Source of the DNA: an uncultured Rikenellaceae bacterium
GTDB taxonomy: Bacteria > Bacteroidota > Bacteroidia > Bacteroidales > VadinHA17
Length of the DNA stretch: 64,000 nucleotides
Direction of reading: 5' to 3'
Assembly: GCA_964633195.1 (NCBI GenBank)
Contig: CAZWFL010000010.1
Location: 21,732-85,731, forward strand
Shown here: positions 1-64,000 of the stretch, piece after piece
Position numbering within the stretch: the stretch's first letter is position 1
How the letters are laid out: each line of letters starts with the position of its first letter
The notes under the pieces: generated by a model
What the model was told of the DNA's origin: nothing
The model's database searches: none
The model's input: only the letters and a program-made list of their open reading frames with translations
Position numbers and translations under genes: made by a program

Positions 1-399
1 GTTATATTCACCATGGGTGAAAACGCAGTAGTTAATAGCCTGTTCAGGGACCTTTAATCCCAGGATCCTCTGAAGCTTGGCGATGGCAGAGGTCATGCCG
101 GTCCCTGTGAAGATCAGGATATCTTCCTCACTTGCATTAACATGTTGTTTAACAATTTTCTGTGAAATGTGATAAGCCTGTGTCATTGCGTTTCCGGTGG
201 CAGTCGATTCAGAGTGGGTATTGCCGACCATGGGACCTATCTCCTCGAGGATCCTTTTTTCGATCGGCCCGTATAGCCTTCCGCTTGCTATCCAGTCGGC
301 ATAAACCAGATTTTTTCTTCCGTAAGGCGTCTCTATCTCAGCATCAATACCCACGATATTCTGCCGAAACTGACTGAAATATTTCTCTAGCTGACTCAT
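1..399 (-). CDS. Aminotransferase class V-fold PLP-dependent enzyme (cysteine desulfurase-like), N-terminal part; the rest runs off the window edge
   Basis: Not in the ORF track because it is open at the edge. My own reverse-strand translation from the ATG at 399-397 gives MSQLEKYFSQFRQNIVGIDAEIETPYGRKNLVYADWIASGRLYGPIEKRILEEIGPMVGNTHSESTATGNAMTQAYH... This resembles N-termini of class-V aminotransferase/desulfurase-like proteins. Confidence 0.5.
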   Translation of the reverse strand, partial: MSQLEKYFSQFRQNIVGIDAEIETPYGRKNLVYADWIASGRLYGPIEKRILEEIGPMVGNTHSESTATGNAMTQAYHISQKIVKQHVNASEEDILIFTGTGMTSAIAKLQRILGLKVPEQAINYCVFTHGEYN

Positions 400-508
400 C
401 TTTGCATTGTTTTATTAGTTCTATCGTTCAGAGCCTTTAAGTCCGAAGACCCCCGCCTGACCGCTGACGCAGTCAGTCGGGCAGGGAAGACGGAAGGAAG
501 AAAAAAAT

Positions 509-590
509 ATTTGTGATTTGTGATTTGTGAGTCTTGATTTGTGATTTAAATCAAAAATCACAATTCTAAAATCACTATTCACAAATCAAA
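509..590. repeat. Imperfect palindrome built from tgatttgtga units and their reverse complement tcacaaatca
   Basis: Direct reading: atttgtgatttgtgatttgtga...gatttaaatc...tcacaat...tcacaaatcaaa, centred near 548-557. Lies in the intergenic space between two minus-strand genes. Confidence 0.7.
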
Positions 591-604
591 CAACCTCGTT
601 CGCT

Positions 605-734
605 CGCCCTTTCGCTTTTTCACCCCCTCGCCCTTTCGCTTTTTCACCCCCTCGCCCTTTCGCTTTTTCACCCCCTCGCCCTTTCGCTTTTTCACCCCCT
701 CGCTCTTTCGCTCTTTCGCCCCCTCGCTCTTCGC
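605..734. repeat. 24-nt tandem repeat (cgccctttcgctttttcaccccct)
   Basis: Four perfect copies at 605-700, a degenerate copy at 701-724 and a partial copy to 734. Abuts the stop codon (737-735) of the DUF4405-like gene. Confidence 0.9.
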
Positions 735-1604
735 TTACTCTTCTGTCAGCATATCATAAGCCTCCCTTGGCGTAACTCCCAGCCTGTCGGCTATTGCCCT
801 GACTGTGGTATTGCCGTCAGCTTCAATACCCATCTCCTTAAGCATTGTGATAAAAAAAGATAGTTCTAATCCGGTGCTTTCGGCAACATTTTTTAGAGTG
901 TATTTCCCGTATCCTGCCTGATTTCCTCCGCCTCCGGCTCCCTCTTTCCCACCCGCTCCCTTTCCGACGGTGTTATATTTCGAGTTAAGCACTCTATAGA
1001 TTGCAGCAGGTGTCGTATTATTCTCCCTTGCAATTATTTCAAGAGTGTTATTGTTATCAGAAACTCTTATTTTGCTTTCAATCAACGTCTTTAATAATTC
1101 TTCTACAGGAATATCGCCAAATCTTACTGACAGGCTGTCCAGCGTAAAATCCTCCATATGAAGGACAGGAGGGATCTCAATTTTGCCGGCCCAGCTCTCT
1201 TTCACCTTATCACCGAAAACCATTACTGGTCCGAAAGGTGTCCAGTAGCGCAATGTTCCGACAAAGATTACGGATGAAAGTAATATCGAAGTCGCCAGCT
1301 CCCACTTCCTGTTCAGTCCCGCCCGCACCTTGCTTCTGAAGTATGTCAGGAAACCTCTCCAGTTCACAAAGAAGAGGTGAATGACAAAAAAAATGAAAAA
1401 GAGGTATGAGAAAATTGTATGAAGTGCCTGCCATTCGGCCTTTGTGAAGAGCAACAGCTTCCATGTTCCCCAGTTGGCAATTCTTCCCGGAGGTGCAACG
1501 TAGAGAATGAAGCCCGATACCGACATTATTACTGTTGAGATGACCAGAGAAAAGGTGGTAAAGCTTCTAAGATTGAATTTCTGTTTTCCTGTCTTCTTTT
1601 CCAT
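735..1604 (-). CDS. DUF4405-like integral membrane protein with a soluble C-terminal region
   Basis: 289-aa ORF. Hydrophobic helices in the first ~120 aa (FTTFSLVISTVIMSVSGFILYV, TIFSYLFFIFFVIHLFFV, ATSILLSSVIFVG). Gly-rich linker GKGAGGKEGAGGGGNQAG. The family call rests on overall resemblance only. Confidence 0.45.
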   Translation of the reverse strand: MEKKTGKQKFNLRSFTTFSLVISTVIMSVSGFILYVAPPGRIANWGTWKLLLFTKAEWQALHTIFSYLFFIFFVIHLFFVNWRGFLTYFRSKVRAGLNRKWELATSILLSSVIFVGTLRYWTPFGPVMVFGDKVKESWAGKIEIPPVLHMEDFTLDSLSVRFGDIPVEELLKTLIESKIRVSDNNNTLEIIARENNTTPAAIYRVLNSKYNTVGKGAGGKEGAGGGGNQAGYGKYTLKNVAESTGLELSFFITMLKEMGIEADGNTTVRAIADRLGVTPREAYDMLTEE

Positions 1605-1645
1605 TTGGAATGGTATTCAATAAGAAGAATCAAAAATATCAATAG

Positions 1646-2455
1646 TTATTTGATTTTGTAGTGGGATTCCAGGATCAGGCGGAATAATTTACCTGGCAGG
1701 ATATTTTTGAGTATCACTGCCAGCTTCTGGTCAACAGGTGCGATAATATAACGTTGTTTTGGATTCTTCTTCTTTATTATTTTTACAATCTTCTTTGCAA
1801 GGAAAACAGGAAGCCAACCATTGTTTTCATCATTTTCGATCACTTCGAGGGTTTTTAAAAATTGACCCTGGTACGGATCATCTTTATCTGAGCCTGGAAG
1901 AAATTTCCTTCTGTTAAGAGTGTTGTTAGTATGAAAATCACCCGGATTAATGACTATGACATTGATATTAAACCGTTTAACCTCCATTCGTAAGGCTTCA
2001 CTAAATCCCTCAATGGCAAACTTACTTGCAGAATAGAATGCCTGGAACGGAAGCCCCATCAATCCGCCTATTGAGCTGAAATTGATTATGGTCCCGCCTC
2101 CCTGCTTTCTCATAACAGGAAGTACTTTCCTGGTGAGATTTACCATTCCCATAAAATTAGTTTCCATCTGAAGCCTGATATTCCTGGTTGGTGTAATCTC
2201 AACAGGACCTCCGGTATGCATGCCGGCGTTGTTGATCAGTACATCAATTCTTCCCTCTTTCCGGATAACCGTTCTGACAGTATTTCTGATGGATATAATA
2301 TTCGTAAGATCCATCTGCAAAAGATGTTCTGTGGTTCCTGTTCCGGGTTCATACCTTACTGTTCTGTAAACGATATGACCTGCCCTGACAAGAAGCCTTG
2401 AGATTTGTTTTCCAAACCCGGAAGATACTCCTGTAATAAGGATTACTTTTTTCAT
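1646..2455 (-). CDS. Short-chain dehydrogenase/reductase (SDR family oxidoreductase)
   Basis: 269 aa. Rossmann motif TGVSSGFG at the N-terminus, NNAG, and catalytic YSASK (Tyr-x3-Lys). Confidence 0.85.
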   Translation of the reverse strand: MKKVILITGVSSGFGKQISRLLVRAGHIVYRTVRYEPGTGTTEHLLQMDLTNIISIRNTVRTVIRKEGRIDVLINNAGMHTGGPVEITPTRNIRLQMETNFMGMVNLTRKVLPVMRKQGGGTIINFSSIGGLMGLPFQAFYSASKFAIEGFSEALRMEVKRFNINVIVINPGDFHTNNTLNRRKFLPGSDKDDPYQGQFLKTLEVIENDENNGWLPVFLAKKIVKIIKKKNPKQRYIIAPVDQKLAVILKNILPGKLFRLILESHYKIK

Positions 2456-2498
2456 ACTGTATTAGTTTTACCTGAGGTCATATTGTACTACCCCCCTT

Positions 2499-2515
2499 CC
2501 CCCCTTAAAGGGGGG
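2499..2515 (-). terminator. CCCCCC-ttaaa-GGGGGG hairpin downstream of the alpha-oxoamine synthase gene
   Basis: 6-bp all-GC stem with a 5-nt loop, about 40 nt after the stop at 2554. Same C6/G6 architecture as the hairpins at 33674-33704 and 34194-34222. Confidence 0.3.
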
Positions 2516-2553
2516 TTAATCTGGAATTTAAGGTGCTTCCAGATGAAGGAGGA

Positions 2554-3807
<1,254 letters not shown>

Positions 3808-3832
3808 TTACCTTATTAACTGAAATTCAGAT

Positions 3833-4582
3833 ATGTCTCTTTTTTATCAGTATTCTTTGATCCTTATCTTTTCATTTGCCGTAATCATTCTGGCCCTGCT
3901 GTTCTTTGTTACTGCCCCCTATGGCAAGTTTCAAAGGAAGGGTTGGGGTCCTGTGATAAAGACCCGATGGGCCTGGATGATAATGGAGTTTCCTTCTCCT
4001 GCACTGATGATCTTTATTTTTATTCTCTCCGGCAGATACAACCTGATGAATACAATATTTCTTGTTATATGGTCGTCACATTACCTTCACAGGACCTTTG
4101 TTTACCCATTCAGCCAGTCGGGCGGGGAGAAACCCTATCCTCTTTTACTGGTGCTGATGGCTCTCATTTTTAACTGCCTCAACGGCTTCGTTAACGGATA
4201 TGGTATTTTTCACCTTTATTATTACACGTTTTCGTGGATGATGACATGGAAGTTCAATGCGGGACTTATTTTGTTTATAACAGGGTTCATAATTAACAAG
4301 CGTGGTGACGCAAGACTCAGGAAACTGCGCAGAAACAAACCTGAGGAGTATGTTATCCCCCATGGGTGGCTGTTCAGGTATGTTTCGTCACCCCATTATC
4401 TTGGCGAGATTATTGAATGGACCGGATGGGCGATAATGACCTGGTCGCTGCCCGGACTGGCATTTGCCGTTTTTACATTTGCTAATCTCTTCCCGAGGGC
4501 GATCAGATCACACAGATGGTATAGGGAGAGGTTTCCTGATTACCCGCCTGAAAGGAAAGCGCTGATACCCTTTATAGTTTGA
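3833..4582 (+). CDS. 3-oxo-5-alpha-steroid 4-dehydrogenase (steroid 5-alpha-reductase) family membrane protein
   Basis: 249 aa, polytopic. C-terminal family signature RYVSSPHYLGEIIEWTGWAI ... RAIRSHRWYRERFPDYPPERKALIPFI. Confidence 0.8.
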   Translation: MSLFYQYSLILIFSFAVIILALLFFVTAPYGKFQRKGWGPVIKTRWAWMIMEFPSPALMIFIFILSGRYNLMNTIFLVIWSSHYLHRTFVYPFSQSGGEKPYPLLLVLMALIFNCLNGFVNGYGIFHLYYYTFSWMMTWKFNAGLILFITGFIINKRGDARLRKLRRNKPEEYVIPHGWLFRYVSSPHYLGEIIEWTGWAIMTWSLPGLAFAVFTFANLFPRAIRSHRWYRERFPDYPPERKALIPFIV

Positions 4583-4742
4583 AGTGCCAGGCACTCCAGG
4601 CACTCAAATAATTCTGCGAAACTCCGGAATAAAAATCTGTATTTTGTTTGGAAAGTAGCTTGCAGCGATTTATTTTTGCCGCGAAATCAAATTTAGCAGA
4701 ATAATGGACGATGGCCCTGCGCGATATAGTATGAAACTCTGA

Positions 4743-4783
4743 TACAGAAGGGGCATTCTGTTTTATGGTTGCCTCCTTCTGTA
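4743..4783 (+). promoter_or_regulatory. Leader hairpin containing an anti-SD-like CCTCC, upstream of a strong SD (AGGAGG 4796-4801)
   Basis: tacagaagg (4743-4751) pairs perfectly with ccttctgta (4775-4783). cctcct (4772-4777) is also complementary to aggagg (4796-4801), which sits 5 nt before the ATG at 4807. Confidence 0.3.
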
Positions 4784-4806
4784 CCGATAAATAAGAGGAG
4801 GTGACT

Positions 4807-6081
4807 ATGACTTCATTCACAACATTTTACTTAAGCGGATTAGTCGGAAAGGAGGTTTTTGGTCCTGACGGTGACGCTGTCGGAGTGATCAAAGACGTTC
4901 TGACCAGGTCGATACCTGTCGAAGGAGATGATGTTTCGAGACAGATTGTGACGGGTGTGAAACTGAAGGTTGGCAGGCAGGTCAAAAATTATTCATCCCG
5001 CACCTTCAGGGTAATAAAAGCCAGGGAAAAGCTGAGTGTGACCTGTTCCGGGCTAGTCGATCTTCCTGAGGATGAGATATCCCAGGGTCTTTTTCTTGTT
5101 GAGAATGTCCTTGACAAGCAGATAGTTGACCTTAATGGCCGCAAACTTGTAAGGGTAAACGATATAAGACTTGTTACAGTTCCCATGGGAACCTTTGCCA
5201 TTGCTGTTGACATTGGTGTTGAGGGTCTCCTTCGCCGTCTGGGTATTTCACAGCTTCTTAAAAAACTGCTTTCCCTCCCAAGGATCAATATACCTTCAAA
5301 ATATATTCTGTGGGATGATGTGCAGACCATAGACTATTCAAACCTGAACATTAAACTTTCAAAAAGTTATGCCAGACTGCAGACACTTCACCCATCGGAT
5401 CTGGCTGATATTCTTGAGGATCTCGGAAAGAAATCAAGTATGTCGCTCTTCTCGGCACTTGATGAGGAGAAGGCTGCCGATGTTCTGGAAGAGCTGGAGA
5501 CTCATGCCCAAATACATATAGTTGAAAATCTGCCCGTTGAGAAAGCTGCGGATGTGTTGGAAAAGATGCCGGCCGATGAGGTTGCGGATATACTCGATGA
5601 GCTTGAAGATGAAAAGGCTGAAATTCTTCTCAACGAGATGGATGATGAGTCATCACAGGAAGTAAGGGAATTGCTGGAGTACTCAGACGATTCTGTCGGT
5701 AGCATTATGACAACTGATTATCTCTCATTCGGACCTGACAGACTGGTGAGTGAGGTTATCAATGAGATACGGGATAAAAAACCTGAGCCTTATGAACTTT
5801 ACAAGTTATGTGTTACTGAAGATGATAATGAACTGATAGGTACCTTCAGCCTGCGTGATCTTATTCTCGCATCTCCCCGGCAGAAGGTGAACCAGATAAT
5901 GAATCCGGAGCCGATATTGCTGTTTGATGACCAGAAGCAGGATGATGCCGGCCTGATGATATCAAAATACAGTCTTCTGGCCGTGCCTGTTGTCGACAGG
6001 GAGAACCAGCTGCAGGGCATGGTGATAGTGGACGATGTTGTTGAGGATCTTATACGCAAAAGGAGGAGCAGGAAAAGATAA
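4807..6081 (+). CDS. Soluble MgtE-N-domain / CBS-pair protein with N-terminal PRC-barrel-like repeats and no membrane pore domain
   Basis: Track ORF starts at GTG 4801; ATG 4807 is preferred because of the SD. Acidic MgtE_N-type helices (AADVLEELE, AADVLEKMPADEVADILDELEDEKAEILLNEM) are followed by two CBS-like segments. No hydrophobic C-terminal TM domain. Confidence 0.8.
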   Translation: MTSFTTFYLSGLVGKEVFGPDGDAVGVIKDVLTRSIPVEGDDVSRQIVTGVKLKVGRQVKNYSSRTFRVIKAREKLSVTCSGLVDLPEDEISQGLFLVENVLDKQIVDLNGRKLVRVNDIRLVTVPMGTFAIAVDIGVEGLLRRLGISQLLKKLLSLPRINIPSKYILWDDVQTIDYSNLNIKLSKSYARLQTLHPSDLADILEDLGKKSSMSLFSALDEEKAADVLEELETHAQIHIVENLPVEKAADVLEKMPADEVADILDELEDEKAEILLNEMDDESSQEVRELLEYSDDSVGSIMTTDYLSFGPDRLVSEVINEIRDKKPEPYELYKLCVTEDDNELIGTFSLRDLILASPRQKVNQIMNPEPILLFDDQKQDDAGLMISKYSLLAVPVVDRENQLQGMVIVDDVVEDLIRKRRSRKR

Positions 6082-6102
6082 CCGATATCAGATCCCGGGA
6101 TA

Positions 6103-7353
6103 ATGAAATTCAGGATAAAAAGAAGGCACTATTTTAAGAGGATCGCCCTTTTTCTTGCCATCCTTGGCCCGGGAATAATAACGGGCAGTGTTGACAATGA
6201 TGCAGGCGGCATTACTACTTACTCCGTTGCCGGAGCCGTTTACGGGTACGGCCTGATATGGACCCTGATCCCTTCTTTTATTGTTCTGCTGGTTGTTCAG
6301 GAGATGAATGCAAGGATGGGGATAGTTACAGGGAAGGGTCTGTCGGACCTGATACGCGAGAATGCCGGTGTTAAGATAACCCTCTTTATTTTTATCGGAT
6401 TACTGATAACGAACATTGGAAATACGACAACAGAGTTTGCCGGAGTGGCCGGCAGTATGGAGATCTTTGGTGTTACAAAGTATATCTCCGTACCCGTTGT
6501 CGGATTCCTTGTCTGGATACTGGTTGTAAAAGGGACCTATAAGATTGCCGAACGTATTTTTCTTATTTTCAGTGCATCCCTCCTTACATATGTTGTTTCG
6601 GCCCTGATGAGCCGTCCTGAGTGGGGCGAGATAGGTGCTGCCATAATACGGCCGAGAATGGCGATGAGCACCGCGAGCCTGGCAATGGTGATCGCCCTGG
6701 TAGGTACAACGATAGCGCCATGGATGCAATTCTACATGCAGGCATCGGTCATTGAGAAAGGGCTCAAGATGAAAAACTACAGGTTTACCGTTATTGATAT
6801 CGTTGTTGGTTGTGTTGCCACGGTGGTTGTTGCATTTTTCATAATGGTTGCCTGCGGCGCGACGCTTCATCCAAACGGTATAATTATCAACGAGGCAAAA
6901 GATGCAGCCATGGCTCTGAAACCGCTGGCGGGCAGATTTGCATCGCACGTGTTCGCATTCGGCCTCTTTATTGCTTCAGTATTTTCAGCTACCATTCTCC
7001 CGCTGGCAACTTCATTTTATATCTGCGAAGCATTCGGCTTTGAGGCAGGTATCGATAAGAAATGGGACGAAGCAAGGGAGTTTTACGTTCTTTATACAGG
7101 CATACTGATAATATCAGTCCTCATTATCCTGATCCCTGACGCACCTTTAATCGCAATCTCGATCTGGACACAGGTGCTAAACGGTATTCTGCTTCCGGTT
7201 GTTCTTGTCAGTATGATGCTGCTCATAAACAATAAAAAGATCATGGGGACCTTCGTCAATAAACCATATCAGAATTTCATAGGGTGGAGCACGGTATTTA
7301 TCCTCACAGCCCTTTCGGGTGCCCTGCTGATCCTGCCGCTTTTCGGGGCTTAG
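6103..7353 (+). CDS. Nramp-family transporter with an NRMT-like (Mg2+-type) binding-site signature
   Basis: 416 aa, about 11 TM. Gap-free alignment from GP to W against my recollection of E. coli MntH TM1 gives DAGG in place of DPGN. TM6 reads GTTIAPW in place of GATIMPH. Confidence 0.8.
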   Translation: MKFRIKRRHYFKRIALFLAILGPGIITGSVDNDAGGITTYSVAGAVYGYGLIWTLIPSFIVLLVVQEMNARMGIVTGKGLSDLIRENAGVKITLFIFIGLLITNIGNTTTEFAGVAGSMEIFGVTKYISVPVVGFLVWILVVKGTYKIAERIFLIFSASLLTYVVSALMSRPEWGEIGAAIIRPRMAMSTASLAMVIALVGTTIAPWMQFYMQASVIEKGLKMKNYRFTVIDIVVGCVATVVVAFFIMVACGATLHPNGIIINEAKDAAMALKPLAGRFASHVFAFGLFIASVFSATILPLATSFYICEAFGFEAGIDKKWDEAREFYVLYTGILIISVLIILIPDAPLIAISIWTQVLNGILLPVVLVSMMLLINNKKIMGTFVNKPYQNFIGWSTVFILTALSGALLILPLFGA

Positions 7354-7376
7354 ATTCAAAAAGATCAGAAATTCTG

Positions 7377-8441
7377 CTAATCAGGCCATTCGCCGTCATG
7401 AAAATCTCTTGTTACTATTTTTGCCGGATCGATAACCACATGCCTGATAAGCTTACGCTGCCATGTGTAGGTTATATGGACCAGGCCGTTGGCTGCCTGG
7501 ATTACTGCGGGATATGAATACTCATTCCTTTCCCTGTCGTTTTCGAGGACACAGCAGGCTTTCCAGTTAACACCATCAGCGGATACCGCTACATTAAGAG
7601 TATTACGTCCGGATGATAGATGATTATAGACCATAAGATGACGCCCGTCCTTAAGGGTTACAGCATCTATTCCCGAGTTGGGGTTAGGTAATCCTGATGA
7701 GACAAGCTCGCTCCAGGTACGGCCGTTATCTTCAGACCGGGCTGTAAGTATAGTTTTCACGGTGCTCCGGCAGACGAGCTGCAGAATCCCCCCGGGATGA
7801 AAAAGGACAGAAGGCTGAATTGCTCCTGTTGTCTTTTCGTTCAGGGGCGGAGTCCTTTCCCATGTTCGCCCGTTATCGGATGTGAATTCCATATGAAGAC
7901 GCCATCCGTCATGTTCGGTGCTTGAGGGGCATAATAATTCACCGTTACTGAGAAGAACCGGTTTGTTTTTGATTGGTCCGGCAATATCTTCTGGTAGCCG
8001 GAACGGCCTCGACCATGATTGCCCGTTATTTGTGGAAGTCATCATTTCACCCCACCAGGTTGAGGGGCTTGGGCCTGTTTTAAAGAACAGAAGTATCTCT
8101 TTTCCTGTGTTATAGAGTACAGGGTTCCATGTGGGGTAGCGTTTATCCTTATGCTGGATGCCATTGGCTACCTCAACCGGGTCCGACCACCTGCCTTTCC
8201 GGTTGTGGCTCACCCATATCCCCACATCGGGGTTTCTTTCGGCCGTGCCTCCGAACCAGGCTGCAAGAAGACCTTTTTTCGTTTCAATGATCGTTGAAGC
8301 ATGACAACCCGGAAAAACTACCTCGCCGGGCTGATAGATGAACTCAGAAGAGACTATACATTGGTCTCCGGAATACTGGCCGGAAACATTAAGAAGAATC
8401 ATAGCCAAAAAGACTGAAGTGATGATCAGGATTTTTTTCAT
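7377..8441 (-). CDS. BNR/Asp-box repeat protein (sialidase-like beta-propeller), secreted
   Basis: 354 aa with a signal peptide. Three Asp-boxes (STNNGQSW, SDNGRTW, SEDNGRTW). No FRIP motif seen, so true sialidase activity is uncertain. Confidence 0.7.
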   Translation of the reverse strand: MKKILIITSVFLAMILLNVSGQYSGDQCIVSSEFIYQPGEVVFPGCHASTIIETKKGLLAAWFGGTAERNPDVGIWVSHNRKGRWSDPVEVANGIQHKDKRYPTWNPVLYNTGKEILLFFKTGPSPSTWWGEMMTSTNNGQSWSRPFRLPEDIAGPIKNKPVLLSNGELLCPSSTEHDGWRLHMEFTSDNGRTWERTPPLNEKTTGAIQPSVLFHPGGILQLVCRSTVKTILTARSEDNGRTWSELVSSGLPNPNSGIDAVTLKDGRHLMVYNHLSSGRNTLNVAVSADGVNWKACCVLENDRERNEYSYPAVIQAANGLVHITYTWQRKLIRHVVIDPAKIVTRDFHDGEWPD

Positions 8442-8509
8442 AGCGGTTCATTATTGAAATTACTGTGATAAAGATATTGATTTTGAATGAACAGAGCTTT
8501 TCTGTTACC

Positions 8510-10009
8510 TCAGGGCTTCGAAACAAGACGTTTGCTGGCGAATCTGGTCAGCATAAAGCCAGTAAGAAAAATTGTCATCGTTCCTATTACAATTGTGAGG
8601 TTGCTGTGAAAGGGGCTTCTGAATGCAAGCAGCTTACCCTGGGTAAAGTATAAAGGAGACAGACTCATCCATATTATTACAAGCACACCCATAATCACAC
8701 CTGCCACAGCATCTGCTTTTTTTGCTTTCCTGGAAATATAACCCAGAAGGAAAAGGCCAAGCATGCCGCCACTGAAGATTGATGCAAGAGCCCACCAGGC
8801 ATCAAGAACACTCTCCACACCTACAAGTGCAAGAGCTATACCGATGCCTGCAATCCCGATAATGAAAGATGAGATGTAGAGCACTGTCATAGATGATCTC
8901 TCATCGGCATTTATTCTGAAGTAGCGTTTATAGTAATCGTTCAGGATTATAGTAGCCGTACTGTTAAGGCTTGTTGATACGGTGCTCATTCCTGCAGCAA
9001 AAATGGCCGCTATGAGCAATCCGGTTATCCCTGCGGGCAGGGCGGTTACGATAAAAAAAGGGAAAACCTTATCTCCTGTGCCCGCAACCTTGAGATATTC
9101 AGGCAACAGGTCAGGTCTGGCATTATAGTAAGAGAACAGTGCAGTTCCAATATAAAAGAAAACAAGTGAAACCGGGATATAGAGCAGTGATCCGAAAAGT
9201 GCCGAGAAGGTAGCTCCTTTATCCGATGCCGTTGTCATATATCTCTGGACATAATTCTGATCGATCCCGTAATTTTGGAGGTTGATGAACAATCCATAGA
9301 TAAGGACCACCCAGAATGTAGATTCACTCAGTGAGGTTCCAAGACTTCCGAGGCTGAACTTATTGTTTTCAGATGCTATCGTGAAAAGCTGCCGGGGACC
9401 TTCGGGCATTGAGAACGTTATAAAACCCGCGCTCAGCAGTGCTCCTGAAATAAGTACAATGGCAAGTATGGTGTCAGTCCAGATTACAGCTTTGATACCT
9501 CCAAGCATCGAATATAACATGACCCCCAGTCCGGTGAATATTATTATTAACCTGATGTTCCATCCGAACAAAGCATTGAGTGGCAGAGCCAGCAATAGTA
9601 GTATTGCTCCCGTTCTCATCAGCTGGGTAAGAATATAGCAGAGTGATGCATACATCCTTGCCCAGCTGCCGAACCTCAGTTCAAGGTAATAATAGGCTGA
9701 CACATTACCTATTCCCCTGTAAAGAGGAATAAAAAATTTAACGGCTGCATATGCCGCAAATGGTATGGAAAGACTGAAAACAAAAGCATTCCAGTCACTC
9801 AAATATGCTTTGCCGGGAAGAGCCAGAAAGCTGATACTGCTTACGAAAGTCGCAAAAATTGACATTCCGACAGCCCATGATGGGATTGACCTGCCCCCTG
9901 TTGTAAACTGGTCTGATGTCCTGTTCCTGAAAAAGAAACTGGCACCAAACAATATCACACCGGAGATAAGGATAAAAAAAATGATCGCATCCAGTAAAGG
10001 CAACTTCAT
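8510..10009 (-). CDS. Sodium:solute symporter (SSS family)
   Basis: 499 aa, about 13 TM, typical SSS layout. Directly upstream of, and co-directional with, the BNR protein gene. Confidence 0.8.
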   Translation of the reverse strand: MKLPLLDAIIFFILISGVILFGASFFFRNRTSDQFTTGGRSIPSWAVGMSIFATFVSSISFLALPGKAYLSDWNAFVFSLSIPFAAYAAVKFFIPLYRGIGNVSAYYYLELRFGSWARMYASLCYILTQLMRTGAILLLLALPLNALFGWNIRLIIIFTGLGVMLYSMLGGIKAVIWTDTILAIVLISGALLSAGFITFSMPEGPRQLFTIASENNKFSLGSLGTSLSESTFWVVLIYGLFINLQNYGIDQNYVQRYMTTASDKGATFSALFGSLLYIPVSLVFFYIGTALFSYYNARPDLLPEYLKVAGTGDKVFPFFIVTALPAGITGLLIAAIFAAGMSTVSTSLNSTATIILNDYYKRYFRINADERSSMTVLYISSFIIGIAGIGIALALVGVESVLDAWWALASIFSGGMLGLFLLGYISRKAKKADAVAGVIMGVLVIIWMSLSPLYFTQGKLLAFRSPFHSNLTIVIGTMTIFLTGFMLTRFASKRLVSKP

Positions 10010-10118
10010 GGGAAGATGGTTTTAAAGTGCAATGAAGTCAATGTTCGCGGATAAAATTACAATATAAATATTAGATTTGTGAATGGTTTTCTTCTGACAG
10101 TATATTAATATGTGATAT

Positions 10119-11678
10119 ATGAATAAGGTGAAACGGCAAAAAAGACTCCCGGTTGCATTTTTGATTTTAATAATTTCATATTCTTTAACTTATGGTCAGA
10201 AACGAAACAAGGATGACTTTCTTGGCTCAGCAGATCTCTATAAGGCAAAAAAAATTGCCCTGGAGTATTTAAGCGATTCTCTGACGATAAGAAATTACGG
10301 AACAATATCTGACTCTGTCTGGCACTATGCCGAGCTTGGTATGCAGGAATACAAATCGGCAGCGTTATTAATGAGAACGCTTGAAGCAGAGGGCTTCAGT
10401 ATTGAAAAAGGAGTTGCAGGCATGCCTACCTGTTTTGTCGCAACATGGGGGGAAGGAAAACCGGTAATCGGTATCCTGGGTGAATTTGATGCATTACCCA
10501 TGCTGTCACAAAAAGCCCTTGTCCCCATTCAGGATCCTGTTGTGCCCGGTGCCCCCGGCCACGGATGCGGGCACAACATGATGGGTGTTGCTGCAGCCGC
10601 AGCAGCAATTTCAGTCAGGAAAAGCATGGAATTGAATAATTTAAAGGGGACAATAAAATTCTTTGGTTCGCCTGCGGAAGAGACTCTTATCAGTCGCCCG
10701 TACATGGTCAGGGAGGGAGTCTTCAGCGATGTTGATGCTGTGATAGATAATCATACATCATCAAACTTTTCAACCGGTTATGGTGTCAGCGGTAATGCCG
10801 TTATTTCAGCGCTCTTTACATTCAGGGGTAAAACAGCTCACGCTGCCGGATCTCCATGGAGTGGCAGAAGTGCGCTTGACGCCGTCGAATTAATGAATAT
10901 TGCCACCAATTATCTCCGTGAACATCTTTTCTATACAAACCGGATGCATTACGTTATTACCGAAGGTGGAGAGGCTCCGAATGTGGTACCTGATAAGGCA
11001 ACGGTCTGGTACTATATCAGAAATACGGATGAAAGACTCGAAGAGATGTACGAACGGGTAATTGATTGCGCAAAAGGGGCAGCTCTTGCTTCAGGATGCA
11101 TACTTGATACTATAAGGTTCATAGCAGGCGTTCATCAGAAACATTCCAACAAGGGACTGGCTGAAGCATTACGAAAAAATATTGAACTTGTCGGACTGCC
11201 TGAATGGACCGAAAAAGAACACATTTTTGCAAAATCTCTCCAGAAAGAGCTGGGTGCAAAAGAGACGGGTTACCCGACGGAAATAGGCCCGTGGCGCCCG
11301 CCATCCGGTGTTCAGGTCGGTGGAGGATCGACCGATGTCGGTGACGTCAGTCTGGTGGTGCCAACAGCAACCCTTAACTTTCCTGGCGGAGTTCCCGGAT
11401 CGATTGGCCATCACTGGTCGTCCGTAGCCTCAAATTATGGAAGCGCAGCGTGGAAAGGGCTTACTGCAGGAGCAAAAGTTATGGCAGGAACCGCATTGGA
11501 TCTGATTACAAAACCTAAGTTACTTAATGAAATAAAAACCGAATTTGAAGAGTATTCCAAAGAACACCCTTATAAATCTTTCCTGCCCGAAACAGCAAAA
11601 CCACCTCTCGATCTTAACAGGGATATTATGGAAAAATACCGTAATGAGATGGCTCAGGGTAATAACATGATTGATTGA
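10119..11678 (+). CDS. M20-family amidohydrolase (AbgB-like), secreted
   Basis: 519 aa with a signal peptide. Metal-ligand region GHGCGHN; overall M20D / aminobenzoyl-glutamate hydrolase subunit B resemblance. Confidence 0.75.
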   Translation: MNKVKRQKRLPVAFLILIISYSLTYGQKRNKDDFLGSADLYKAKKIALEYLSDSLTIRNYGTISDSVWHYAELGMQEYKSAALLMRTLEAEGFSIEKGVAGMPTCFVATWGEGKPVIGILGEFDALPMLSQKALVPIQDPVVPGAPGHGCGHNMMGVAAAAAAISVRKSMELNNLKGTIKFFGSPAEETLISRPYMVREGVFSDVDAVIDNHTSSNFSTGYGVSGNAVISALFTFRGKTAHAAGSPWSGRSALDAVELMNIATNYLREHLFYTNRMHYVITEGGEAPNVVPDKATVWYYIRNTDERLEEMYERVIDCAKGAALASGCILDTIRFIAGVHQKHSNKGLAEALRKNIELVGLPEWTEKEHIFAKSLQKELGAKETGYPTEIGPWRPPSGVQVGGGSTDVGDVSLVVPTATLNFPGGVPGSIGHHWSSVASNYGSAAWKGLTAGAKVMAGTALDLITKPKLLNEIKTEFEEYSKEHPYKSFLPETAKPPLDLNRDIMEKYRNEMAQGNNMID

Positions 11679-11704
11679 CAATCCATCATTAGTGATCCAG
11701 GCAC

Positions 11705-12490
11705 ATGCAAAAGGGATATTTTGATAAAGAGAGTTATTCCACACCGGTAAAAGAGAAGCCCGGTTTAATTGATAAACTTCTGCTTGATAACAGACTCTTT
11801 TTTGCAGTGAAGTATGCCTATATTGTCCTTAAAACCAGAAGAGAAGCAATAAAAGGAGTTTACGATGACAGGGCATGGGCCGATTCATCCTTTTATATAC
11901 TGAAATTTATTGAACGAACAGGCGGCAGATTCAATATCACCGGCATGGAGAACCTTGCAAAGTCTCCGGAGCCTGTTCTCTTTATCGGGAATCACATGAG
12001 CACGCTCGAAACAATGGTTCTGCCAAGCATAATTTCCCCTCACCGGAAGGTGACCTTTGTCGTAAAGGAGAGCCTTGTGAAGCATCCCCTGTTCGGAGAT
12101 GTGATGAGATCGCGGAATCCTATTGTGGTTGGACGGACAGACCCGCGAAAAGACCTTGAGACTGTAATGACGGGCGGCTTACGGCTACTCTCGGAAGGAA
12201 TATCCATAATAATATTTCCCCAGAGCACCAGAAGCACCGACTTCAAACCCGAAGATTTTAATTCACTCGGAGTAAAACTGGCAAGAAAGGCCGGAGTTGA
12301 TGTGGTTCCATTCGCGCTTAAAACAGATTTCTGGGGTAAGGGAAAGCTGATAAGTGAAATCGGCCCCCTGGATCATACGAAAGAGATCCATTTCCGTTTC
12401 GGAGAACCCTTTAGCGTTACCGGAAGAGGCAGGGAAGATAATCAGATGATAATCGACTTTATCCAGGATGCCCTAAGGGAATGGGGTTGA
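11705..12490 (+). CDS. Lysophospholipid acyltransferase (PlsC family)
   Basis: 261 aa. NHMSTLE block (HX4D-type position) and a downstream FPQSTRS block typical of 1-acyl-glycerol-3-phosphate acyltransferases. Confidence 0.7.
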   Translation: MQKGYFDKESYSTPVKEKPGLIDKLLLDNRLFFAVKYAYIVLKTRREAIKGVYDDRAWADSSFYILKFIERTGGRFNITGMENLAKSPEPVLFIGNHMSTLETMVLPSIISPHRKVTFVVKESLVKHPLFGDVMRSRNPIVVGRTDPRKDLETVMTGGLRLLSEGISIIIFPQSTRSTDFKPEDFNSLGVKLARKAGVDVVPFALKTDFWGKGKLISEIGPLDHTKEIHFRFGEPFSVTGRGREDNQMIIDFIQDALREWG

Positions 12491-12567
12491 TATAGTGTTT
12501 CAAAGTTTGGCTTCGCCGAGCTCGTCGCGTTGCTCCTCGGTTCAGGGTTTCAGGATTTCACAAACCA

Positions 12568-12647
12568 CTACGCCGCTACGCCGTTCCGCCGTTACGCCGC
12601 TACGCCGCTACGCCGTTACGCCGTTGCGCCGCTATACCGCTATACCG
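12568..12647. repeat. 8-nt tandem repeat (ctacgccg and variants) x10
   Basis: ctacgccg|ctacgccg|ttccgccg|ttacgccg|ctacgccg|ctacgccg|ttacgccg|ttgcgccg|ctataccg|ctataccg. Explains the spurious 67-aa ORF at 12495..12698. Confidence 0.9.
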
Positions 12648-12830
12648 TTAAATTTTTTTTTGGGAGGAAAAAAATTTAAGTGTATTGTTTACATTTAATA
12701 ATATTTCTTCTTAAATTTGGAGAAACCTATGAAACCCTGAAACCGGCATGTCTTTGTTCCCGGGTATATTCTTTTTTATGGATCTTGTTCTTGAAATTAT
12801 TCATAATCAAATAATTACAATAGTGTTATT

Positions 12831-14483
12831 ATGGAAACATTAGACTGGATTGTCCTGGCAGTTTTCTGCCTTGGTCTTGTGGGGATAATTCTCTGGGTGC
12901 TGAAAAAACGGGAAGATACCACAACAGACTACTTTCTGGCCGGCCGTGATGCAACATGGCTGGCAATAGGTGCATCGATATTTGCATCCAATATCGGCTC
13001 GGAACATCTTGTAGGACTGGCAGGAGCAGGAGCATCAAGCGGTATGGCGATGGCGCACTGGGAGATGCACGGATGGATAATATTGATACTGGGGTGGTTC
13101 TTTGTCCCCTTCTACGCACGTAGCGGAGTATTTACGATGCCTGAATTCCTTGAGAAAAGGTATAATAAGAACTCAAGATCTTTCCTTTCGATAATATCGC
13201 TTGTCAGTTATGTTCTTACCAAAGTGGCAGTCACAGTCTATGCAGGAGGTGTTGTTTTCAAGGAAGTATTCGGCATTGAGTCGATGTTCGGGATAGATTT
13301 CTTCTGGATAAGTGCTATCGGACTGGTGCTGCTTACAGGGGTCTACACAACCCTGGGAGGCATGAGGGCAGTATTGTTCACTTCGGTGCTTCAAACACCG
13401 GTTCTTCTCATCGGATCACTGGCTATCCTTGTTATCGGGCTGATAAAACTGGGCGGATGGTCTGAGATGATGGAGATATGCCGGGCTGTTCCTATTAATG
13501 ATGCAGGAGACACAATGACCAATCTGATGAGATCACACAGCGACCCGGAGTTCCCCTGGACAGGTGTTATTCTCGGATCGGCTATTATCGGTTTCTGGTA
13601 CTGGTGCACCGATCAGTTCATAGTTCAGAGGGTCCTTTCAGGCCGCAACCAGACAGAATCAAGGAGGGGGGCCATACTGGGTGCCACTTTCAAACTTTCA
13701 CCTGTATTCATATTCCTTATCCCGGGGATGATTGCCTATGCGCTTAACCAGAAGGGACTCATTGTACTGACTGATTCAGATGCAGCATTCCCTGTTATGG
13801 TAAAAGAACTGCTGCCTATCGGTTTTACGGGACTTGTTGTGGGAGGTATTCTTGCCGCCCTGATGAGCTCTCTCGCTTCGCTCTATAACTCATCAGCCAC
13901 CCTTTTCACGGTGGATTTCTATAAGAAATACAGGCCGCAGGCTCTGGAGAAGGAACTCGTAAGGGTTGGGAGAATAGCAACAATGGTCGTTGTTGTGCTG
14001 GGTATACTCTGGATACCCGTTATGAAGGGAATCGGCAAGGTGCTCTATGAATACCTGCAGGATGTCCAGTCGATGCTGGCTCCGGGAATTGCAGCTGCAT
14101 TCCTCCTGGGGGTCCTTTCGAAAAGAATAACACCAAAGGCAGGGTTTTACGGACTTCTGATCGGATTTGTCATTGGGATGACACGCCTTGGATTTATGGT
14201 TTTCGGAGGCGGACTAAGCGAAACAAGTGTTTTTTATGAAGTATTCATTGGTACAAATTGGCTTCATTATGAGGTAGTTAACTTCTTTATTGTCATCATA
14301 TCCATGATAATAATAAGCACATTCACACCCAGATCCGATCTGGTAGCAATACGGGGTCTCTATTTCGGATCTGCGACCGCGGAAGAAAAAGCTGTTACCA
14401 GGGCAAGCTGGAACAACTGGGACCTCTTCTTCTCAGGTATTGTAATAGTAGTTATTATCGTATTTTATATCTATTTCTGGTAG
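12831..14483 (+). CDS. Sodium/sugar cotransporter (SGLT-type SSS family)
   Basis: 550 aa. N-terminal YFLAGR and GASIFASNIGSEHLVGLAG motifs typical of SGLT/SSS sugar symporters. First gene of the arabinose block. Confidence 0.85.
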   Translation: METLDWIVLAVFCLGLVGIILWVLKKREDTTTDYFLAGRDATWLAIGASIFASNIGSEHLVGLAGAGASSGMAMAHWEMHGWIILILGWFFVPFYARSGVFTMPEFLEKRYNKNSRSFLSIISLVSYVLTKVAVTVYAGGVVFKEVFGIESMFGIDFFWISAIGLVLLTGVYTTLGGMRAVLFTSVLQTPVLLIGSLAILVIGLIKLGGWSEMMEICRAVPINDAGDTMTNLMRSHSDPEFPWTGVILGSAIIGFWYWCTDQFIVQRVLSGRNQTESRRGAILGATFKLSPVFIFLIPGMIAYALNQKGLIVLTDSDAAFPVMVKELLPIGFTGLVVGGILAALMSSLASLYNSSATLFTVDFYKKYRPQALEKELVRVGRIATMVVVVLGILWIPVMKGIGKVLYEYLQDVQSMLAPGIAAAFLLGVLSKRITPKAGFYGLLIGFVIGMTRLGFMVFGGGLSETSVFYEVFIGTNWLHYEVVNFFIVIISMIIISTFTPRSDLVAIRGLYFGSATAEEKAVTRASWNNWDLFFSGIVIVVIIVFYIYFW

Positions 14484-14511
14484 TATTGAAGAACATAAAA
14501 AAAATAAGATC

Positions 14512-16005
14512 ATGTATGATATAAGCAATAAGGAAATATGGTTTATCACAGGGAGTCAGCATCTGTACGGCCCTGAAACGCTTAAACAGGTCGCTGAGGA
14601 TTCAAAGGTAATAGCCGAAGCATTTGACAATTCAACAGTTATACCATGCCGGGTTATTTTCAAGCCTGTGCTTACCACACCCGATTCTGTTTTTGAATTG
14701 TGCTCCGAAGCCAACAACAAAATGAACTGTATAGGCCTGATTACATGGATGCACACTTTTTCACCTGCTAAGATGTGGATAAAAGGTCTGCTTGCTCTCA
14801 ATAAACCCTTTCTGCACCTGCACACCCAGCTTAACAGAGATATTCCGTGGAACACTATCGACATGGACTTCATGAACCTCAACCAGTCGGCGCATGGTGA
14901 CCGCGAATTCGGATTCATCGGAGCCAGGATGAGGCTCAACAGGAAAATAGTTGTCGGTCACTGGCAGGAGAGTGAAGTTATAAAAAAGGTAGCAGTATGG
15001 GCAAGAGCGGCCGCTGCTTACGACGATGCCCTAAGCATGAAGGTGGCAAGATTCGGTGACAACATGAGGGATGTGGCTGTTACTGAGGGAAATAAGGTAA
15101 GTGCCCAGATAAAACTCGGGTATTCGGTTTATGGGTACGGTATAGGTGACCTCGTTAATGCGGTTGAATCTGTTGATGAGAACCAGTCAGAGATGCTGAT
15201 AGAAGAATACAGGTCGAAGTATAATCTAACCGCTGAAGTTGCTGCATCTGAGACGCTCCGTGAGGCTGCACGTATAGAGGCCGGCATGGAGAGGTTTCTG
15301 ACTGAGGGGAATTTCAAAGCTTTTACAACGACCTTTGAGGATCTTCACGGCATGAAACAGCTCCCCGGTCTTGCAGTACAGCGTTTAATGGAGAAAGGTT
15401 ACGGTTTTGGTGCGGAAGGTGACTGGAAAACAGCAGCTCTGGTAAGGTCTATGAAGGTTATGGCTTCGAGGCTGCCCGGAGGAACATCATTCATGGAAGA
15501 TTATACATATCATCTCGATCCGGCAAATATGAGTGTGCTGGGAGCCCACATGCTCGAAGTGTGTCCTTCGATCGCGGCCGGAAAACCCTCACTTGAGGTT
15601 CATCCGCTTTCTATCGGAGGTAAAGCTGATCCGGCACGGCTGGTATTCAGGGCAGCCACAGGGAAAGCGCTGAACGCCTCTCTTATCGACATTGGAAACA
15701 GGTTCAGGATGCTTGTTAACGAGGTTGAAGTCATTGAGTGCCCCGATATGCCCAAACTCCCTGTAGCCAGCGTTCTGTGGAAACCACTGCCTGACCTTAA
15801 GAGGGCTGCAGAAGCATGGATCATTGCAGGGGGTGCTCATCACACAGGATTCAGTACAGCTATAAATGCTGATTATATTGAGGACTTCTGTTCAATGACA
15901 GGAACCGAATATCTCCTGATAGGCAATGAATGCGACATACCATCTTTCAGGAAGGAGCTGAGGTGGAATGAGATATATTATCATATCTCGGATGGTATAA
16001 AATAG
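14512..16005 (+). CDS. araA: L-arabinose isomerase
   Basis: 497 aa, collinear with E. coli AraA as I recall it (WFITGSQHLYGPETL, HTFSPAKMW, MDFMNLNQSAHGDREFGFIGARM, GGTSFMEDYTYH, HMLEVCPSIA, GGAHHT). Confidence 0.95.
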   Translation: MYDISNKEIWFITGSQHLYGPETLKQVAEDSKVIAEAFDNSTVIPCRVIFKPVLTTPDSVFELCSEANNKMNCIGLITWMHTFSPAKMWIKGLLALNKPFLHLHTQLNRDIPWNTIDMDFMNLNQSAHGDREFGFIGARMRLNRKIVVGHWQESEVIKKVAVWARAAAAYDDALSMKVARFGDNMRDVAVTEGNKVSAQIKLGYSVYGYGIGDLVNAVESVDENQSEMLIEEYRSKYNLTAEVAASETLREAARIEAGMERFLTEGNFKAFTTTFEDLHGMKQLPGLAVQRLMEKGYGFGAEGDWKTAALVRSMKVMASRLPGGTSFMEDYTYHLDPANMSVLGAHMLEVCPSIAAGKPSLEVHPLSIGGKADPARLVFRAATGKALNASLIDIGNRFRMLVNEVEVIECPDMPKLPVASVLWKPLPDLKRAAEAWIIAGGAHHTGFSTAINADYIEDFCSMTGTEYLLIGNECDIPSFRKELRWNEIYYHISDGIK

Positions 16006-16033
16006 TTTCGGTTTGTTTAGTATTGATATCCAG

Positions 16034-16759
16034 ATGAATACAGGACAAATACCGAAAAAGAGATTATATTCGGAACATTCAAGGCATCTGGTTGCGGTTG
16101 ATTGTATAATATTCGGCTATGACATAAAAGACAAGGAGATAAAACTCCTGCTCATAAAGAGAAGTATGGAACCTGCAAAGGGCAAGTGGTCGCTTGCCGG
16201 CGGGTTTGTGAAGGAATATGAGAGTCTGGATGATGCAGCCGGCAGAATACTTGGTGCACTTACCGGGCTGAAGAATATTTACATGGAACAATCATTCTCA
16301 TACGGGGAAACGGACAGAGATCCCGGGGCAAGAGTTATATCAACGGCTTACAGTGCTCTGATCAAGATAAGGGATATTGACAGGGAGTTAAAAGAGAAAA
16401 ACGGAGCTCACTGGCAATCAATATCAAGGTTGCCCCGGTTGATTTTTGACCACCATAGAATGGTTAACAGGGCTCTGAGGAGCCTGAGGATGCAGATAAA
16501 AATAAAACCGGTGGGGTTTGAACTTCTTCCCGAGAAATTTACGCTGGTGCAGTTACAGGATCTCTACGAAGCAATATATCAACGCGATGTTGACAAAAGG
16601 AATTTCAGGAAGAAGATACTTTCTATGAATATCATTGAGAAACTTGACGAGAAGGAGAAAGAGACATCGAAGAAAGGAGCCTGGTATTACAGGTTCAACA
16701 GAAGCAGATATGAGGTGCTCAGGCAGAACGGGTTTTATTTCAATCTGGATGTGAACTGA
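16034..16759 (+). CDS. NUDIX-domain transcriptional regulator (NrtR/AraR type)
   Basis: The track ORF starts at TTG 16013; ATG 16034 is more plausible. NUDIX-fold N-terminal half (WSLAGGFV...) plus a C-terminal winged-helix-like region. Its position inside the ara cluster matches the Bacteroides AraR arrangement. Confidence 0.7.
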   Translation: MNTGQIPKKRLYSEHSRHLVAVDCIIFGYDIKDKEIKLLLIKRSMEPAKGKWSLAGGFVKEYESLDDAAGRILGALTGLKNIYMEQSFSYGETDRDPGARVISTAYSALIKIRDIDRELKEKNGAHWQSISRLPRLIFDHHRMVNRALRSLRMQIKIKPVGFELLPEKFTLVQLQDLYEAIYQRDVDKRNFRKKILSMNIIEKLDEKEKETSKKGAWYYRFNRSRYEVLRQNGFYFNLDVN

Positions 16760-16887
16760 GAAGTTGGGAGTAGGGAGTTGGAGGAGACTGAGGAGTGAAA
16801 CGACGAAATCCCGTAAAGCGAAAGAGCAACATCCCGCAGAGCTTGAGCCTGAAGTATGTAGTTGAGATCGTAATATAAAGAAGGGTT

Positions 16888-17571
16888 ATGCTTAAAGAGT
16901 TAAAAAAGAGTGTTTACGAGGCGAATATTGAGCTCCTTAAGCAGGGGCTTGTTATTCATACCTGGGGAAATGTGAGTGGCAGGGATCCCGGGAGCGGACT
17001 GGTGGTGATCAAACCTTCAGGCGTGGGTTACAGGGCGATGACACCTGGCGATATGGTAGTGGTTGACCCTGAGGGAAAGGTTGTTGAAGGCAAATATAAG
17101 CCCTCTACCGATACCCCTACGCATCTCTTGCTTTATAAAGCTTACAGCACGGTAGGGGGCATCGTTCATACACATTCAACCTATGCCACGGCATGGGCTC
17201 AGGCGGGGAAGAGCATACCGCCTCTTGGCACGACCCATGCCGATCATTATTACGGGGAAGTTCCATGCACAAGGATTCTGACTGACAGAGAGGCGGGCAG
17301 CGATTATGAAGTGAATACCGGCAAATTGATACTGGAGACACTGAAGGGCATTGATCCCCTTGTAGTCCCCTCGGTCCTGATCAACAGACACGGCCCTTTT
17401 TGCTGGGGACTTGATGCTGACGAAGCAGTTTATAATGCGGTTGCTCTCGAAGAGATTGCAAGAATCGCTTTCTATACCGTATTGCTTGGAAAAAGCACAC
17501 CGGCTGAGAAGTATCTGCTCGACCGGCATTTCAGCCGTAAGCACGGAAAGGATGCTTATTACGGCCAGTAA
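16888..17571 (+). CDS. araD: L-ribulose-5-phosphate 4-epimerase
   Basis: 227 aa, collinear with E. coli AraD as I recall it (TWGNVS, VIKPSGV, KPSTDTPTH, GGIVHTHS, GTTHADHYYG, RKHGKDAYYGQ). Confidence 0.95.
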   Translation: MLKELKKSVYEANIELLKQGLVIHTWGNVSGRDPGSGLVVIKPSGVGYRAMTPGDMVVVDPEGKVVEGKYKPSTDTPTHLLLYKAYSTVGGIVHTHSTYATAWAQAGKSIPPLGTTHADHYYGEVPCTRILTDREAGSDYEVNTGKLILETLKGIDPLVVPSVLINRHGPFCWGLDADEAVYNAVALEEIARIAFYTVLLGKSTPAEKYLLDRHFSRKHGKDAYYGQ

Positions 17572-17609
17572 TCAGTAATCAGTAATCAGGAATCGGTAAT
17601 CGGTAATCA
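17568..17609. repeat. 7-nt tandem repeat (gtaatca and variants) x6, overlapping the araD stop codon
   Basis: gtaatca|gtaatca|gtaatca|ggaatcg|gtaatcg|gtaatca. The araD stop taa is at 17569-17571. Confidence 0.9.
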
Positions 17610-17638
17610 GCACTTTGAAAAATAAATATCTTAATCTT

Positions 17639-19312
17639 ATGCAAGTAAAATATGTAATAGGAATTGATTATGGTACAGACTCTGTGAGGAGTGTCGTTGT
17701 CGATACATCAAACGGGAAAATCGTGGGAACTTCGGTTTTTGAGTACCCCAGGTGGAAAAAAGGCCTCTACTGCGACCCTGCCACCAATCAATTCCGCCAG
17801 CACCCGCTCGACTATATCGAAGGGCTTGAACAAACGGTAAAAAGCGCGCTGAGAGGCCTGCCCGGTGAAATCATCAATAATATAGCAGGTATTACGGTCG
17901 ATACTACAGGATCGACACCTGTCGCTGTTGACAAAGAAGGGACACCTCTCTCACTTAAAGGCGGGTTTGAAAATGATCCGGATGCAATGTTTATTCTCTG
18001 GAAAGATCATACTGCAGTAAGAGAAGCTGCTGAAATAAACGAGACAGCAAAAAACTGGGGAGGGACAGATTATACTAAATACGAGGGGGGTATCTATTCA
18101 TCGGAATGGTACTGGTCAAAAATCCTACACGTGTTACGGGTCAATGATAAAGTTCGTGAAGAAGCATGGTCGTGGGTGGAACACTGCGACTGGATCCCCG
18201 CTCTGCTGACGGGAATTACTGACCCGTTGATTATCAAAAGAAGCCGCTGTGCGGCAGGCCATAAGGCCATGTGGCACGAAGATTTCGAAGGCTTGCCATC
18301 CGAAGAGTTCCTGATAAGAATCGATCCGTTGCTTGCCGGCCTCCGACCGCGACTCTACACTGTAACACAAACCTGCGATGTAGCTGCCGGTACAATATCA
18401 GAGGAATGGGCAGAGAGACTGGGTGTGCCGTTATCCGTCAGGGTGGGAGTCGGAGCTTTCGATGCACACCTGGGAGCCGTTGGGGCAGAAATTAAACCCG
18501 ACTATCTGATTAAAGTTATGGGAACGTCAACCTGTGATATGCTTGTAGCTCCAATGGCAGATGCAGGAAATAAGCTTGTTGCAGGTATATGCGGCCAGGT
18601 TGACGGTTCAATTATCCCGGGAATGCTCGGACTTGAAGCCGGACAATCAGCCTTCGGAGATGTCTACGCATGGTACAGTAACCTGCTCATGTGGCCGGCA
18701 GAGGAGATCATATCACAGTTTGCCTGGCTGGATGAGGAAACAAAGGAAAGAATTAAGAATGAAACAGTTGCGAAGATAGTCCCTGAACTCAGCCGGCAGG
18801 CAGAAATGCTTACTGATGAAGAGGCCTCACTGACAGCTCTTGACTGGCTCAATGGCAGGCGGACTCCGGATGCCAACCAGGCTCTCAAGGGAGCAATAGC
18901 AGGTTTGTCCCTTGGATCAGATGCACCCAGGCTGTTTAAAGCCCTGGTCGAAGCAACGGCTTTCGGGTCAAAAATGATTAACGACCGATTTATTTCCGAA
19001 GGAATAAGAATCGACGGGGTTATAGCAACCGGTGGTGTTGCAAAAAAGAACCCCTATGTGATGCAGGTAGTTGCTGATGTGCTCAATATGCCGATCAGTG
19101 TTGCCAGGTCAGAACAGACCTGTGCCCTGGGATCTGCAATGGCAGCATCGGTTGTTGCAGGGATACATGAAAACATCAAAAAAGCCCAGGAAGCTATGGG
19201 AGCAGGATTTGAAAGGGAGTATCACCCCGACCCGGCAAAAGCCCAAAAATACCAGGCACTCTATGAAAGATACAGGAAGCTTGGCAGATTCATTGAGAAT
19301 GAAATGACTTAA
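17639..19312 (+). CDS. araB: Ribulokinase
   Basis: The track start is TTG 17615; ATG 17639 (MQVKYVIGIDYGTDS) fits FGGY N-termini. About 557 aa with ribulokinase-like length and motifs, located between araD and GH51. Confidence 0.9.
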   Translation: MQVKYVIGIDYGTDSVRSVVVDTSNGKIVGTSVFEYPRWKKGLYCDPATNQFRQHPLDYIEGLEQTVKSALRGLPGEIINNIAGITVDTTGSTPVAVDKEGTPLSLKGGFENDPDAMFILWKDHTAVREAAEINETAKNWGGTDYTKYEGGIYSSEWYWSKILHVLRVNDKVREEAWSWVEHCDWIPALLTGITDPLIIKRSRCAAGHKAMWHEDFEGLPSEEFLIRIDPLLAGLRPRLYTVTQTCDVAAGTISEEWAERLGVPLSVRVGVGAFDAHLGAVGAEIKPDYLIKVMGTSTCDMLVAPMADAGNKLVAGICGQVDGSIIPGMLGLEAGQSAFGDVYAWYSNLLMWPAEEIISQFAWLDEETKERIKNETVAKIVPELSRQAEMLTDEEASLTALDWLNGRRTPDANQALKGAIAGLSLGSDAPRLFKALVEATAFGSKMINDRFISEGIRIDGVIATGGVAKKNPYVMQVVADVLNMPISVARSEQTCALGSAMAASVVAGIHENIKKAQEAMGAGFEREYHPDPAKAQKYQALYERYRKLGRFIENEMT

Positions 19313-19332
19313 ACCAATAATTATTATCCGAA

Positions 19333-20901
19333 ATGCGCAAAACACTTATTTTTACTCTGGCCTCCCTTTTTCTGGTATGCTTTTTCAGCGGAACACAGAA
19401 AGAGAACCCCGCAACTGTAAATCAGCTAGTGGTTGTGGCAAATAATCCGGGACCGGTTATAAGCAAGGACATCTACGGCCATTTCTCGGAACATCTGGGA
19501 TCATGCATCTACGGAGGAATTTGGGTTGGCCCCGATTCCAAAATTCCCAATACATACGGAATAAGGAACGATGTTCTTTATGCATTAAGAGAGATTAAGG
19601 TACCTAACCTGAGGTGGCCCGGAGGCTGCTTTGCCGATACCTATCACTGGAAAGACGGCATCGGTCCCCAGGAAAAGCGCGCCTCGATTGTCAATACTCA
19701 CTGGGGTGGCGTGACCGAGGATAACTCTTTCGGTACTCATGAATTCATGAAGCTGACTGAACTGCTTGATTGTGATGCCTATATTAACGGCAATGTAGGA
19801 TCAGGCACCGTGCAGGAAATGGCAGAATGGGTTGAGTATCTTACTTCAGATTCAGACAGCCCGATGACACGGCTAAGGAAGGAAAACGGACGCGAGGAGC
19901 CCTGGAAGGTGAGATACTTTGCCATAGGTAATGAGAACTGGGGTTGCGGAGGCAACATGACTGCTGAATTCTATACTAATGTCATGAGACAATACTCGAC
20001 GTACCTCAATAATTACGGAAAAAACCGTCTTTACCGGGTGGCTTGCGGTCCGTATGATTATAATTTTGACTGGACCGAGACTTTAATGAAGGATGGTTCA
20101 ACAAGAAACAGGTTTCAGGGTTTGTCGATCCACTACTACTCTCTTGTTGACGGATGGAACAATAAGGGATCCGCGACCGAATTCGGTGAGCGGGAATGGT
20201 TCCAGACAATGCGGTCAAACCTTCAGATGGATCCTATAATCAAAGGCCATAAGGCCATAATGGACCGCTATGATCCTCAGAAAACGAAGGGACTTGTGGT
20301 TGACGAATGGGGTAACTGGTTTGACGTTGAGCCCGGTACCAATCCGGGGTTTCTGTATCAGCAGAACACGATCAGGGATGCCGTTACCACTGCCATTCAC
20401 CTTAACATCTTCAATCAGCATGCCGACAGGGTGAAGGTCGCCAATCTTGCCCAGATGGTTAACGTCCTTCAGGCTGTTATACTTACGGAGGATGATAAGA
20501 TGGTGCTCACTCCAACATATCATGCCTTCAGGATGTTCAGGGTCCATCAGGAGGCTCAGCTGCTGCATACCGACCTCCGTTGCGAGGATTATGTGTTCAA
20601 TGACAGGAGGATACCGGCCATTTCAGCTTCAGCATCGGTTGACAGTGAAGGCAAAGTGCATGTTTCGATAGCAAACCTGAATCCCAACAAACAAATTACT
20701 CTTACATGCCCGGTGATAGGTGAAACATACAAAAGAGTGACCGGTGAGGTTCTTACTGCAAACGAAATTAATGCCTTTAACAGCTTTGAAGAGCCCGAAA
20801 CCGTCAAACCAGAAAATTTCAGTAACTTTACCTATAAGAATGGCGTACTCACTGTAAATATGCCTGCTAAATCAGTTGTGGTTCTGGAACTTATAAAATA
20901 A
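19333..20901 (+). CDS. Alpha-L-arabinofuranosidase, GH51-like, secreted
   Basis: 522 aa with a signal peptide. LRWPGGCFAD and the acid/base motif GNENWGCGG typical of GH51. Confidence 0.85.
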   Translation: MRKTLIFTLASLFLVCFFSGTQKENPATVNQLVVVANNPGPVISKDIYGHFSEHLGSCIYGGIWVGPDSKIPNTYGIRNDVLYALREIKVPNLRWPGGCFADTYHWKDGIGPQEKRASIVNTHWGGVTEDNSFGTHEFMKLTELLDCDAYINGNVGSGTVQEMAEWVEYLTSDSDSPMTRLRKENGREEPWKVRYFAIGNENWGCGGNMTAEFYTNVMRQYSTYLNNYGKNRLYRVACGPYDYNFDWTETLMKDGSTRNRFQGLSIHYYSLVDGWNNKGSATEFGEREWFQTMRSNLQMDPIIKGHKAIMDRYDPQKTKGLVVDEWGNWFDVEPGTNPGFLYQQNTIRDAVTTAIHLNIFNQHADRVKVANLAQMVNVLQAVILTEDDKMVLTPTYHAFRMFRVHQEAQLLHTDLRCEDYVFNDRRIPAISASASVDSEGKVHVSIANLNPNKQITLTCPVIGETYKRVTGEVLTANEINAFNSFEEPETVKPENFSNFTYKNGVLTVNMPAKSVVVLELIK

Positions 20902-20906
20902 TTCCT

Positions 20907-23330
20907 ATGATGAACAAGTTCACAAAGGCAACAATTCTGATTGCCGGTTTTGCTTTGCTGGGTGTGAGTTGTATCAGAAAACCGCTATCGGAAGAGGATT
21001 ATCCGATAAGACCTGTTCCCTTTACTTCCGTTAAGCTGACCGACAATTTCTGGGCCCCGCGGATACAGAAAAATGCATCGGTAACTATCCCCATCGCTTT
21101 CGGATACTGTGAGTCAACAGGAAGAGTAAGGAATTTTGAGATAGCCGGAGGACTTGATACCGGCAAATTTCAGACTATCTATCCTTTTGACGATTCTGAT
21201 GTCTTCAAGATCATCGAGGGCGCAAGCTATTCCCTCCGGACCTTTCCAGATCAGGAGCTTGAAGCATACCTCGATACTCTGATATGGAAGATCGGCCTTG
21301 CACAGGAGGATGACGGTTACCTGTATACCAACCGGACAATAGCAGATATGCACGGAGGTGCCGGCCTTCATGAGTGGGCAAGTAAAAACAGATGGGAACT
21401 CGACACTCTCCTCAGCCATGAACTCTACAATATTGGCCATCTCTATGAGGCTGCAGTAGCCCATTACCAGGCGACAGGCAAGAGGACACTTCTCGATATT
21501 GCCATAAAATCGGCTGATCTGGTGTACAATGATTTCTGGCCGGATAAACTGGACTATTATCCGGGTCATCAGGTCATTGAAATGGGCCTTGTTAAGATGT
21601 ACAGGGTGACAGGTAACAGAAAATATCTTGACCTGGCCAGGTACTTCCTGGATATCAGGGGACCCAACGGCCCCCAGTATTGTCAGGCACATCAAAGGGT
21701 TGTTGACCAGACTGAAGCGGTAGGCCATTCGGTAAGGGCCACCTATATGTACTCCGGAATGGCAGATATCGCAGCAATTGAAAAGGATGAAGCCTATCTG
21801 AATGCGATCACAAAGATATGGGAGGATATAGTCTACAGAAAGATGTATGTTACGGGAGGTATAGGAGCCACAGGGGGCAATGAGGGCTTTGCAGGGCCGT
21901 ATGTGTTGCCCAACATGAGCGCCTATTGCGAAACGTGCGCTTCAATAGGAAATATTTTTACGAACCACAGGCTCTTTCTGCTTCACGGAGAGGGGAAATA
22001 TATCGATATTCTCGAAAAAACTCTCTATAACTCGATGCTTTCGGGTGTTGCCCTTTCAGCCGACCGCTTCTTTTATCCCAACCCGCTCGAATCGAATGGC
22101 CAGCATGAGCGCCAGGCCTGGTTCGGGTGTGCATGCTGTCCGTCGAACATCGCAAGATTTGTTCCTGATATTCCCGGTTATATTTATGCATCAACTGGCA
22201 GGGAACTCTACATCAATCTTTATATGTCGAATACCGCGGAAGTTGCGGTTGGCAATGATCTCGTTGAGATTACCCAAACTGCAGATTTCCCCTGGAATGG
22301 CAAGGTCGGCATAATGGTCCGTCCTGAATCAGCCGGGAAATTTACCCTTAAGCTTCGTATTCCCGGATGGGTTGTAAACGAAGCCATACCTGGAGACCTT
22401 TACAGGTTTGATGATCAGATCGATGAAAAATTCTCTATTGTTGTCAACGGAGAGACGCCCGAATTCCCGGTTGAGAACGGGTACGCTGTGATTGAAAGGA
22501 GATGGGAGAAAGGAGACAGGGTAGAGATTGATTTTCCAATGCCTGTAAGGAGTATATCTGCTGATGAACGCATTGAAGACGACAGGGGTAAGATAGCAGT
22601 TCAACGCGGCCCGGTAATATATTGTGCAGAATGGCCCGATAACAACACGGGGAATGTTCTTAATCTTGTCATAGACAGAAATGCAGGATTTAGCACTGAA
22701 TATGTTTCTGATATGCTGGGAGGTGCTCAGGTAATCCGTACAAAGGGAACGCAAACCAGGAGAATGATTGGAGATGAGCCGGTTATGATATATGAGGAGG
22801 AAGATATTTCGCTGATACCTTATGCTTTATGGAACAACCGCGGTCCGGGGCAGATGATGGTGTGGTTGCCTGTTACTCCCGAGAGTGCCAAACCTCTTCC
22901 GGCCCCGACCATTGCTTACCGCAGCAAGATAAGGGCAAGCAAAGTGACGAGAGCTCTTTCCGCTATAAACGACCAGAACGAACCAAAGAGCTCGAACGAC
23001 CGTTCCGTACCCTATTATCACTGGTGGCCCGACAGGGACCGGTGGGATTTCGTACAGTACGATTTTGACAGACCTCAGACAATCTCAAAAACGAAAGTAT
23101 ACTGGTTCGATGACGGTCCCGAGGGAGGCTGCAGGATCCCCGATGAGTGGGAACTGCTTTACCTGTCAGGGAATATGTGGCAACCTGTGAATGCAAGGAG
23201 ACCCTACACGATTACTAAAGACGGTTGGGACCACCTGGAATTCACTCCTGTAAGAGCATCTGCAGTCAAACTGAAGGTTAAGCTTAATAAGGATTTCTCA
23301 TCGGGGATCTACGAATGGGTTGTTGAGTAA
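20907..23330 (+). CDS. GH127 (DUF1680) beta-L-arabinofuranosidase-like protein with a C-terminal discoidin-like domain
   Basis: 807 aa. Cys/Glu zinc-site motifs as in HypBA1-type GH127: AYCETCAS and GCACCPSN. The C-terminal ~105 aa (about 23013-23327) form an accessory beta-sandwich-like domain. Confidence 0.85.
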   Translation: MMNKFTKATILIAGFALLGVSCIRKPLSEEDYPIRPVPFTSVKLTDNFWAPRIQKNASVTIPIAFGYCESTGRVRNFEIAGGLDTGKFQTIYPFDDSDVFKIIEGASYSLRTFPDQELEAYLDTLIWKIGLAQEDDGYLYTNRTIADMHGGAGLHEWASKNRWELDTLLSHELYNIGHLYEAAVAHYQATGKRTLLDIAIKSADLVYNDFWPDKLDYYPGHQVIEMGLVKMYRVTGNRKYLDLARYFLDIRGPNGPQYCQAHQRVVDQTEAVGHSVRATYMYSGMADIAAIEKDEAYLNAITKIWEDIVYRKMYVTGGIGATGGNEGFAGPYVLPNMSAYCETCASIGNIFTNHRLFLLHGEGKYIDILEKTLYNSMLSGVALSADRFFYPNPLESNGQHERQAWFGCACCPSNIARFVPDIPGYIYASTGRELYINLYMSNTAEVAVGNDLVEITQTADFPWNGKVGIMVRPESAGKFTLKLRIPGWVVNEAIPGDLYRFDDQIDEKFSIVVNGETPEFPVENGYAVIERRWEKGDRVEIDFPMPVRSISADERIEDDRGKIAVQRGPVIYCAEWPDNNTGNVLNLVIDRNAGFSTEYVSDMLGGAQVIRTKGTQTRRMIGDEPVMIYEEEDISLIPYALWNNRGPGQMMVWLPVTPESAKPLPAPTIAYRSKIRASKVTRALSAINDQNEPKSSNDRSVPYYHWWPDRDRWDFVQYDFDRPQTISKTKVYWFDDGPEGGCRIPDEWELLYLSGNMWQPVNARRPYTITKDGWDHLEFTPVRASAVKLKVKLNKDFSSGIYEWVVE

Positions 23331-23367
23331 TAATAGAAGCACTTTCTTTAAAGCATAATTTGTAAGA

Positions 23368-26067
23368 ATGAAATCAAAAATCCTATGTACCATCGTTGTG
23401 TTTCTGGCCATAGCAATGATTTCCGGTCAGATCGTTAATGCACAGTCTGCGCGCAGGAACCTTGCTTTAGTGGCAGATGCCTCAGGATCATTGCGCATCG
23501 GTGCATCATTCAATACACTGAATGACGGAGTGACACCCGTCAATACAGGCCCGATGCGCGCAGGAGCCCAGCGACAGCCTCAAAGGCTTACCACACAATG
23601 GGTGCAGTACGAATGGATACAGCCTGTAATGACCGGCGAGGTTGCCGTTTTCTGGTGGAACTTTGAGAACTCTGTAAAGCTGCCTGAAGTCTACAGGATA
23701 CAATACTGGGACGGCAGTAATTTTATAGATGTTAAAAATGCGTCCGGACTGGGCCTTGAGAATAACCGTTTCAACATTACAACCTTCGACCCTGTTCAGA
23801 CAACCATACTGCGTCTTGAGGCCGATTCAGTTGACAGGTCGCTGGCAACAATTCTGGAATGGAGGGTAATACAGGCCGCAGGTTCACCCGATCATCCTCC
23901 TGTTGTTAATGCAGGAGTGGATCGTTGTGTAATGGTTGGCGGGAGGACCTGGCTTTCTCCGGCGATTAAGTCAGTCAGTCAGGTGTCTGAGACATTATGG
24001 ACTAAAAAATCAGGACCCGGAAGCGTAACATTTGCGAATCCCGGAACAATGAATACAACGGCCATATTCTCAATCCCCGGGGATTATATCCTGACCCTGA
24101 CAGCCCATGAGGGAGCACTCTCTTCCTCATCATCACTTGGTGTGCAGGTGACAGAGCCTCCGAAAGAGGCAAGACTGGATGTGGTCTATACAAAGAAATA
24201 CAGGATTGACAACCCTTTGTGGGACGACAGGGCAAAAGCTATAATCGTGAACTGGATACCCTGGTGCATAGATCAGATTAACCGCGACACCCTCAAACTG
24301 GGTCCCGGGGGGTTGGATAATTTCATTGAGGCGGGCAAGGCACTCAGGGGAGAACCCCATGGCAGGCACAAGGGATACGTGTTCTCAAACGCCTGGGTTT
24401 ATCAGACAATCGAATCGATGAGCATTGCGCTAATGATCGATGCAAAAGGCGACAGGGAAATTATAGCTGCCCAGGAGAAAATGAAGAGGACGATAGAGGA
24501 GTGGATACCGATCATACTGGCAGCCCAGGAACCCGACGGGTACATACAGACAGCCTTCACCCTGAGGGATACAACACGCTGGAAAGAAAGGTGGGCTCCT
24601 GCAACACGGGCTAACCACGAAGGATATGTAGCGGGTTATTTCATCGAGTCGGCAATCAACCATTATACTCTTACCGAAGGGAAGGACAGACGGCTTTACG
24701 ATGCTGCCAAAAAACTCTCCGACTGCTGGGTGGCAAACATTGGTCCGGGCAGGAAAGAGTGGTGGGATGGCCATCAGGAGATGGAACAGGCGCTGGTGCG
24801 TTTCGGACGTTTCGTGAACGATATGGAGGGTAACGGCAAGGGCGACGATTATATAGCACTTGCAAAATTCCTTCTCGACTGCCGCCAGGGAGGAAGGGAA
24901 TATGACCAGAGCCATGTGCCTGTCCAGCAACAGTATGAAGCGGTCGGGCATGCAGTGCGTGCAGTGTACAGCTATTCAGCAATGGCCGACGTGGCAGCCG
25001 AAACGGGAGACACCGACTATCAGAGTGCAGTGATGTCCCTTTGGGATAACATGGTAAACAAAAAGTACTATGTAGCAGGAGGTGTGGGAAGCGGTGAAAC
25101 ATCAGAAGGTTTCGGTCCCAACTACTCACTCCGGAACAACGCTTACTGCGAGTCATGCTCCAGCTGCGGCCTGATATTCTTCCAGTACAAGATGAACCTG
25201 GCCTATCACGATGCTAAATATGCCGACCTCTATGAGGAAACGATGTATAATGCCCTTCTTGGTTCTCTGGATCTTGAAGGAAAGAATTTCTATTATACCA
25301 ATGCGCTTAATTCAGCCCAGTCGCGTTACCAGTGGCATGTATGTCCATGTTGCGTTGGAAATATCCCGCGGACGCTTCTTATGATACCCACCTGGACCTA
25401 TGTAAAGGGCAGTGACGGGATCTATGTTAACCTGTTCATCGGTAGTACTATCAATGTTGAAAATGTTGCCGGAACTGACGTAGAGATGGTACAGAAGACA
25501 GACTACCCATGGAACGGCAAAGTCTCAATTACTGTTAATCCGAAAAAGAAGAAGAAATTTACGCTTCATGTTCGGGTACCTGACCGGACGACAAGTAAAC
25601 TCTACACACACACACCGTCTGTTAAGGGGCTAAAGTCTCTCTTTGTGAACGGGAAGCCGGTTAATCAGAATATTGTAAACGGTTATGCACAGATCACACG
25701 AAAATGGAAAAAAGGGGACATGGTCGAATTTGAGATACCAATGGAAGTACAGACAATTACGGCAGATGAGAGGATTGAAGCTGACAGAGGAAGGATAGCT
25801 ATGCGCTACGGGCCGCTGATATACAATGTTGAGAAGGCCGATCAACCTGATATAGATAAGTATTTCGGCACGGCACCTCTTCAGGCAAAATGGCGCCCCG
25901 ATTTGCTGAATGGTGTAATGGTAATAGAAGGAAAATGGGAAGACGGAACCCCGCTGGTGGCAATCCCAAATTTCGTAAGGAATAACAGGAATGCAGTGAG
26001 ATCAACATACAGTCCGCAACGGGCCGAACCGGAAGAGGGTTCGATAGTGTGGATAAGAAAAAAGTAG
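23368..26067 (+). CDS. GH127 (DUF1680) family protein with an N-terminal discoidin-like plus Ig-like extension
   Basis: 899 aa. Motifs AYCESCSS and VCPCCVGN are conserved. An extra N-terminal ~270 aa precedes the DUF1680 core. Confidence 0.8.
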   Translation: MKSKILCTIVVFLAIAMISGQIVNAQSARRNLALVADASGSLRIGASFNTLNDGVTPVNTGPMRAGAQRQPQRLTTQWVQYEWIQPVMTGEVAVFWWNFENSVKLPEVYRIQYWDGSNFIDVKNASGLGLENNRFNITTFDPVQTTILRLEADSVDRSLATILEWRVIQAAGSPDHPPVVNAGVDRCVMVGGRTWLSPAIKSVSQVSETLWTKKSGPGSVTFANPGTMNTTAIFSIPGDYILTLTAHEGALSSSSSLGVQVTEPPKEARLDVVYTKKYRIDNPLWDDRAKAIIVNWIPWCIDQINRDTLKLGPGGLDNFIEAGKALRGEPHGRHKGYVFSNAWVYQTIESMSIALMIDAKGDREIIAAQEKMKRTIEEWIPIILAAQEPDGYIQTAFTLRDTTRWKERWAPATRANHEGYVAGYFIESAINHYTLTEGKDRRLYDAAKKLSDCWVANIGPGRKEWWDGHQEMEQALVRFGRFVNDMEGNGKGDDYIALAKFLLDCRQGGREYDQSHVPVQQQYEAVGHAVRAVYSYSAMADVAAETGDTDYQSAVMSLWDNMVNKKYYVAGGVGSGETSEGFGPNYSLRNNAYCESCSSCGLIFFQYKMNLAYHDAKYADLYEETMYNALLGSLDLEGKNFYYTNALNSAQSRYQWHVCPCCVGNIPRTLLMIPTWTYVKGSDGIYVNLFIGSTINVENVAGTDVEMVQKTDYPWNGKVSITVNPKKKKKFTLHVRVPDRTTSKLYTHTPSVKGLKSLFVNGKPVNQNIVNGYAQITRKWKKGDMVEFEIPMEVQTITADERIEADRGRIAMRYGPLIYNVEKADQPDIDKYFGTAPLQAKWRPDLLNGVMVIEGKWEDGTPLVAIPNFVRNNRNAVRSTYSPQRAEPEEGSIVWIRKK

Positions 26068-26082
26068 ACTAATCCGGAGGGT

Positions 26083-28056
26083 ATGGATGAAAGAAGACTG
26101 CTGAATTATACACAATATATACTCGCCGGGCTATTCTGTGCCGGAATCTTTGTCTTTTTTGCCTTTCTCTATAACCATCACCTGCACTTTGCCGAACAGA
26201 TACAGCTTTTCCTTCTGACAGGCGATTATTTCATTTCAAAGATGTCAATCCAGGGAGGCTTCTCGGGTTACCTGGGGGAATTCCTTACCCAGTTTTATTA
26301 TCTTCCCTTTACAGGACCGCTTATACTCACTCTGCTTATCCTTGCAGTGCAACAACTGGTATGGCGCATTATTCGCAGGGTACGACCTGATACTCTTTTC
26401 TTTCCGCTCTCTTTTATCCCTGCCCTCTGGTGTGCCATGATAATGTGCAATGAGTTTTATCCTCTTTCAGCAGTAACGGGATATATCATCGGGCTGATGG
26501 CAGGATGGTTTTTCATCAGCATAAGGAACGGCAGTCACAGATTTTACTCGGGTCTTTTACTGCTTCCGGCAGTTTACTGGCTGGCCGGGGGAGCATATTT
26601 GATGCTGTTTTCAATTATCATTGTTTTTGAGATAACTGTTAGACAGAAGACGGAAGACGGAAGACGGAAGACGGAAGACGGAAGACAGAAGACGGAAGAC
26701 GGAAGACAGAAGACGGAAGACGGAAGATCGGAGCGAAGCGGAGATTCCGCACAAGCGGAACAGAAGACGGAAGACGGAAGAAAGAAAGAAGGGGGTGAAA
26801 GGCAGATCACGACCTTGCAGGATTGGATACTAAGGTCAGGATATTTTATACTGCTTCCGATAATTGCAGTGGTGATTCCTTTTATCGTAAAACATTATAT
26901 AGTGATGCAGCCATTGATGCCTGCCGTCATGAGCGAATACTATCATAACATTCTTACTGTTTTGCCGGTGCCGGTTGTTGCTCTCTTCAGCATGCCCGCA
27001 ATGCTAATGCTTGCAGTCCGGCTGATCAGAATAAATGAAAAACTTACCAGACATGCTCTTGTAATTCAGACTGCTGGCCTTCTGCTATTCACCTGGATCG
27101 GCTTCAGGATATGGGCAGACTTCAGTGCCGAAGCTATAATGAAGTATGACTACCTGGTAAGGAATGAGCGGTGGAGTGACGTGATTAAGCTTGCTGACAA
27201 CAAGCCTCCGCGCAACTGGCTGTCGCTGGCAATGCTGAACCTCTCGCTGGCAAAAACCGGACAGCTCGGAAACAAAATGTTCACTTATGACCAGAGGGGA
27301 GTGAGCGGGCTCTTTCTGCCTTTTGCCAGGGAGTATGTTGCACCCATGATGGGGAACGAGATATTCTATCACCTTTCCCTCACCAATGCTTCACAGCACT
27401 ATTCTTTTGAAAGCATGGAGACGATCCCCAATCATAACAAATCGGTAAGGATGATCAAACGGCTTGCAGAGACAAATCTGATAAATGGTAATTACGGAAC
27501 ATCAGAGAAATATCTTAAACTGCTGGAGAAGACCATTTTCTACAGTAAGTGGGCAAAGGAGACGCGAACATATCTGTATGATGATAATCGCATTGCTGCC
27601 CACCCGGTTTATGGAGAGAAACGGAAGTTTGCCGTCAGAAATGATTATTTCTTTCATGTACTGAATATGGAGGCAGTATTGCACCGGATGATTAGAGAAA
27701 ATCCCGATAACAGGATGGCTTTTGAATATCTTATGGCATTCTACCTTATAAACAAGGATCTCCGGAATTTTTCAGGGCTGGTTCCTCAACTGGAAAAAAT
27801 GAATTACCGGGAGATCCCCATATCATATCAGGAAGCGATGCTCTATATTATCGGACTTACGACAACCGATCCCTTTTCTGCTGCACCTTCGTATATAAAT
27901 GCAAATGTCAGGAACAGGATGAAGGCTTTTGCCGATATTTATACAAAATATCCCGAGCCGGAAGAAAGATTAAGACGCCATTATCCCGACACATACTGGT
28001 ATTTTCTTCATTTTGGTGAGACCGAAGGCCGGCAGTTGGGAGACAGAACAAATTGA
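26083..28056 (+). CDS. DUF6057-like polytopic membrane protein with a C-terminal soluble domain; carries an internal tandem-repeat insert
   Basis: 657 aa. The N-terminal half has multiple TM helices. The loop insert reads QKTEDGRRKTEDGRQKTEDGRQKTEDGR...QKTEDGRKKEGGE. The family call rests on overall resemblance. Confidence 0.55.
   Translation: MDERRLLNYTQYILAGLFCAGIFVFFAFLYNHHLHFAEQIQLFLLTGDYFISKMSIQGGFSGYLGEFLTQFYYLPFTGPLILTLLILAVQQLVWRIIRRVRPDTLFFPLSFIPALWCAMIMCNEFYPLSAVTGYIIGLMAGWFFISIRNGSHRFYSGLLLLPAVYWLAGGAYLMLFSIIIVFEITVRQKTEDGRRKTEDGRQKTEDGRQKTEDGRSERSGDSAQAEQKTEDGRKKEGGERQITTLQDWILRSGYFILLPIIAVVIPFIVKHYIVMQPLMPAVMSEYYHNILTVLPVPVVALFSMPAMLMLAVRLIRINEKLTRHALVIQTAGLLLFTWIGFRIWADFSAEAIMKYDYLVRNERWSDVIKLADNKPPRNWLSLAMLNLSLAKTGQLGNKMFTYDQRGVSGLFLPFAREYVAPMMGNEIFYHLSLTNASQHYSFESMETIPNHNKSVRMIKRLAETNLINGNYGTSEKYLKLLEKTIFYSKWAKETRTYLYDDNRIAAHPVYGEKRKFAVRNDYFFHVLNMEAVLHRMIRENPDNRMAFEYLMAFYLINKDLRNFSGLVPQLEKMNYREIPISYQEAMLYIIGLTTTDPFSAAPSYINANVRNRMKAFADIYTKYPEPEERLRRHYPDTYWYFLHFGETEGRQLGDRTN
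26646..26729. repeat. Heptanucleotide tandem repeat (gaagacg/gaagaca) x12 inside a CDS, in frame
   Basis: Units start at 26646 and recur every 7 nt: g,g,g,g,g,a,g,g,a,g,g,tc variants at the unit end. A higher-order 21-nt period gives the 7-aa KTEDGR(Q/R) repeat. A second short block lies at 26763-26783. Confidence 0.9.
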
Positions 28057-28068
28057 TCAGGTTAAGCT

Positions 28069-29547
28069 ATGATTAAGCCAGGCCAATATCTATATTTCAT
28101 CATTTTCACACTGGTCATTCTTGCCGGATCATGTGCGGACCCTCCTGCCAGGTTTTCAGAGGCAGATTCACTACCTGATATTTACCCTGATTATAAGGAA
28201 GTGGTTATACCCGTTAATATTGCCCCGCTCAACTTCAGGTTGGAAGGAGCGACGGAAAGAATCAGGGTCAGGATTGAAGGACAAGAAGGGGGAAGGATAA
28301 AAGTTAAGGGAAGAAAAAGCATCAGGATACCCCGGGAAAAATGGAAAAGCCTTCTTGAAAACAACAGGGGGAGGAGCTTAATAATGACTATCTTTTCACG
28401 CAACGCGGAAGGTTGGAGCAGATATCTGCCTTTTTCCGTTCATATTGCTGATCACCCGGTCGACCCGTATATTGTTTACAGACGCATTGCCCCCGGATAT
28501 GAAACATGGAGCCGGATGGGAATCTACCAGCGCGATGTTACCTCATTCGCCGAACACACCATAATCGATAACCGCCTTCTTCCGGGAAACTGCATGAATT
28601 GCCATTCCTTCAACAACAACGATCCGGGTCAGATGCTTCTTCACCTGAGGGGCAATGTAACGGGAACTATGCTGGTCAGGAATGGTGAAGCGGTAAAGCT
28701 CAACACAAGGGTTGAGGAGACAGTCTCTCATGGTGTTTATCCCTACTGGCATCCCTCCGGGAACTATATTGCTTTCTCGGTTAATGTAATCTCCCAGGTA
28801 TTTCATTCGAGAAGAGAGAAACGAATAGAGGTAATCGATTCAAAATCAGACCTTGTGATCTATGATGTTGTAAATAATAAGCTGGTATCCAGTCCTCTGA
28901 TCTCGTCGGAGGATAGTTTTGAGACCTTCCCCGCCTTTACTCCCGACGGCAATTCACTTGTGTTTTGTACAGCTGAGAAAAGGGAGGTGCCGGATGAATA
29001 TGACAGAGTTAAGTACAGCCTTTGCAGGATTTCATTTGATCCGGTAACAGGGTATTTCGGGGAACAGATCGATACCCTTTTTAGTTCGGCAAAGACAGGA
29101 AAAAGTGTTTCTTATCCGAGAATATCACCTGATGGACGTTATCTGGTATTTACCCTGTCAGATTACGGAAATTTTTCAATCTGGCACAGGGAAGCAGATC
29201 TTTATCAGCTTGACATGGGCACGGGCGAATATAAACCTGCGAAGGCCGTTAACAGCAATGAGACCGAAAGCTACCATTCATGGTCATCCTGTTCCCGGTG
29301 GCTCCTCTTCAGTAGCAGAAGGGCAGACGGACTATATACTCATCCGTACATGGCATACATGGGTGAAGACGGGAATTTCAGGAAACCATTCCTTCTGCCT
29401 CAGAGAAATCCTGATCATTATGACATGTCGCTGACATCCTTCAATGTCCCGGAATTTGTAACAGGTAAGGTAAAGGCAAACGGCAGGTCAATGTTCAGGG
29501 CTATTGGTTCGTCAGGCAAAAATGTTACTTTTGAGCTCAAAGAATGA
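28069..29547 (+). CDS. PD40 (TolB-like beta-propeller) repeat lipoprotein with a single CxxCH motif
   Basis: 492 aa. Lipobox LAGSC. CMNCH at aa 175-179 (nt 28591-28605). PD40-like repeats (FTPDGNSLVF, ISPDGRYLVF, WSSCSRWLLFSSRR). Confidence 0.5.
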   Translation: MIKPGQYLYFIIFTLVILAGSCADPPARFSEADSLPDIYPDYKEVVIPVNIAPLNFRLEGATERIRVRIEGQEGGRIKVKGRKSIRIPREKWKSLLENNRGRSLIMTIFSRNAEGWSRYLPFSVHIADHPVDPYIVYRRIAPGYETWSRMGIYQRDVTSFAEHTIIDNRLLPGNCMNCHSFNNNDPGQMLLHLRGNVTGTMLVRNGEAVKLNTRVEETVSHGVYPYWHPSGNYIAFSVNVISQVFHSRREKRIEVIDSKSDLVIYDVVNNKLVSSPLISSEDSFETFPAFTPDGNSLVFCTAEKREVPDEYDRVKYSLCRISFDPVTGYFGEQIDTLFSSAKTGKSVSYPRISPDGRYLVFTLSDYGNFSIWHREADLYQLDMGTGEYKPAKAVNSNETESYHSWSSCSRWLLFSSRRADGLYTHPYMAYMGEDGNFRKPFLLPQRNPDHYDMSLTSFNVPEFVTGKVKANGRSMFRAIGSSGKNVTFELKE

Positions 29548-29554
29548 AATCTGT

Positions 29555-30709
29555 ATGCTGAAGAAGTATTTTATATTCCTGCCCGCTGTTCAGGGAAGCT
29601 TTGATGAGGAGTGGGAACAGTGTCTCAGGGAGGTTGATAAGAGTTCAGGGATGGGTAACAGGTTCCTTAAGATGAATGTCTTCTGTGACCTTCCCCGTTA
29701 TTCAGAATATCTGAACAGGAAAGAAAAAATTCATAAAGAAGTAACCAGATTGTTAGGCGACAGATCACCGGCAATTAATGTTACCGTTCATCCGCCTGAA
29801 AAACCATGGAAGGTAATCGTTGAAGCAGTCGGGCTCCTTTCTGATTCAAAGGAGGTGGTAACCCGGTACCATACTGACCGCCCTTATGTGGTGATCAGCA
29901 CTTCGTCGGGAAAGGAGGTCTGGGGCGCCGGTTTTGGCGCAGGCCAATTCCCGGAAAGTACCAGGGAAGCGGCCGGGGCAGCCTTCGAACAGGTGCTTGA
30001 GGTACTGAACAGGGAAGGATTATCCCTTAATAATATTGTCCGCCAGTGGAATTATATCGGAAATATTCTCTCCGTAAAGGAAGGCTTCCAGAATTATCAG
30101 ATCTTTAATGAAGTAAGAAGTGAGTATTATCACAGATACAGAACCATAAAGGGTTTTCCCGCTGCAACGGGAGTGGGAATGGGTCTGGGAGGAGTTATAC
30201 TCGATTTCTGTGCTGTAAGCGAAGGAGAATCATTGAAGATAAAACCTGTAAGTAACCCCAACCAGGTTAACGCATACGAATACGGACAGAAAGTACTGAA
30301 AGGGTTGCCGGATAAGGGAAAAAGTGTAAAGCATCCGCCGCAGTTCGAACGGGCCCTGATGATTTCCAACAACCAGTTCTCAACACTCTATGTTTCAGGT
30401 ACAGCTTCAATAATCGGACAGCAGACGATCGGGAAAAAAGATGTGGAAAAACAGACCCTGGTAACTATTGAAAATATCAGGAAACTGGCTGATACTGAAA
30501 GACTGAGTCAGATAACAGGCAATCCTGAACAACCTTCGGAAAAGTATATTCTTTTACGTGTTTATATCAAGCGCCAGGAGGATTTTTCAGTTGTTAAAGA
30601 GATATGCGCCAGCCATTTTCCTGACGTTCCGGCTGTTTATATTGAAGCTGATATCTGCCGTGACGATCTGCTGACAGAGATTGAAGCAGAGCTTCTGCTG
30701 AAACCGTGA
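29555..30709 (+). CDS. FkbO/Hyg5-like chorismatase (RidA/YjgF-fold C-terminal domain)
   Basis: The track ORF starts at 29504 and would overlap the upstream gene; ATG 29555 is preferred. RQWNYIGNI...YQIFNEVRSEYY and the C-terminal LYVSGTASIIG resemble FkbO/XanB2-type enzymes as I recall them. Confidence 0.45.
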   Translation: MLKKYFIFLPAVQGSFDEEWEQCLREVDKSSGMGNRFLKMNVFCDLPRYSEYLNRKEKIHKEVTRLLGDRSPAINVTVHPPEKPWKVIVEAVGLLSDSKEVVTRYHTDRPYVVISTSSGKEVWGAGFGAGQFPESTREAAGAAFEQVLEVLNREGLSLNNIVRQWNYIGNILSVKEGFQNYQIFNEVRSEYYHRYRTIKGFPAATGVGMGLGGVILDFCAVSEGESLKIKPVSNPNQVNAYEYGQKVLKGLPDKGKSVKHPPQFERALMISNNQFSTLYVSGTASIIGQQTIGKKDVEKQTLVTIENIRKLADTERLSQITGNPEQPSEKYILLRVYIKRQEDFSVVKEICASHFPDVPAVYIEADICRDDLLTEIEAELLLKP

Positions 30710-30739
30710 ATTTAATTAAAATTTAACATCCCCTGTTCA

Positions 30740-33616
30740 ATGAAAAAAGTGTTTTTCTACATGGTACTTTTTTCTCTTTTGCTTAACGGGTGCGTGTCGC
30801 AGGGATGGAAAGAGACAGCAGACGGAGTCGTCGTAACTCTGAAGGGAAAAACAGGACAGGATGCCAGAAAGCTGAAGCTTGAGGTATTCAGCGACAGGAT
30901 AATTCATGTCACAGCTTCACCCGTAAAATACTTTTCGAAGGAGAGCAGCCTCATAGTAGCATCCGCCCACGTCACAGATCCTTCATTCGAAGTACAGGAG
31001 TTAACTGACAGCCTGGTGCTTTCAACACCTCAGGTTAATGCCACCGTATCGCTGACAACCGGACAAGTTGTTTTTTACGACAAAAACTTCAGAATGCTTC
31101 TTAAAGAACCGGTAGGCGGGGGGAGATCATTCAGACAGTTTTCTGTTGAGGGAACAGACGGATATTCAATGACCCAGGTTTTTGAATCACCCCCTGATGA
31201 GGCCTTCTACGGGCTCGGACAACATCAGTCGGATGAGTTCAATTACAAGGGATTGAACGAAAGCCTCTACCAGTACAACACAAAGGTGTCGGTGCCTTTT
31301 CTTGTATCTTCATTTAATTACGGAATACTTTGGGATAATTATTCACTTACGAAATTCGGGGATACCCGCGAATATTCTGATATGGATCTTTTCCGGCTGA
31401 CCGATGAAAATGGTGAAGAGGGAGCACTCACAGCCACATACCGTAGTCTGGCTGATCCTGGAGAAGTTTTACTGAAGAGACGTGAACGCAAAATAGATTA
31501 TGAAAATCTGGAAACGGTAAAAGATCTTCCGGAAGAAATTAACCTTGGGAGATCATCCGTAACCTGGTCAGGAACCATTGAGCCGGAAGAGAACGGACTT
31601 TACCATTTCAGGCTCTATTATGCCGGTTATGTGAAATTATTCATTGATGATGAGGAGGTTGTTGCTGAGCGGTGGCGCACAGCCTGGAACCCGAATACCT
31701 ATAAGTTCAGTAAGGAGATGGATAAAGGCAGGCCATACAGGCTCCGTATTGAATGGAAACCCGATGGCGGAGTCTCCTATATAGGATTGAAGAGCCTGAG
31801 CCCCCGTTCAGCGGAGGATCAGGGCAATCTGACGCTCAGCTCGGAAATGGGGAATCAGATAGACTACTGGTTCATCAGCGGTGACAATATAGATGAAATT
31901 ATAAGCGGATACAGGCAGATCACCGGAAAAGCCCCCATAATGCCAAAATGGTCGCTCGGGTACTGGCAGAGTCGCGAACGATACAGGTCCCAGTCAGAGC
32001 TTCTGGATGTCATAAGGGAGTACCGCAGGAGAGAGATCCCCCTGGATAATATCGTTCTCGACTGGTCCTACTGGCCGGTTGATTCCTGGGGGTCGCACGA
32101 ATTTGATCCGGAATATTTCCCCGATCCGGCAGGAATGGTGAACATGGTTCATAAAATGAATGCCAGAATAATGATATCAGTCTGGCCGAAATTCTATCAT
32201 ACCACCGAACATTTCAATGAGTTTGACAGGAAGGGATGGATGTACAGACAGGCTGTCAACGATAGTATAAGAGACTGGATAGAAGAAGGATACATAGGTT
32301 CTTTCTATGATTCCTACAGTCCCGGTGCACGTGAACTTTTCTGGAACCAGATGAGGGAACACCTCTATACCAAAGGTTTTGATGCCTGGTGGATGGATGC
32401 TTCTGAGCCCGATATACTTTCAAATGCAAGCATTCCATACCGGAAGAGTCTTTCCACACCGACGGCGCTGGGACCATCAGCAAAATATTTCAATACTTAC
32501 GCCCTGGTAAATGCGATGGCAATATATGAGGGTCAGCTCAGCGTCGATCCCGATAAAAGGGTTTTCCTCCTTACACGATCAGGTTTTGCCGGGTTGCAGA
32601 GATACTCCGCGGCCACATGGAGCGGAGACATAGGGGCACGCTGGGAAGAGCTGAAGGCACAGATCCCTGCAGGGCTCAATTTCTCCCTTTCAGGAATACC
32701 CTACTGGACAATGGACATCGGCGGATTCTGCGTGGAGAACAGATATGTGAGAGCTAAAGAGGGATCGGAAGATCTTGAGGAGTGGCGGGAGCTGAATGCC
32801 AGATGGCATCAGTTCGGTGCATTCTGCCCGCTCTTCAGGAGTCACGGTCAGTTTCCCTACCGTGAGATTTATAACATTTCACCGGAAGGTCATCGCGCCT
32901 ATAACAGTATGGTTTATTATAACAAACTGCGCTATTACCTGATGCCATATATATACTCGCTTGCCGGACTTACATATTTCAATGATTATACAATTATGAG
33001 GGCAATGGTGATGGATTTCGGCTATGATCAGAATGTCAGGAATCTTGGCCATCAGTATATGTTCGGGCCCTCATTCCTTGTGGCTCCGGTGGTTGAGTTC
33101 AAGGCACGAAATTGGGATGTCTATTTCCCTTCAGCTTCAGGCTGGTACGATTTCTATACAGGTAATTACATCGCAGGTGGACAGATGGTTCAGGTCGAAG
33201 CACCTTACGAGAGAATCCCGCTGTTTGTAAAAGAGGGATCAATAATACCGACCGGGCCGGAAATACAGCATATAGGAGAAAAACCTGCCGATCCGGTTAC
33301 TCTGCTTGTTTATACCGGCAGATCCTGTGCTTTTACTTTATATGAAGATGAGGGAACAGACTACGGCTATGAAGAGGGGGAGTGCAGTACGATAAAATTC
33401 AGCTTCGACAACGAAACAGGAGAGCTTACCATAGGAGAACGAAACGGGACTTACGATGGAATGCTGCAGGAAAGGAGCTTTAATATTATCTGGATCAGCA
33501 GGGATAATCAGGTCGGATTTAACCCGGGGATGGCACCGCATCAGACTATCAAATACAATGGGAATAAGGTTGTTGTACCCCTGAACCGATCCGCAACGCA
33601 GCTTCAAATTCTATGA
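30740..33616 (+). CDS. GH31 glycoside hydrolase (alpha-xylosidase-like) with a PA14 insertion, lipoprotein
   Basis: 958 aa. Lipobox LNGC. PA14-like segment (GLYHFRLYYAGYVKLFIDDEEV). Nucleophile region FDAWWMDASEPD. Confidence 0.85.
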   Translation: MKKVFFYMVLFSLLLNGCVSQGWKETADGVVVTLKGKTGQDARKLKLEVFSDRIIHVTASPVKYFSKESSLIVASAHVTDPSFEVQELTDSLVLSTPQVNATVSLTTGQVVFYDKNFRMLLKEPVGGGRSFRQFSVEGTDGYSMTQVFESPPDEAFYGLGQHQSDEFNYKGLNESLYQYNTKVSVPFLVSSFNYGILWDNYSLTKFGDTREYSDMDLFRLTDENGEEGALTATYRSLADPGEVLLKRRERKIDYENLETVKDLPEEINLGRSSVTWSGTIEPEENGLYHFRLYYAGYVKLFIDDEEVVAERWRTAWNPNTYKFSKEMDKGRPYRLRIEWKPDGGVSYIGLKSLSPRSAEDQGNLTLSSEMGNQIDYWFISGDNIDEIISGYRQITGKAPIMPKWSLGYWQSRERYRSQSELLDVIREYRRREIPLDNIVLDWSYWPVDSWGSHEFDPEYFPDPAGMVNMVHKMNARIMISVWPKFYHTTEHFNEFDRKGWMYRQAVNDSIRDWIEEGYIGSFYDSYSPGARELFWNQMREHLYTKGFDAWWMDASEPDILSNASIPYRKSLSTPTALGPSAKYFNTYALVNAMAIYEGQLSVDPDKRVFLLTRSGFAGLQRYSAATWSGDIGARWEELKAQIPAGLNFSLSGIPYWTMDIGGFCVENRYVRAKEGSEDLEEWRELNARWHQFGAFCPLFRSHGQFPYREIYNISPEGHRAYNSMVYYNKLRYYLMPYIYSLAGLTYFNDYTIMRAMVMDFGYDQNVRNLGHQYMFGPSFLVAPVVEFKARNWDVYFPSASGWYDFYTGNYIAGGQMVQVEAPYERIPLFVKEGSIIPTGPEIQHIGEKPADPVTLLVYTGRSCAFTLYEDEGTDYGYEEGECSTIKFSFDNETGELTIGERNGTYDGMLQERSFNIIWISRDNQVGFNPGMAPHQTIKYNGNKVVVPLNRSATQLQIL

Positions 33617-33646
33617 TGATTTCATGTACTCATCCCCCAAGCCTTC

Positions 33647-33704
33647 GCCGAAGCTTCGGCTTGCAAAGCCTAACCCCCCTTCTCTGCTTCGCAAAGAAGG
33701 GGGG
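33647..33704. repeat. Left copy of a direct repeat flanking the DUF559 gene: gccgaagctt... plus a C6/G6 hairpin
   Basis: gccgaagcttcggc (a 14-nt palindrome, 33647-33660), then a hairpin ccccccttct (33674-33683) / agaagggggg (33695-33704) with an 11-nt loop. Confidence 0.75.
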
Positions 33705-33744
33705 AATAAGAACCTGGCATACAATATGTTCAGGATGGTAGTGG

Positions 33745-34140
33745 TTATTTATTATCCGGTAGTTTATTCAGGAATGATTCTATTCTTGAAAGTACTTTTT
33801 TGATATTTATAAGTTCATCATTTCTGATTCTGAGTATATTAATGCCAAGATACTGTAATTCGGAATCTCTGAAATGGTCGTATTCCATGGTTGTTTGATG
33901 AACAGGTCCGTCAAGTTCGATAACAGCATTCTTTGAATGGCAATAAAAGTCAGCGATGAAATAATTGTATCTTATCAGATTCCCTTTGTACAGTATTGGA
34001 TGTTGCCGGAGGAATTTGTATCCTGCAAGTTTTCGTCCTCTCAATTCCTCCCAAAGGATTTTCTCGGATTCGGTCATATTTTTTCTGAGTTCACGGGAAT
34101 GGTTCCTGATACTGCTGAAATCAAAATTGCGATATTTCAT
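33745..34140 (-). CDS. DUF559 (Vsr-like) endonuclease domain protein
   Basis: 131 aa. Typical DUF559 pattern SRELRKNMTESEKILWEELRGRKLAGYKFLRQHPI ... ADFYCHSKNAVIELDG. It is the only minus-strand gene between 12.8 and 63.8 kb. Confidence 0.8.
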   Translation of the reverse strand: MKYRNFDFSSIRNHSRELRKNMTESEKILWEELRGRKLAGYKFLRQHPILYKGNLIRYNYFIADFYCHSKNAVIELDGPVHQTTMEYDHFRDSELQYLGINILRIRNDELINIKKVLSRIESFLNKLPDNK

Positions 34141-34178
34141 AGCAAATGATCGTTATATTTGTTATAAATATACGAAAT

Positions 34179-34222
34179 GCCGAAGCTTAAATACCCCCCT
34201 CTTTACGACGTAGAGAGGGGGG
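34179..34222. repeat. Right copy of the direct repeat flanking the DUF559 gene
   Basis: gccgaagctt (34179-34188), then a hairpin cccccctct (34194-34202) / agagggggg (34214-34222) with an 11-nt loop, followed by another G-run (34225-34230). Confidence 0.75.
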
Positions 34223-34373
34223 TAGGGGGGTGAGTACGTGTAATCCGCAATTGAAAGATGGCAGTGGTGGAACTTATAAAAACCTTTTTATTCTTATTTT
34301 AAAAAACCAGATGAAACTTCTCCAGGTTTTACCATAATTACTAATTTAGCAAAAACCAAACCTGAAAACCGAA

Positions 34374-35504
34374 ATGAAAAGAGTTCTGTTATTATCAATC
34401 GTAGTTGTTACAGGCGGATTATTAATCTCTTCCTGCAACCAGGGAGCAAAAAGCAAGGGAACCGTAAGAAAAGAGATATTCGGAACCCATCAGGGTAAGG
34501 AAGTTCATCTTATTACACTTACCAACAAAGCGGGCAACGTAATCAGGGTAACCAACTGGGGAGCCCGTCTCAACTGGATTGAAGTTCCTGACAGGAATGG
34601 GAAGAAAGACAACATTACATTCGGATACGACACCTTTGAAGAGACTATAAAAGGTGATATGTCTTTCGGCTCCACTGTCGGCAGGTATGCCAACAGGATC
34701 GCCAACGGGAAGTTCACTCTTGACGGGGTGGAGTATGATCTCCCCAAAAACAACGGGCCCAATACCCTGCATGGCGGACCGGGCGGTTGGCACAGCGTTG
34801 TGTGGAACACAGAGGTTTTGACAGACAGTGAGTTCCCGGCTGTGAAGTTTACTTATGTTAGTCCCGATATGGAGATGGGCTTTCCCGGTACAATGCAGGT
34901 CGAGTCTGTCTATACCTGGACCGACGACAATGAAATTATAATGGACTACAAATGCACAACCGACAAGCGTACCGTTCTCAATATCACCAATCATGCATAT
35001 TTCAACCTTCAGGGGGCAGGAACGGGTGATATTCTGGGGCATATTCTAACTATGAAGGCCTCTGCTTTCACACCGGTTGATTCAGTCATGATTCCCACAG
35101 GCGAGATACGTCCTGTGGCAGGAACACCATTTGATTTTACCACACCTCATACGATAGGTGAGAGGATAAATGAGGATTATGAGCAGCTGATACTGGGGAG
35201 AGGCTATGACCACAATTACGTGCTTGATAATGTTGAAGAGGTTGATGTCATTGTTTATGAGCCCAACAGCGGCAGGGTTCTGGAGGTGATAACTGACCAG
35301 CCCGGTATGCAGCTTTACGTCGGCAACTTCCTTGACGGCAGCAAGATAGGGCATGGCGGCAAACCCTACACACACAGGTCGGGATTCTGCCTCGAGTCAG
35401 GTCACTTCCCCGACAGCCCCAACAAACCTGATTTCCCTTCAACGGTACTTAGTCCGGGTGAAACATTCAAATCGAGGACTATTTACAGGTTTTCGGTGAG
35501 GTAG
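34374..35504 (+). CDS. galM: Aldose 1-epimerase (galactose mutarotase), lipoprotein
   Basis: 376 aa. GalM-family motifs (NTLHGGPGGW, ITNHAYFNL, YDHNYVL, GFCLESGHFPDSPN). Confidence 0.9.
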   Translation: MKRVLLLSIVVVTGGLLISSCNQGAKSKGTVRKEIFGTHQGKEVHLITLTNKAGNVIRVTNWGARLNWIEVPDRNGKKDNITFGYDTFEETIKGDMSFGSTVGRYANRIANGKFTLDGVEYDLPKNNGPNTLHGGPGGWHSVVWNTEVLTDSEFPAVKFTYVSPDMEMGFPGTMQVESVYTWTDDNEIIMDYKCTTDKRTVLNITNHAYFNLQGAGTGDILGHILTMKASAFTPVDSVMIPTGEIRPVAGTPFDFTTPHTIGERINEDYEQLILGRGYDHNYVLDNVEEVDVIVYEPNSGRVLEVITDQPGMQLYVGNFLDGSKIGHGGKPYTHRSGFCLESGHFPDSPNKPDFPSTVLSPGETFKSRTIYRFSVR

Positions 35505-35531
35505 TAAAATAAAATACTTAAAATGAGCCAC

Positions 35532-35560
35532 AAACAAAGAAAATACTTTCCTTTGTTTTT
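35532..35560 (+). terminator. Weak AT-rich hairpin plus T-run after galM
   Basis: aaacaaag (35532-35539) pairs with ctttgttt (35551-35558), 11-nt loop, followed by tt. Lies at the compositional boundary. Confidence 0.3.
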
Positions 35561-35633
35561 ATGATAATAATGTTAATTTAATACTGGGTTTTCATCGTCT
35601 TTTCTCAAATATGGCAAAAAGAGATTTTTCATT

Positions 35634-35641
35634 TACCTTTG
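35634..35641 (+). promoter_or_regulatory. Candidate Bacteroides -7 promoter box (TAnnTTTG) upstream of the ECF sigma gene
   Basis: TACCTTTG is an exact match to the TAnnTTTG consensus, 47 nt upstream of the ATG at 35688. Confidence 0.25.
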
Positions 35642-35687
35642 GCATATGTATTTCGGGGGAAGCTCGCATTTTATTCGTTGACGGTAG

Positions 35688-36272
35688 ATGAAGCCATTTC
35701 TTTTAGAGAATGAAGATCAGATAATAAGGAGTTTGTCGAAAGGAAATATTCTTGCCTTTAATACCCTGTTCAAGGCGTATAGTGGCCGGCTTTACCGATT
35801 TGCAAATGGTTATCTGAAGTCAGAAGCTGAAGCTGAGGAGCTTGTTCAGGAAGTATTCACGATTATCTGGGAAAAGAGGGCAGGACTTAAATCTGGATTA
35901 TCTTTTAAATCATATTTATTTACAATTGCCTTCAATATTATAAAAAAACATTTCAGAACAAAAGTCTATTTAAATGAATATTTGAAATCCGGACTTGATG
36001 CAGATTTAGATCTTCAAACAACTGAAAAGATCAATTACAATTCACTGGAGAAATACCTTAAGGAGCTTGTTGATAAGCTACCGCCGAGGCGCAGAGAGAT
36101 CTTTATTAAAAGCAGATTTGAAGGATTAAGCATAAAAGAAATATCTGAAGAACTCGAAATCAGTCATAAAACAGTCGAAAACCAGCTAACTGATGCGCTC
36201 AGGTTTATCAGGGCAAACCTTAACCGGGAAAATCTGTCAGCATTTCTGTTTTTTTCATTATTTGTGGTTTAA
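35688..36272 (+). CDS. ECF-type RNA polymerase sigma-70 factor
   Basis: 194 aa. Region 2 (LYRFANGYLKSEAEAEELVQEVF) and region 4 HTH (LSIKEISEELEISHKTVENQL). Followed by FecR and an STN-domain SusC. Confidence 0.9.
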   Translation: MKPFLLENEDQIIRSLSKGNILAFNTLFKAYSGRLYRFANGYLKSEAEAEELVQEVFTIIWEKRAGLKSGLSFKSYLFTIAFNIIKKHFRTKVYLNEYLKSGLDADLDLQTTEKINYNSLEKYLKELVDKLPPRRREIFIKSRFEGLSIKEISEELEISHKTVENQLTDALRFIRANLNRENLSAFLFFSLFVV

Positions 36273-36387
36273 AACCTTAGTAGCGGATAGGTGTATTTGT
36301 GAATTAACGGATATTACTCATAGTGTATTCAACTACACTGGTTTTATAACATATAAGAAATTATGTTAAGGTTAGTTGGTTAGGGTT

Positions 36388-36419
36388 AAAAGCAGTCCTT
36401 CATTTGGAGGACTGCTTTT
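36388..36419 (+). terminator. Perfect 12-bp hairpin between the sigma and anti-sigma genes
   Basis: aaaagcagtcct (36388-36399) pairs with aggactgctttt (36408-36419), 8-nt loop. The 3' arm ends in tttt and is followed by a T-rich tail (tatgtgttttt). Confidence 0.5.
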
Positions 36420-36463
36420 ATGTGTTTTTGGATGTTCGACAACAAATATAGTTTAAAAAAAGT

Positions 36464-37501
36464 ATGACAGAGGAAAGATCTGATATTGAAAAAGTTGAAA
36501 CCTATTACTCGGGAGATTATTCTGAAAAAGACCTGTCGATTATTGCTTCGTTATTTTGCGACAGTACTAGAGAAGAGGACCTGAAGCATATTCTCAGGGT
36601 TCAGTGGTATGAGCTGTTTAAGCAGGAGATTAAAGAAGAGAAAAATTTTGATCATGTTTTACACAGGATCCATTATGAAATAAATACGAGGGATGAAAAA
36701 AACAGAAAAAAGGATACGATATTAAGGATAGCCAGATGGTTTTCAAGAGTTGCGGCAATACTTATAATCCCCCTGGCTATCTATTCAGGAATTCAGTTTT
36801 TTGGAACTACCATAAAAGATGATCTGGCCTGGGTGGAGGTCAAAGCGCCGGCTTGGACACGTGCACAATTCAGTTTACCTGATGGTACAACAGGCTGGCT
36901 GAATAGTAATTCGAGCATAAGATATTCTGGGAATTTTAATAATAATCGTCAGTTATGGCTGAACGGAGAAGCCTTTTTTGATGTCATCAAAGATGTGAGG
37001 AAACCGTTTAAGGTCGAAACAGATGAGATAATTTTCACCGTTTTAGGCACCAGATTTAACATTGCTTCATATGATAATGAGAATGTTGTCGAAATAGTAC
37101 TTGAAGAGGGGGAAGTGGTTTGTTATAATAAGGAGCTGACAAAATCTTGTGCCCTTAAGCCAAATGATTATTTATCGTTTGATAAAAAACAAAAAATATT
37201 TAAGATTGAGACTGTCCAAGCAGAAAAATACTCTTCCTGGAAAGAAGGGAAACTTATTTTTCGTAACGATCCCATTGAGGTTATTGCCAGAAGACTGGAA
37301 AGATGGTATAATATAGAGGTTGAGGTCAGGGATAAATTAACTAATCATAACGGGCTCTGGGCTACTTTTATAGATGAAAACCTTGAAGAAGTTTTGAGAT
37401 TATTGCAACTTAGCTTACCTATTAAGTATAAGATTGAAAATCCTCAAATGCAACCAGATGGGGTTTATAGCAAAACAAAAGTAATCATAACCAGAACTTA
37501 A
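36464..37501 (+). CDS. FecR-family anti-sigma factor
   Basis: 345 aa. Cytoplasmic N-terminus, one TM (VAAILIIPLAIYSGIQFF), periplasmic FecR-like domain. Confidence 0.85.
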   Translation: MTEERSDIEKVETYYSGDYSEKDLSIIASLFCDSTREEDLKHILRVQWYELFKQEIKEEKNFDHVLHRIHYEINTRDEKNRKKDTILRIARWFSRVAAILIIPLAIYSGIQFFGTTIKDDLAWVEVKAPAWTRAQFSLPDGTTGWLNSNSSIRYSGNFNNNRQLWLNGEAFFDVIKDVRKPFKVETDEIIFTVLGTRFNIASYDNENVVEIVLEEGEVVCYNKELTKSCALKPNDYLSFDKKQKIFKIETVQAEKYSSWKEGKLIFRNDPIEVIARRLERWYNIEVEVRDKLTNHNGLWATFIDENLEEVLRLLQLSLPIKYKIENPQMQPDGVYSKTKVIITRT

Positions 37502-37699
37502 TTAACCTATTACTAACCTGAAAAACCTGTTGCCTATGTAATAAACAAATGAAAAAAAAGGGAAGCGATTGGAGCGCTTCCCTGGGAACAATGCTAAGTT
37601 ACTATCGTTTTATAATAACCTAACTTAAAACTTTGCGAATTTATGGAAAAAATTTATGATTTAAGGGTCATTTGCGACCCTATTCTAAAAAAACTAATC

Positions 37700-40600
37700 A
37701 TGGAAATAAAAATTGCATTTTTGATTATTATGGTTAGTGTCTCCAATCTGCTTGCAACCGACACTTATTCTCAGGTTGCAAAAGTCTCACTTGACATGGA
37801 GAACAGAAGCCTTGAACAGGTAATGGATGAAATTGAAAAGCAGAGCGAATTCTATTTTATCTTTAACCAGAAACAGATTGATGTTCATAGAATTGTGGAC
37901 ATCCAGGCAGATAATAGGCTTATAACTGATATTCTGCCAGAATTATTTAAAGGAACTAGCGTACACTATGCAGTTTTTGACAGAAAAATTTTGTTAACCA
38001 CAGACCCTCTTGAAGAAAATCATAAAACAGTTAGAATAATAACTGAACTTCAACAGAAACAGGTGGTTACCGGTACTGTTATTGATTCAGATGGGGTGCC
38101 TCTCCCCGGCGTTAATATCCTTGTTGTTGGAACACCTGTGGGTGTAATAACAGATATTAATGGTAAGTATAGCATTGAAATTCCTCAAGGAGCCAGAAGT
38201 CTGAGATTTACTTTTATTGGAATGGTACCACAGGAAATCATCATTGGAGCACAAACACAAATAGATGTTACATTGGCTTTATCAGCAGTAGGATTGGAAG
38301 AAGTAGTAGTTGTAGGTTATGGAACGCAAAGAGTAGGCACAATAACAGGAAGTGTTTCCACCGTGAAGGAAGACCAGGTTACAAAGGTATCTGTTCCAAC
38401 TGTATCACAAGCATTGCAGGGGAAGACATCCGGGGTATTTATTAAAAATGTTTCCGGGCAACCAAGTGATAGTAAAGTGCAGATAAACATTCGTGGTTTT
38501 GGAACACCCCTCATAATAATTGACGGCATGCCTGCAACTTTAACAGATTTTCAGGAATTAAATCCGAATGATATTGAAGATATGAGCATTTTAAAGGATG
38601 CTGCGGCATCAGCTGTTTATGGAGCAAGGGCAGGTAATGGAGTAATAATTATTAAAACTAAGCGTGGAATACTTTCTAAACCTCAAGTGACTTTCACCAG
38701 CGATTACTCAGCACAGTATCTTTTACCATTCTCACTCCCTAAACCCATCGATTCACATCAGTGGATGGAACTCAGAAATTGGTCTGAGATAACTCATGGT
38801 CGGACACCAACATTTTCACGGGAACTAATTGAATTATACAGACAACATGCTGATGGGTCTGAGCCTATTTTATATCCAAATGTCAATATGTATGAAGAAG
38901 CCCTGAAAGATTATGCCCCGATGTATACAGGCAACTTGTCTTTAAGAGGAGGCTCACAAAATGTCTCATATTTCTTATCAGGAAACTATTTACACCAGCG
39001 TGATATACTTGTGGCGGATGAGACTGCTTACAATCGACTGTCATTACGGTCCAATACCGATGCAAATGTAACTGAAAAATTAAAAATATCGGTTGATGTA
39101 TCTTTCCAAAACAGGGATTTTATTGGCCCCAGAAGCTCAATGGAAGGAGAAGGGAGCTGGCAGCAAGGACAATCAGTTACTGGAAGATTACGCCGTTGGC
39201 GGCCATTTCATACTATAGAACCTATTCCAGGCCATCCTGATAAACCAAGAGGAGCGGTGGGCGGTGCTACAATCAACCCGCTTAATATACAGCGAATAGA
39301 TCTTTCAGGTTATAACAGCTATAATGTTACAGCGTTTGACACCAAAATCACCATGGATTATATTCTCCCATTTGGATTTTCTACGAAATACACTTTTAAT
39401 TATTATAATAATCATCGCCGTAATAAAATAAATCAAAAACTGGGGGAAGAATATAATTACAATGAAGAAACAGGTGAAGCATTTTGGGTGCGTAATAATA
39501 ATTCCAGAAAATTTGTGAGGCAGGGGGATATTATATCTAAGAATATTAATATGCAGTGGTTCTTGAACTATGATCACACGTTCGCAGGGAAACATGGATT
39601 AACAGGGCTACTTGTAGCTGAGTATTTATCAGACACATATGATATGTACGAGGCTTGGCGACTTGATTATGATTTTGATATGGATCACTTGTTTGCAGGG
39701 CCGGAAGGAAAACAGTTTAATACCAGTGCGATGAGGGAAGGAGGAAGGATGGGATTTATTGGCAAGCTTGCTTATAATTATGCCGGGAAATATAGTATTG
39801 AGGCAAGTGCAAGGTATGATGGTTCTCCTCAGTTTCCGGAAGAGACAAGGTGGGGTTTCTTTCCATCAGTATCGGTTGCCTGGCTGATTTCAAAAGAATC
39901 GTTTATAGCCAATAGCGCTTCATTGGCATTTATAAGTAACCTAAAACTAAGGGCTTCGTACGGAAGACTTGGTTATGATGGAGCAGGAGACTGGCAATAT
40001 TTAGCAACTTACCGTTTTGCCTCACCTTACATTTATTCAGGCAGTGACGCTGTCAGGGGAATAAGGACCGATGCAATACCCAATCCTTATATTACCTGGG
40101 AAAAGATGGATTTAGCAAATATTGGAATGGATTTTTATCTATTTAAGGGTGTAATAAGTGGTACATTCGATATTTTTCAGAGAAATCGGACTGACGTACT
40201 AGGTACTCGTTTAAGAGAAATTCCAAACATTGTTGGAGCGACTATGCCAAATGAAAATTACCGTGAATTTCAAAACAGAGGGTGGGATTTGATGTTAAAC
40301 CACGAAAACAGTAAAGGTCATTTTGTTTATAATATCGGTGCTAATCTATCTTGGAATCGTGAAGTAGTTAAAGTAATTGACGAGCCGGATTTCGCAACTA
40401 TGGATTTATGGCGAAGGAATTCACAGATTGGGAGGGCCTCTGACAGAGTACTTTTATATCCAAGTGAAGGCCTCTTCAGGTCTCAGGAACAGATTGATTC
40501 ATGGGCTGATATAGATGGTAGAAATAATGCAACTATTAAACCTGGTGATATTAAATGGGTTGACACCAATGGAGATGGTAGAATTACACAAGAGGACATG

Positions 40601-41137
40601 ATAGCCTGGAACAGAGGTGACATGCCCAGATTTACCGGAGGTATTAATGCAACCGCCAGCTATAAAGGATTTGAGGTATTTATGGCCTGGCAGGGTGCTG
40701 CCTTATTTGGTTTCGATCTTCGGCGAACTGAATATGTTCGACCCTGGTGTTGTGATGGGATGCCATTCCAACACATGTTCTATGATAGCTACATACCTGA
40801 AGGCAGTGAATGGATGCCGGCCAATCTTGATGCGAAATACCCAAGGCCGTTAATTAACAATTCTCATAGGAATTGGATGCACAATCAAGAATTTTGGTGG
40901 ATTGACGGCAAGTACCTTAGACTTAAACAGCTACAGTTAAGTTACACCCTACCACAACAATTAACCAGCCGATTTGGAGTAGAAAGGTTCAGAGTCTATG
41001 TATCTGGAACTAATCTGATCACATTCTCGACTAATGATTTTACTGATCCTGAGATAGATACCAATCCTAAACAAACCGTAGGTTTTTATCATCCGCAGAT
41101 GGGATCATATAATTTCGGATTAGAACTTAGTTTTTAA
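37700..41137 (+). CDS. SusC/RagA-family TonB-dependent transporter with an N-terminal STN signalling domain
   Basis: The track start is 37643; ATG 37700 (MEIKIAFLII) gives a signal peptide. STN-like segment (LEQVMDEIEKQSEFYFIF), CarboxypepD_reg-like domain (VTGTVIDSDGVPLPGVNILV), plug (VVVGYGTQR) and a C-terminal ...LELSF. Confidence 0.9.
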   Translation: MEIKIAFLIIMVSVSNLLATDTYSQVAKVSLDMENRSLEQVMDEIEKQSEFYFIFNQKQIDVHRIVDIQADNRLITDILPELFKGTSVHYAVFDRKILLTTDPLEENHKTVRIITELQQKQVVTGTVIDSDGVPLPGVNILVVGTPVGVITDINGKYSIEIPQGARSLRFTFIGMVPQEIIIGAQTQIDVTLALSAVGLEEVVVVGYGTQRVGTITGSVSTVKEDQVTKVSVPTVSQALQGKTSGVFIKNVSGQPSDSKVQINIRGFGTPLIIIDGMPATLTDFQELNPNDIEDMSILKDAAASAVYGARAGNGVIIIKTKRGILSKPQVTFTSDYSAQYLLPFSLPKPIDSHQWMELRNWSEITHGRTPTFSRELIELYRQHADGSEPILYPNVNMYEEALKDYAPMYTGNLSLRGGSQNVSYFLSGNYLHQRDILVADETAYNRLSLRSNTDANVTEKLKISVDVSFQNRDFIGPRSSMEGEGSWQQGQSVTGRLRRWRPFHTIEPIPGHPDKPRGAVGGATINPLNIQRIDLSGYNSYNVTAFDTKITMDYILPFGFSTKYTFNYYNNHRRNKINQKLGEEYNYNEETGEAFWVRNNNSRKFVRQGDIISKNINMQWFLNYDHTFAGKHGLTGLLVAEYLSDTYDMYEAWRLDYDFDMDHLFAGPEGKQFNTSAMREGGRMGFIGKLAYNYAGKYSIEASARYDGSPQFPEETRWGFFPSVSVAWLISKESFIANSASLAFISNLKLRASYGRLGYDGAGDWQYLATYRFASPYIYSGSDAVRGIRTDAIPNPYITWEKMDLANIGMDFYLFKGVISGTFDIFQRNRTDVLGTRLREIPNIVGATMPNENYREFQNRGWDLMLNHENSKGHFVYNIGANLSWNREVVKVIDEPDFATMDLWRRNSQIGRASDRVLLYPSEGLFRSQEQIDSWADIDGRNNATIKPGDIKWVDTNGDGRITQEDMIAWNRGDMPRFTGGINATASYKGFEVFMAWQGAALFGFDLRRTEYVRPWCCDGMPFQHMFYDSYIPEGSEWMPANLDAKYPRPLINNSHRNWMHNQEFWWIDGKYLRLKQLQLSYTLPQQLTSRFGVERFRVYVSGTNLITFSTNDFTDPEIDTNPKQTVGFYHPQMGSYNFGLELSF

Positions 41138-41154
41138 TAATATAAATTAAAAAT

Positions 41155-42888
41155 ATGAAAAAATTACTTATATCATTGATGCCAATATTATTTTTATTAG
41201 GCTCGTGTGAAGATATTTTTGAAAGGACGCCATTGGATAAAATCAGTGATTCTGATGTATGGCAACAGGAAGCATTAATGCGTGCATATCTGACAGATAT
41301 TTATGCCCGTTTACCCTGGCAATCATATGACATGAACGATCGTTATACTGATTTTGGAACAGAACGATTTGGTAATTTTACCAGTATTACACAAGGCACT
41401 GTTTCCAGGACAAGTGAGAGTATGGCTTATTGGGACTATGTGATTATAAGAGACATGAATGTCTTCCTCGAAAAAATGGTTGACTCTCCTGTTTCTGAGC
41501 AGGTGAAAAAGCAAATGGAAGGTGAGGTAAGAACGATGAGGGCATGGGTATATTTTGAGAAACAAAAGCGGTATGGGGGTGTGCCTTTAGTAGATGTTGT
41601 TCTTGATCCATTTGCTGAGATCGATGAAAAATATTCAAAGCGGACGTCTGAAGAGGCCATTGCCGATTTTATTGATTCGGAATTTACTACAGCAATTAAT
41701 CTTTTAAAAGACGACCACACCTCATTAGGCCAGATTAATAAATGGGTTGCTTATGCATTTAAAGCCAGAGCTAACTTGTGGGCAGCCTCAATAGCAAAGT
41801 ATAGTACAGTTCAAATTGATGGGATTGTTGGAATTCCTCCCGGAAGAGCAGACGAGTTTTACAGGAAAGCGGCAGATGCAGCGGATGCCATTATTAAATC
41901 CGGCAAGTATTCTCTTTTTAATAAGATTCCTGACAGAACAGAGAATTATTACAGATTATTCTTTGAGGACGGTGATAATCCGGAAGTAATTTTTGCCAGA
42001 TTATTTGATGGAGTGAATATAGGTCATGCCTATACACAAAGCAATGTTGCCACAAGATACTCATCAGGCCAGGGATCTTCGCTTCATCCCACACTAGAAC
42101 TTTGCCATTTTTATGAAAATATAGATGGCACTACAGACCAGCCTGAAATTGGTCCGGACCATTTATATGAAAATGGATTGGAGCTGTTTTCTAAAAAAGA
42201 TCCAAGACTCCGGGCAACAGTGTTCTTTCAGGGAGAAGAATTCAGAGGTGATATAATTCGTACCTATGATGGATTAGATCCAAGTCCGGTTCCAGATCCG
42301 GGTAGCATTATAGCAGACTGGACATATTCCTACCAGGGATTTCCCTCGGTAGGAGAAGACAGTAGACTACAGCAAAGTCATAACCGAACCCAATCCGGCT
42401 TCTTAACACGAAAATACATAAGAGATTTTGGGGATATTTTTGAATCCGCTATAGATGTTATCAGCTGGAAATATTTCAGATTGGCGGAAATGTATCTGAC
42501 TATAGCTGAAGCCGAATTTGAGTTGGGGAACATGCCTCAAGCAGTTGCCGCTTTGAACATGACCCGCGAAAGAGCAGGAATAAGTTTGGTTGATGAGACA
42601 ACGATTACACTTGACCACATAAGAAAAGAAAGGTCGGTTGAATTTGCGTGGGAAGGTTTTCGTTGGTGGGATTTAAGGAGATGGCGAACTGCTGAAAGTA
42701 TTCTGCAACGCGATATACCAGTTCAGGGACTAAGGATTATTTTGCATTATGAAACCGGTAAATTTTACTTTTTACCTCTTGATGCAGAATCTTATACACG
42801 TATTTTCAAACCAGAGCATTATTATAATCCAATAACTGAACAGCGAATAGAGAATAATCATAATTTGGTTGAAAATCCTCTTTATTGA
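41155..42888 (+). CDS. SusD/RagB-family nutrient-binding lipoprotein
   Basis: 577 aa. Lipobox LLGSC. SusD-typical C-terminal region (ERSVEFAWEGFRWWDLRRW). Immediately follows SusC. Confidence 0.9.
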   Translation: MKKLLISLMPILFLLGSCEDIFERTPLDKISDSDVWQQEALMRAYLTDIYARLPWQSYDMNDRYTDFGTERFGNFTSITQGTVSRTSESMAYWDYVIIRDMNVFLEKMVDSPVSEQVKKQMEGEVRTMRAWVYFEKQKRYGGVPLVDVVLDPFAEIDEKYSKRTSEEAIADFIDSEFTTAINLLKDDHTSLGQINKWVAYAFKARANLWAASIAKYSTVQIDGIVGIPPGRADEFYRKAADAADAIIKSGKYSLFNKIPDRTENYYRLFFEDGDNPEVIFARLFDGVNIGHAYTQSNVATRYSSGQGSSLHPTLELCHFYENIDGTTDQPEIGPDHLYENGLELFSKKDPRLRATVFFQGEEFRGDIIRTYDGLDPSPVPDPGSIIADWTYSYQGFPSVGEDSRLQQSHNRTQSGFLTRKYIRDFGDIFESAIDVISWKYFRLAEMYLTIAEAEFELGNMPQAVAALNMTRERAGISLVDETTITLDHIRKERSVEFAWEGFRWWDLRRWRTAESILQRDIPVQGLRIILHYETGKFYFLPLDAESYTRIFKPEHYYNPITEQRIENNHNLVENPLY

Positions 42889-42944
42889 TTGAGATCTATA
42901 GTATAAATAGCGTGTTAGATTTTTTAATTAATAAAACATATAAG

Positions 42945-43619
42945 ATGGATAAGTTAAATAAAGTAAAATATATGGCTGTGGTAATTGGCTTAGTTTTCCT
43001 CGTATTAGGTTGTGAAGACCTTGAACCAACATTTACAGGCCAGATTAGTGGAAAGATCCTGGATCAAAATGGGAATATTGTTTCCGGAGATGTTACTTCA
43101 GATGATCTTTTAGTATTAGCACTTGGAGAAAATGATTTCCAGGAAATGAGAATTCGCGTATTGGGTGATGGCACATATACTAACACTTATTTGTATGCCC
43201 AAACTTATGATGTATGGGTTACTGGAGCTATATCAGCTCCCGCAAAAGTGACTTTTGATTTAAGAAAAGGCCCAGTTAAGCATGATATTATTGTTACACC
43301 TTTTCTGACTATTCCACCACCAACCTTAGTTGGAAGCCCTTCTGCGGATAAAGTAACGATAAGTTACAGTATTACGGGAAATGAGGGACATATAGCAGAA
43401 GAGAGGGCAATTTATGTTAGTACGGTAAGTTATCCGAGCAGGAACACTGGCAGTGGTGCCGAATGGACAACAATTAGAAAAACTGTGGCTGAGGACTCTG
43501 GCGATCTAACTATAGAAGGACTTAAATCTGGCACTAATTATTTTGTTCGCGTGACTGCACGAGCAATAGGAACTTCCAGATGGAATCTAAGTGATCAGAT
43601 TAAGTTTACTACCCCATAA
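42945..43619 (+). CDS. DUF3823-like PUL-associated lipoprotein
   Basis: ATG 42945 gives MDKLNKVKYMAVVIGLVFLVLGC (lipobox). An N-terminal carboxypeptidase-regulatory-like beta-sandwich (ISGKILDQNGNIVSG) is followed by an FN3-like C-terminus. Confidence 0.5.
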   Translation: MDKLNKVKYMAVVIGLVFLVLGCEDLEPTFTGQISGKILDQNGNIVSGDVTSDDLLVLALGENDFQEMRIRVLGDGTYTNTYLYAQTYDVWVTGAISAPAKVTFDLRKGPVKHDIIVTPFLTIPPPTLVGSPSADKVTISYSITGNEGHIAEERAIYVSTVSYPSRNTGSGAEWTTIRKTVAEDSGDLTIEGLKSGTNYFVRVTARAIGTSRWNLSDQIKFTTP

Positions 43620-43867
43620 CCACTATTTTACATTAAACAAATAGTGAAGTCACTAAATTGAATTATAAATTGGAAGTTTGGTGTGATTAGTATAATAGCA
43701 ATTTTCTGCTAGACAAGCACAAAAAGAGAATTATTTTTTCACACCAAGCTTTTTTAAATCCTGAACTTCAATATATCATGGGGTAATAGGTGTTCTTTTA
43801 GAACACGTTAGGGAATTCACTTATTGAAATACAGTATTTAATTTAGTATGATTCTAAATTGTAAAAT

Positions 43868-45181
43868 ATGAGAAAAATTTTGTTTTTATTATCATGTTTG
43901 CTTTTAATAATGAGCAACCCGCTGGTTATCAGTGGTCAGGAAACAAAGCCTCGCGTTATTGTAATGACAGATGGAGAAATTGATGATCGCAGTTCGATGG
44001 TTCGGTTTTTGCTTTACACGAATGATATTGAACTTCTTGCGATAATTCAAACAAGTTCAGTATACCAACGCCAGGGATGGAGCAAGGATAAATGGATTGA
44101 AGCACAAATTGACGCTTACGAGAAGGTTTACCCAAATTTAAAAATTCACGACCCTTCCTATCCGACTGCGGATTACTTAAGGAGCGTATTATATATTGGG
44201 GATGAAGTTGAGGAACATCTGGTTGTGGATCGGGCATCTAACAGGCGGTTCCCGGGGATGGACCCGGTAATTGATCCGGCAGGCTGGCCAGACACACCAG
44301 GGTCAGACAAGATCGTGGAGATTTTGTTGCAAGATGATCCCAGGCTAGTTTATATTCAGGCATGGGGAGGGGGTAATACGGCTGCGAGAGCATTTCATAA
44401 GTTGAAGACCCAATATCCGGCTGATTATGACAGAGCTGTATCGAAAGCCGTCATGTATCACATCTGGTATCAGGATGGGGCAGGAAATTATATTGAAAGA
44501 TACCATCCAAAAGTGACAATGGTGCTCAGTTACTTTTTTTCTGGAACATGGGATTACGGTAGTCAGAGATATACATTTCAGTTTGTTGAAGATTATGTAA
44601 AGAATAATCACGGGCCCCTTGGAGCTCTTTATCCACAGGATTACATAAGTGAGGGAGATTCACCGGCGTATCTGTATTCGATAGCCAATGGACTCAGGAG
44701 TCATGAGAATCCGACGTATGGAGGATGGGGAGGTCGTTTTTACAATGTCTATGGAAACGTATACAGGGATGTTTCGAAAGGGTCTTATCTTAAGTGGGTT
44801 GAATTTGCGAACAGGGATTTTGAGGCAAGAATGAAGTGGTGTGTTGCTAACAAGTATGAAGATGCTAATCACAGGCCGGTAGTAAAAGTAAAAGGAGAAT
44901 TGGACAGGACTGTACGATCAGGGGAGCCTGTGGAATTGTTCGCAGAGATCAATGATCCTGATGGACAACGCACTTCTCCTTTGTGGTGGCAGTTCAAAGA
45001 GGCCGGAACATACGATGGAATGGTAGAAACTTCTGATCCAAGGGCCAATAATATTAGTTTTGTTGCTCCGTATGTTGCCAGGCCGAGTACGATCCATATG
45101 ATTATAGAGGCTTCAGACCGGGGCAGTCCAAGCCTTACATCATTTAAAAGGGTAATAATTACGGTTATACCAGCATTTTAG
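43868..45181 (+). CDS. DUF1593 protein (nucleoside-hydrolase-like N-domain plus Ig-like C-domain), secreted; paralogue A
   Basis: 437 aa with a signal peptide. Motifs PRVIVMTDGEIDDRSS, AWGGGNT, EGDSPAYLY, GGWGGRF, RDFEARMKWC and DANHRPV are shared with four other ORFs in the locus. Confidence 0.8.
   Translation: MRKILFLLSCLLLIMSNPLVISGQETKPRVIVMTDGEIDDRSSMVRFLLYTNDIELLAIIQTSSVYQRQGWSKDKWIEAQIDAYEKVYPNLKIHDPSYPTADYLRSVLYIGDEVEEHLVVDRASNRRFPGMDPVIDPAGWPDTPGSDKIVEILLQDDPRLVYIQAWGGGNTAARAFHKLKTQYPADYDRAVSKAVMYHIWYQDGAGNYIERYHPKVTMVLSYFFSGTWDYGSQRYTFQFVEDYVKNNHGPLGALYPQDYISEGDSPAYLYSIANGLRSHENPTYGGWGGRFYNVYGNVYRDVSKGSYLKWVEFANRDFEARMKWCVANKYEDANHRPVVKVKGELDRTVRSGEPVELFAEINDPDGQRTSPLWWQFKEAGTYDGMVETSDPRANNISFVAPYVARPSTIHMIIEASDRGSPSLTSFKRVIITVIPAF
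44252..44829. repeat. 578-bp tract 100% identical to 57962-58539
   Basis: Line-by-line comparison at a fixed offset of 13710 nt. First mismatches are at 44251/57961 (c/t) and 44830/58540 (a/g). The flanks are clearly diverged. Confidence 0.95.
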
Positions 45182-45302
45182 TGCTCTGCTTTTGGTATCA
45201 GTTGGCTTTCATTCACAATCTGTGTTACTTCAAAGTGAACTAATTATTGATTGAGGATCGAAAACATAAAATGAAATAGTTTATTAAACTAACAAATTAA
45301 AA

Positions 45303-46841
45303 ATGAACAAATTAATTTACAGCATAATTATTGTTGCCTTTTTCGTATCCTGTAATCAGAAAAATGCAAATATTGAACAGTGGGATGTCTTTGAGATCAC
45401 ACTAAACGGGCCATCTGAGGGAAATCCCTACATGGAGGTTGAGTTGTCAGCGGTTTTCACCGGTAGTGGTGAAAATATTACCGTCCCCGGGTTTTATGAC
45501 GGGAACGGGACCTACCGTATCAGGTTTTCCCCACCCGCTCAGGGTAACTGGAAATACCGGACTTCAGGCAATGTTCCTGAACTTATCGATAAAAAAGGGA
45601 AGTTCAGTTGTATAAAACCTTCCGGTAAAAACCATGGTCCCGTGAAGGTAGTCAATACTTATTACCTGGAATATGCCGACGGAGCGCCTTTCTATTCTGT
45701 CGGGACGACTGCCTATCAGTGGACAAGTGTAAAGCAGAGTATTCAGGATAAAACAATTGAAACCCTTTCTGAGGCTCCTTTCGACAAGATGAGGATGTGT
45801 GTTTTCCCAAAATGGTACAGATACGGGAACGATACTGAGCCATGGATCTACCCATATAAAAGAGAAGAGGGAAAGAATGATTTCACACAGCCCAATTATG
45901 AATTCTTTCAAAACTTCGACAGGAGGGTTAAACAACTTATGGAAATGGGAATTGAAGCCGATGTGATATTGTTCCATGAATATGACAACTGGGGTTATTT
46001 TGAGATGGGAAATGAGATGAATGAAAGATATGTGCGTTACATGATTGCCCGGATTTCTGCTTACAGGAACGTTTGGTGGTCGCTCGCAAATGAATGGGAT
46101 ATCCCAAGACTTAAAGTCGCAATAGACTGGGAGGGGATCGGAACGCTTCTCCATGATGAGGATCCTCATCAGCGTTTACGCGGGATACACAACTGGCATG
46201 GTTCAGAAGATCATTTCTATGATCATTCACGTCCATGGATCACCCATGTAAGTGCCCAGACTTCGCAGTTTTATAATGCAATCAAGTGGCGGGAGCAGTA
46301 CAATAAGCCTCTGCTCTTCGACGAGATGCGCTACGAAGGGGATGTCCCGAGCGGGTGGGGTAACCTGACCGCTCAGGAGATGACCAGTTATTTCTGGATG
46401 GCCGGGCTGAGCGGAGGCTATGGAACTCATGGCGATACCTTCAGTAACAACTCCGACGATTCTACGGAGGTACGCTGGTGGGGAAAAGGAGGGACTCTTC
46501 CCGGGAAGAGCCCTGAAAGGATCAGTTTCTTCAGGTCGGTTATGGAACAGGCTCCGGTTACAGAGATGAAGCCTGAGCTTATAGATAATGGCGATCCGGC
46601 AAACCTGAATAATAATATCCATGTTTTTTCAAAGGCGGGAGAGTATTACCTGGTCTATGTTGCAGATGCGGATATGAATATTGAGGTTAATCTTTCAGGT
46701 GATACTGATTATAATCTGGATATTATAGACACCTGGGACATGAAAATTGTCAGCCAGTCTACTGTTAAGCAAGGGGTATATAATTACTTAACGATATTAC
46801 CCTATACTGCATTAAGATTTCAAATCAACGGGGATGAGTAA
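45303..46841 (+). CDS. DUF5060/DUF4038-type glycoside hydrolase (GH140 apiosidase-like), lipoprotein; copy 1
   Basis: 512 aa. N-terminal beta-sandwich WDVFEITLNGPSEGNP...FYDGNGTYRIRF, then a TIM-barrel-like region with MRMCVFPKWY and WSLANEWD (clan GH-A acid/base-type NE). Confidence 0.65.
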   Translation: MNKLIYSIIIVAFFVSCNQKNANIEQWDVFEITLNGPSEGNPYMEVELSAVFTGSGENITVPGFYDGNGTYRIRFSPPAQGNWKYRTSGNVPELIDKKGKFSCIKPSGKNHGPVKVVNTYYLEYADGAPFYSVGTTAYQWTSVKQSIQDKTIETLSEAPFDKMRMCVFPKWYRYGNDTEPWIYPYKREEGKNDFTQPNYEFFQNFDRRVKQLMEMGIEADVILFHEYDNWGYFEMGNEMNERYVRYMIARISAYRNVWWSLANEWDIPRLKVAIDWEGIGTLLHDEDPHQRLRGIHNWHGSEDHFYDHSRPWITHVSAQTSQFYNAIKWREQYNKPLLFDEMRYEGDVPSGWGNLTAQEMTSYFWMAGLSGGYGTHGDTFSNNSDDSTEVRWWGKGGTLPGKSPERISFFRSVMEQAPVTEMKPELIDNGDPANLNNNIHVFSKAGEYYLVYVADADMNIEVNLSGDTDYNLDIIDTWDMKIVSQSTVKQGVYNYLTILPYTALRFQINGDE

Positions 46842-46872
46842 TGAGCAATTAATTTAAATAAACTTACCAATT

Positions 46873-47889
46873 ATGATTTTAGTTAATAGTTATTCTTTGG
46901 CAATTGCCTTCTTTATTGTCACAATGATTTGTTGGGGTTCATGGGCAAATACGCAGAAACTTGCAGCCAGAACATGGCGTTTTGAGCTATTCTACTGGGA
47001 TGTAGTTACCGGATTGTTGATTTTTTCAATTTTAGCCGCATTTACCCTGGGGTCGTTTGGAAGCGAAGGACGCACATTTATTGAGGACTTACGGCAGGCA
47101 AATATTTCAAGTATTGGCTCAGCCATTCTTGGAGGTGTCGTATGGAACCTGGGTAATCTTTTTCTTGTTGCAGCAATAGCAGTGGCCGGAATGTCGGTAG
47201 GATTCCCTATCGGGGGCGGAATAGCCTGGATTCTTGGTATCATCGTGAATTATTTACTTGTAGTGATGCGTTCAGGAAGATCAGGAGATAATGATCTGCT
47301 TCTCTTTACTGGAGTCATAGCAATAATTGGTGCCATAATTCTGAGTATGCTTTCATACAAGCGTCTGGCAAGTGAGAACAAAAAACCAACAACAAAAGGA
47401 ATATTGCTCTCAGTGTCTGCGGGGTTGCTCATTGCATTTTTTTACGGTCTGGTAGTGAATTCTCTCGATCCGCAATTCGTCAATGGTGGTGGTGGGAATC
47501 TAACTCCTTACTCGGGCGCGTTTTTCTTTGCTCTGGGGGCTTTTCTCAGCACATTTATTTTCAACCCGGTTTTCATGGCTAAACCAGTGCAGGGTGATCC
47601 TGTAAAGATTGGGGAATATTTTAAGGGATCAGTTAAAACTCATTCAATCGGCATTTTGGGTGGAGTAATATGGATGACAGGAATGGTTGTAAGTTTTATG
47701 TCGGTGGGTGCTGCTGGACCTGCAATCTCATACGCACTGAGTAATGCAGCTCCAGTTGTTGCCATCTTATGGGGTGTATTTGCATGGAAAGAATTCAAAG
47801 AAGCTCCAAAAGGTACCAACCAGTTGTTGTTAATCATGTTTGTGCTTTTCCTTATAGGTTTAGTTTTAATTACTATGGCCAAAGCTTAG
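46873..47889 (+). CDS. DMT-superfamily sugar permease (GRP/RhaT-like)
   Basis: 338 aa, about 10 TM in two homologous halves, each ending in a WG...W(K)E(F)K-like segment (AILWGVFAWKEFKE). No signal peptide. Confidence 0.55.
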   Translation: MILVNSYSLAIAFFIVTMICWGSWANTQKLAARTWRFELFYWDVVTGLLIFSILAAFTLGSFGSEGRTFIEDLRQANISSIGSAILGGVVWNLGNLFLVAAIAVAGMSVGFPIGGGIAWILGIIVNYLLVVMRSGRSGDNDLLLFTGVIAIIGAIILSMLSYKRLASENKKPTTKGILLSVSAGLLIAFFYGLVVNSLDPQFVNGGGGNLTPYSGAFFFALGAFLSTFIFNPVFMAKPVQGDPVKIGEYFKGSVKTHSIGILGGVIWMTGMVVSFMSVGAAGPAISYALSNAAPVVAILWGVFAWKEFKEAPKGTNQLLLIMFVLFLIGLVLITMAKA

Positions 47890-47939
47890 AGCCTGGCATT
47901 TAATAAGATACTATTATAGTCTGGCAATAGCGCATACTT

Positions 47940-48806
47940 ATGATTAAAACGGAAGACAAATACATTTCTCTTAAGCTAACAGCGGAAAAAATTCGCAAAC
48001 GAGTTATTGAAATAATTTACCGGGCAAAATCTGGACATACAGGAGGCTCCCTTTCAATAATTGATATTCTTACGGTTTTGTATTTTAATATATTGAGAAT
48101 TGATCCTAAGTATCCAGAGATGCCAGATCGCGATCGATTTATTCTGAGCAAGGGTCATAGTGTGGAAAGTTTGTTTTGCATTCTCGCCGAAGCGGGGTTT
48201 TTAAGTAATGATGTGTTGATGACATACGGAACTTATAAATCCAAATTAGCTGGCCACCCTACTGTAAATGTTCCTGGAATTGAAATATGTAGCGGTGCCC
48301 TGGGACATGGACTATCGGTTGGAGCAGGTATGGCTTTAAGCGCCAGGATGGATAAGAGGGATTGGTGGGTATTTGTGCTCATGGGTGACGGAGAACAAAA
48401 TGAAGGTTCTGTTTATGAAGCTGCAATGGCTGCCAGACACTATCAGCTTGATAATCTGATAGCAATTATAGACAGGAATAATTTACAAATAAGTGGCAAC
48501 ACTGAAAACATTATGACACTTGAACCGATTGATAAACGATGGGAGGCTATGGGGTGGGAGGTGTTAAAAACCAACGGGCATGATATTGGTGCCATACTCT
48601 ATGCTTTTTCACTTTTAAAGATTAAAGCAGGAAAGCCTCACCTTTTAATTGCAGATACAATTAAAGGTAAAGGAATTTCATTTATGGAAAATGATCCCAA
48701 ATGGCATCATGGTGTGCCAAATGAGAACCAGTATCATTTGGCAATAAAGGAGATAGATGATCGGATCGTACACTTAACAGCTTTATTAGAACAGGAAAAT
48801 GAGTGA
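47940..48806 (+). CDS. Transketolase, N-terminal (TPP-binding) subunit
   Basis: 288 aa. GHTGGSLS and the TPP motif LMGDGEQNEGSVYEA. The stop overlaps the start of the C-terminal subunit gene by 8 nt. Confidence 0.9.
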   Translation: MIKTEDKYISLKLTAEKIRKRVIEIIYRAKSGHTGGSLSIIDILTVLYFNILRIDPKYPEMPDRDRFILSKGHSVESLFCILAEAGFLSNDVLMTYGTYKSKLAGHPTVNVPGIEICSGALGHGLSVGAGMALSARMDKRDWWVFVLMGDGEQNEGSVYEAAMAARHYQLDNLIAIIDRNNLQISGNTENIMTLEPIDKRWEAMGWEVLKTNGHDIGAILYAFSLLKIKAGKPHLLIADTIKGKGISFMENDPKWHHGVPNENQYHLAIKEIDDRIVHLTALLEQENE

Positions 48807-49731
48807 TCCTTGCAGAAAAGTTTTTACAGATACATTGTTGCAAAAGGCTTACACGGACGGGAATATAGTGGTAGTAACAACTGACGCCCGGGGGTCGGTC
48901 ACTTTAAACCGGTTTGCAGATGAATTACCCAACCAATTTATAGAAGTTGGTATAGCTGAACAGAATGCAATCGGTGTTGCAGCAGGATTGGCTGCCAGTG
49001 GAAAAAAGGTTTTTGTGTGTGGCCCTGCCTGTTTTTATTCTGCACGGGCTCTTGAGCAGATTAAAGTTGACGTGGCTTATTCGAATAAACCCGTTAAGAT
49101 AATTGGTGTTAGCGGTGGCGTGAGTTATGGGGCTCTTGGAAGTACTCATCACAGCCTGCACGACATTGCAGTGATGCGTACTTTTCCAGGATTAAATGTT
49201 TTTCTTCCTTGTGATAACACACAAACCCGTGAATTAATTGTTCAGATGATCAACTACCGGCATCCGGCCTATATAAGAATGGGAAGAGGTGCAGTGCCTG
49301 ATGTATATAGTGATGGTAACTGTAATTTAACTGTGGGGAGAGCAAATATCCTGTTGGACGGTGATGATCTTACTATTATTGGGACCGGAGAAACTGTATT
49401 TTATTGCCTGGAAGCTGGAAAGCTTCTGCAGGCCAAGGGTATTTCAGCAAGGATTCTGGACATGCACACGATAAAACCAGTTGACAGGTTGGCGGTTATA
49501 AATGCCGCAAAGGAAACAGGGCGCATTATTACTGTCGAGGAACATAGCATTTTTGGGGGACTGGGTTCGATTGTGGCTGAGATAGTGGTTCAAAATTTCC
49601 CGGTTCCGGTAAGGATCATCGGCATTCCTGATGAAAACGCAGTGCATGGTTCCTCCTCAGAAATCTTCAGGCATTACGGAATAACCAGTGAGAACATTGC
49701 AAATACTGCAGAGAAGCTAATTAACAATTAA
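48799..49731 (+). CDS. Transketolase, C-terminal (pyrimidine-binding) subunit
   Basis: 310 aa. FIEVGIAEQNAIGVAAGLA and HHSLHDIAVMR. Translationally coupled to the N-terminal subunit gene. Confidence 0.9.
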   Translation: MSDPCRKVFTDTLLQKAYTDGNIVVVTTDARGSVTLNRFADELPNQFIEVGIAEQNAIGVAAGLAASGKKVFVCGPACFYSARALEQIKVDVAYSNKPVKIIGVSGGVSYGALGSTHHSLHDIAVMRTFPGLNVFLPCDNTQTRELIVQMINYRHPAYIRMGRGAVPDVYSDGNCNLTVGRANILLDGDDLTIIGTGETVFYCLEAGKLLQAKGISARILDMHTIKPVDRLAVINAAKETGRIITVEEHSIFGGLGSIVAEIVVQNFPVPVRIIGIPDENAVHGSSSEIFRHYGITSENIANTAEKLINN

Positions 49732-49740
49732 AAACCAGTT

Positions 49741-51222
49741 ATGCAAAAACACATATTATCAATTGATCAAAGTACGTCAGCGACCAAAGCCATACTCTTT
49801 GATAGTAAGGCACAAGTTGTGGCAAGGATGTCAAAAGAGCATAAACAGTTTTATCCCAGGCCGGGCTGGGTAGAACATGACCCTGATGAGATCTTAACAA
49901 ATACCTTCAGGATCATTAATGAAATTTGTAATTCCAATAAAATTATAAATATTGAATCTTTAGCTATTACCAACCAGAGGGAGACTGTTGTAGTTTGGGA
50001 CATTACAACGGGGAAACCTGTTTATAATGCGATCGTTTGGCAGTGTAACCGGGGTGCTGATCGATGCAGGAGACTTATGGAAGATGGTTGGGGAAAAGCG
50101 ATTCAGGATAAAACCGGATTAATTATTGACCCATATTTTTCAGCTACAGGAATATGCTGGATACTGGATAATGTACCTGGGGCAAGAGAAAAGGCTGAAA
50201 AAGGGCTATTGCGGTTTGGTACAACAGACAGTTGGTTAATCTGGAATTTAACTAATGGCAAGGTACATGCAACAGACTATACCAATGCTTGCCGCACAAT
50301 GCTATTTAACATAAATAACTTGTCATGGGACAATGAAATTATGGATGAATTAGGCATCCCGGTTATCATGGCTCCGGAAGTAAAGTATTCAGATGATCTG
50401 TTTGGAAGCACCACTGCAGGGGGAGCATTTAAAGTTCCCATTCCTGTGTCCGGGGTATTGGGAGATTCACATGCTGCACTTTTTGGCCAGCTTTGTCTTA
50501 CTCCCGGCATGGCCAAGGCAACTTATGGTACTGGTTCTTCCATAATGATGAACATAGGAGATAAACCACTTGAGAGTCCGGAAGGATTGGTAACATCGAT
50601 AGGCTATGGGGTGGATAAATCCATTGCCTATGTGTTTGAGGGCAATATACATTATACAGGGGCTACGATCAAGTGGTTGCAAGATGATTTGCAGCTCATC
50701 AAAGATGCTGGTGAAACCGAGATTTTAGCCACTTCAGTTGATTCCACTGAGGGTGTTTATCTGGTGCCGGCTTTCACCGGACTTGGAGCTCCATACTGGG
50801 ACAATGAAGCAAGAGCAATCATTTGTGGTATGTCACGTGGGACTAAAAAAGCTCACGTGGTTCGCTCAGCACTGGAAGCTATTGCCTATCAGGTGAAAGA
50901 CCTGGTTGATCTGATGATCTCCCAGGCCGGTATTGAACTTAAAGAATTAAAGGTTGACGGTGGAGCGACACGCAATGAATTTTTAATGCAGTTTCAAACC
51001 GACATTATAAAGACAAAAGTTGTACGATCGGATATTGAAGAGATATCGGCTCTTGGTTCAGCTTTTGCAGCAGGTCTTGCTACAGGTATCTGGAAAGATA
51101 TCGAAGAAATTAAGAGACTTTATGTTACCGGGAAAATCTATTCAGGCCAGATGACAGATGATGAGATTGATAGCTTATATCATGGTTGGAAAATTGCAGT
51201 TAATAGAACCCAGTTTAAATAG
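49741..51222 (+). CDS. FGGY-family carbohydrate kinase (glycerol-kinase-like)
   Basis: 493 aa. IDQSTSATKAILFD, ITNQRETVVVWD, DPYFSATGICWIL, GDSHAALFGQ, VDGGATRNEFLMQFQTDI. Confidence 0.85.
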   Translation: MQKHILSIDQSTSATKAILFDSKAQVVARMSKEHKQFYPRPGWVEHDPDEILTNTFRIINEICNSNKIINIESLAITNQRETVVVWDITTGKPVYNAIVWQCNRGADRCRRLMEDGWGKAIQDKTGLIIDPYFSATGICWILDNVPGAREKAEKGLLRFGTTDSWLIWNLTNGKVHATDYTNACRTMLFNINNLSWDNEIMDELGIPVIMAPEVKYSDDLFGSTTAGGAFKVPIPVSGVLGDSHAALFGQLCLTPGMAKATYGTGSSIMMNIGDKPLESPEGLVTSIGYGVDKSIAYVFEGNIHYTGATIKWLQDDLQLIKDAGETEILATSVDSTEGVYLVPAFTGLGAPYWDNEARAIICGMSRGTKKAHVVRSALEAIAYQVKDLVDLMISQAGIELKELKVDGGATRNEFLMQFQTDIIKTKVVRSDIEEISALGSAFAAGLATGIWKDIEEIKRLYVTGKIYSGQMTDDEIDSLYHGWKIAVNRTQFK

Positions 51223-51251
51223 ATATAAATTAAACCTTAAAATTCAATATT

Positions 51252-52664
51252 ATGAAAAAGAAACAAACATTTGGTGTGATTATTGCCACCAGGAATATCT
51301 TCAATTTTCAACTTGCTGTTGAAGCTAGAAAGAAGGTATTATCAAAGCTTGAGAGTATGGGTTTTGATGCAATAATTTTGCCGGAGAAAGAAACCCCTAC
51401 CGGAAATATTGAAGGATACTCCGATGCAGTTAAATGTGCTGAGCTTTTTAGGAATAATGCTAATCTAATTGAGGGTATAATAGTTATCTTACCAAATTTT
51501 GGTGACGAACTTGGTGTGGTAAATACTATCAGTCTGAGTGGGCTGAAGGTGCCGGTTCTGGTTCAGGCCTGCGATGATGACAATGATAAAGTTGATGTGA
51601 AAAGCAGGAGGGATGCTTTTTGCGGTAAGCTATCGGTGTGTAATAATTTATATCAATATGGAATAAAATTTACTGATACTAAATACCACACCTATTCTCT
51701 CGATAGCAGTGAGTTTACTATGGATTTGTTAAAATTTGCAGGTGTATGTCGTGTAGTAAAAGGTTTTAAAGGTTTGAGGGTTGGGGCAATTGGTACCCGT
51801 CCCGGTGGTTTTCAAACCATGCGTGCAAGTGAGAAACTGCTTCAGAAGTCTGGGATAACATTAGTGCCGGTTGATATGTCTGAGATAATAGCTGCTGCAA
51901 ATAAGATGAAGGACGATGAGCAGGTAGTAGTAGATAAAGTAAAAGCTATACAGGAATACGGTACTTGTGCTACGGTATCAAAGGAAAAGATTGCTCGTCA
52001 GGCACGCTTTGGAGTAGCGGTTGAAAATTGGATAGCTGATAATAATATTAACATTTCAGCACTTCAGTGCTGGGAATCGATTGAAAGAAATTACGGATGT
52101 GCTGCCTGTGTTACCATGAGCATGATGGGAGAAAAACTGATGCCCTCAGCCTGTGAGGTTGATATTGCAGGTTCTATTGCCATGTATGCATTAGCCCTCG
52201 CTGCCCAGACGCCTTCTGCATTACTGGACTGGAATAATAATTTTGGAGAAGATCGAGATAAAGTTGTATGTACACATTGCAGCAATTACCCAAAATCATT
52301 TTTCCAGAACGACATTGAGTTAGGCAGCCTTGATGTACTGGGAACTGTATTGGGGAGTGAGGACACATTTGGTGCAGTAAAGGGTAAAGTTTCCCCCGGT
52401 GACATGACCTATTTTAGAGTATCAACAGATGATCAGAAGGGATTTATACGTACTTATCTTGGTGAAGGTATCATTACTGATGACCCTTATGGTATGGACG
52501 GTGGAATTGCCGTTTGTCAGATACAAAATCTGCAAAAGCTTATGAAATTCATGTGTAAATACGGCTTTGAACATCATGTAGGAATGGTTCGGGGTCATGT
52601 AGCTGAAATTATTGAAGAAGCTATAGGCAATTATATTGGATGGGAACTTTATCGTCATGAATGA
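51252..52664 (+). CDS. L-fucose/L-arabinose-isomerase-family sugar isomerase
   Basis: 470 aa, cytoplasmic. RVGAIGTRPGGFQTMR, ACEVDIAGSIAMYAL and EHHVGMVRGH resemble fucose-isomerase-family proteins. Confidence 0.7.
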   Translation: MKKKQTFGVIIATRNIFNFQLAVEARKKVLSKLESMGFDAIILPEKETPTGNIEGYSDAVKCAELFRNNANLIEGIIVILPNFGDELGVVNTISLSGLKVPVLVQACDDDNDKVDVKSRRDAFCGKLSVCNNLYQYGIKFTDTKYHTYSLDSSEFTMDLLKFAGVCRVVKGFKGLRVGAIGTRPGGFQTMRASEKLLQKSGITLVPVDMSEIIAAANKMKDDEQVVVDKVKAIQEYGTCATVSKEKIARQARFGVAVENWIADNNINISALQCWESIERNYGCAACVTMSMMGEKLMPSACEVDIAGSIAMYALALAAQTPSALLDWNNNFGEDRDKVVCTHCSNYPKSFFQNDIELGSLDVLGTVLGSEDTFGAVKGKVSPGDMTYFRVSTDDQKGFIRTYLGEGIITDDPYGMDGGIAVCQIQNLQKLMKFMCKYGFEHHVGMVRGHVAEIIEEAIGNYIGWELYRHE

Positions 52665-52804
52665 TTCAACAGAATATCTTGCTAAATATGGTCAGGCATA
52701 ATAATTTTTACATGCATCAGCACAGATTAAATTAATATATTTTCAATGGCCATTTATTTAAAACATTTAATTAATCCGATTATTTACATAAATGCTTAAC
52801 AAGT

Positions 52805-54322
52805 ATGAAAAGAATAGTTTTGGCTGTATTATTACTGCAGAGCACGGTAATATTTTCCCAAAGCAGTATTGAAAAATGGAAAGTATTTGAAATAACGCTT
52901 AAAGGACCTTCTTCCGGGAATCCTTTTCAGGATGTGACCCTGACAGCAACCTTTTCTAACGGTGTGACAGAAACTGATATTACAGGGTTTTACGATGGGA
53001 ATGGTATATTCAAGATCAGGTTCATGCCAGCGGAAGAAGGGAAATGGAATTACATCACTAAAAGCAATCAGAAAGCGCTCAACAATAAAAAGGGGCAATT
53101 TACATGCATACCCCCTACTGGTAACAATCATGGTCCGGTGATTGTTAAAGATACTTTCAACTTTGCTTATGCTGATGGCACACCACATTATTCGTTTGGA
53201 ACCACAGCGTATGCGTGGATACATCAGGGTGACAGCCTGGCACAACTTACCCTCCAGACTTTATCAAAAGGGTATTTTAACAAGATGCGTATGTGTATCT
53301 TCCCAAAAGATTATAATTGGAACAAGAACGAACCTTTGCTTTATCCCTTCGAAGGACAACCAATCACAGACTGGGATTATTCCCGATTCAATCCTTCGTA
53401 TTTCCGAAATGTCGAAAAACGGATTTCACAGTTAGACTCGTTAGGAATTGAAGCTGACCTTATTGTTTTTCATCCATACGACCGATGGGGATTTGCAAAT
53501 ATGGACAGAGAAACCGACGAGAGATACATCAGGTATGTTGTTGCCAGATTTGCAGCTTTTAAAAATGTATGGTGGAGTATGGCTAATGAATACGATTTTA
53601 TGAAGAGTAAGAACTTGGACGACTGGGATAGATTTATTGACCTGTTTGCACAGATAGATCCTTACCATCGCTTACTTGGGATTCACAACGGAAGAGTCTG
53701 GTATGACCACACAAATCCTTTAATAACCCATGCAAGCATTCAAAACGAAGATACCTATAATGCAAGAGAATACCGGAATAAGTACAAAAAACCTGTCGTC
53801 TTCGACGAATGCCGTTACGAGGGAACTATTCCCAGTTCCTGGGGAAACATTACTGCTGAGGAGATGGTAAATAAATTTTGGTATGGATTCACTAATGGCG
53901 GACATGTCGGACATGGTGAAACCTATCTTACTGAGAATCCTTTGGTCTGGCCAGATAAATCATCTGACGTATTGTGGTGGTCGAAGGGAGGAATTTTAAG
54001 GGGAGAAAGTCACCCCAGGATTAAGTTCTTAAGGGAGATTGTTGAATCGGCGCCAGGTTATCTCGGCCTTACACCATATTTCAGGGGAACGCGGCGGTTT
54101 ACTGTTGTTAGCTATAAGGATGAATATTTTTTGGCATATTTCAGCCTCGATCAACCCAGAGCTACAATAATTACACTACCAAAGGGGAGAACCTATAAGG
54201 TCGATATTATTGATGCCTGGAATATGACCATACAGACCCTTAATGGCACATATAGTGGCAGGTGTATGATCGAATTGCCGGGGAAACCGTTTACAGCTTT
54301 GCGTATTATAAGCACTCCTTAA
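52805..54322 (+). CDS. DUF5060/DUF4038-type glycoside hydrolase (GH140 apiosidase-like), secreted; copy 2
   Basis: 505 aa. Collinear with 45303..46841 (WKVFEITLKGPSSGNP, FYDGNGIFKIRF, MRMCIFPKDY, WSMANEYD). Clearly diverged from copy 1 but alignable throughout, judged by eye. Confidence 0.65.
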   Translation: MKRIVLAVLLLQSTVIFSQSSIEKWKVFEITLKGPSSGNPFQDVTLTATFSNGVTETDITGFYDGNGIFKIRFMPAEEGKWNYITKSNQKALNNKKGQFTCIPPTGNNHGPVIVKDTFNFAYADGTPHYSFGTTAYAWIHQGDSLAQLTLQTLSKGYFNKMRMCIFPKDYNWNKNEPLLYPFEGQPITDWDYSRFNPSYFRNVEKRISQLDSLGIEADLIVFHPYDRWGFANMDRETDERYIRYVVARFAAFKNVWWSMANEYDFMKSKNLDDWDRFIDLFAQIDPYHRLLGIHNGRVWYDHTNPLITHASIQNEDTYNAREYRNKYKKPVVFDECRYEGTIPSSWGNITAEEMVNKFWYGFTNGGHVGHGETYLTENPLVWPDKSSDVLWWSKGGILRGESHPRIKFLREIVESAPGYLGLTPYFRGTRRFTVVSYKDEYFLAYFSLDQPRATIITLPKGRTYKVDIIDAWNMTIQTLNGTYSGRCMIELPGKPFTALRIISTP

Positions 54323-54462
54323 ATAGTTTTAAGCTGAATTAATTGAAAATATAAATTTTCATTCGAGGCCGAAAGAAAAATTAAGGAGTGCCTGGCCGAA
54401 CAGACCATAATTATTTAAAATACTGGTCGAGGGTTTGAGAGAATTATAAATTGGGATGGATT

Positions 54463-55920
54463 ATGAAAGATACTATATTAATATCTTGTTTTTCTCTGTT
54501 AATAAGCATCTTATTTATTAATTCCTGTAATTCAGTAAATACTGGAAAGCCACGCTTGGTTGTTTTAACTGACATCGGGGGTGATCCGGACGATATACAA
54601 TCTCTCCGGAGGTTATTGGTTTATGCAAATGAGTTTCGTATAGAAGGTTTGATTGCCACTGCAAAGAATACTCCCAGCCCTGGACGTACCTATGAGATCA
54701 GGACTGATATTATTTATCAGGCAATTGATGACTATGCAGAAATCCGCGATAACATTAATCAACATGCTCAGGTTTATCCTACTGCCGAATCACTGAGAGC
54801 TGTGGTTTTTGGTGGACAGGAAAACCGTGGTGTGGACAATCTTATTCCTGGTTTAGCAACACCTGGCTCACAGCATATTATTAAGAGAACCAATGCAAGT
54901 AAAGAACCTCTTTATATAGTTATATGGGGAGGCGCGCATGATCTTGCACAGGCATTACTGGATATGAGAAGCACCTACTCAACAAAAAAAGCAGAACAAT
55001 TTATCAGGAAATTGCGAGTGTATGCGATTGGCGACCAGGATGGATGGAATAATGTTTTTTCTATGGGGACAGGAGAGTGGATACGTAAAAATTTCCCTGA
55101 ATTGAGATATGTTGAAACCTCACCTCCCTGGATACATAATCAGACAGCAAGTTTTCGGGGAATGTATCAGAATGATTCCAGGGGGGGCGACCATCCTGGA
55201 TTGCCATTAGTAAGGCCTGGAATAGAGTTGATGAACGATCATACCTGGATACTTGAAAATGTATCGGCATGGGGGCCACTGGGAGAAGGCTATCCTCCCG
55301 AAGTAAACCAAAATCCGAATAGCGAAAGGAACACAAAAGGGGTTAAAGAAGGAGATACTCCATCGTGGTTTTTTGTACTTCCACATGGCCTGAATGATCC
55401 GGAAAACCCCGAATGGGGGGGATGGGGAGGAAGATTTGTACATCATACAGATGGATATTACACAGAAGCTGAAGATGATCACTGGTCAGGAGCAGATGAC
55501 GCCAGTCTTCGACGTAAATGGACAGTAGCCCGCTGGCGGGAAGCGTACCAGAATGATTTTGCTGCACGGATGCGCTGGTGTTTACTTTCCTATAAAGAAG
55601 CAAACCATAATCCTGTTGCTATTATTAATAACAATAGCAGAGACCCGATTCTGAAACTAAAGGTTAAACCCGGGGAAAACATAAAATTAGATGCCTCTGC
55701 AAGCTATGATCCTGACGGAGATAATATAACCTTTAACTGGTGGATCTATAACGAAATCTCTTCTGCCAAGGTTATCTTATCCAATAACACAGAACCAGTA
55801 TCAGATATAAGTGTTCCTGTATCCGCGACCAAAGGAGAAATTCATTTAATTCTGGAAGTGAAGGATGATGGAAAGCCTGAATTGTATTCGTACAGAAGGA
55901 TAATATTGCAAATAAAATAA
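54463..55920 (+). CDS. DUF1593 protein, lipoprotein; paralogue B (TDIGGDPDD class)
   Basis: ATG 54463 gives MKDTILISCFSLLISILFINSC. Motifs PRLVVLTDIGGDPDDIQS, IWGGAHD, EGDTPSWFF, GGWGGRF, NDFAARMRWC, EANHNPV, DPDGD. Confidence 0.8.
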   Translation: MKDTILISCFSLLISILFINSCNSVNTGKPRLVVLTDIGGDPDDIQSLRRLLVYANEFRIEGLIATAKNTPSPGRTYEIRTDIIYQAIDDYAEIRDNINQHAQVYPTAESLRAVVFGGQENRGVDNLIPGLATPGSQHIIKRTNASKEPLYIVIWGGAHDLAQALLDMRSTYSTKKAEQFIRKLRVYAIGDQDGWNNVFSMGTGEWIRKNFPELRYVETSPPWIHNQTASFRGMYQNDSRGGDHPGLPLVRPGIELMNDHTWILENVSAWGPLGEGYPPEVNQNPNSERNTKGVKEGDTPSWFFVLPHGLNDPENPEWGGWGGRFVHHTDGYYTEAEDDHWSGADDASLRRKWTVARWREAYQNDFAARMRWCLLSYKEANHNPVAIINNNSRDPILKLKVKPGENIKLDASASYDPDGDNITFNWWIYNEISSAKVILSNNTEPVSDISVPVSATKGEIHLILEVKDDGKPELYSYRRIILQIK

Positions 55921-56023
55921 CATAATAGATTAACTATTTTGATTTAATGTAGCCTGAATCCTTGAGATAGTTAAACTGTCATGAACAATATTCTTTGTGT
56001 TTGAAAAATAAAAGTAATACCGA

Positions 56024-57430
56024 ATGAATGCTTTTCATTACCTTTTGATAATAATATTACTGCAATTAGAATCCGGAGTTTCCCCACATGGTGCCATTCA
56101 ACCGTATCGGAATAACCCCTGGTATTGGGAGTATAAAGGTGAACCAATTCTGTTGAGAGGTGCGAGTGACGAAGATAATCTTTTTCAGTGGACAGGCAGG
56201 AAGTTAACTGAGCACCTGGATCTTCTTTCGTCGGTTGGTGGCAATTACCTGCGAAACACTATGTCTGATCGTGATACGGGAAATGTCTATGCATTTGGTC
56301 AGACTGGTAACAACCTTTATGACCTCGAGCGATGGAACGACGAATACTGGGATCGTTTGACTTTTTTCCTCGATGAAACATCAAAGCGCGATATAATTGT
56401 TCAGCTTACTCTCTGGGATCAATTTGACCTGAGCACATCGCATCCATGGTTTAACAACATCAATATTAAGAAGGACGTAATAAACAACAGGGCTGCTTTT
56501 TATAAGACTGTGGAAACTAATAATAAAGAAGGTCTTTACTATCAAGGCAAGTTTATTGATAAGCTTCTGTCAATTACCCTGAAATATGATCACATCTTGT
56601 ACAATATCAACAACGAGAGCAGTGAAGGCGCGATCTGGGAAAATTACTGGGCAAGATATATACAGAAGACAGCAGAAAATTTGAGGCGGAATGTGTGTAT
56701 CACAAGTATGCAGTTTGACCCTACTAACTCTGTAAGGCATGTAATGACATTCCGGAACTTTTACAGCTTTGTAGAAATATCTCAGAATAATCAGGATTCA
56801 AGGGGAGGAAGAGGGCATGCTCATTGGGAAAACATAATGAATTGGAGGAAGAAGATAGTTTCCCAAAATACCGGCCCTATGCCAATGAATAATGAAAAGG
56901 TCTACGGAGGGAAAGATGGAGTAAACTACTCAGCTGGCACAGAAACAGAGGCAATAAACCGGTTTTGGCGAAATATTTTTGCAGGATGTGCCGCAAGTCG
57001 GTTTCACCGTCCTGCAGAACCGAGAGTCTGGGGTGCAGGCCTGAACGATCGTGTTCAGATAAACCTGAAAGCTATGGATATGCTGCTTGAAGAGTTGGAT
57101 ATATTTTCTGCTTCACCTCATAACGATCTTTTAATACATACCGTAGCAGCCACAGCCACTTCTATGGAAGCATACGTAACCGCAGAAATTGGAAGGCAGT
57201 ATGCAGTTTACTTTCCGCCAGGGAATAATATGGTCGGACTTGATCCATGGATATATGTGAATAAATTGAAAATTCGCTGGCTGGACATAGATGAGTTGAA
57301 ATGGTCAGATCCCGAAGTAGTAAATGTACAGTGGGAAGGAAGTAGAAATGAATGGGGAGACCGGGGCATGATCATTTTGAAGACTCCAAGTAATCGTCCT
57401 TATGTTGCATTAGTTGAGGTCGGAGAATAG
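56024..57430 (+). CDS. Orphan protein, possibly a clan GH-A-like TIM-barrel glycoside hydrolase
   Basis: 468 aa. The N-terminus NPWYWEYKGEPILLRGAS resembles the entry strand of DUF4038/GH5-like enzymes. YNINNESSEG is a possible acid/base NE. No family recognised. Confidence 0.3.
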   Translation: MNAFHYLLIIILLQLESGVSPHGAIQPYRNNPWYWEYKGEPILLRGASDEDNLFQWTGRKLTEHLDLLSSVGGNYLRNTMSDRDTGNVYAFGQTGNNLYDLERWNDEYWDRLTFFLDETSKRDIIVQLTLWDQFDLSTSHPWFNNINIKKDVINNRAAFYKTVETNNKEGLYYQGKFIDKLLSITLKYDHILYNINNESSEGAIWENYWARYIQKTAENLRRNVCITSMQFDPTNSVRHVMTFRNFYSFVEISQNNQDSRGGRGHAHWENIMNWRKKIVSQNTGPMPMNNEKVYGGKDGVNYSAGTETEAINRFWRNIFAGCAASRFHRPAEPRVWGAGLNDRVQINLKAMDMLLEELDIFSASPHNDLLIHTVAATATSMEAYVTAEIGRQYAVYFPPGNNMVGLDPWIYVNKLKIRWLDIDELKWSDPEVVNVQWEGSRNEWGDRGMIILKTPSNRPYVALVEVGE

Positions 57431-57574
57431 ACTTTGTTATTAATGAAATATACAGAGCAGAGATTGGCCCAAAGTTCTAAGCTCATCAAATCAGCGAAGG
57501 GATGTAACTAAATTGAATATAACTAAGGAAATATGTTAAATAAAAATTCATATGAAATGAAGAAAATGTTAAAA

Positions 57575-58900
57575 ATGAGAAGATTATTATTAATGTTATC
57601 GGGTCTGCTTTTAATATTAATTAGCAACCCACTGGTTGCCCAGGGTCAGGAAACAAAACCCCGGGTTATTGTAATGACAGATGGAGAAGTTGATGATCGC
57701 AGTTCGATGGTTCGGTTTTTACTTTACACGAATGATATTGAACTTCTTGCGATCATTCAAACAAGTTCAGTATACCAGCGCCAGGGGTGGAGCAAGGATA
57801 AATGGATAGAAGCCCAGATTGATGCTTACGAAAAGGTACACCCAAATTTAATAATTCACGACCCTTCCTATCCTACTGCGGATTATTTACGGAGTGTATT
57901 ATATGTCGGGGATGAAGCTGAGGAACATCTGGTTGTGGATCGTGCATCGAACAGGCGGTTTCCGGGGATGGACCCGGTAATTGATCCGGCAGGCTGGCCA
58001 GACACACCAGGGTCAGACAAGATCGTGGAGATTTTGTTGCAAGATGATCCCAGGCTAGTTTATATTCAGGCATGGGGAGGGGGTAATACGGCTGCGAGAG
58101 CATTTCATAAGTTGAAGACCCAATATCCGGCTGATTATGACAGAGCTGTATCGAAAGCCGTCATGTATCACATCTGGTATCAGGATGGGGCAGGAAATTA
58201 TATTGAAAGATACCATCCAAAAGTGACAATGGTGCTCAGTTACTTTTTTTCTGGAACATGGGATTACGGTAGTCAGAGATATACATTTCAGTTTGTTGAA
58301 GATTATGTAAAGAATAATCACGGGCCCCTTGGAGCTCTTTATCCACAGGATTACATAAGTGAGGGAGATTCACCGGCGTATCTGTATTCGATAGCCAATG
58401 GACTCAGGAGTCATGAGAATCCGACGTATGGAGGATGGGGAGGTCGTTTTTACAATGTCTATGGAAACGTATACAGGGATGTTTCGAAAGGGTCTTATCT
58501 TAAGTGGGTTGAATTTGCGAACAGGGATTTTGAGGCAAGGATGAAGTGGTGTGTTGCTGATAAGTATGAAGATGCTAATCACAGACCGGTAATAAAAGTG
58601 AAGGGAGAACTGGATCGAACGGTAAAATCAGGTGAGAAAATTGTATTGGAGGCCGAAGCTATTAATCCGGATGGTGTAGGATTCCGTGAAATACTTTGGT
58701 GGCAGTACAAGGAGGCAGGAACATATAATGGAATGGTTGAGACAACTGATCCCAGAAACAATGCTATTAGTTTTGTCGCTCCCCATGTTACGACTCCACA
58801 AACTATTCATATGATTTTTGAGGCCACTTCCCTCGGAGTACCACGTTCGTTTCTTACTGGATTTACGAGGGTTATTATAACTGTGGTTCCGGCATTTTAA
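57575..58900 (+). CDS. DUF1593 protein, secreted; paralogue C (near-twin of A)
   Basis: The track start is 57533. ATG 57575 (MRRLLLMLSG...) aligns with the start of paralogue A. The central 578 bp are identical to A; the C-terminal Ig-like domain is diverged. Confidence 0.8.
   Translation: MRRLLLMLSGLLLILISNPLVAQGQETKPRVIVMTDGEVDDRSSMVRFLLYTNDIELLAIIQTSSVYQRQGWSKDKWIEAQIDAYEKVHPNLIIHDPSYPTADYLRSVLYVGDEAEEHLVVDRASNRRFPGMDPVIDPAGWPDTPGSDKIVEILLQDDPRLVYIQAWGGGNTAARAFHKLKTQYPADYDRAVSKAVMYHIWYQDGAGNYIERYHPKVTMVLSYFFSGTWDYGSQRYTFQFVEDYVKNNHGPLGALYPQDYISEGDSPAYLYSIANGLRSHENPTYGGWGGRFYNVYGNVYRDVSKGSYLKWVEFANRDFEARMKWCVADKYEDANHRPVIKVKGELDRTVKSGEKIVLEAEAINPDGVGFREILWWQYKEAGTYNGMVETTDPRNNAISFVAPHVTTPQTIHMIFEATSLGVPRSFLTGFTRVIITVVPAF
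57962..58539. repeat. 578-bp tract 100% identical to 44252-44829
   Basis: See 44252-44829. The identical antisense shadow ORFs in the track (44345..44611 = 58055..58321) confirm it independently. Confidence 0.95.
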
Positions 58901-59023
58901 ACTACTCAATTAAGGCTTTTTTTGACCCTTATTGTAGTTTTAAATGCTTTTCGACCGTTTTTGACAACCAGATCATTAGGTCAATTATATAAGATTGTTC
59001 CGTTTTATTATATAATAATAATT

Positions 59024-59938
59024 ATGGAGTTAATAAATAAAAGAATGGTTCATGCCATCTATATAGTAATCTTTCAGTTGCTTTTACCGACCAACACATT
59101 ATGCCAAAATGCAGATGATTTTAGCAAAATTGTAATAACCAAAGAACAACGGTTTGGTTACATGACGTGGAAAATCCAAGCAGCAAATGGAATTTGGCAT
59201 TACGAAATAGAAAAATTAGAAAATGTTGAGCCCGGTACTGGCTTTAGTTCGGCCATAGATCAATCCGGAAATGATTGGATAGGCAATGATTGTGTAGGCA
59301 GAAGAGAATGGCGAGGGTGGCCTAATTTTGGATCTGATGGTTTTGGACACCCTTGCCGCGGTGGCAGTGGCAAATCCAGATGGTTGGATTCAGATGGCAA
59401 TCAGATTGAATTTGAGGAAAAATATGTCGGAGAATATCTCATTCTGGAATCGTGGAATGAAAAATTCCGACTATGGTATCATTTTTTCCCGAGTCATATT
59501 GCTATTCAAATACTTGAAGCTCACGATCTTTATTCGTTCTTATGGGAAGGCCCCATAGCCGGAGAAATGAACCTCGATCAGCAATACTATGTGCTTGAGG
59601 ACGGGAAGAAACGAAGACTTCCATATAATACCGGTTTAGGTTATTTAGAACCAGAGTTTGGACGTAATTTCCCTTCATCTTTCTTTTATTTCCTTGATGA
59701 TAATGCGGAACAAATTGTATATATAGCTGTTAAGGATCAGAGTGAAGGTGGTGATGAGGGTTGGTGTCAACCAAATAACATGGTAATATTTAGTTTTGGC
59801 CGTGAAGATGATAAACGTGCACTGTCAGGAACTGATGCCATATGTGTTTTTGGTTTTCTAAACAAGAATATTGGACATGAAGAAATAAAGAGTTTTATTA
59901 TGGATCGCCTGGATAATCCATTTCAGAAAGGAAATTAA
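59024..59938 (+). CDS. Orphan secreted protein, no recognisable family
   Basis: The track ORF starts at TTG 58922. ATG 59024 gives MELINKRMVHAIYIVIFQLLLPTNTLCQ (signal-like). About 304 aa; no motif I can assign. Confidence 0.4.
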   Translation: MELINKRMVHAIYIVIFQLLLPTNTLCQNADDFSKIVITKEQRFGYMTWKIQAANGIWHYEIEKLENVEPGTGFSSAIDQSGNDWIGNDCVGRREWRGWPNFGSDGFGHPCRGGSGKSRWLDSDGNQIEFEEKYVGEYLILESWNEKFRLWYHFFPSHIAIQILEAHDLYSFLWEGPIAGEMNLDQQYYVLEDGKKRRLPYNTGLGYLEPEFGRNFPSSFFYFLDDNAEQIVYIAVKDQSEGGDEGWCQPNNMVIFSFGREDDKRALSGTDAICVFGFLNKNIGHEEIKSFIMDRLDNPFQKGN

Positions 59939-60056
59939 TTATGAAAATAACAGTCATCCATACTTAATCCTTATTTACTTAACATGTATGGCCATTATAT
60001 TATTATTAATCAATGAATGCTTCTTTCATGACTGCAAAACTTTTAAATAAAATGAT

Positions 60057-61559
60057 ATGAAAACACTGTGGGTTCTGATATTTTTTACACTACTTGGATG
60101 CAATCAAATGATTTCAACAAAGTCAGATGATGTTAAACCGCGCACTATAGTTACAACTGACGGTGAAGTTGATGATTTCAATTCGTTTATAAGGTTTCTA
60201 TTGTATTCGAATGAATTTGATATAGATGGACTTATTTACAGCAGTTCTCAATGGCACTATTCCGGAGATGGGAAGGGTACCCTCTTTACATCTGAAATGC
60301 CCGGCACTGCAAGACGCTATGGCGAGAGAACAGATCTGCGCTGGCCAGGAACAGATTGGATGGAGGAGTTTATCGGACTTTATGCTGAGGTACATGATAA
60401 TTTGCTTCTCCATGATCCTTCTTACCCGAGTCCTGAGCTATTAAATAGCCTTATCAGAATAGGTAATATAGAATTTGAAGGAGAGATGGAGAAAATCACA
60501 GAGGGGTCAGAATTTATTAAGGAGGTTTTGCTTGATGACAAACCTGGACCGGTATATGTTCAGATCTGGGGAGGGACAAATACGTTGGCACGGGCATTAA
60601 AATCAATAGAGGAGGAGTATAAGGATACCGGACAGTGGGACGAAATTTACAGGAAAGTTTCAAAGAAAACAGTAATATATACCATTCTGGATCAGGATGC
60701 TACATATAAGAGATACATTGAACCAAATTGGCCTGAAATTATGGTAATCTATAACTCTTCCCAATTTTGGAGCTTTGCTTACTCCTGGACAAGAGCTGTG
60801 CCAAAGGAATTACAGACTTATTTAGATGGAAACTGGCATGCCAAAAATATCAAATTTGACCGTGGACCTTTACTGGCAAGGTATTATGTATGGGGCGATG
60901 GTCAGCAGATTGAAGGAGATCCGGAGCACACTCAGGGAGATCCGGAGCTAGCTGAGAATCGCGGCAGGATGCAATATGATTTTATTTCAGAGGGAGATTC
61001 ACCATCGTTTTTTTATCTGCTTGACTGGGGATTAAGAAGTCAGGAGAATCCTTCATATGGTGGTATTGGGGGTCGGTTTGTGCCATCTGAAACAAATCCT
61101 TTTCGTCTGGAAGACGGACCCGGTGCAATGGATTTTAACCCATATACCGAAGAGATGGATAGGTCTTATCCTCAGGTTAGGTGGATTCCGTTCTTGCAGA
61201 ATGATTTTGCAGCCAGGGCTGGCTGGTGTGTCAGTAGTTACGAAGAAGCGAACCATGCTCCTGTTGTCACCCTTAAACATCCGGCTGATATAACTGCAAG
61301 CCCGGGAGTTAAAGTACAATTAAATGGTTCAGCAAGAGATCCGAATGGCAGGCAGTTATCTTACTCCTGGTGGCAGTATGTTGAAGCAGGAACATATAAG
61401 AATCCAATAATTATTAATTCTGCGGATAGTAAAAAAGCCTCTTTTACTGTTCCGAATGACGCCAAATTTGGTGAAACAATACATATTATATTTGAAGTTA
61501 CAAATAGTGGAACTCCACCTCTTACAAGGTTTCAACGTGTAATCTTAAAGGTCAAATAA
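60057..61559 (+). CDS. DUF1593 protein, lipoprotein; paralogue D (TDGEVDD class)
   Basis: 500 aa. Lipobox LLGC. PRTIVTTDGEVDDFNS, IWGGTNT, EGDSPSFFY, GGIGGRF, NDFAARAGWC, EANHAPV. Confidence 0.8.
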   Translation: MKTLWVLIFFTLLGCNQMISTKSDDVKPRTIVTTDGEVDDFNSFIRFLLYSNEFDIDGLIYSSSQWHYSGDGKGTLFTSEMPGTARRYGERTDLRWPGTDWMEEFIGLYAEVHDNLLLHDPSYPSPELLNSLIRIGNIEFEGEMEKITEGSEFIKEVLLDDKPGPVYVQIWGGTNTLARALKSIEEEYKDTGQWDEIYRKVSKKTVIYTILDQDATYKRYIEPNWPEIMVIYNSSQFWSFAYSWTRAVPKELQTYLDGNWHAKNIKFDRGPLLARYYVWGDGQQIEGDPEHTQGDPELAENRGRMQYDFISEGDSPSFFYLLDWGLRSQENPSYGGIGGRFVPSETNPFRLEDGPGAMDFNPYTEEMDRSYPQVRWIPFLQNDFAARAGWCVSSYEEANHAPVVTLKHPADITASPGVKVQLNGSARDPNGRQLSYSWWQYVEAGTYKNPIIINSADSKKASFTVPNDAKFGETIHIIFEVTNSGTPPLTRFQRVILKVK

Positions 61560-61624
61560 TAATCTGTATATATAAATTAACTCCGCTAAAAGTTATTCTG
61601 TTAACCTTAAAATTTAAATAAATC

Positions 61625-62278
61625 ATGAGAACTTTTTTAATAAGTATTTTGTTGATTTTTTCAGCGATAAGGTGTTGCGGACAAGAAATGAAATTTAAAT
61701 ATCATGAAATTGGCAGATTTGGCAAATTGATGGGGCAAACTGCATTAGTCGATGTAAACAACAATGGCTATCTCGACTGGGTTTTCGGGGTCAGAGGTGA
61801 AATGTATTTTTATCAGTATGTTTCGCCATCGGAATGGATATTGAGAGAGATCGGTAAAGGGGCAAAAACAGATGTTGGTGGTTGCCCGCTCGACGTGAAT
61901 AAAGATGGCTGGATTGATTTTATTGTCGGTGATTCCTGGTACGAAAATACGGGAGATCCGCAGAACAAAACTTTTGTTTTGCACACGAAGAACATGCTTG
62001 GTACCGCCCATGATGTAATAGCAGTTGATATCGACGGAGACGGTATCAAGGATATTGTCCAGATGTCAAATCACGCTGATCATCCGGTACTTGCCTGGTA
62101 CAGAATCCCGGAGAACTACCATGCCAACTGGGACTACCTGAAGATAAGCCCGGGCATACATGGTGGTATTGCACCGAGGGGTTACGGAGATCTTGATAAT
62201 GATGGTGATATTGATATTGTTACCAAACCCTGGAGCGGAGATCTTCATTTTTTTCTCGAAAACAAAGTATTTGAGTAA
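61625..62278 (+). CDS. FG-GAP/VCBS-like repeat protein, unusually short
   Basis: 217 aa with a signal peptide. Four Ca-binding-type repeats: DVNNNGYLDW, DVNKDGWIDF, DIDGDGIKDI, DLDNDGDIDIV. Confidence 0.6.
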   Translation: MRTFLISILLIFSAIRCCGQEMKFKYHEIGRFGKLMGQTALVDVNNNGYLDWVFGVRGEMYFYQYVSPSEWILREIGKGAKTDVGGCPLDVNKDGWIDFIVGDSWYENTGDPQNKTFVLHTKNMLGTAHDVIAVDIDGDGIKDIVQMSNHADHPVLAWYRIPENYHANWDYLKISPGIHGGIAPRGYGDLDNDGDIDIVTKPWSGDLHFFLENKVFE

Positions 62279-62366
62279 GTTACTATAACATCAAGTGAGA
62301 GGTAAAGTCTTAGGATTACCTGCTCTATTGAAATTTCTGATAATCAAGATTTTAACTTTATAACTA

Positions 62367-63812
62367 ATGCCTAATAAAATAATTATGAAAACAACTTTCT
62401 TCATTTACCTGTTTTCTTTGCTGTTCATTTCCTATCCCCTTTATGCGCAATCAGTTGAAAAACAAAGAGTGATTATTCTAACAGATATTGAAGCTGACCC
62501 TGACGATACCCAGTCTCTGATACGCCTTCTTTTGTATTCAAACCAGATTGACATAAAAGGGCTGGTTGCTACTACATCTACTCATCAGAAGAACTCCGTT
62601 TTTCCGCAATCCATAATAAACATTATTGAAGGATACCGAAAAGTGCAGCCGAATCTTGCATTACATGAATCAGGTTACCCGACAGCCGATGATTTATTAA
62701 AACTGGTAAAATCAGGACCCGCAGTGTATGGCATGAACGGTGTCGGTAAGGGACAGGATACGGAAGGTTCAGACTGGATCATTAAAGTGCTTGAAGAGGA
62801 TGATGACCGGCCTTTATGGATTTCTGTATGGGGAGGGGCAAACACCTTAGCCCAATCGCTCCATAGAATAAAAGCTACAAAGAGCAATAAAGATATTGCT
62901 GGATTAATCTCAAAATTAAGGGTATATACCATCTCAGATCAGGATGACAGCGGTATCTGGATCAGGAATAATTTCCCGGATCTTTTCTATATCGTAAGCC
63001 CGGGTAATTACGGCCGGTCTACCTGGATTGCTATTAATCAAGTTGTTGCGGGTATTGATAATGAAATGATTAGCAACAAATGGCTGGCAGATAACATACA
63101 ACAAGGACATGGCCCGTTGGGAGCTTTATATCCTGATGTTATGTGGGGAATGGAAGGAGATACGCCTGCCTTTTTATCATTGATCCCCAATGGATTAAAC
63201 CAACCAGAACGCCCCGATTGGGGCGGGTGGGGTGGCCGCTATGAACTTTACCAGCCAGAGTTTATAAACGACGGTGGTACAGGTGGAGTGAAAAAAGAAC
63301 CTGAAACCCGTCCGATATGGACGGACGCAACAGATAAATATGTCCCTTATGTATACAATCCTTATCGGAGGGCCTTGAAGTTAGCTGATAGTTTGTCGTT
63401 TCATGATAACAAAGTCACCCTATGGCGATGGAGGGAAGACTTCCAGAACGATTTCGCAGCCCGAATGGATTGGTGCGTTAAATCTTACGAAGAGGCAAAC
63501 CATCCACCTGTGCCGGCATTTTTACATGAAGATGAAATAGTGATAAAATCTGGCCAGTCTTTTGCACTTGATGCAAGTGGAACTTATGACCCAGATGGCG
63601 ATCATATTAGCTACTTGTGGTTTAGCTATCCGGAAGCAGGAAGCTACAAGGAATCTATCATCTCAGGTGTAATTAATTCATATAGGTATATAATTGTAGG
63701 TCCACAAGTTAAGAAACCAGAGACGGCGCATATAATTTTAAAGGTTACAGACAGGGGAACTCCACGATTATCCAGATATATAAGGCTTATTGTAAATATT
63801 GTACCGAAATAA
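62367..63812 (+). CDS. DUF1593 protein, secreted; paralogue E (TDIEADPDD class)
   Basis: 481 aa with a signal peptide. QRVIILTDIEADPDDTQS, VWGGANT, EGDTPAFLS, GGWGGRY, NDFAARMDWC, EANHPPV, DPDGD. Confidence 0.8.
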   Translation: MPNKIIMKTTFFIYLFSLLFISYPLYAQSVEKQRVIILTDIEADPDDTQSLIRLLLYSNQIDIKGLVATTSTHQKNSVFPQSIINIIEGYRKVQPNLALHESGYPTADDLLKLVKSGPAVYGMNGVGKGQDTEGSDWIIKVLEEDDDRPLWISVWGGANTLAQSLHRIKATKSNKDIAGLISKLRVYTISDQDDSGIWIRNNFPDLFYIVSPGNYGRSTWIAINQVVAGIDNEMISNKWLADNIQQGHGPLGALYPDVMWGMEGDTPAFLSLIPNGLNQPERPDWGGWGGRYELYQPEFINDGGTGGVKKEPETRPIWTDATDKYVPYVYNPYRRALKLADSLSFHDNKVTLWRWREDFQNDFAARMDWCVKSYEEANHPPVPAFLHEDEIVIKSGQSFALDASGTYDPDGDHISYLWFSYPEAGSYKESIISGVINSYRYIIVGPQVKKPETAHIILKVTDRGTPRLSRYIRLIVNIVPK

Positions 63813-64000
63813 TAACATGACCATATACAACAACTTGTTATGTGTGGTTTAAAATTGATCATGATCGAATCAATTACTCCATTAAATTTATATTAATGCT
63901 AAATATAAAATGATTATAATCCGACCCAACAGAGAAATTAACCGCGAAGAATTATCCTATTCTGAGGGATGCACAGTTAAATTTTGGCATAAGCCTCCAG

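Follow-up and report, generated by a model that had tools for sequence, protein, structure and literature searches.

A probable D-apiose-harvesting locus under ECF sigma/anti-sigma control in an uncultured Rikenellaceae bacterium

The genes at positions 35688-63812 of the window, the whole stretch of 64,000 nucleotides that was analysed, are best explained as an ECF sigma/anti-sigma-controlled PUL that probably harvests D-apiose from apiose-decorated plant glycans, with aquatic-plant apiogalacturonan-type pectin as the most likely source. Gene content, homologies, predicted folds and cross-genome associations were observed, and from these we infer every activity, substrate and localisation discussed below.

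As listed in Table 1, 20 ORFs fill this region, all on the plus strand and with a spacing of about 250 bp at most, and no competing long ORFs were found on the opposite strand between 35688 and 63812. The single-strand array with short gaps described in the original prediction was thus recovered, whereas its figure of 21 genes was a miscount, as its own list names 20. Its family calls proved right or nearly right throughout in Pfam profile searches. Every non-cytoplasmic protein of the locus carries a leader sequence (signal peptide or lipoprotein), and the PUL anatomy is confirmed.

Table 1. Genes of the locus and their coordinates in the window.
Feature	Position	Strand	Basis or remarks
ECF sigma factor, 194 aa	35688..36272	+	Pfam Sigma70_r2, r4_2, ECF
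FecR-type anti-sigma factor, 345 aa	36464..37501	+	Pfam FecR, FecR_C
SusC-like TonB-dependent transporter, 1164 aa, N-terminal extension	37643..41137	+	CarboxypepD_reg, Plug
SusD-like lipoprotein, 577 aa	41155..42888	+	SusD_RagB, SusD-like_3
DUF3823-like/fn3 lipoprotein, 244 aa	42885..43619	+	weak DUF3823, fn3 matches
DUF1593-A, signal peptide	43868..45181	+	PF07632 + PF21027, 224 bits
GH140-fold protein 1, lipoprotein	45303..46841	+	DUF5060 + Apiosidase-like + DUF5605; lipobox FVSC
DMT/RhaT-GlcU-type sugar permease, 338 aa	46873..47889	+	Pfam, NCBIfam
Transketolase N-terminal subunit, AptA-like	47940..48806	+	43% identity to E. coli SE15 AptA
Transketolase C-terminal subunit, AptB-like	48799..49731	+	37% identity to E. 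coli SE15 AptB
FGGY kinase, GlpK clade	49741..51222	+	NCBIfam GlpK 685 bits, above cut-off
Fucose_iso_C-family isomerase	51252..52664	+	Pfam Fucose_iso_C
GH140-fold protein 2, signal peptide	52805..54322	+	DUF5060 + Apiosidase-like + DUF5605
DUF1593-B, lipoprotein	54451..55920	+	255 bits; lipobox INSC
DUF6298-family protein, 468 aa	56024..57430	+	(beta/alpha)8 barrel plus beta-sandwich
DUF1593-C, recent duplicate of A	57533..58900	+	222 bits
304-aa lipoprotein, unnamed family	59024..59938	+	mechanical ORF of 338 aa starts 58922
DUF1593-D, lipoprotein	60057..61559	+	236 bits; lipobox LLGC
FG-GAP repeat protein, 217 aa, exported	61625..62278	+	FG-GAP_3, 47.6 bits
DUF1593-E, most canonical copy	62367..63812	+	369 bits; PDB 2yhg E = 1.5e-81
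DUF4432 gene, start only	63910..64000	+	locus runs on outside window

The locus extends about 9 kb beyond the window end. Contigs L171-L174 show the same gene order as the locus end, L171 aligning at 100% identity across window positions 62300-64000, and in them DUF1593-E is followed by DUF4432, DUF1593-F, a canonical GH140, an AraC gene (minus strand), DUF1593-G, DUF1593 fragments and DUF1593-H. This extension adds at least three more DUF1593 genes and the GH140, which consists of Apiosidase and Collagen_bind_2 domains and matches 8t9w (E = 4e-29) and BT1012 (E = 8.5e-27). Just upstream of 35688 lie GH31, GH51 and two GH127 genes, and an arabinose cluster directly precedes the locus. The predicted absence of large classical GH families holds within 35688-63812, but GH31, GH51, both GH127 genes and the canonical GH140 flank it. 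Nor do these positions enclose a complete utilisation unit, as had been suggested, given the downstream continuation and the absence of galacturonan-backbone and uronate genes: the locus encodes neither a pectate lyase nor GH28 nor uronate functions, so the galacturonan backbone would not be usable by the locus alone.

Among the proteins of regulation and import, SusC was assigned as predicted, but its supposed STN domain (residues 72-118) stayed below threshold (19 bits vs. a cut-off of 28.4; E = 0.0012). The next lipoprotein call was also correct, although the DUF3823 and fn3 matches are weak (E about 8e-4, below cut-off); this protein probably starts at the ATG at 42945, has a lipobox LVLGC followed by EDLE, and is a candidate surface glycan-binding protein. 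Another locus, L336, encodes a homologue of it at the same position (36% identity), as well as homologues of the window SusD (43%) and of the FG-GAP protein (32%). A strong hairpin is present at 36387-36420, 3' of the ECF sigma gene.

The transketolase, kinase and isomerase module is homologous to the E. coli D-apiose 'transketolase pathway' cluster, and the primary reference for apiose catabolism is Carter et al. (2018). The apt sequences compared were those of E. coli strain SE15 (ST131); the window genes for the two transketolase subunits overlap. The FGGY kinase shows 40% identity to E. coli AplK, 38% to a Pectobacterium kinase adjoining aptB and 49% to what we take to be the E. coli GlpK sequence; it looks closer in sequence to GlpK than to AplK, and is a candidate apulose or dihydroxyacetone kinase. 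With the apt cluster, E. coli ST131 and ST1193 strains can use D-apiose as their only source of carbon for growth (PMC13001218). When 80 enterobacterial aptA loci were compared, 30 contained a full-length homologue of the window isomerase (42-44% identity), 12 a Pectobacterium-type 335-aa xylose-isomerase-like protein and 33 an SDR pair, and none of the 80 held two of them, as would be expected if non-orthologous replacement had taken place at the apiose-to-apulose step. These comparisons make the Fucose_iso_C protein a candidate D-apiose isomerase. Of 80 related loci, 36 include the DMT permease in the conserved cassette, whereas about 20 sister loci without it have SBP, DUF2291, ATPase and permease genes, a set of four that is built like the apiose transporter of E. 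coli (SBP 33-35% and permease 42-44% identical). The proposal of apiose is supported by the AptA/AptB likeness, by the slot of the isomerase in apt loci and by co-localisation of the unassigned exported families with the cassette across phyla and with pectin enzymes.

We consider it improbable that the cassette serves another sugar or polyol, e.g. glycerol or dihydroxyacetone plus an isomerised pentose or tetrose fed to the transketolase, with its apt likeness reflecting family membership only and the DUF1593 proteins acting on arabino-, galacto- or ribofuranosides. The GlpK score of the kinase, the best NCBIfam match of the isomerase (sulfoquinovose isomerase, weak), the arabinose cluster upstream and the arabinofuranosidases and esterases that mostly adjoin DUF1593-E orthologues would fit such a role, and specificity is not fixed by about 40% identity. 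However, the Pectobacterium kinase adjoining aptB is likewise GlpK-like (473 bits), the isomerase family excludes the 335-aa protein and the SDR pair within apt loci, the SBP/DUF2291 ABC architecture of sister loci is shared with the apiose transporter, and GH140 or GH140-fold proteins lie in or adjoin the cassette across phyla, Erwinia included.

The neighbourhood of the cassette was analysed in 43 full-length Bacteroidota loci fetched with the isomerase, with 42 loci fetched with the neighbouring AraA gene as control. The order FGGY-Iso-(DMT)-TKN-TKC was conserved in 40-41 of the 43. At a distance of 10 kb or less, 20 isomerase loci but no AraA locus had DUF1593 genes (Fisher p = 1e-7), an association beyond chance, and GH140-fold proteins were found in 12 vs. 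none. The DUF1593-cassette association recurs in Verrucomicrobiota, Acidobacteriota and Cytophagales. From the side of DUF1593-E, 11 of 80 orthologue loci combine transketolase with the kinase, with ABC genes of the cassette or with both, and a twelfth has the DMT permease only; cassette-bearing loci include those of Pelagicoccus, strain DG1235 (Verrucomicrobiota), Terriglobus (Acidobacteriota), Larkinella, Runella and Saprospiraceae. About 85% of these loci are without the cassette, their neighbours being esterases, GH3, GH51, GH127 and GH43, and therefore the DUF1593 family need not be apiose-specific.

Sister loci also bring the pectin genes PL10, GH28, CE8 and GH88, and syntenic loci are present in cultured bacteria such as Maribellus, Gaoshiqia, Mangrovibacterium and Flavobacteriaceae MAR_2009_75. 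In a marine flavobacterium, DUF6298, three DUF1593 and Iso/TK genes adjoin GH28, CE8, a GDSL esterase and GH88, and a Draconibacterium locus combines four DUF1593, DUF6298, PL10, GH88, a BT1020-like protein and the cassette. Aquatic sediments and marine sites are the main sources of carriers, and plants rich in apiogalacturonan grow in such places (PMC11229556, PMC7644952). This habitat argues against RG-II-type side chains or small apiosides (flavonoid, phenolic) as the substrate of a PUL with apiose catabolism as proposed, which appears unlikely; moreover, the window locus is without GH78, GH95, GH106, GH137-139, GH141-143 and PL1, and has no beta-glucosidase (GH1 or GH3), as apiosyl-glucosides would need. 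Such substrates are nevertheless favoured by the definition of GH140 on RG-II (BT1012) and by the role of the GH127 enzyme BT1003 as an RG-II aceric-acid hydrolase (PMC13501991), GH127 genes lying in the window ahead of the locus and also close to DUF1593-E orthologues, as well as by the BT1020-like propeller and GH95 of some sister loci and by the many paralogues, which suggest many linkages.

All five predicted DUF1593 proteins of the window matched PF07632 (currently named 'Sde182_NH-like') and PF21027, with 222-369 bits, and the whole locus holds at least eight such paralogues. This number seems to exceed the apparent need of known simple apiose/apiobiose side chains, and counts against the apiose reading. 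DUF1593-A and DUF1593-C are 89% identical, their DNA repeats being spaced 13.71 kb with one 90-nt block identical. None of the five window copies departs from the Asp cluster TD..(E/D)xDD, and this cluster and several acidic motifs (QD, EGD) do not vary among paralogues sharing only 32-40% identity. The DUF1593 domain of Sde_0182 has a nucleoside-hydrolase-like fold with the Ca2+ site kept, is inactive on nucleosides and is preceded by three CBMs, and has been proposed to bind a furanose, in a pocket of furanose size (PMC8910321). No measured activity for any DUF1593, DUF6298 or 4N0R-type protein was found in the literature. That the sole studied member showed no catalysis under the assay conditions used, and was read as a furanose-interacting module, would suit non-catalytic periplasmic or surface furanose binders, with hydrolysis left to the GH140-fold proteins. 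We regard this as very unlikely, as those assays covered nucleosides only, CBMs ahead of the domain are a usual enzyme layout, the Ca2+/Asp cluster, QD and EGD motifs are invariant despite the divergence of the paralogues, and at least eight signal-peptide paralogues per PUL are usual for exo-glycosidases and not for binding proteins.

The two proteins predicted as GH140-like do have DUF5060 and PF13204 ('Apiosidase-like', formerly DUF4038) domains, but are of the 4N0R type (PDB 4n0r, E = 8e-100 and 8e-122 for proteins 1 and 2, respectively) and gave no direct sequence match to BT1012, protein 2 not even at E <= 10. Many loci have a homologue of protein 2 within the cassette, and in Erwinia such homologues adjoin aptA. 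Neither of two supposed orphans stands alone. One, the 468-aa protein predicted as TIM-barrel-like, has over 3,000 relatives, of which many are annotated as DUF6298; its AF2 model (pLDDT 91.7) gave 8t9w (E = 4e-18) and BT1012 5msy (E = 3e-17) as best Foldseek matches, so that GH140 apiosidases are the nearest to it in predicted fold, although the 4N0R family's second catalytic Glu motif is not obviously kept. The other, the 304-aa lipoprotein, belongs to a family that numbers about 90 proteins and is not covered by Pfam; its AF2 model (pLDDT 92.2) resembles mutarotases, the YgjK N-domain and a PL4 lyase in Foldseek (TM about 0.45-0.5), consistent with a galactose-mutarotase-like beta-supersandwich. 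Its homologues adjoin GH140 and PL10, in Paraglaciecola together with a TonB-dependent receptor, or are fused to PL10 or Sde0182_C.

In the apiose-harvesting scheme that we favour, surface lipoproteins (candidates being SusD, the DUF3823-like and 304-aa mutarotase-fold proteins, GH140-fold protein 1, DUF1593-B and DUF1593-D) would bind and cut the glycan, and SusC would take in apio-oligosaccharides or apiosylated fragments and signal to FecR and the sigma factor. Apiosyl linkages would be cleaved in the periplasm by GH140-fold proteins (two of 4N0R type, one DUF6298 and the canonical GH140 past the window), with the DUF1593 proteins acting as putative exo-beta-D-apiofuranosidases of differing linkage specificity. 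Free apiose may enter via the DMT permease and be converted to apulose by the Fucose_iso_C isomerase, after which the AptAB-like split transketolase, together with the GlpK-like kinase, would turn apulose and glyceraldehyde-3-P into xylulose-5-P and DHAP. The kinase may act ahead of the transketolase, on apulose, or follow it and act on dihydroxyacetone. As the cytoplasmic genes match the known apiose route, the exported unassigned families are candidate apiose-releasing enzymes for water-plant pectin, and the locus is a strong lead for enzyme discovery.

The part of the locus inside the window consists of 20 open reading frames, all on the + strand and with intergenic gaps of about 250 bp or less; the original prediction had counted 21 genes, and its own list also adds up to 20. 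Pfam bore out nearly all of its family calls, among them those for the ECF sigma factor, FecR, SusD, the DMT permease, the FGGY kinase, the Fucose_iso_C isomerase, the FG-GAP protein and the split transketolase, whose N and C halves are encoded by overlapping genes. The Pfam scan proposed at that stage for the exported proteins returned five with PF07632 (DUF1593, presently named "Sde182_NH-like") and PF21027, and two with DUF5060, PF13204 (DUF4038, presently "Apiosidase-like") and DUF5605. Two further calls stood in part. The "STN-SusC" protein is SusC-like (CarboxypepD_reg and Plug) with an N-terminal extension preceding CarboxypepD_reg, and its STN match (residues 72-118, E = 0.0012) is sub-threshold at 19 bits against a cut-off of 28.4. 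The "DUF3823-like lipoprotein" is a small lipoprotein with weak DUF3823 and fn3 matches (DUF3823 at 20 bits against a cut-off of 27, E = 8e-4), and the same weak DUF3823 match is given by its 36% identical homologue in L336, a second locus of Flavobacteriaceae bacterium MAR_2009_75. Lastly, the two proteins taken for orphans belong to families: more than 3,000 relatives, many tagged DUF6298, were found for the 468-aa protein, and about 90, with no Pfam model, for the 304-aa lipoprotein.

The SusC-like gene adjoins the SusD-like gene (SusD_RagB, 152 bits), the ECF sigma and FecR genes lie upstream and the predicted GH140-fold and DUF1593 enzymes downstream on the same strand, so that the pair, the putative exported enzymes and the dedicated regulator of a PUL are all present. 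Every protein outside the cytoplasmic block carries a signal or lipoprotein leader. A strong hairpin directly follows the sigma gene; no other convincing terminator was found on the + strand, promoter and terminator scans being at chance level apart from that hairpin, and no RNA genes were found in Rfam and tRNA scans.

Positions of the features discussed, in window coordinates unless a comparison locus or accession is named
Feature	Position	Strand	Remarks
Arabinose/arabinoside cluster	12831-35504	+	directly upstream of the locus
DUF559 gene	33745-34140	-	endonuclease-like
Fall in G+C	about 34000-36000		
Locus, part inside the window	35688-63812	+	
SusC-like transporter	37643-41137	+	
SusD-like protein	41155-42888	+	
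DUF1593-A	43868-45181	+	
GH140-fold protein 1	45303-46841	+	
DMT permease	46873-47889	+	cassette
Transketolase N half (TK-N)	47940-48806	+	cassette
Transketolase C half (TK-C)	48799-49731	+	cassette
FGGY kinase	49741-51222	+	cassette
Fucose_iso_C isomerase	51252-52664	+	cassette
GH140-fold protein 2	52805-54322	+	
DUF6298-family protein	56024-57430	+	468 aa
DUF1593-C	57533-58900	+	
304-aa lipoprotein	start 59024	+	
Locus continuation	L171:5512-14328		window about 63910-72730; DUF4432, DUF1593-F, canonical GH140, AraC, DUF1593-G, DUF1593 fragments, DUF1593-H
Canonical GH140	L171:8420-9853		in the continuation
DUF5060/DUF4038/DUF5605 protein, Erwinia sp. JUb26	L133:7283-8737		just upstream of aptA
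PL10 pectate lyase, Draconibacterium	L169:5888-8626		912 aa
Second MAR_2009_75 locus, L336	PHTZ01000001.1 1651435-1672514		

Four metagenome contigs (L171-L174) have the same gene order as the locus, and L171 aligned with 100% identity to window 62300-64000. On these contigs the locus continues with a divergently oriented AraC regulator and two DUF1593 fragments, a likely pseudogene, among its genes, bringing the whole locus to about 37 kb, the DUF1593 paralogues to at least eight and the GH140-fold proteins to four. The unit had been described as seemingly complete within its 28 kb; the gene order runs on past the window end, and genes for backbone cleavage or uronate use are absent.

On the other side, the G+C content falls from about 0.45-0.49 upstream (about 0.46) to 0.35-0.43 across the locus, and a DUF559 gene lies near this boundary; step and gene together may mark horizontal acquisition of the locus. 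The upstream cluster encodes an SSF transporter, AraA, a NUDIX/NrtR-type AraR, AraD, a ribulokinase-like FGGY protein, GH51, two GH127, DUF6057, a PD40 protein, GH31 and an aldose 1-epimerase. In other genomes DUF1593-E orthologues have GH51 and GH127 among their most frequent neighbours, so the adjacency of this cluster may be functional.

The apiose transketolase route, which yields xylulose-5-P and DHAP, was the closest counterpart of the cytoplasmic cassette. In the pathway of Carter et al. (2018), as far as it is summarised in PMC13001218, apiose is converted into apulose and then apulose-4-P ahead of the transketolase step, and E. coli ST131 and ST1193 strains with the aplK-aptA-aptB cluster grow on D-apiose as only carbon source (PMC13001218). 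With the apt cluster of E. coli SE15 (ST131) as reference, window TK-N shares 43% identity with AptA and TK-C 37% with AptB, near full length, and their two genes overlap likewise, which makes them putative AptA/AptB proteins in the sense of MetaCyc PWY-8089. The assignment of the kinase was less direct. Its identity to E. coli GlpK is 49%, against 40% to AplK of E. coli and 38% to the kinase adjoining aptB in Pectobacterium, and it scores above the NCBIfam GlpK cut-offs. The Pectobacterium kinase itself reaches 473 bits on the NCBIfam GlpK model, and the E. coli and Pectobacterium enzymes are 45% identical mutually and about 39% to GlpK, so by similarity AplK enzymes are themselves GlpK-like. 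Two roles were therefore kept for the window kinase, either on apulose before the transketolase or on dihydroxyacetone after it; the net chemistry would be equal for both. NCBIfam holds no apiose-specific models.

Two other pathways were considered for this gene set. A sulfo-transketolase pathway was rejected: the isomerase scores 112 on the sulfoquinovose isomerase model against a cut-off of 700, the set includes a kinase, and no sulfonate-handling genes were found. A ribose or nucleoside scavenging system was rejected as well, there being no ribokinase, and the DUF1593 relative Sde_0182 being reported as inactive on nucleosides.

The 80 loci fetched with the window isomerase came mostly from Prolixibacteraceae and other Bacteroidales MAGs; Maribellus, Gaoshiqia, Saccharicrinis, Mangrovibacterium and Mariniphaga were represented as well (62-85% identity). 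Of the 43 full-length loci, 40-41 retain the arrangement FGGY-Iso-(DMT)-TKN-TKC, and a DeoR regulator is a frequent companion. About 20 loci without the DMT permease carry instead a binding protein (SBP), DUF2291, an ATPase and a permease, which is the four-gene architecture of the E. coli apiose transporter (SBP 33-35% and permease 42-44% identical). To our knowledge, such a periplasmic-binding-protein ABC sugar transporter with DUF2291 is unusual for Bacteroidota. It was seen in comparison loci from Bacteroidota, Verrucomicrobiota and Acidobacteriota (L010, L197, L220, L223, L224, L233, L242, L244, L249 and others).

The isomerase family is named just "fucose isomerase" in public annotation; the best NCBIfam match of the window protein is a weak one to sulfoquinovose isomerase, and sequence search of the PDB gave no relatives. 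When 80 enterobacterial loci were fetched with AptA, 33 had an SDR pair, 12 a 335-aa xylose-isomerase-like protein, which in Pectobacterium is presumably ApsI, and 30 a full-length homologue of the window isomerase at 42-44% identity (Yersinia, Buttiauxella, Franconibacter and others), while two of these three solutions never occurred together (0/80). This mutual exclusivity is the strongest argument for placing the Fucose_iso_C protein at the apiose-to-apulose step. The 335-aa ApsI candidate had no homologue in related Bacteroidota loci (tblastn, E <= 1e-6), and no window ORF belongs to its fold family; where PWY-8089 has ApsI, the window has the Fucose_iso_C protein. On these comparisons we nominate the latter as a candidate third, non-orthologous apiose isomerase. 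The apt locus of Erwinia sp. JUb26, in which none of the three isomerase/SDR solutions was found, encodes just upstream of aptA a DUF5060/DUF4038/DUF5605 protein 42.5% identical to GH140-fold protein 2.

Thus, the window cassette has in common with the apiose transketolase cluster of Pectobacterium carotovorum and E. coli ST131/ST1193 (PWY-8089) the split transketolase, an FGGY kinase of the GlpK-like clade and an isomerase step, and the sister Bacteroidota loci share its SBP/DUF2291/ATPase/permease transporter. It differs from that cluster in its isomerase, a 470-aa Fucose_iso_C protein instead of the 335-aa protein or the E. coli SDR pair, in its DMT permease as uptake gene, in a kinase nearer to GlpK, and in its location inside a SusC/D PUL under an ECF sigma factor and not under a sugar-binding repressor.

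The original prediction had suggested asking if DUF1593 co-occurs with DUF4038 and split transketolase. DUF1593 was found within 10 kb of the cassette in 20 of the 43 full-length isomerase loci, compared with 0/42 full-length control loci fetched likewise with the nearby AraA gene (Fisher p = 1e-7), the taxa of which overlap the test set only partly. A GH140-fold protein was present in 12/43 isomerase loci (0/42 in the controls) and one or other family in 25/43. Genes of the 4N0R type, to which both GH140-fold proteins belong, often lie inside the cassette, for example as TKN-TKC-GH140-like-FGGY-Iso. From the opposite direction, 11 of 80 loci with DUF1593-E orthologues had transketolase plus kinase and/or ABC cassette genes, including those of Pelagicoccus, strain DG1235 (Verrucomicrobiota), Terriglobus albidus (Acidobacteriota), Larkinella, Runella and a Saprospiraceae MAG, and a twelfth had the DMT permease only. 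Recurrence across phyla in differing gene orders argues for a functional link and not for inherited synteny. In the other DUF1593-E loci the neighbours are esterases, GH3, GH127, GH51, PL10, SASA and GH43, a plant-wall context, which shows that DUF1593 is not confined to apiose loci.

The five DUF1593 proteins of the window match PF07632 with 222-369 bits against a cut-off of 26.8 and PF21027 with 44-94 bits, and thus belong to the family by both domains. They match the founding structure of DUF1593, the C-terminal domain of Sde_0182 from Saccharophagus degradans (PDB 2yhg), with E = 1e-81 to 1e-104 (sequence match 1.5e-81), sharing with it the C-terminal Ig-like domain and the motifs TD..(E/D)xDD, WGG, QD, EGD(T/S)P, GGWGGRF and NDFxAR, invariant in all five. 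In Sde_0182 three CBMs precede the domain, whereas the proteins of the window stand alone behind a signal or lipoprotein leader, and one PUL holds at least eight copies of them. The five copies are 32-40% identical among themselves except for A and C (89%), whose genes form DNA repeats 13.71 kb apart with one 90-nt block identical, which points to a recent duplication or gene conversion. A metagenome contig of 13,729 bp (L003) is circularly permuted exactly across this repeat. A mobile or tandemly amplified unit was considered for it; assembly through the repeat is the simpler account, and the circularity is probably an assembly artefact.

In nucleoside hydrolases, Ca2+ chelates the 2',3'-cis-diol of ribose and an Asp activates water; apiofuranose likewise carries a cis-2,3-diol. 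No window ORF matched the nucleoside-hydrolase Pfam models, and a profile of the five paralogues matched 2yhg alone in the PDB and no nucleoside-hydrolase structure, so that at sequence level DUF1593 falls outside the inosine-uridine-preferring nucleoside hydrolase family. The passage on Sde_0182 in PMC8910321 (citing Hehemann et al., 2011) describes a domain behind three CBMs whose fold resembles that of nucleoside hydrolases and retains their Ca2+ site, and a protein inactive on nucleosides that was proposed as a furanose binder; by this account, fold and Ca2+ site are all that DUF1593 has in common with nucleoside hydrolases. From the Ca2+/cis-diol chemistry of these enzymes and the cis-2,3-diol of apiofuranose, we propose by inference that the DUF1593 proteins might act as Ca2+-dependent exo-apiofuranosidases. 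That they form a new apiofuranosidase family is a tentative suggestion, which we hold to be somewhat less probable than its opposite.

The two "GH140-like" proteins of the original prediction kept their Apiosidase-like domain (65-70 bits), followed by a C-terminal DUF5605, but lacked the sequence match to BT1012, the GH140 endo-apiosidase of B. thetaiotaomicron. In phmmer searches of the PDB, 4n0r was the sole match of protein 1 (E <= 0.01) and protein 2 (E <= 10), and neither BT1012 nor 8t9w appeared. The domain match indicates kinship at superfamily level. The canonical GH140 proteins, BT1012 (5msy/3kzs) and a mangrove-metagenome enzyme (8t9w), combine DUF4038 with Collagen_bind_2, whereas in the window pair the domain is flanked by DUF5060/DUF5605 and the structure matched is 4n0r. 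A relative of the canonical type was found in the locus past the window end (8t9w, E = 4e-29; BT1012, E = 8.5e-27). The dozens of other GH families in the RG-II PUL of BT1012 are absent from the window locus.

The 468-aa protein gave no match in the local Pfam scan and was placed in DUF6298 (PF19815) by its 56-76% identity to proteins with precomputed PF19815 matches; among its relatives are proteins of Rhodothermales, Balneola, Marinimicrobium and Bacteroidota of marine and sediment origin. AlphaFold predicts (pLDDT 91.7) a (beta/alpha)8 barrel and a C-terminal beta-sandwich, with GH140 8t9w (E = 4e-18, TM 0.66/0.70) and BT1012 (5msy) as best fold matches in the PDB, followed by 4qfu, GH5 mannanases and 4n0r. 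No PDB relative was found by sequence, with single sequence or profile, and hhalign was not significant against the 4N0R family (probability 5%) or canonical GH140 (34%), so it is the predicted fold that suggests kinship of DUF6298 to GH140. In the non-significant profile alignment with the 4N0R family the acid/base NE motif (NINNES) aligns, and FDExRYEG corresponds to PMNN(V/E)KVYG; the second catalytic Glu motif usual in these enzymes has no obvious counterpart, and the canonical nucleophile may be missing. The family also occurs alone among unrelated genes in a Balneola-type marine contig and a Rhodothermales MAG (L167, L168), and is thus not always within an apiose or pectin locus.

The model of the 304-aa lipoprotein (pLDDT 92.2) is a galactose-mutarotase-like beta-supersandwich; as its Foldseek matches are weak (TM about 0.45-0.5), we put forward the fold class alone. 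Members of its family form the N-terminal domain of a PL10 pectate lyase with CBMs in Draconibacterium, are fused to PF21027, the C-terminal domain typical of DUF1593, in two proteins (P0167 and P0176), and in Paraglaciecola hydrolytica adjoin canonical GH140, PL10, an esterase and a TonB-dependent receptor.

Pectin genes were also found in sister loci. One locus of MAR_2009_75 has DUF6298 with three DUF1593, isomerase, transketolase and DeoR, adjoined by GH28, pectinesterase, GDSL esterase, GH88 and uronate genes, and a Draconibacterium genome brings together four DUF1593, DUF6298, the PL10 lyase with CBMs, GH88, a BT1020-like propeller and the full cassette. L336 shares SusD (43% identical), the FG-GAP protein (32%) and the 304-aa protein (49%) with the window, and has two DUF5060 proteins. 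Its cassette is of an acid-sugar type (GFO/IDH/MocA dehydrogenase, cyclase-family protein, tartrate-dehydrogenase-like protein, four-carbon acid-sugar kinase and acid-sugar MFS transporter) and appears to resemble the oxidative apiose routes of Carter et al. It may serve to oxidise the same sugar, or an acidic branched sugar may be its substrate.

The apt-like cassette, the exclusivity of the isomerase, the association with DUF1593 and GH140-fold proteins and the pectin genes of sister loci all favour the apiose-glycan substrate proposed originally, and we consider the locus to be, with somewhat better than even probability, an apiose-glycan PUL. In such a system the glycan would be bound and first cut at the cell surface, and SusC would import the fragments and signal to FecR and the sigma factor. 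The GH140-fold and DUF1593 proteins would free apiose in the periplasm, from which the DMT permease would bring it into the cytoplasm, where isomerase, kinase and transketolase would convert it into xylulose-5-P and DHAP. Genes for backbone cleavage or uronate use being absent, the locus seems directed at the side chains, with the galacturonan left to other loci.

Seagrasses and duckweeds have apiose-rich pectins (apiogalacturonan/zosterin and lemnan) as major polymers of their walls. In zosterin a galacturonan bears beta-D-apiofuranose or short chains thereof as substituents (PMC11229556), and the pectin locus of Pseudoalteromonas fuliginea PS47 includes a PL1 lyase active on apiogalacturonan (Hobbs et al., 2019, as cited in PMC11229556). 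As far as that description goes, both are aquatic bacterial systems tied to apiose-decorated galacturonan, the PS47 locus being set apart by backbone lyases and uronate assimilation, and the window by apiose catabolism, DUF1593 and GH140-fold proteins and none of the backbone enzymes. The literature searched on apiogalacturonan breakdown had the backbone lyase alone and no dedicated bacterial apiose-harvesting system; that on DUF1593, DUF6298, DUF5060/DUF4038 and apiose PULs included no functional study of these families and no description of an apiose PUL.

PULs as a paradigm, the GH140 family and the transketolase pathway for apiose have all been described before. What appears new is their combination in one locus, the candidate third type of apiose isomerase and the putative assignment of four uncharacterised families to apiose-glycan breakdown. 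In the widest reading, DUF1593 would be a new GH family of nucleoside-hydrolase fold, comprising Ca2+-dependent exo-beta-D-apiofuranosidases or wider furanosidases, which together with the DUF6298, 4N0R-type and 304-aa families would make up an undescribed, widespread "apiose PUL" with a new, non-orthologous D-apiose isomerase of the fucose-isomerase fold. Taken as a whole this is possible, at odds short of even. If true, sediment and marine Bacteroidota, Verrucomicrobiota and Acidobacteriota would strip apiose from the pectin of seagrass, duckweed and pondweed. Four families without known activity (DUF1593, DUF6298, the 4N0R type and the 304-aa beta-sandwich) are tied here to a sugar with a defined catabolic route, so that domains of unknown function become directly testable enzyme candidates. 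Confirmation would add new CAZy families, possibly the first on a nucleoside-hydrolase fold, would provide enzymes to make or analyse apiose-containing glycans, RG-II fragments included, and would help to explain the turnover of aquatic-plant carbon in sediments.

Follow-up and report, generated by a model that had tools for sequence, protein, structure and literature searches.

Members of the PF07632 family (Sde182_NH-like, formerly DUF1593) occur in glycan degraders of gut, rumen, soil and marine habitats. The family is large (about 10,000 clusters at 50% identity) and has had a structure since 2011 (2YHG), with no assigned activity. No published activity for it was found in the literature on DUF1593, PF07632, 2YHG, Sde_0182, apiosidases, apiogalacturonan, NH-like glycoside hydrolases and PUL nucleoside hydrolases. 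The structure is that of the C-terminal region of Sde_0182, a secreted protein of the carbohydrate degrader Saccharophagus degradans, which has full-length PF07632 and PF21027 domains. According to a review (PMC8910321), Sde_0182 keeps Ca2+, was inactive on purine and pyrimidine nucleosides, and was proposed in 2011 as a furanose-binding module, with ribofuranose binding suggested. The same review describes extra carbohydrate-binding modules and an Ig-like domain that fills the dimer interface of nucleoside hydrolases (NH).

The Ca2+-dependent nucleoside N-ribohydrolases (IU-NH, IAG-NH, RihA/B/C, URH1; PF01156) are cytoplasmic enzymes of this fold. In their DxDxxxDD fingerprint the second and fourth Asp bind Ca2+ and the third binds ribose. 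RusNH (BT2808), an NH enzyme of a Bacteroides ribose-utilisation PUL, is exported to the periplasm and cleaves O-linked pNP-ribofuranoside. It belongs to the canonical IUNHs, has the DXDXXXDD motif, and its gene shares a SusC/D locus with ribokinase genes.

D-Apiose is a key sugar in RG-II and in the apiogalacturonans of seagrass and duckweed. To our knowledge, GH140 is the sole bacterial apiosidase family. Its beta-D-apiosidases (BT1012, PDB 5MSY/3KZS; metagenomic 8T9W) are (beta/alpha)8 barrels. The D-apiose transketolase pathway (MetaCyc PWY-8089) is represented by a cluster of E. coli SE15 (ECSF_RS02670-02715) that has been validated by growth (PMC13001218).

Here we describe a plant-glycan utilisation locus with five PF07632 paralogues, which are good, as yet unproven candidates for a new type of calcium-dependent sugar-releasing enzyme. 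The fold and the furanose proposal were already known for Sde_0182; the conserved linkage of the family to a catabolic cassette, established by comparative genomics, is new here.

Results

Organization of the locus

The window (the whole stretch of DNA analysed, 64 kb) contains the five paralogues, designated A to E, among the following genes.

35688..36272, +, ECF sigma factor, probable regulator of the locus (Pfam Sigma70_r2, r4_2 and ECF matches)
36464..37501, +, FecR-type anti-sigma factor (PF04773, PF16344)
37643..41137, +, SusC-like TonB-dependent transporter (Plug and CarboxypepD_reg domains)
41155..42888, +, SusD-like glycan-binding lipoprotein (PF07980, PF14322)
42885..43619, +, small DUF3823/fn3-like lipoprotein, possibly a surface glycan-binding protein (weak PF12866 and PF00041 matches, both below Pfam cut-off; lipobox VLGC by inspection)
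43868..45181, +, paralogue A, class I (TDGEIDD), SPI-type leader (PF07632 E 3e-66, PF21027; AF2 pLDDT 93.5; Foldseek 2YHG TM 0.80/0.85)
45303..46841, +, PF13204 apiosidase-like (GH140-related) barrel no. 1, lipobox FVSC (DUF5060, PF13204, DUF5605; PDB 4N0R E 8e-100; profile match to 8T9W 'Apiosidase' E 1.2e-4)
46873..47889, +, RhaT/GlcU-type sugar-proton symporter (Pfam and NCBIfam matches below curated cut-offs; found in 37/80 cassette loci)
47940..48806, +, split transketolase N-terminal subunit, AptA-like (PF00456; 43% identity to E. coli SE15 AptA)
48799..49731, +, split transketolase C-terminal subunit, AptB-like (PF02779, PF02780; 37% identity to AptB)
49741..51222, +, GlpK-like FGGY kinase, candidate apulose kinase (FGGY_N/C; above the GlpK NCBIfam cut-off; 40% identity to AplK, 49% to E. 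coli GlpK)
51252..52664, +, L-fucose-isomerase-like aldose-ketose isomerase, candidate apiose isomerase (PF02952; homologues named only 'fucose isomerase family'; FGGY in 76/80 and TK in 71/80 of its loci)
52805..54322, +, PF13204 apiosidase-like barrel no. 2, SPI leader (PDB 4N0R E 8e-122; orthologues inside the cassette in other genomes)
54463..55920, +, paralogue B, class II (TDIGGDPDD), lipoprotein (PF07632 E 1e-75, PF21027)
56024..57430, +, DUF6298-type protein with a GH140-like (beta/alpha)8 fold (homologues with PF19815; AF2 pLDDT 92.3; top Foldseek matches 8T9W and 5MSY/3KZS (BT1012), TM 0.60-0.70)
57575..58900, +, paralogue C, class I (TDGEVDD), SPI leader, mosaic copy of A (PF07632/PF21027; 89% amino acid identity to A; 500 bp of DNA 100% identical)
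58922..59938, +, 338-aa protein with no family match in Pfam or NCBIfam (homologues adjoin DUF1593 in loci L019, L020 and L032)
60057..61559, +, paralogue D, class I (TDGEVDD) with insertions, lipoprotein (PF07632 E 9e-70, PF21027)
61625..62278, +, FG-GAP repeat protein (PF13517)
62367..63812, +, paralogue E, class II (TDIEADPDD), SPI leader (PF07632 E 2e-110; 2YHG E 1.5e-81)

The five ORFs reported in the initial annotation, at 43868, 54463, 57575, 60057 and 62367, were all present on the + strand with the starts given there; slightly longer mechanical ORFs can be drawn for B (from TTG 54451) and C (from ATG 57533). The five paralogues, the PF13204 proteins and the two unknowns all went unnamed in NCBIfam. 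An enzyme acting on a pectin backbone is nowhere visible within the 64-kb window, and no ribokinase or nucleoside transporter homologue was found in the locus with Pfam and NCBIfam. Membership of the five genes in the upstream arabinan/arabinose locus was considered and rejected: regulator genes and a GC shift intervene, and in other genomes the genes of the arabinose block are seldom near DUF1593.

The five paralogues are PF07632 proteins with secretion signals

The PF07632 profile matched all five proteins over its entire length (1-268 of 268) with E values from 1e-65 to 2e-110. At the level of sequence the resemblance is far above chance, with scores of 222-369 bits against a gathering cut-off of 26.8. 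The C-terminal Ig-like domain noticed earlier corresponds to PF21027 (Sde0182_C), which was matched in every copy (E 4e-11 to 8e-27; 44-94 bits, cut-off 27). Paralogue C is 89% identical to A and the remaining paralogues 32-40% in the alignment, where the collinear motifs described before were all seen: KPR/KQRxxVxTD, WGG[GAT][NH][TD], EGD[ST]P, GG[WI]GGR[FY], [NR]DF[AE]AR[MA]xWC and [ED]ANHxPV. As read from the N-termini by inspection, A, C and E carry signal-peptidase-I-type leaders, and B (..FINSC) and D (..LLGC) carry lipoboxes, in agreement with the secreted or lipoprotein status proposed for them.

The acidic cluster divides the copies of this locus as had been described, into TDGE[IV]DD (A TDGEIDD; C and D TDGEVDD) and TDI[GE][GA]DPDD (B TDIGGDPDD; E TDIEADPDD). 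Sde_0182 has the class II motif, TDMGADPDD, and E is the copy closest to it; the class I loop of A, C and D is two residues shorter than that of Sde_0182. The homologous structure that the initial annotation mentioned does exist as 2YHG (E 1.5e-81 to E, 9e-51 to A), but its source was a carbohydrate-enzymology laboratory and not structural genomics. Unlike Sde_0182 with its extra modules, the copies in the window are stand-alone proteins present in five versions. The acidic residues at the cluster are conserved in the five, and Ca2+ bound there is putative.

Fold and comparison with nucleoside hydrolases

Among the five, structure prediction (AF2) was carried out on paralogue A (pLDDT 93.5). 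A Foldseek search with this model bore out the predicted NH-like fold: 2YHG was the top match (E 3e-38, TM 0.80/0.85), followed by IAG-NH, IU-NH and URH1 (prob 1.0, E 2e-6 to 2e-4, target-normalised TM 0.42-0.53). None of the five paralogues matched PF01156 at E<=0.01, and hhalign of the family against RihA/B/C was not significant in two attempts (probability below 1%). The second of these alignments placed WGGxNT over GPLTN without statistical support and is not usable as a residue map.

The window proteins share with nucleoside N-ribohydrolases the fold and an acidic cluster after strand 1, and differ in being secreted and in having the extra Ig-like domain. The exact DxDxxxDD fingerprint is absent from all five. 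In class I, D-G-E-[IV]-D-D reproduces the spacing of the second, third and fourth Asp only; in class II, D-I-x-x-D-P-D-D reproduces that of the first, third and fourth only and has no Asp at the second position. Class II had been singled out as the NH-like class on the strength of its D1/D7/D8 spacing. The spacing is indeed there, but the argument is not robust, since it is class I that has the DxxxDD spacing of the Asp residues by which nucleoside hydrolases bind Ca2+ and ribose.

Conservation and domain partners across the family

Across the paralogues and 61 diverse representatives of PF07632, there is no variation at the TD Asp (the first of the cluster), Q-D, E-G-D and N-H, and little or none at the DD pair, WGG and GGWGGR. 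A strict scheme of two classes does not hold family-wide: more than two types of Asp motif occur in the family, and in some members the cluster is wholly missing. The partners in 54 multidomain members are Ig/PKD, T9SS tail, Laminin_G_3, PA14, malectin and CBM6 domains. No glycoside-hydrolase domain is among the 25 commonest partner families, which suggests that the NH-like domain is the catalytic module of these proteins. Esterase-type fusions are rare (GDSL and beta-lactamase-like domains, 2/54 each). One fusion of the NH-like domain with DUF5060 (P0094) is real; it says little, because only the beta-sandwich is present, without the GH140 catalytic domain.

A catabolic cassette resembling the E. 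coli apiose cluster

Between the paralogues lies a conserved operon of isomerase, GlpK-like kinase and split transketolase genes, and these enzyme types are the same as in the E. coli apiose cluster. The FGGY kinase (40%) and the split transketolase (43% and 37%) are homologous to the E. coli SE15 proteins, and the transketolase homology is not specific to an apiose substrate. The two clusters also differ: the window has a FucI-like, unnamed aldose-ketose isomerase as the candidate enzyme for the first step, whereas the E. coli cluster has an ABC transporter and two oxidoreductases in place of the isomerase. The isomerase has no PDB relative by sequence, and its homologues bear generic names only. 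The kinase is closer to E. coli GlpK (49%) than to AplK, and scores above the GlpK cut-off of NCBIfam.

Three GH140-like barrels lie in the locus, at 45303, 52805 and 56024. The two PF13204 proteins are remote from proven apiosidases (profile E 1.2e-4 to 8T9W), and the predicted structure of the third has GH140 apiosidases as its best fold matches. The paralogues themselves have no PF13204 match and an entirely different, NH-like fold. An apiose theme had been read into these neighbours. It is favoured by the two PF13204 proteins, the third barrel and the enzyme types of the cassette. With a kinase that resembles GlpK more than AplK, and PF13204 proteins only distantly related to proven apiosidases, the assignment of the neighbours to apiose is itself tentative. 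A sulfoquinovose pathway was rejected for the cassette, as the SftI match (112 bits) was far below the NCBIfam cut-off of 700 and the sulfo-TK route works without a kinase.

Linkage of DUF1593 genes to the cassette elsewhere

Two samples were compared: the 10 kb neighbourhoods of 80 A-orthologues, and loci around 80 isomerase orthologues, screened for homologues of window genes only. The counts are phylogenetically non-independent in that many sampled loci are from Bacteroidota. At the isomerase loci FGGY was present in 76, TK in 71, DUF1593 in 33 and GH140-like genes in 18. DUF1593 thus lay within 10 kb of the cassette in 33/80 genomes (28/56 among loci of at least 15 kb), more commonly than GH140-like genes (18/80). 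At the A-orthologue loci the cassette genes were seen in 12-14 and GH140-like genes in 11 of the 80, with the cassette absent within 10 kb in 66. The controls in these same loci were AraA, GH31, GH51 and aldose-epimerase (0-1) and GH127 (3).

DUF1593 genes were located between TK_N and TK_C (L001/L157, L120, L123, L124) or between TK_C and the kinase (L150), and E-type copies directly flank the cassette in L085, L087, L091, L112, L130, L150 and others. GH140-like genes lie inside the cassette, in the TK_C/kinase or kinase/isomerase gaps, in L103, L122, L127, L142, L143, L146 and L156. The linkage holds for both motif classes and extends over several phyla, including Verrucomicrobiota (L032) and Actinomycetota (L073). 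Among the window-gene homologues screened, DUF1593 was the sole hydrolase-like gene detected beside the cassette in many operons. A D. orientale orthologue is in a PUL with GH42, GH106, GH78 and GH43 genes.

Discussion

Our leading interpretation, held with slightly less than even confidence, is that the five paralogues are Ca2+-dependent exo-glycosidases, most likely acting on beta-D-apiofuranoside and feeding the adjacent cassette. Family membership, the fold, the secretion signals (by inspection) and the conserved linkage to the cassette and GH140-like genes are observed; that these copies are catalytic, depend on a metal, act on apiose and share out the work is inferred. The enzymes, periplasmic or lipid-anchored, would consist of an NH-fold catalytic domain followed by the Ig-like domain. 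A metal held by the acidic cluster (TD..[ED]xDD, together with the invariant EGD and QD) would chelate the furanoside's cis-2,3-diol and activate water for single-displacement hydrolysis of the O-glycosidic bond. Freed D-apiose would enter through the RhaT-like permease, and the FucI-like isomerase would turn it into apulose. The GlpK-like kinase would then phosphorylate the apulose, and the split transketolase would convert the kinase product and glyceraldehyde-3-P to xylulose-5-P and DHAP. The GH140-like barrels may cut the linkages of apiose to the backbone, and the five paralogues may divide different aglycones or linkages among themselves. Compared with GH140, the proposed sugar, the cassette and the comparable operon positions are shared. 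RusNH resembles the window proteins in its fold, its export and its SusC/D setting, but these are PF07632 proteins beside an isomerase/kinase/transketolase cassette.

It is rather unlikely, in our estimate, that the same Ca2+/cis-diol glycosidases act on another sugar, e.g. beta-D-ribofuranosides or another rare or branched furanose, with the cassette serving that sugar or several pathways being served. The NH fold was made for ribofuranose, the kinase is GlpK-like and not clearly AplK-like, the isomerase is unnamed, and the cassette is not nearby in most A-type loci, with one orthologue in the GH42, GH106, GH78 and GH43 setting. However, the locus is without a ribokinase or nucleoside transporter homologue, and Sde_0182 is reported to leave nucleosides uncleaved. 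GH140-like genes also occupy operon positions comparable to those of DUF1593, with three such barrels here, and the order of steps from isomerase through kinase to split transketolase suits apulose chemistry and the E. coli apiose cluster.

That furanoses are handled by this family had already been proposed in print for Sde_0182. Following that view, in which the module is inactive, contains Ca2+ and interacts with furanose, the paralogues could be non-catalytic furanose-binding proteins, periplasmic or surface glycan-binding parts of a utilisation system. Paralogues B and D are lipoproteins within a SusC/D locus, and some family members have no Asp cluster, both of which would fit. We regard this as improbable, given that acidic and polar residues stay invariant in paralogues only 32-40% identical and throughout diverse representatives of the family, and that the multidomain partners are already binding or sorting modules, none of them catalytic. 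In addition, DUF1593 is often the sole hydrolase-like gene detected by the cassette among the window-gene homologues screened, and it would be unusual for one locus to encode five paralogous binding proteins. Hydrolysis of a non-glycosidic bond on the same glycans, such as one that attaches an ester or other decoration to a furanose residue, is brought to mind by the GDSL and beta-lactamase-like esterase fusions. It appears very improbable, since these fusions are rare and the NH fold with its acidic cluster is known for C1' cleavage only.

Extending the apiofuranosidase interpretation to the family, we tentatively suggest that PF07632 may be the first glycoside-hydrolase family on the NH fold. 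It would comprise Ca2+-dependent exo-beta-D-apiofuranosidases, or wider cis-diol furanosidases, with acidic-loop subfamilies that are linkage-specific. These would feed an apiose pathway of Bacteroidota made up of the FucI-like isomerase, a GlpK-derived apulose kinase and the split transketolase. The genome-context counts turn a 15-year-old 'furanose-binding?' guess into a specific, cheaply testable hypothesis. If the proteins are apiofuranosidases, they would form a new CAZy family, and its metal-assisted mechanism would be one taken over from nucleoside hydrolases. Three unannotated catabolic enzymes of Bacteroidota would gain names, and the source of free apiose would be explained for many bacteria that have no GH140 beside the catabolic operon.

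Five paralogues in a single co-directional locus

The five PF07632 paralogues A–E lie in a single co-directional locus, found from ~35.7 kb of the window onwards. The genes are, in order, ECF sigma factor, FecR anti-sigma factor, SusC, SusD, small lipoprotein, A, PF13204 'apiosidase-like' protein, RhaT/GlcU-type permease, split transketolase, FGGY kinase, fucose-isomerase-like isomerase, second PF13204 protein, B, 468-aa protein, C, 338-aa protein, D, FG-GAP protein and E. Leader types were assigned by inspection.

Features of the locus, in window positions
43868-45181, +: A; PF07632 and PF21027; class I; ordinary signal peptide
45303-46841: first PF13204 protein
49741-52664: FucI-like isomerase and GlpK-like kinase
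52805-54322: second PF13204 protein
54463-55920, +: B; PF07632 and PF21027; class II; lipobox
56024-57430: 468-aa protein, DUF6298-type family
57575-58900, +: C; PF07632 and PF21027; class I; ordinary signal peptide
58922-59938: 338-aa protein, secreted-looking
60057-61559, +: D; PF07632 and PF21027; class I; lipobox
62367-63812, +: E; PF07632 and PF21027; class II; ordinary signal peptide

PF07632 (Sde182_NH-like, once DUF1593) is matched over the whole profile in 5/5 proteins (E 1e-65 to 2e-110), and PF21027 (Sde0182_C, an Ig-like domain) in each. A–E are ordinary members of an already known orphan family of 9,940 clusters at 50% identity (E<=1e-3; 4,754 at E<=1e-10). The names given to the family in databases are all generic, and no mention of DUF1593 or PF07632 was found within the searchable library of literature. 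The initial annotation had described five paralogues with collinear motifs, and every one of these motifs was reproduced in the alignment of A–E. The alignment also bears out the two forms of the acidic cluster near the N-terminus, class I TDGE[IV]DD (A, C and D) and class II TDI[GE][GA]DPDD (B and E). A is 89% identical to C and 32-40% identical to the remaining paralogues.

At the DNA level A and C form a mosaic (43904-44900 compared with 57611-58610). They match at 100% over about 500 bp (44301-44800) and at 86-96% in the adjoining 100-bp blocks. Identity falls to just 57-73% in the 3′ part, where the Ig-like domain is encoded, and the flanks show no relationship. Recent gene conversion, or a recent duplication of part of the gene covering the catalytic domain, would account for this pattern; an assembly chimera is possibly the cause.

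A separate L-arabinose/arabinan block of higher GC lies upstream (12831-35504). It encodes an SSF symporter, AraA, a NUDIX/NrtR-AraR regulator, a class II aldolase-family protein (epimerase-like), an FGGY kinase, a GH51-like arabinofuranosidase, two GH127 proteins, DUF6057, a PD40 protein, an FkbO/RidA-like protein, GH31 with a PA14 insert and aldose 1-epimerase. GC content is 0.45-0.49 over 1-34 kb and lower, 0.35-0.43, over 36-64 kb. The change, at ~35500-36500, coincides exactly with the end of this block and the start of the locus controlled by the ECF sigma and anti-sigma factors, and its two sides are possibly blocks of different history.

Fold and acidic cluster

Only one relative has a solved structure, 2YHG, which covers the C-terminal region of Sde_0182 from Saccharophagus degradans; no further PF07632 member was found in the PDB copy searched. 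An AlphaFold model of A, built from an input of 61 sequences, was confident (pLDDT 93.5, pTM 0.89). A Foldseek search of the PDB placed 2YHG at the top (TM 0.80/0.85), followed by genuine nucleoside hydrolases (NH; target-normalised TM 0.42-0.53, probability 1.0). The NH-like fold of the model thus extends to class I. A–E fall outside the NH family proper: PF01156 gave no match in any of them, alignment of the PF07632 and NH profiles gave nothing significant, and the exact DxDxxxDD is absent from all five.

The acidic cluster was surveyed in 123 family ORFs from 80 genome loci. It is seven residues long in 89/123, and 86 of these 89 fit [TS]D[GA]E.DD, mostly as TD[GA]E[IVT]DD; clusters of 9-10 residues, such as TDIE[AN][DE]PDD, occur in 19/123. 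Classes I and II are thus real subfamilies. The two-class division thus stands in part, as further types exist. TDISTWETDD and ORFs of ~340-490 aa without the Asp cluster (including paralogues of ~350 residues) were seen in L096, L120, L123, L124, L131 and L136, where such copies are often in tandem between two transketolase genes. Copies without the cluster may lack catalytic activity.

Class II had been taken as the more NH-like class from its D1/D7/D8 spacing. In the DXDXXXDD of RusNH, an NH-fold enzyme of a Bacteroides PUL, the second and fourth Asp bind Ca2+ and the third binds ribose (bioRxiv 10.1101/574913). This DxxxDD spacing is matched exactly by D-G-E-[IV]-D-D of class I, whereas class II carries Gly or Glu in place of the second Asp, so the argument for class II falls. 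Which class is the more NH-like would be a matter for superposition rather than linear spacing alone.

The cassette and the putative apiose pathway

The isomerase, FGGY kinase and split transketolase of the locus (the cassette) were compared with the D-apiose degradation cluster of E. coli SE15, which is backed by growth assays (PMC13001218). The record of that cluster holds aplK (FGGY kinase), aptA and aptB (split transketolase), an ABC transporter and two oxidoreductases. Identity of the window proteins is 40% to AplK, 43% to AptA and 37% to AptB. Glycerol kinase of E. coli is a closer match to the kinase (49%), whose score also clears the NCBIfam cut-off for GlpK; orthology of the kinase to AplK is thus at most putative. 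Closeness to GlpK is chemically reasonable for apulose, since we infer that the far end of this sugar is a 2-substituted glycerol. The cassette thus comprises the right three enzyme types for a putative route apiose → apulose → apulose-4-P → Xu5P + DHAP. The isomerase is 62-85% identical across its 80 closest genome loci, mostly Bacteroidota. Homologues of the isomerase bear generic names only, and public annotation gives no specific functional name to it, the kinase or the split transketolase.

PDB 4N0R (BVU_0362) is a close match to both PF13204 proteins. Their kinship with proven apiosidases is remote, as their profile reaches the apiosidase 8T9W at E 1.2e-4 only; because of this, a label of GH140, the apiosidase family, would denote family-level resemblance and not orthology. 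Orthologues of the second are embedded in the isomerase/kinase/transketolase operon in several genomes. The 468-aa protein has no Pfam match itself and was placed in its family via homologues with PF19815. Its confident model (pLDDT 92.3) best matches the GH140 apiosidases 8T9W and BT1012 (5MSY/3KZS; TM 0.60-0.70), with GH5 mannanases behind, making it a candidate distant GH140-like hydrolase family. Its homologues adjoin A-type genes in L010, L011 and L056. The 338-aa protein has no Pfam or NCBIfam match, and its homologues recur beside DUF1593 and GH140-like genes (L019, L020, L032, L097).

Linkage of PF07632 genes to the cassette

Loci were screened with proteins of this window only as queries, and other enzyme families would escape. 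Within ±10 kb of 80 species-level orthologues of A, split transketolase was found in 13-14 loci, FGGY kinase in 14, isomerase in 12 and GH140-like genes in 11, against 0-1 for AraA, GH31, GH51 and aldose epimerase and 3 for GH127, the controls having been drawn from this same window; as many loci are from Bacteroidota, these and all other linkage counts are not phylogenetically independent. Many of these loci hold two to five DUF1593 paralogues. In the reverse sample, 80 orthologues of the isomerase, kinase was present in 76/80 and transketolase in 71/80; the association of these genes is near-obligate, and the cassette is thus an operon. It keeps company with GH140-like genes (18/80) and with DUF1593 genes (33/80; 28/56 among loci >=15 kb).

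DUF1593 genes lie between two transketolase genes in L001/L157, L120, L123 and L124, and between transketolase and kinase in L150. GH140-like genes occupy comparable slots, transketolase-kinase or kinase-isomerase, in L103, L122, L127, L142, L143, L146 and L156. Linkage is common to both motif classes, E-type class II copies being most often directly adjoining, and recurs in an Opitutaceae (L032) and an Actinacidiphila (L073) genome.

Enzyme or binder

A review passage (PMC8910321, citing Hehemann, Marsters and Boraston 2011) states that the NH-like domain of Sde_0182 retains a Ca2+ ion, that purine and pyrimidine nucleosides were not cleaved, and that the domain was hypothesised to be a furanose-interacting module. 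A–E as non-catalytic furanose binders would agree with this, and inactivity of the sole studied member speaks against an enzyme, although nucleosides are the only substrates which that passage mentions. In 61 diverse representatives, the first cluster Asp (of TD), Q-D, E-G-D and N-H are invariant, and the DD pair, WGG and GGWGGR invariant or nearly so. In 54 multidomain members the family is joined to Ig/PKD/Big_2, T9SS sorting tails, Laminin_G_3, PA14, malectin and CBM6, and none of the 25 commonest partner families is a glycoside-hydrolase domain; this is how a protein would be built if catalysis lay in its NH-like domain. RusNH can cleave an O-ribofuranoside (bioRxiv 10.1101/574913). An enzyme is favoured because of these residues, this architecture and the RusNH activity, and we regard pure binders as unlikely.

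The best-supported reading, held tentatively at somewhat less than an even chance, is that A–E are secreted, probably Ca2+-dependent furanosidases feeding the cassette, with β-D-apiofuranoside as the likeliest substrate. The same chemistry on another furanose is rather doubtful. The family is deployed also in rhamnose-/galactose-rich pectic-type loci with no cassette nearby, as follows from the A-type gene of Draconibacterium orientale (L166, P0018), which lies in a different PUL with GH42, GH35-like, GH106, two GH43, GH78 and GH3. Hydrolysis of a non-glycosidic bond we consider very improbable.

The cassette of isomerase, GlpK-like kinase and split transketolase may represent a variant of the apiose pathway in Bacteroidota that annotation has so far missed. 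The new element is a specific, quantified genomic link, which makes the function of the PF07632 family testable.

Follow-up and report, generated by a model that had tools for sequence, protein, structure and literature searches.

A putative D-apiose uptake and catabolism operon within a PUL of an uncultured Rikenellaceae bacterium

Five consecutive genes in a PUL of an uncultured Rikenellaceae bacterium very probably form a cytoplasmic operon for the uptake and catabolism of D-apiose by the non-oxidative transketolase pathway (MetaCyc PWY-8089), as judged from homology and gene context. They lie within the window, that is, the whole 64,000-nucleotide stretch of DNA that was analysed, and encode a DMT-superfamily permease, the two subunits of a split transketolase (TK-A and TK-B), an FGGY kinase and an isomerase. 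An original prediction from the sequence had proposed an isomerase, a ketose kinase and a two-subunit transketolase (TK) acting in turn on D-apiose, and comparative evidence supports this scheme through homology to an Escherichia coli cluster, shared pocket residues and synteny in 80 loci collected around isomerase homologues, which come from at least 592 species in six or more phyla. The non-oxidative transketolase pathway for D-apiose, with ApsI, AplK and AptA/AptB as in Pectobacterium, was reportedly described by Carter et al. in 2018. D-apiose supports growth of E. coli strains that carry an apiose cluster but not of K-12 (PMC13001218).

Layout of the locus and the proposed route

The block at 46873-52664 consists of five tightly packed genes, all on the + strand in the ORF list, with intergenic gaps, in order, of 31, 50, -8, 9 and 29 nt. 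The features of the surrounding PUL and of the block are as follows.

35688-42888, + strand: PUL regulatory and uptake core, comprising an ECF sigma factor (35688), a FecR-type anti-sigma factor (36464), a SusC-like TonB-dependent transporter (37643) and a SusD-like protein (41155) (Pfam)
43868-45181, + strand: Sde182_NH-like (PF07632/DUF1593) secreted protein, one of five PUL paralogues (Pfam)
45303-46841, + strand: secreted lipoprotein-type glycosidase-like protein, DUF5060-PF13204-DUF5605 (Pfam), N-terminus MNKLIYSIIIVAFFVSCNQ
46873-47889, + strand: DMT-superfamily sugar permease, RhaT/GlcU-like, 338 aa (Pfam, NCBIfam)
47940-48806, + strand: AptA-type transketolase subunit A, TPP-binding N-terminal half, 288 aa (Transketolase_N, 171 bits)
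48799-49731, + strand: AptB-type transketolase subunit B, 310 aa (Transket_pyr and Transketolase_C, Pfam)
49741-51222, + strand: AplK-type (apulose) kinase, a GlpK-derived FGGY kinase, 493 aa (FGGY_N and FGGY_C, Pfam)
51252-52664, + strand: ApsI-type putative D-apiose isomerase of L-arabinose/L-fucose isomerase fold, 470 aa (Fucose_iso_C, 96 bits, Pfam)
52805-54322, + strand: second secreted glycosidase-like protein of the same DUF5060-PF13204-DUF5605 architecture (Pfam)
54451-55920, 57533-58900, 60057-61559 and 62367-63812: the other four DUF1593 paralogues of the PUL (Pfam)

The ORF list and the Pfam and NCBIfam matches agree with the gene content and coordinates originally proposed for the block, including the lack of any aldolase or epimerase within it. 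Its predicted location inside a PUL is borne out by the ECF sigma, FecR, SusC and SusD genes upstream, the region combining adjoining SusC-like and SusD-like genes, a dedicated regulator and glycan-active enzymes (Pfam). Also as predicted, the block has secreted neighbours on both sides and enzymes without signal peptides: the N-termini of its four enzymes bear no signal-like hydrophobic stretch, whereas those of the flanking genes at 45303-46841 and 52805-54322 are lipoprotein or signal-peptide-like.

In the proposed route, a plant glycan, whether RG-II, apiogalacturonan or apiosylated glycosides, would be cleaved by secreted PUL enzymes to free apiose or apiosides, and the DMT permease would bring apiose in. 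The FucI/AraA-fold isomerase would then convert D-apiose to apulose, the GlpK-derived kinase would phosphorylate one hydroxymethyl arm to form apulose-4-phosphate, and the split TPP enzyme would move the C1-C2 glycolaldehyde unit to glyceraldehyde-3-phosphate (G3P), yielding xylulose-5-phosphate and DHAP. We infer the substrate of every step, the permease ligand and the apiose-liberating PUL enzyme. The Rhizobium cluster includes tpiA, in keeping with a reaction that consumes G3P as acceptor and yields DHAP.

The permease has about 10-11 hydrophobic segments and matches Pfam Ureide_permease (82 bits) and Sugar_transport and, weakly, NCBIfam RhaT/GlcU, families that agree with the earlier call of a DMT permease rather than an ABC system. 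Homologues (47-72% identity) adjoin the enzyme genes in 21/80 loci, and an apiose-type SBP/ABC system replaces the DMT permease in about 20 others. We infer that the permease imports D-apiose across the inner membrane.

The two flanking glycosidase-like genes had been cited, as GH140-like neighbours, in support of apiose. Their products are 44% identical to each other and match PF13204 'Apiosidase-like' at 65 and 70 bits (Pfam cutoff 26.5). Their PDB matches are confined to the uncharacterised 4n0r (338 bits for 45303-46841, 410 bits for 52805-54322); BT1012 was not matched in this sequence search even at E ≤ 10, the PF13204 plus Collagen_bind_2 architecture of canonical GH140 is absent from both, and hhalign of a flanking protein against a protein of that canonical architecture returned a probability of 4%. 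On these comparisons the flanking genes are related only distantly to the apiosidase BT1012: the family match holds, the similarity to BT1012 and the canonical architecture do not, and the argument from these neighbours rests on remote homology. The product of 45303-46841 is a candidate apiose-releasing enzyme, and that of 52805-54322 is 46% identical to the product of a DUF5060 gene that follows the kinase gene in Monoglobus pectinilyticus. About 7 loci, as well as the pectin specialist Monoglobus, have DUF5060-type PF13204 glycoside hydrolases (GHs) beside the module, GH140 genes of canonical architecture adjoin it in 6 of the 80 loci, and GH28/GH78/GH43 recur near module loci. The DUF1593 proteins have conserved D35/D39/D40/D264, and their homologues occur in 20/80 module loci (36 copies).

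Active sites of the split transketolase and the kinase

Coordinates, Pfam domains and motif position all agree with the predicted split transketolase, whose genes overlap by 8 nt. TK-A carries the TPP motif GDGEQNEG...NN at residue 149 and keeps the catalytic His residues of the human and split enzymes; its identity to AptA of E. coli SE15 is 43%, and it matches 6yak, a housekeeping split TK, at 260 bits. TK-B is 37% identical to AptB of the same strain and retains the cofactor Glu, with Leu in place of the conserved acceptor-binding Asp (human D424) and Ser in place of the phosphate-binding His (human H416), residues retained both in human TK and in 6yaj, a housekeeping split TK. The corresponding motifs read GVSGG..YGALG in the window, GLNAG..YGPLA in AptB and THAG..GEDG in canonical enzymes. 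The Asp-to-Leu exchange is common to the window TK-B, E. coli AptB and 71/71 module TK-Bs, Ser or Asn stands in place of the phosphate-binding His in module proteins, and the altered acceptor-pocket signature is also found in Rhizobium, Caballeronia and Monoglobus. This signature (Asp to Leu; His to Ser/Asn) was derived in the present analysis, not from the literature. The pair resembles AptA/AptB in having two subunits with intact TPP motif and catalytic residues, and in having the genes for an AplK-type kinase and an apulose-forming enzyme as neighbours, in the window and in 67-68/80 loci. A housekeeping TK had been named as the outcome that would tell against apiose; with both Asp and His replaced, TK-B does not have the housekeeping active site.

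The kinase was predicted to be a glycerol-kinase-like FGGY enzyme, and its FGGY_N and FGGY_C domains are in keeping with this, as is a TIGR01311 score (629.8) that clears the NCBIfam GlpK equivalog cutoff (590.35). Against genuine GlpK it scores about 553-560 bits, with about 50-55% identity-level similarity, which is above its score against E. coli AplK (apulose kinase, EC 2.7.1.233; 40% identity to the SE15 protein). The GlpK residues R83/E84/W103/Y135/D245 are conserved, and the pocket changes relative to GlpK are Q246S, Q247H, C269S and F270S (E. coli GlpK numbering); the solved E. coli and Staphylococcus aureus enzymes have Q/Q/(C,G)/F at these positions, with the motifs GDQQAALFG and GTG(C/G)FM, compared with GDSHAALFG and GTGSSIM in the window. 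Despite the TIGR01311 score, the window kinase was not classed as GlpK, because it lacks Phe270, the glycerol contact, and the D245-Q-Q motif (Q246/Q247) of the solved enzymes. The concern that the kinase might be glycerol-specific was thus addressed at the level of sequence.

The S246/H247/S269/S270 signature, also derived in the present analysis, is common to the window kinase, E. coli AplK, 71/71 module kinases and the kinases of Rhizobium, Caballeronia and Monoglobus. In a set of 134 representatives, positions 246 and 270 covary (QF in 89, SS in 38, mixed in 7). Enterobacterial AplK has A/L at positions 133 and 135, where D/N133 and Y135 persist in the window kinase and in most module kinases from Bacteroidota; D133A/Y135L, not present in the window kinase, is probably lineage-specific rather than defining for AplK. 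In an NJ tree built from all columns, 111 sequences group in a single clade that contains no GlpK. Removal of the 5 signature columns breaks this clade into a main group of 46 and a group of 8, the latter being the enterobacterial AplK group (exact split in 8/100 bootstraps), and the signature requires 2 Fitch changes on this tree versus about 34 with shuffled labels. The expected kinship with AplK therefore finds support in the shared pocket residues and the 40% identity, whereas, once the signature columns are taken out, the signature-bearing kinases do not make up a single supported clade.

The isomerase and conservation of the gene set

Consistent with the fucose-isomerase fold that had been proposed, the AF2 model of the isomerase (pLDDT 86.7) has the three-domain AraA/FucI fold, with Foldseek TM scores of 0.79-0.81 to AraA and 0.72-0.75 to FucI/D-AraI. 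Beyond the fold, no sequence similarity to AraA or FucI was detectable, and no usable alignment to E. coli AraA came from hhalign; the acidic and His residues invariant within the family (E302, D304, H342, E440, H441 and H442) are candidates for the metal and catalytic residues. The sole NCBIfam match is the sulfoquinovose isomerase SftI (112 bits versus a cutoff of 700). The isomerase is 44% identical, at 100% coverage, to the FucI-family isomerase of the Rahnella, Klebsiella and Sodalis aptAB clusters (Pectobacterium type), which place this gene between aptB and the kinase gene and carry the SBP/DUF2291/ABC transporter and regulator of E. coli as well. Because the E. coli apiose cluster equals the Pectobacterium cluster minus apsI (PMC13001218), we take the enterobacterial FucI-family gene to be the characterised Pectobacterium ApsI. 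In the databases the isomerase family does not carry the name 'D-apiose isomerase', and no Pectobacterium entry was retrieved. The original prediction allowed for either an orthologue or a non-orthologous replacement; the 44% full-length identity to the enterobacterial cluster isomerase identifies the window protein, by sequence, as an orthologue-like member, and the novelty of a replacement therefore falls away.

Homologues of the isomerase (58-88% identity) occur in at least 592 species. Of the 80 isomerase loci, 68 have TK-A, 67 have TK-B and about 67-69 have the kinase; the isomerase, the kinase and the split TK occur together in about 67, and the four enzyme genes stay linked in differing orders across at least six phyla. 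The gene order in gut Phocaeicola, Bacteroides and Prevotella is identical to that of the window. A bridge locus on a Chondrinema (Bacteroidota) plasmid encodes the isomerase, TK-A and TK-B, then SBP/DUF2291/ABC, and then a kinase that PGAP names GlpK. The apulose-forming step varies most within the module, being represented by the family with 44% identity, by one with 26% identity in Monoglobus, and by SDR pairs in E. coli, Rhizobium and Caballeronia. A few isomerase homologues (58-66% identity; loci L032, L056, L059, L069 and L071) have no TK or AplK-type kinase within 10 kb.

Alternative readings and comparison with known systems

The same enzymatic logic could serve another rare sugar (a branched-chain or short aldose) released by the PUL, or the isomerase could have a broader or different aldose specificity, which we consider unlikely. 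The variability of the isomerase step would allow for this, as would the D133/Y135 that the window kinase keeps, unlike enterobacterial AplK, and the fact that specificity is known for none of the PUL hydrolases (the DUF5060-type GH and the five DUF1593 proteins). Against it, the pocket substitutions of the kinase and TK-B are the same in kind as those of the E. coli cluster that comes with growth on apiose, and the same enzymes are accompanied in about 15-20 loci by apiose-type SBP/DUF2291 transporters and, in the 6 loci noted, by adjacent genes of canonical GH140 architecture.

Chance juxtaposition of GlpK, a housekeeping split TK and an L-fucose/D-arabinose-type isomerase and permease is very improbable and already largely refuted. 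The GlpK-level score of the kinase, the PGAP name glycerol kinase for both the Chondrinema and Monoglobus copies, and the 260 bits of TK-A against 6yak speak for it; the linkage of the four enzyme genes in differing orders across phyla speaks against it, as do a kinase without Phe270 and Q246/Q247, a TK-B without the Asp and His with which canonical TKs, 6yaj among them, engage the phosphorylated aldose acceptor, and an isomerase resembling AraA/FucI in fold but not in sequence. A sulfoquinovose pathway of the sulfo-transketolase type, in which a sulfoquinovose isomerase is paired with a split transketolase that cleaves 6-deoxy-6-sulfofructose, would account for the SftI match, and such pathways likewise use a split transketolase. 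The match is far under its cutoff, however, the route needs no sugar kinase, TK-B and the kinase bear AptB and AplK signatures, and Pfam reveals no sulfoquinovosidase, sulfonate reductase/dehydrogenase or exporter nearby, making this pathway a scarcely credible explanation of the block.

Related known systems differ from the window in particular respects. GlpK (TIGR01311; PDB 1bu6, 3g25) shares the fold and the five conserved residues of the window kinase, which differs in its four pocket exchanges and in having a transketolase as partner gene, not glpF/glpD. The split TK of Carboxydothermus hydrogenoformans (PDB 6yak/6yaj) likewise has two subunits, the TPP motif, the subunit A His and the subunit B cofactor Glu, whereas in the window TK-B Ser takes the place of the phosphate-binding His, and Leu that of the Asp that binds the acceptor C2-OH. 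The RG-II PUL of Bacteroides thetaiotaomicron, with the GH140 apiosidase BT1012, is similarly a Bacteroidota PUL for a plant glycan with PF13204-family glycosidases. B. thetaiotaomicron secretes the released D-apiose (bioRxiv 10.64898/2026.03.13.711244); the window PUL instead holds a catabolic operon and five DUF1593 genes, and its PF13204 proteins are of DUF5060/DUF5605 architecture with no sequence match to BT1012.

The E. coli ST131/ST1193 cluster (ECSF_RS02670-02715; PMC13001218) encodes homologues of AplK, AptA and AptB whose active-site signatures are those of the window proteins, but has two SDR oxidoreductases in place of an isomerase, an ABC transporter and no glycoside hydrolases nearby. 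The enterobacterial or Pectobacterium-type pathway has the same four enzyme families in adjacent genes (isomerase 44%, TK-A 43%, TK-B 37% and kinase 40% identity), including the TK-B Asp-to-Leu exchange and the kinase S246/H247/S269/S270. It differs in its SBP/DUF2291/ABC uptake system and cytoplasmic sugar-binding regulator, in contrast to the DMT RhaT/GlcU-like permease and the SusC/SusD PUL with ECF-sigma/anti-sigma control in the window, and in its AplK, the window kinase keeping D133/Y135 and being much closer to GlpK overall. The five-gene block matches the already described transketolase route and is therefore best read as a known apiose pathway in a new setting, with the DMT permease and the embedding in a PUL as variations.

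A five-gene block inside an ECF-sigma-controlled PUL

The five consecutive genes of the original prediction have identical coordinates in the ORF list, all on the + strand, and very probably form a D-apiose transketolase-pathway operon. This assignment sustains the predicted route and draws on homology to apulose kinase (AplK) and the apulose-4-phosphate transketolase subunits (AptA and AptB), residue signatures in the kinase and in TK-B, the isomerase family, and synteny. The genes, with their Pfam and NCBIfam families, are:

46873-47889, + strand, permease, 338 aa; DMT superfamily (Ureide_permease / Sugar_transport / RhaT-GlcU)
47940-48806, + strand, transketolase subunit TK-A, 288 aa; Transketolase_N
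48799-49731, + strand, transketolase subunit TK-B, 310 aa; Transket_pyr and Transketolase_C
49741-51222, + strand, kinase, 493 aa; FGGY_N and FGGY_C
51252-52664, + strand, isomerase, 470 aa; Fucose_iso_C

Successive genes are spaced by 31, 50, -8, 9 and 29 nt. A promoter and terminator scan of 43.5-56.1 kb detected no terminators between genes of the block, and promoter and terminator counts in this interval were not above those of shuffled sequence. The permease has ~10 hydrophobic segments and none of the four enzymes has a signal-like N-terminus; the genes flanking the block have N-termini of signal-peptide or lipoprotein type. Upstream, the PUL comprises an ECF sigma factor, a FecR anti-sigma factor, SusC, SusD, a small DUF3823-like protein, one Sde182_NH-like protein and one DUF5060-PF13204-DUF5605 glycosidase-like protein. 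A second DUF5060-PF13204-DUF5605 glycosidase, four further Sde182_NH-like genes, an FG-GAP protein and two family-less ORFs lie downstream.

For the ORFs at 56024-57430 (468 aa, signal-like N-terminus) and 58922-59938 (338 aa, TTG start), neither a Pfam match nor a homologue among the 80+ related loci was obtained. GC content is 0.43-0.49 in window positions 1-35000 and 0.35-0.43 in 36000-64000, dropping at the start of the PUL, and the genes upstream of the PUL encode Nramp, MgtE-like and SSF transporters, a BNR sialidase-like protein, GH31 and aldose 1-epimerase. The PUL is thus compositionally distinct from the upstream genes and could have been acquired horizontally.

Kinase and transketolase active sites

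By overall score the window kinase resembles glycerol kinase. It exceeds the cutoff of the NCBIfam GlpK equivalog TIGR01311 (629.8; cutoff 590.35) and scores 553-560 bits against the solved E. coli and S. aureus GlpKs, exceeding its score against E. coli AplK, with which it shares 40% identity. E. coli AplK also branches from GlpK (495 bits, under the GlpK cutoff). Despite this GlpK-level score, residue comparison favours the predicted apulose kinase, as the pocket is of the AplK S-H/S-S type: solved GlpKs have GDQQAALFG and YGTG(C/G)FM, the window kinase GDSHAALFG and YGTGSSIM, and E. coli AplK GDSHAALFG and YGTGSSVM. Two substitutions of enterobacterial AplK, D133A and Y135L (E. coli GlpK numbering throughout), are absent from the window kinase. 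Phe270 of E. coli GlpK is a glycerol contact; its replacement by Ser would give a smaller pocket wall, which fits apulose, a glycerol with a glycoloyl substituent at C2.

S246, H247, (S/T)269 and S270 are present in 71/71 kinases encoded beside isomerase and TK genes (67 from the isomerase-based genome scan and four from loci L006 and L008-L010), and S246 and S270 also occur in the kinases of Rhizobium, Caballeronia and Monoglobus. Covariation between positions 246 and 270 is seen among 134 near-full-length representatives drawn from a search of 1.84 billion proteins (Q/F 89, S/S 38, mixed 7). In a neighbour-joining tree from all columns, all 111 S/S kinases, including the window kinase and E. 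coli AplK, form one GlpK-free clade. However, this single clade loses its support once the five signature columns are removed, with the exact S/S split recovered in 8/100 bootstraps; the S/S kinases then fall into a main group of 46 that includes the window kinase and a separate long-branched group of eight (E. coli AplK, Rahnella AplK and six representatives). Clustering without the signature columns is still far from random, requiring 2 Fitch changes versus ~34 for shuffled labels. The two groups may stem from a single origin distorted by a long-branch artefact, or from convergence; in both cases the pocket signature tracks the module.

D-S-H and G-S-S in place of D-Q-Q and G-x-F separate apulose kinase from glycerol kinase, and the above-cutoff scoring of Bacteroidota AplK-type kinases by TIGR01311 is a systematic misannotation. 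Kinases misnamed GlpK by TIGR01311 or PGAP are those at window 49741-51222, L010:19579-21078 and L094:10204-11691 (L094 being Monoglobus pectinilyticus); the PGAP-named copies are those of Monoglobus and of a Chondrinema litorale plasmid.

TK-A is 43% identical to E. coli AptA and TK-B 37% identical to E. coli AptB. TK-A carries the TPP motif GDGEQNEG...NN at residue 149 and retains the His residues aligned with human transketolase and the C. hydrogenoformans split transketolase. The canonical TK-B region reads ..tHaG....GEDGasHQ in 6yaj and gsHcG....GEDGpsQ in the human enzyme, versus gvSgG....GALGstHH in window TK-B and glNaG....GPLAstHH in E. coli AptB. All 71 module TK-Bs retain the cofactor Glu and have Leu at the position of the canonical Asp (human D424, yeast D477); the canonical His (human H416, yeast H469) gives way to Ser in 66 of them and to Asn in 5. 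TK-Bs from Rhizobium, Caballeronia and Monoglobus agree with these residues. In yeast and E. coli transketolase, that Asp forms a hydrogen bond with the aldose acceptor's C2-hydroxyl, and that His helps to bind the substrate phosphate. Loss of both would be expected if the ‘acceptor-side’ product is a ketone, DHAP, and not an aldose phosphate.

The original prediction had raised the possibility that the subunits cluster with housekeeping split Tkt. Since Asp and His are replaced in TK-B, this is not so at the active site, despite the 260 bits of TK-A against 6yak, and Leu in place of the acceptor Asp distinguishes AptB from ordinary transketolase. A reading of the block as housekeeping TK plus GlpK was rejected, the kinase pocket and the TK-B active site both being altered. 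A sulfoquinovose pathway was also considered for the five-gene block and rejected.

The isomerase family and conservation of the module

The isomerase had been left as either an orthologue of the characterized enzyme or a novel non-orthologous replacement. A tblastn search of plasmids returned only four strong matches to the window isomerase (44-48% identity, full length). Three of these, from Rahnella, Klebsiella and Sodalis, are on records that also carry AptA (78-79% identical to E. coli AptA), in the order SBP, DUF2291, ABC, ABC / regulator / transketolase, transketolase, ‘fucose isomerase’, FGGY kinase. This arrangement is the E. coli apiose cluster plus one isomerase, matching PMC13001218, according to which the E. 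coli cluster is like that of Pectobacterium but has two oxidoreductases in place of apsI. The fourth match, on the plasmid of Chondrinema litorale (Bacteroidota), is followed by TK-A, TK-B, SBP/DUF2291/ABC and then the kinase, and this locus bridges the enterobacterial and Bacteroidota versions. Full-length identity of 44-48% to the family of enterobacterial apiose clusters makes the window isomerase an orthologue-like candidate D-apiose isomerase (ApsI), as judged from sequence; novelty as a replacement is discarded, the Rahnella/Klebsiella/Sodalis isomerase being of the same family. This FucI/AraA-fold family, with members in at least 592 species and generic names only (Rahnella queries; members of six large clusters), is likely the ApsI family.

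The AlphaFold model of the window isomerase (pLDDT 86.7, pTM 0.90) resembles L-arabinose isomerases (TM 0.79-0.81) and L-fucose/D-arabinose isomerases (TM 0.72-0.75) at 10-13% identity. By sequence, the window isomerase had no match in the PDB, and profile comparison with E. coli AraA gave a probability <1% and no usable alignment for mapping catalytic residues. The next-best plasmid matches have only 23-26% identity. One of them, in Monoglobus pectinilyticus, is followed in order by TK-A, TK-B, ‘glycerol kinase’ and a DUF5060 glycosidase; a low-identity match in C. butyricum does not head such a module. E. coli, Rhizobium and Caballeronia clusters have SDR pairs in place of the isomerase. Isomerization is thus the plastic step, served by either of two FucI-like subfamilies or by an SDR pair.

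A scan of one genome per species with the isomerase alignment as query returned 80 loci at 58-81% identity from Paludibacter, Prolixibacteraceae, gut Bacteroides, Phocaeicola (including P. sartorii DSM 21941), Prevotella, Alistipes, Spirochaetes, Chloroflexota, Planctomycetes, KSB1 and Ignavibacteriales. TK-A is encoded in 68/80 loci, TK-B in 67/80 and an AplK-type kinase in ~67-69/80, and many loci without TK or kinase are short contigs. Gene order in gut Bacteroidales is that of the window and in Prolixibacter is kinase, isomerase, TK-A, TK-B, permease; this variation argues for a unit held together by selection and not by descent alone. Unbiased clustering of all ORFs in the 80 loci ranked the following partners, and GH28, GH78 and GH43 were also found:

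DeoR regulator, 28 loci
DMT permease, 21 loci
Sde182_NH-like genes, 20 loci (36 copies)
SBP/ABC/DUF2291 set, 15-19 loci
stand-alone DHBP-synthase-like gene, 14 loci
SusC, 12 loci
canonical-architecture GH140 (PF13204 253 bits, plus Collagen_bind_2), 6 loci
DUF5060-type PF13204 protein, 5-7 loci

The stand-alone gene, a RibB-like 3,4-dihydroxy-2-butanone-4-phosphate synthase (PF00926, 256 bits), lies between glycosidase and tkA in L045 (4861-5475) and 13 other gut Bacteroidales loci. The Rhizobium TK/kinase cluster also holds ribB (a RibB-like gene is at L091:1881-2507) and tpiA. RibB could represent inherited synteny or have a role in branched-sugar chemistry, and tpiA is consistent with DHAP as the product and G3P as the acceptor. 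Five loci (L032, L056, L059, L069 and L071) encode isomerase homologues of 58-66% identity but, within 10 kb, neither a split transketolase nor an AplK-type kinase. Some of them carry an FGGY kinase of another type (23-26% identity), and the isomerase family may also serve additional routes.

Secreted enzymes, ecology and comparison with known apiose systems

Support for apiose had also been sought in adjacency to two GH140-like genes (45303-46841 and 52805-54322). This argument is weaker than first stated: both score only 65-70 bits against PF13204, and their only PDB match is 4n0r (338 and 410 bits, respectively), an uncharacterised ‘putative glycoside hydrolase’ (PDB). The PDB search did not match BT1012, the GH140 apiosidase of the B. 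thetaiotaomicron RG-II PUL, even at E<=10, and hhalign of the pair against a canonical-architecture GH140-type protein gave a probability of 4%; an AF2 model from a two-sequence alignment was unusable (pLDDT 38.6). The argument is rescued indirectly by three observations. Canonical GH140-architecture genes adjoin the same module in six other loci. The Monoglobus DUF5060-type protein after the kinase is 46% identical to window 52805-54322, so the 4n0r-type glycosidase accompanies the module in different phyla. In the PDB, the nearest entries to the SBP of the E. coli cluster are 5ibq/4ry0 (270 bits), a Rhizobium etli SBP from the Gerlt/Almo programme, 5IBQ being the apiose complex. The Monoglobus locus (NZ_OY725736.1, 97588-103819), from a human-gut pectin specialist of the Bacillota, has the module with a 26%-identity isomerase.

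The PUL also encodes five secreted Sde182_NH-like (PF07632/DUF1593) paralogues:

43868-45181, Sde182_NH-like protein
54451-55920, Sde182_NH-like protein
57533-58900, Sde182_NH-like protein
60057-61559, Sde182_NH-like protein
62367-63812, Sde182_NH-like protein

All five have secretion signals and share 31-40% identity except for one 89% pair. D35, D39, D40 and D264 are invariant among them, conserved across 45 homologues and reminiscent of the nucleoside-hydrolase Ca2+/ribose site. The literature searched describes no function for DUF1593 proteins. Homologues are enriched around the apiose module (20/80 loci), yet none of the closest plasmid homologues, from Chondrinema, Pantoea and Croceicoccus, lies beside genes for apiose. 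The family is thus not specific to apiose, and an apiosidase role is possible but speculative. The 89% pair (43868-45181 and 57533-58900) forms direct repeats bracketing the whole catabolic module, and a metagenome contig, L003, connects window 58789 back to ~43856. Either some strains carry a tandem amplification of a ~13.7-kb unit, or the repeats have caused an assembly artefact.

It is rather unlikely, on present indications, that the PUL is a dedicated ‘apioside’ utilization system whose uncharacterised secreted enzymes are new apiose-releasing glycosidases. Under such a system the two DUF5060-PF13204-DUF5605 (4n0r-type) proteins would release apiose and, more speculatively, so would the five DUF1593 paralogues, the conserved acidic (Ca2+-type) site of the NH-like fold gripping the cis-2,3-diol of the apiofuranosyl residue much as true nucleoside hydrolases grip ribose. 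Module carriers would then consume D-apiose excreted by RG-II degraders such as B. thetaiotaomicron or, alternatively, use apiogalacturonan and apiosylated plant glycosides directly. D-Apiose is excreted during RG-II degradation by B. thetaiotaomicron and most tested Flavobacterium strains (bioRxiv 10.64898/2026.03.13.711244). Environmental and gut Bacteroidota (Phocaeicola, Prevotella and Bacteroides spp.) carry complete apiose catabolism gene sets within their PULs, and, as model RG-II degraders excrete apiose, these operon-bearing Bacteroidota could exploit a public good, indicating a testable cross-feeding niche.

With the pathway chemistry already known, this analysis is of value chiefly for annotation and ecology. 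Its useful products are residue signatures for diagnosis, recognition of the GlpK misannotation, and two secreted families (4n0r-type PF13204 proteins and DUF1593) nominated as candidate apioside-active enzymes. The route from apiose via apulose and apulose-4-P to Xu5P and DHAP is published (MetaCyc PWY-8089), as is apulose kinase (EC 2.7.1.233, UniProt Q6D5T8). E. coli strains with the cluster (in SE15, aplK ECSF_RS02700, aptA RS02710 and aptB RS02715) grow on D-apiose and K-12 does not, and Carter et al. had earlier indicated that Bacteroides and Clostridia degrade apiose (PMC13001218). Compared with the published pathway, the window differs in its DMT permease, in the embedding of the operon within an ECF-sigma-controlled PUL, and in a kinase so GlpK-like that curated models mislabel it.
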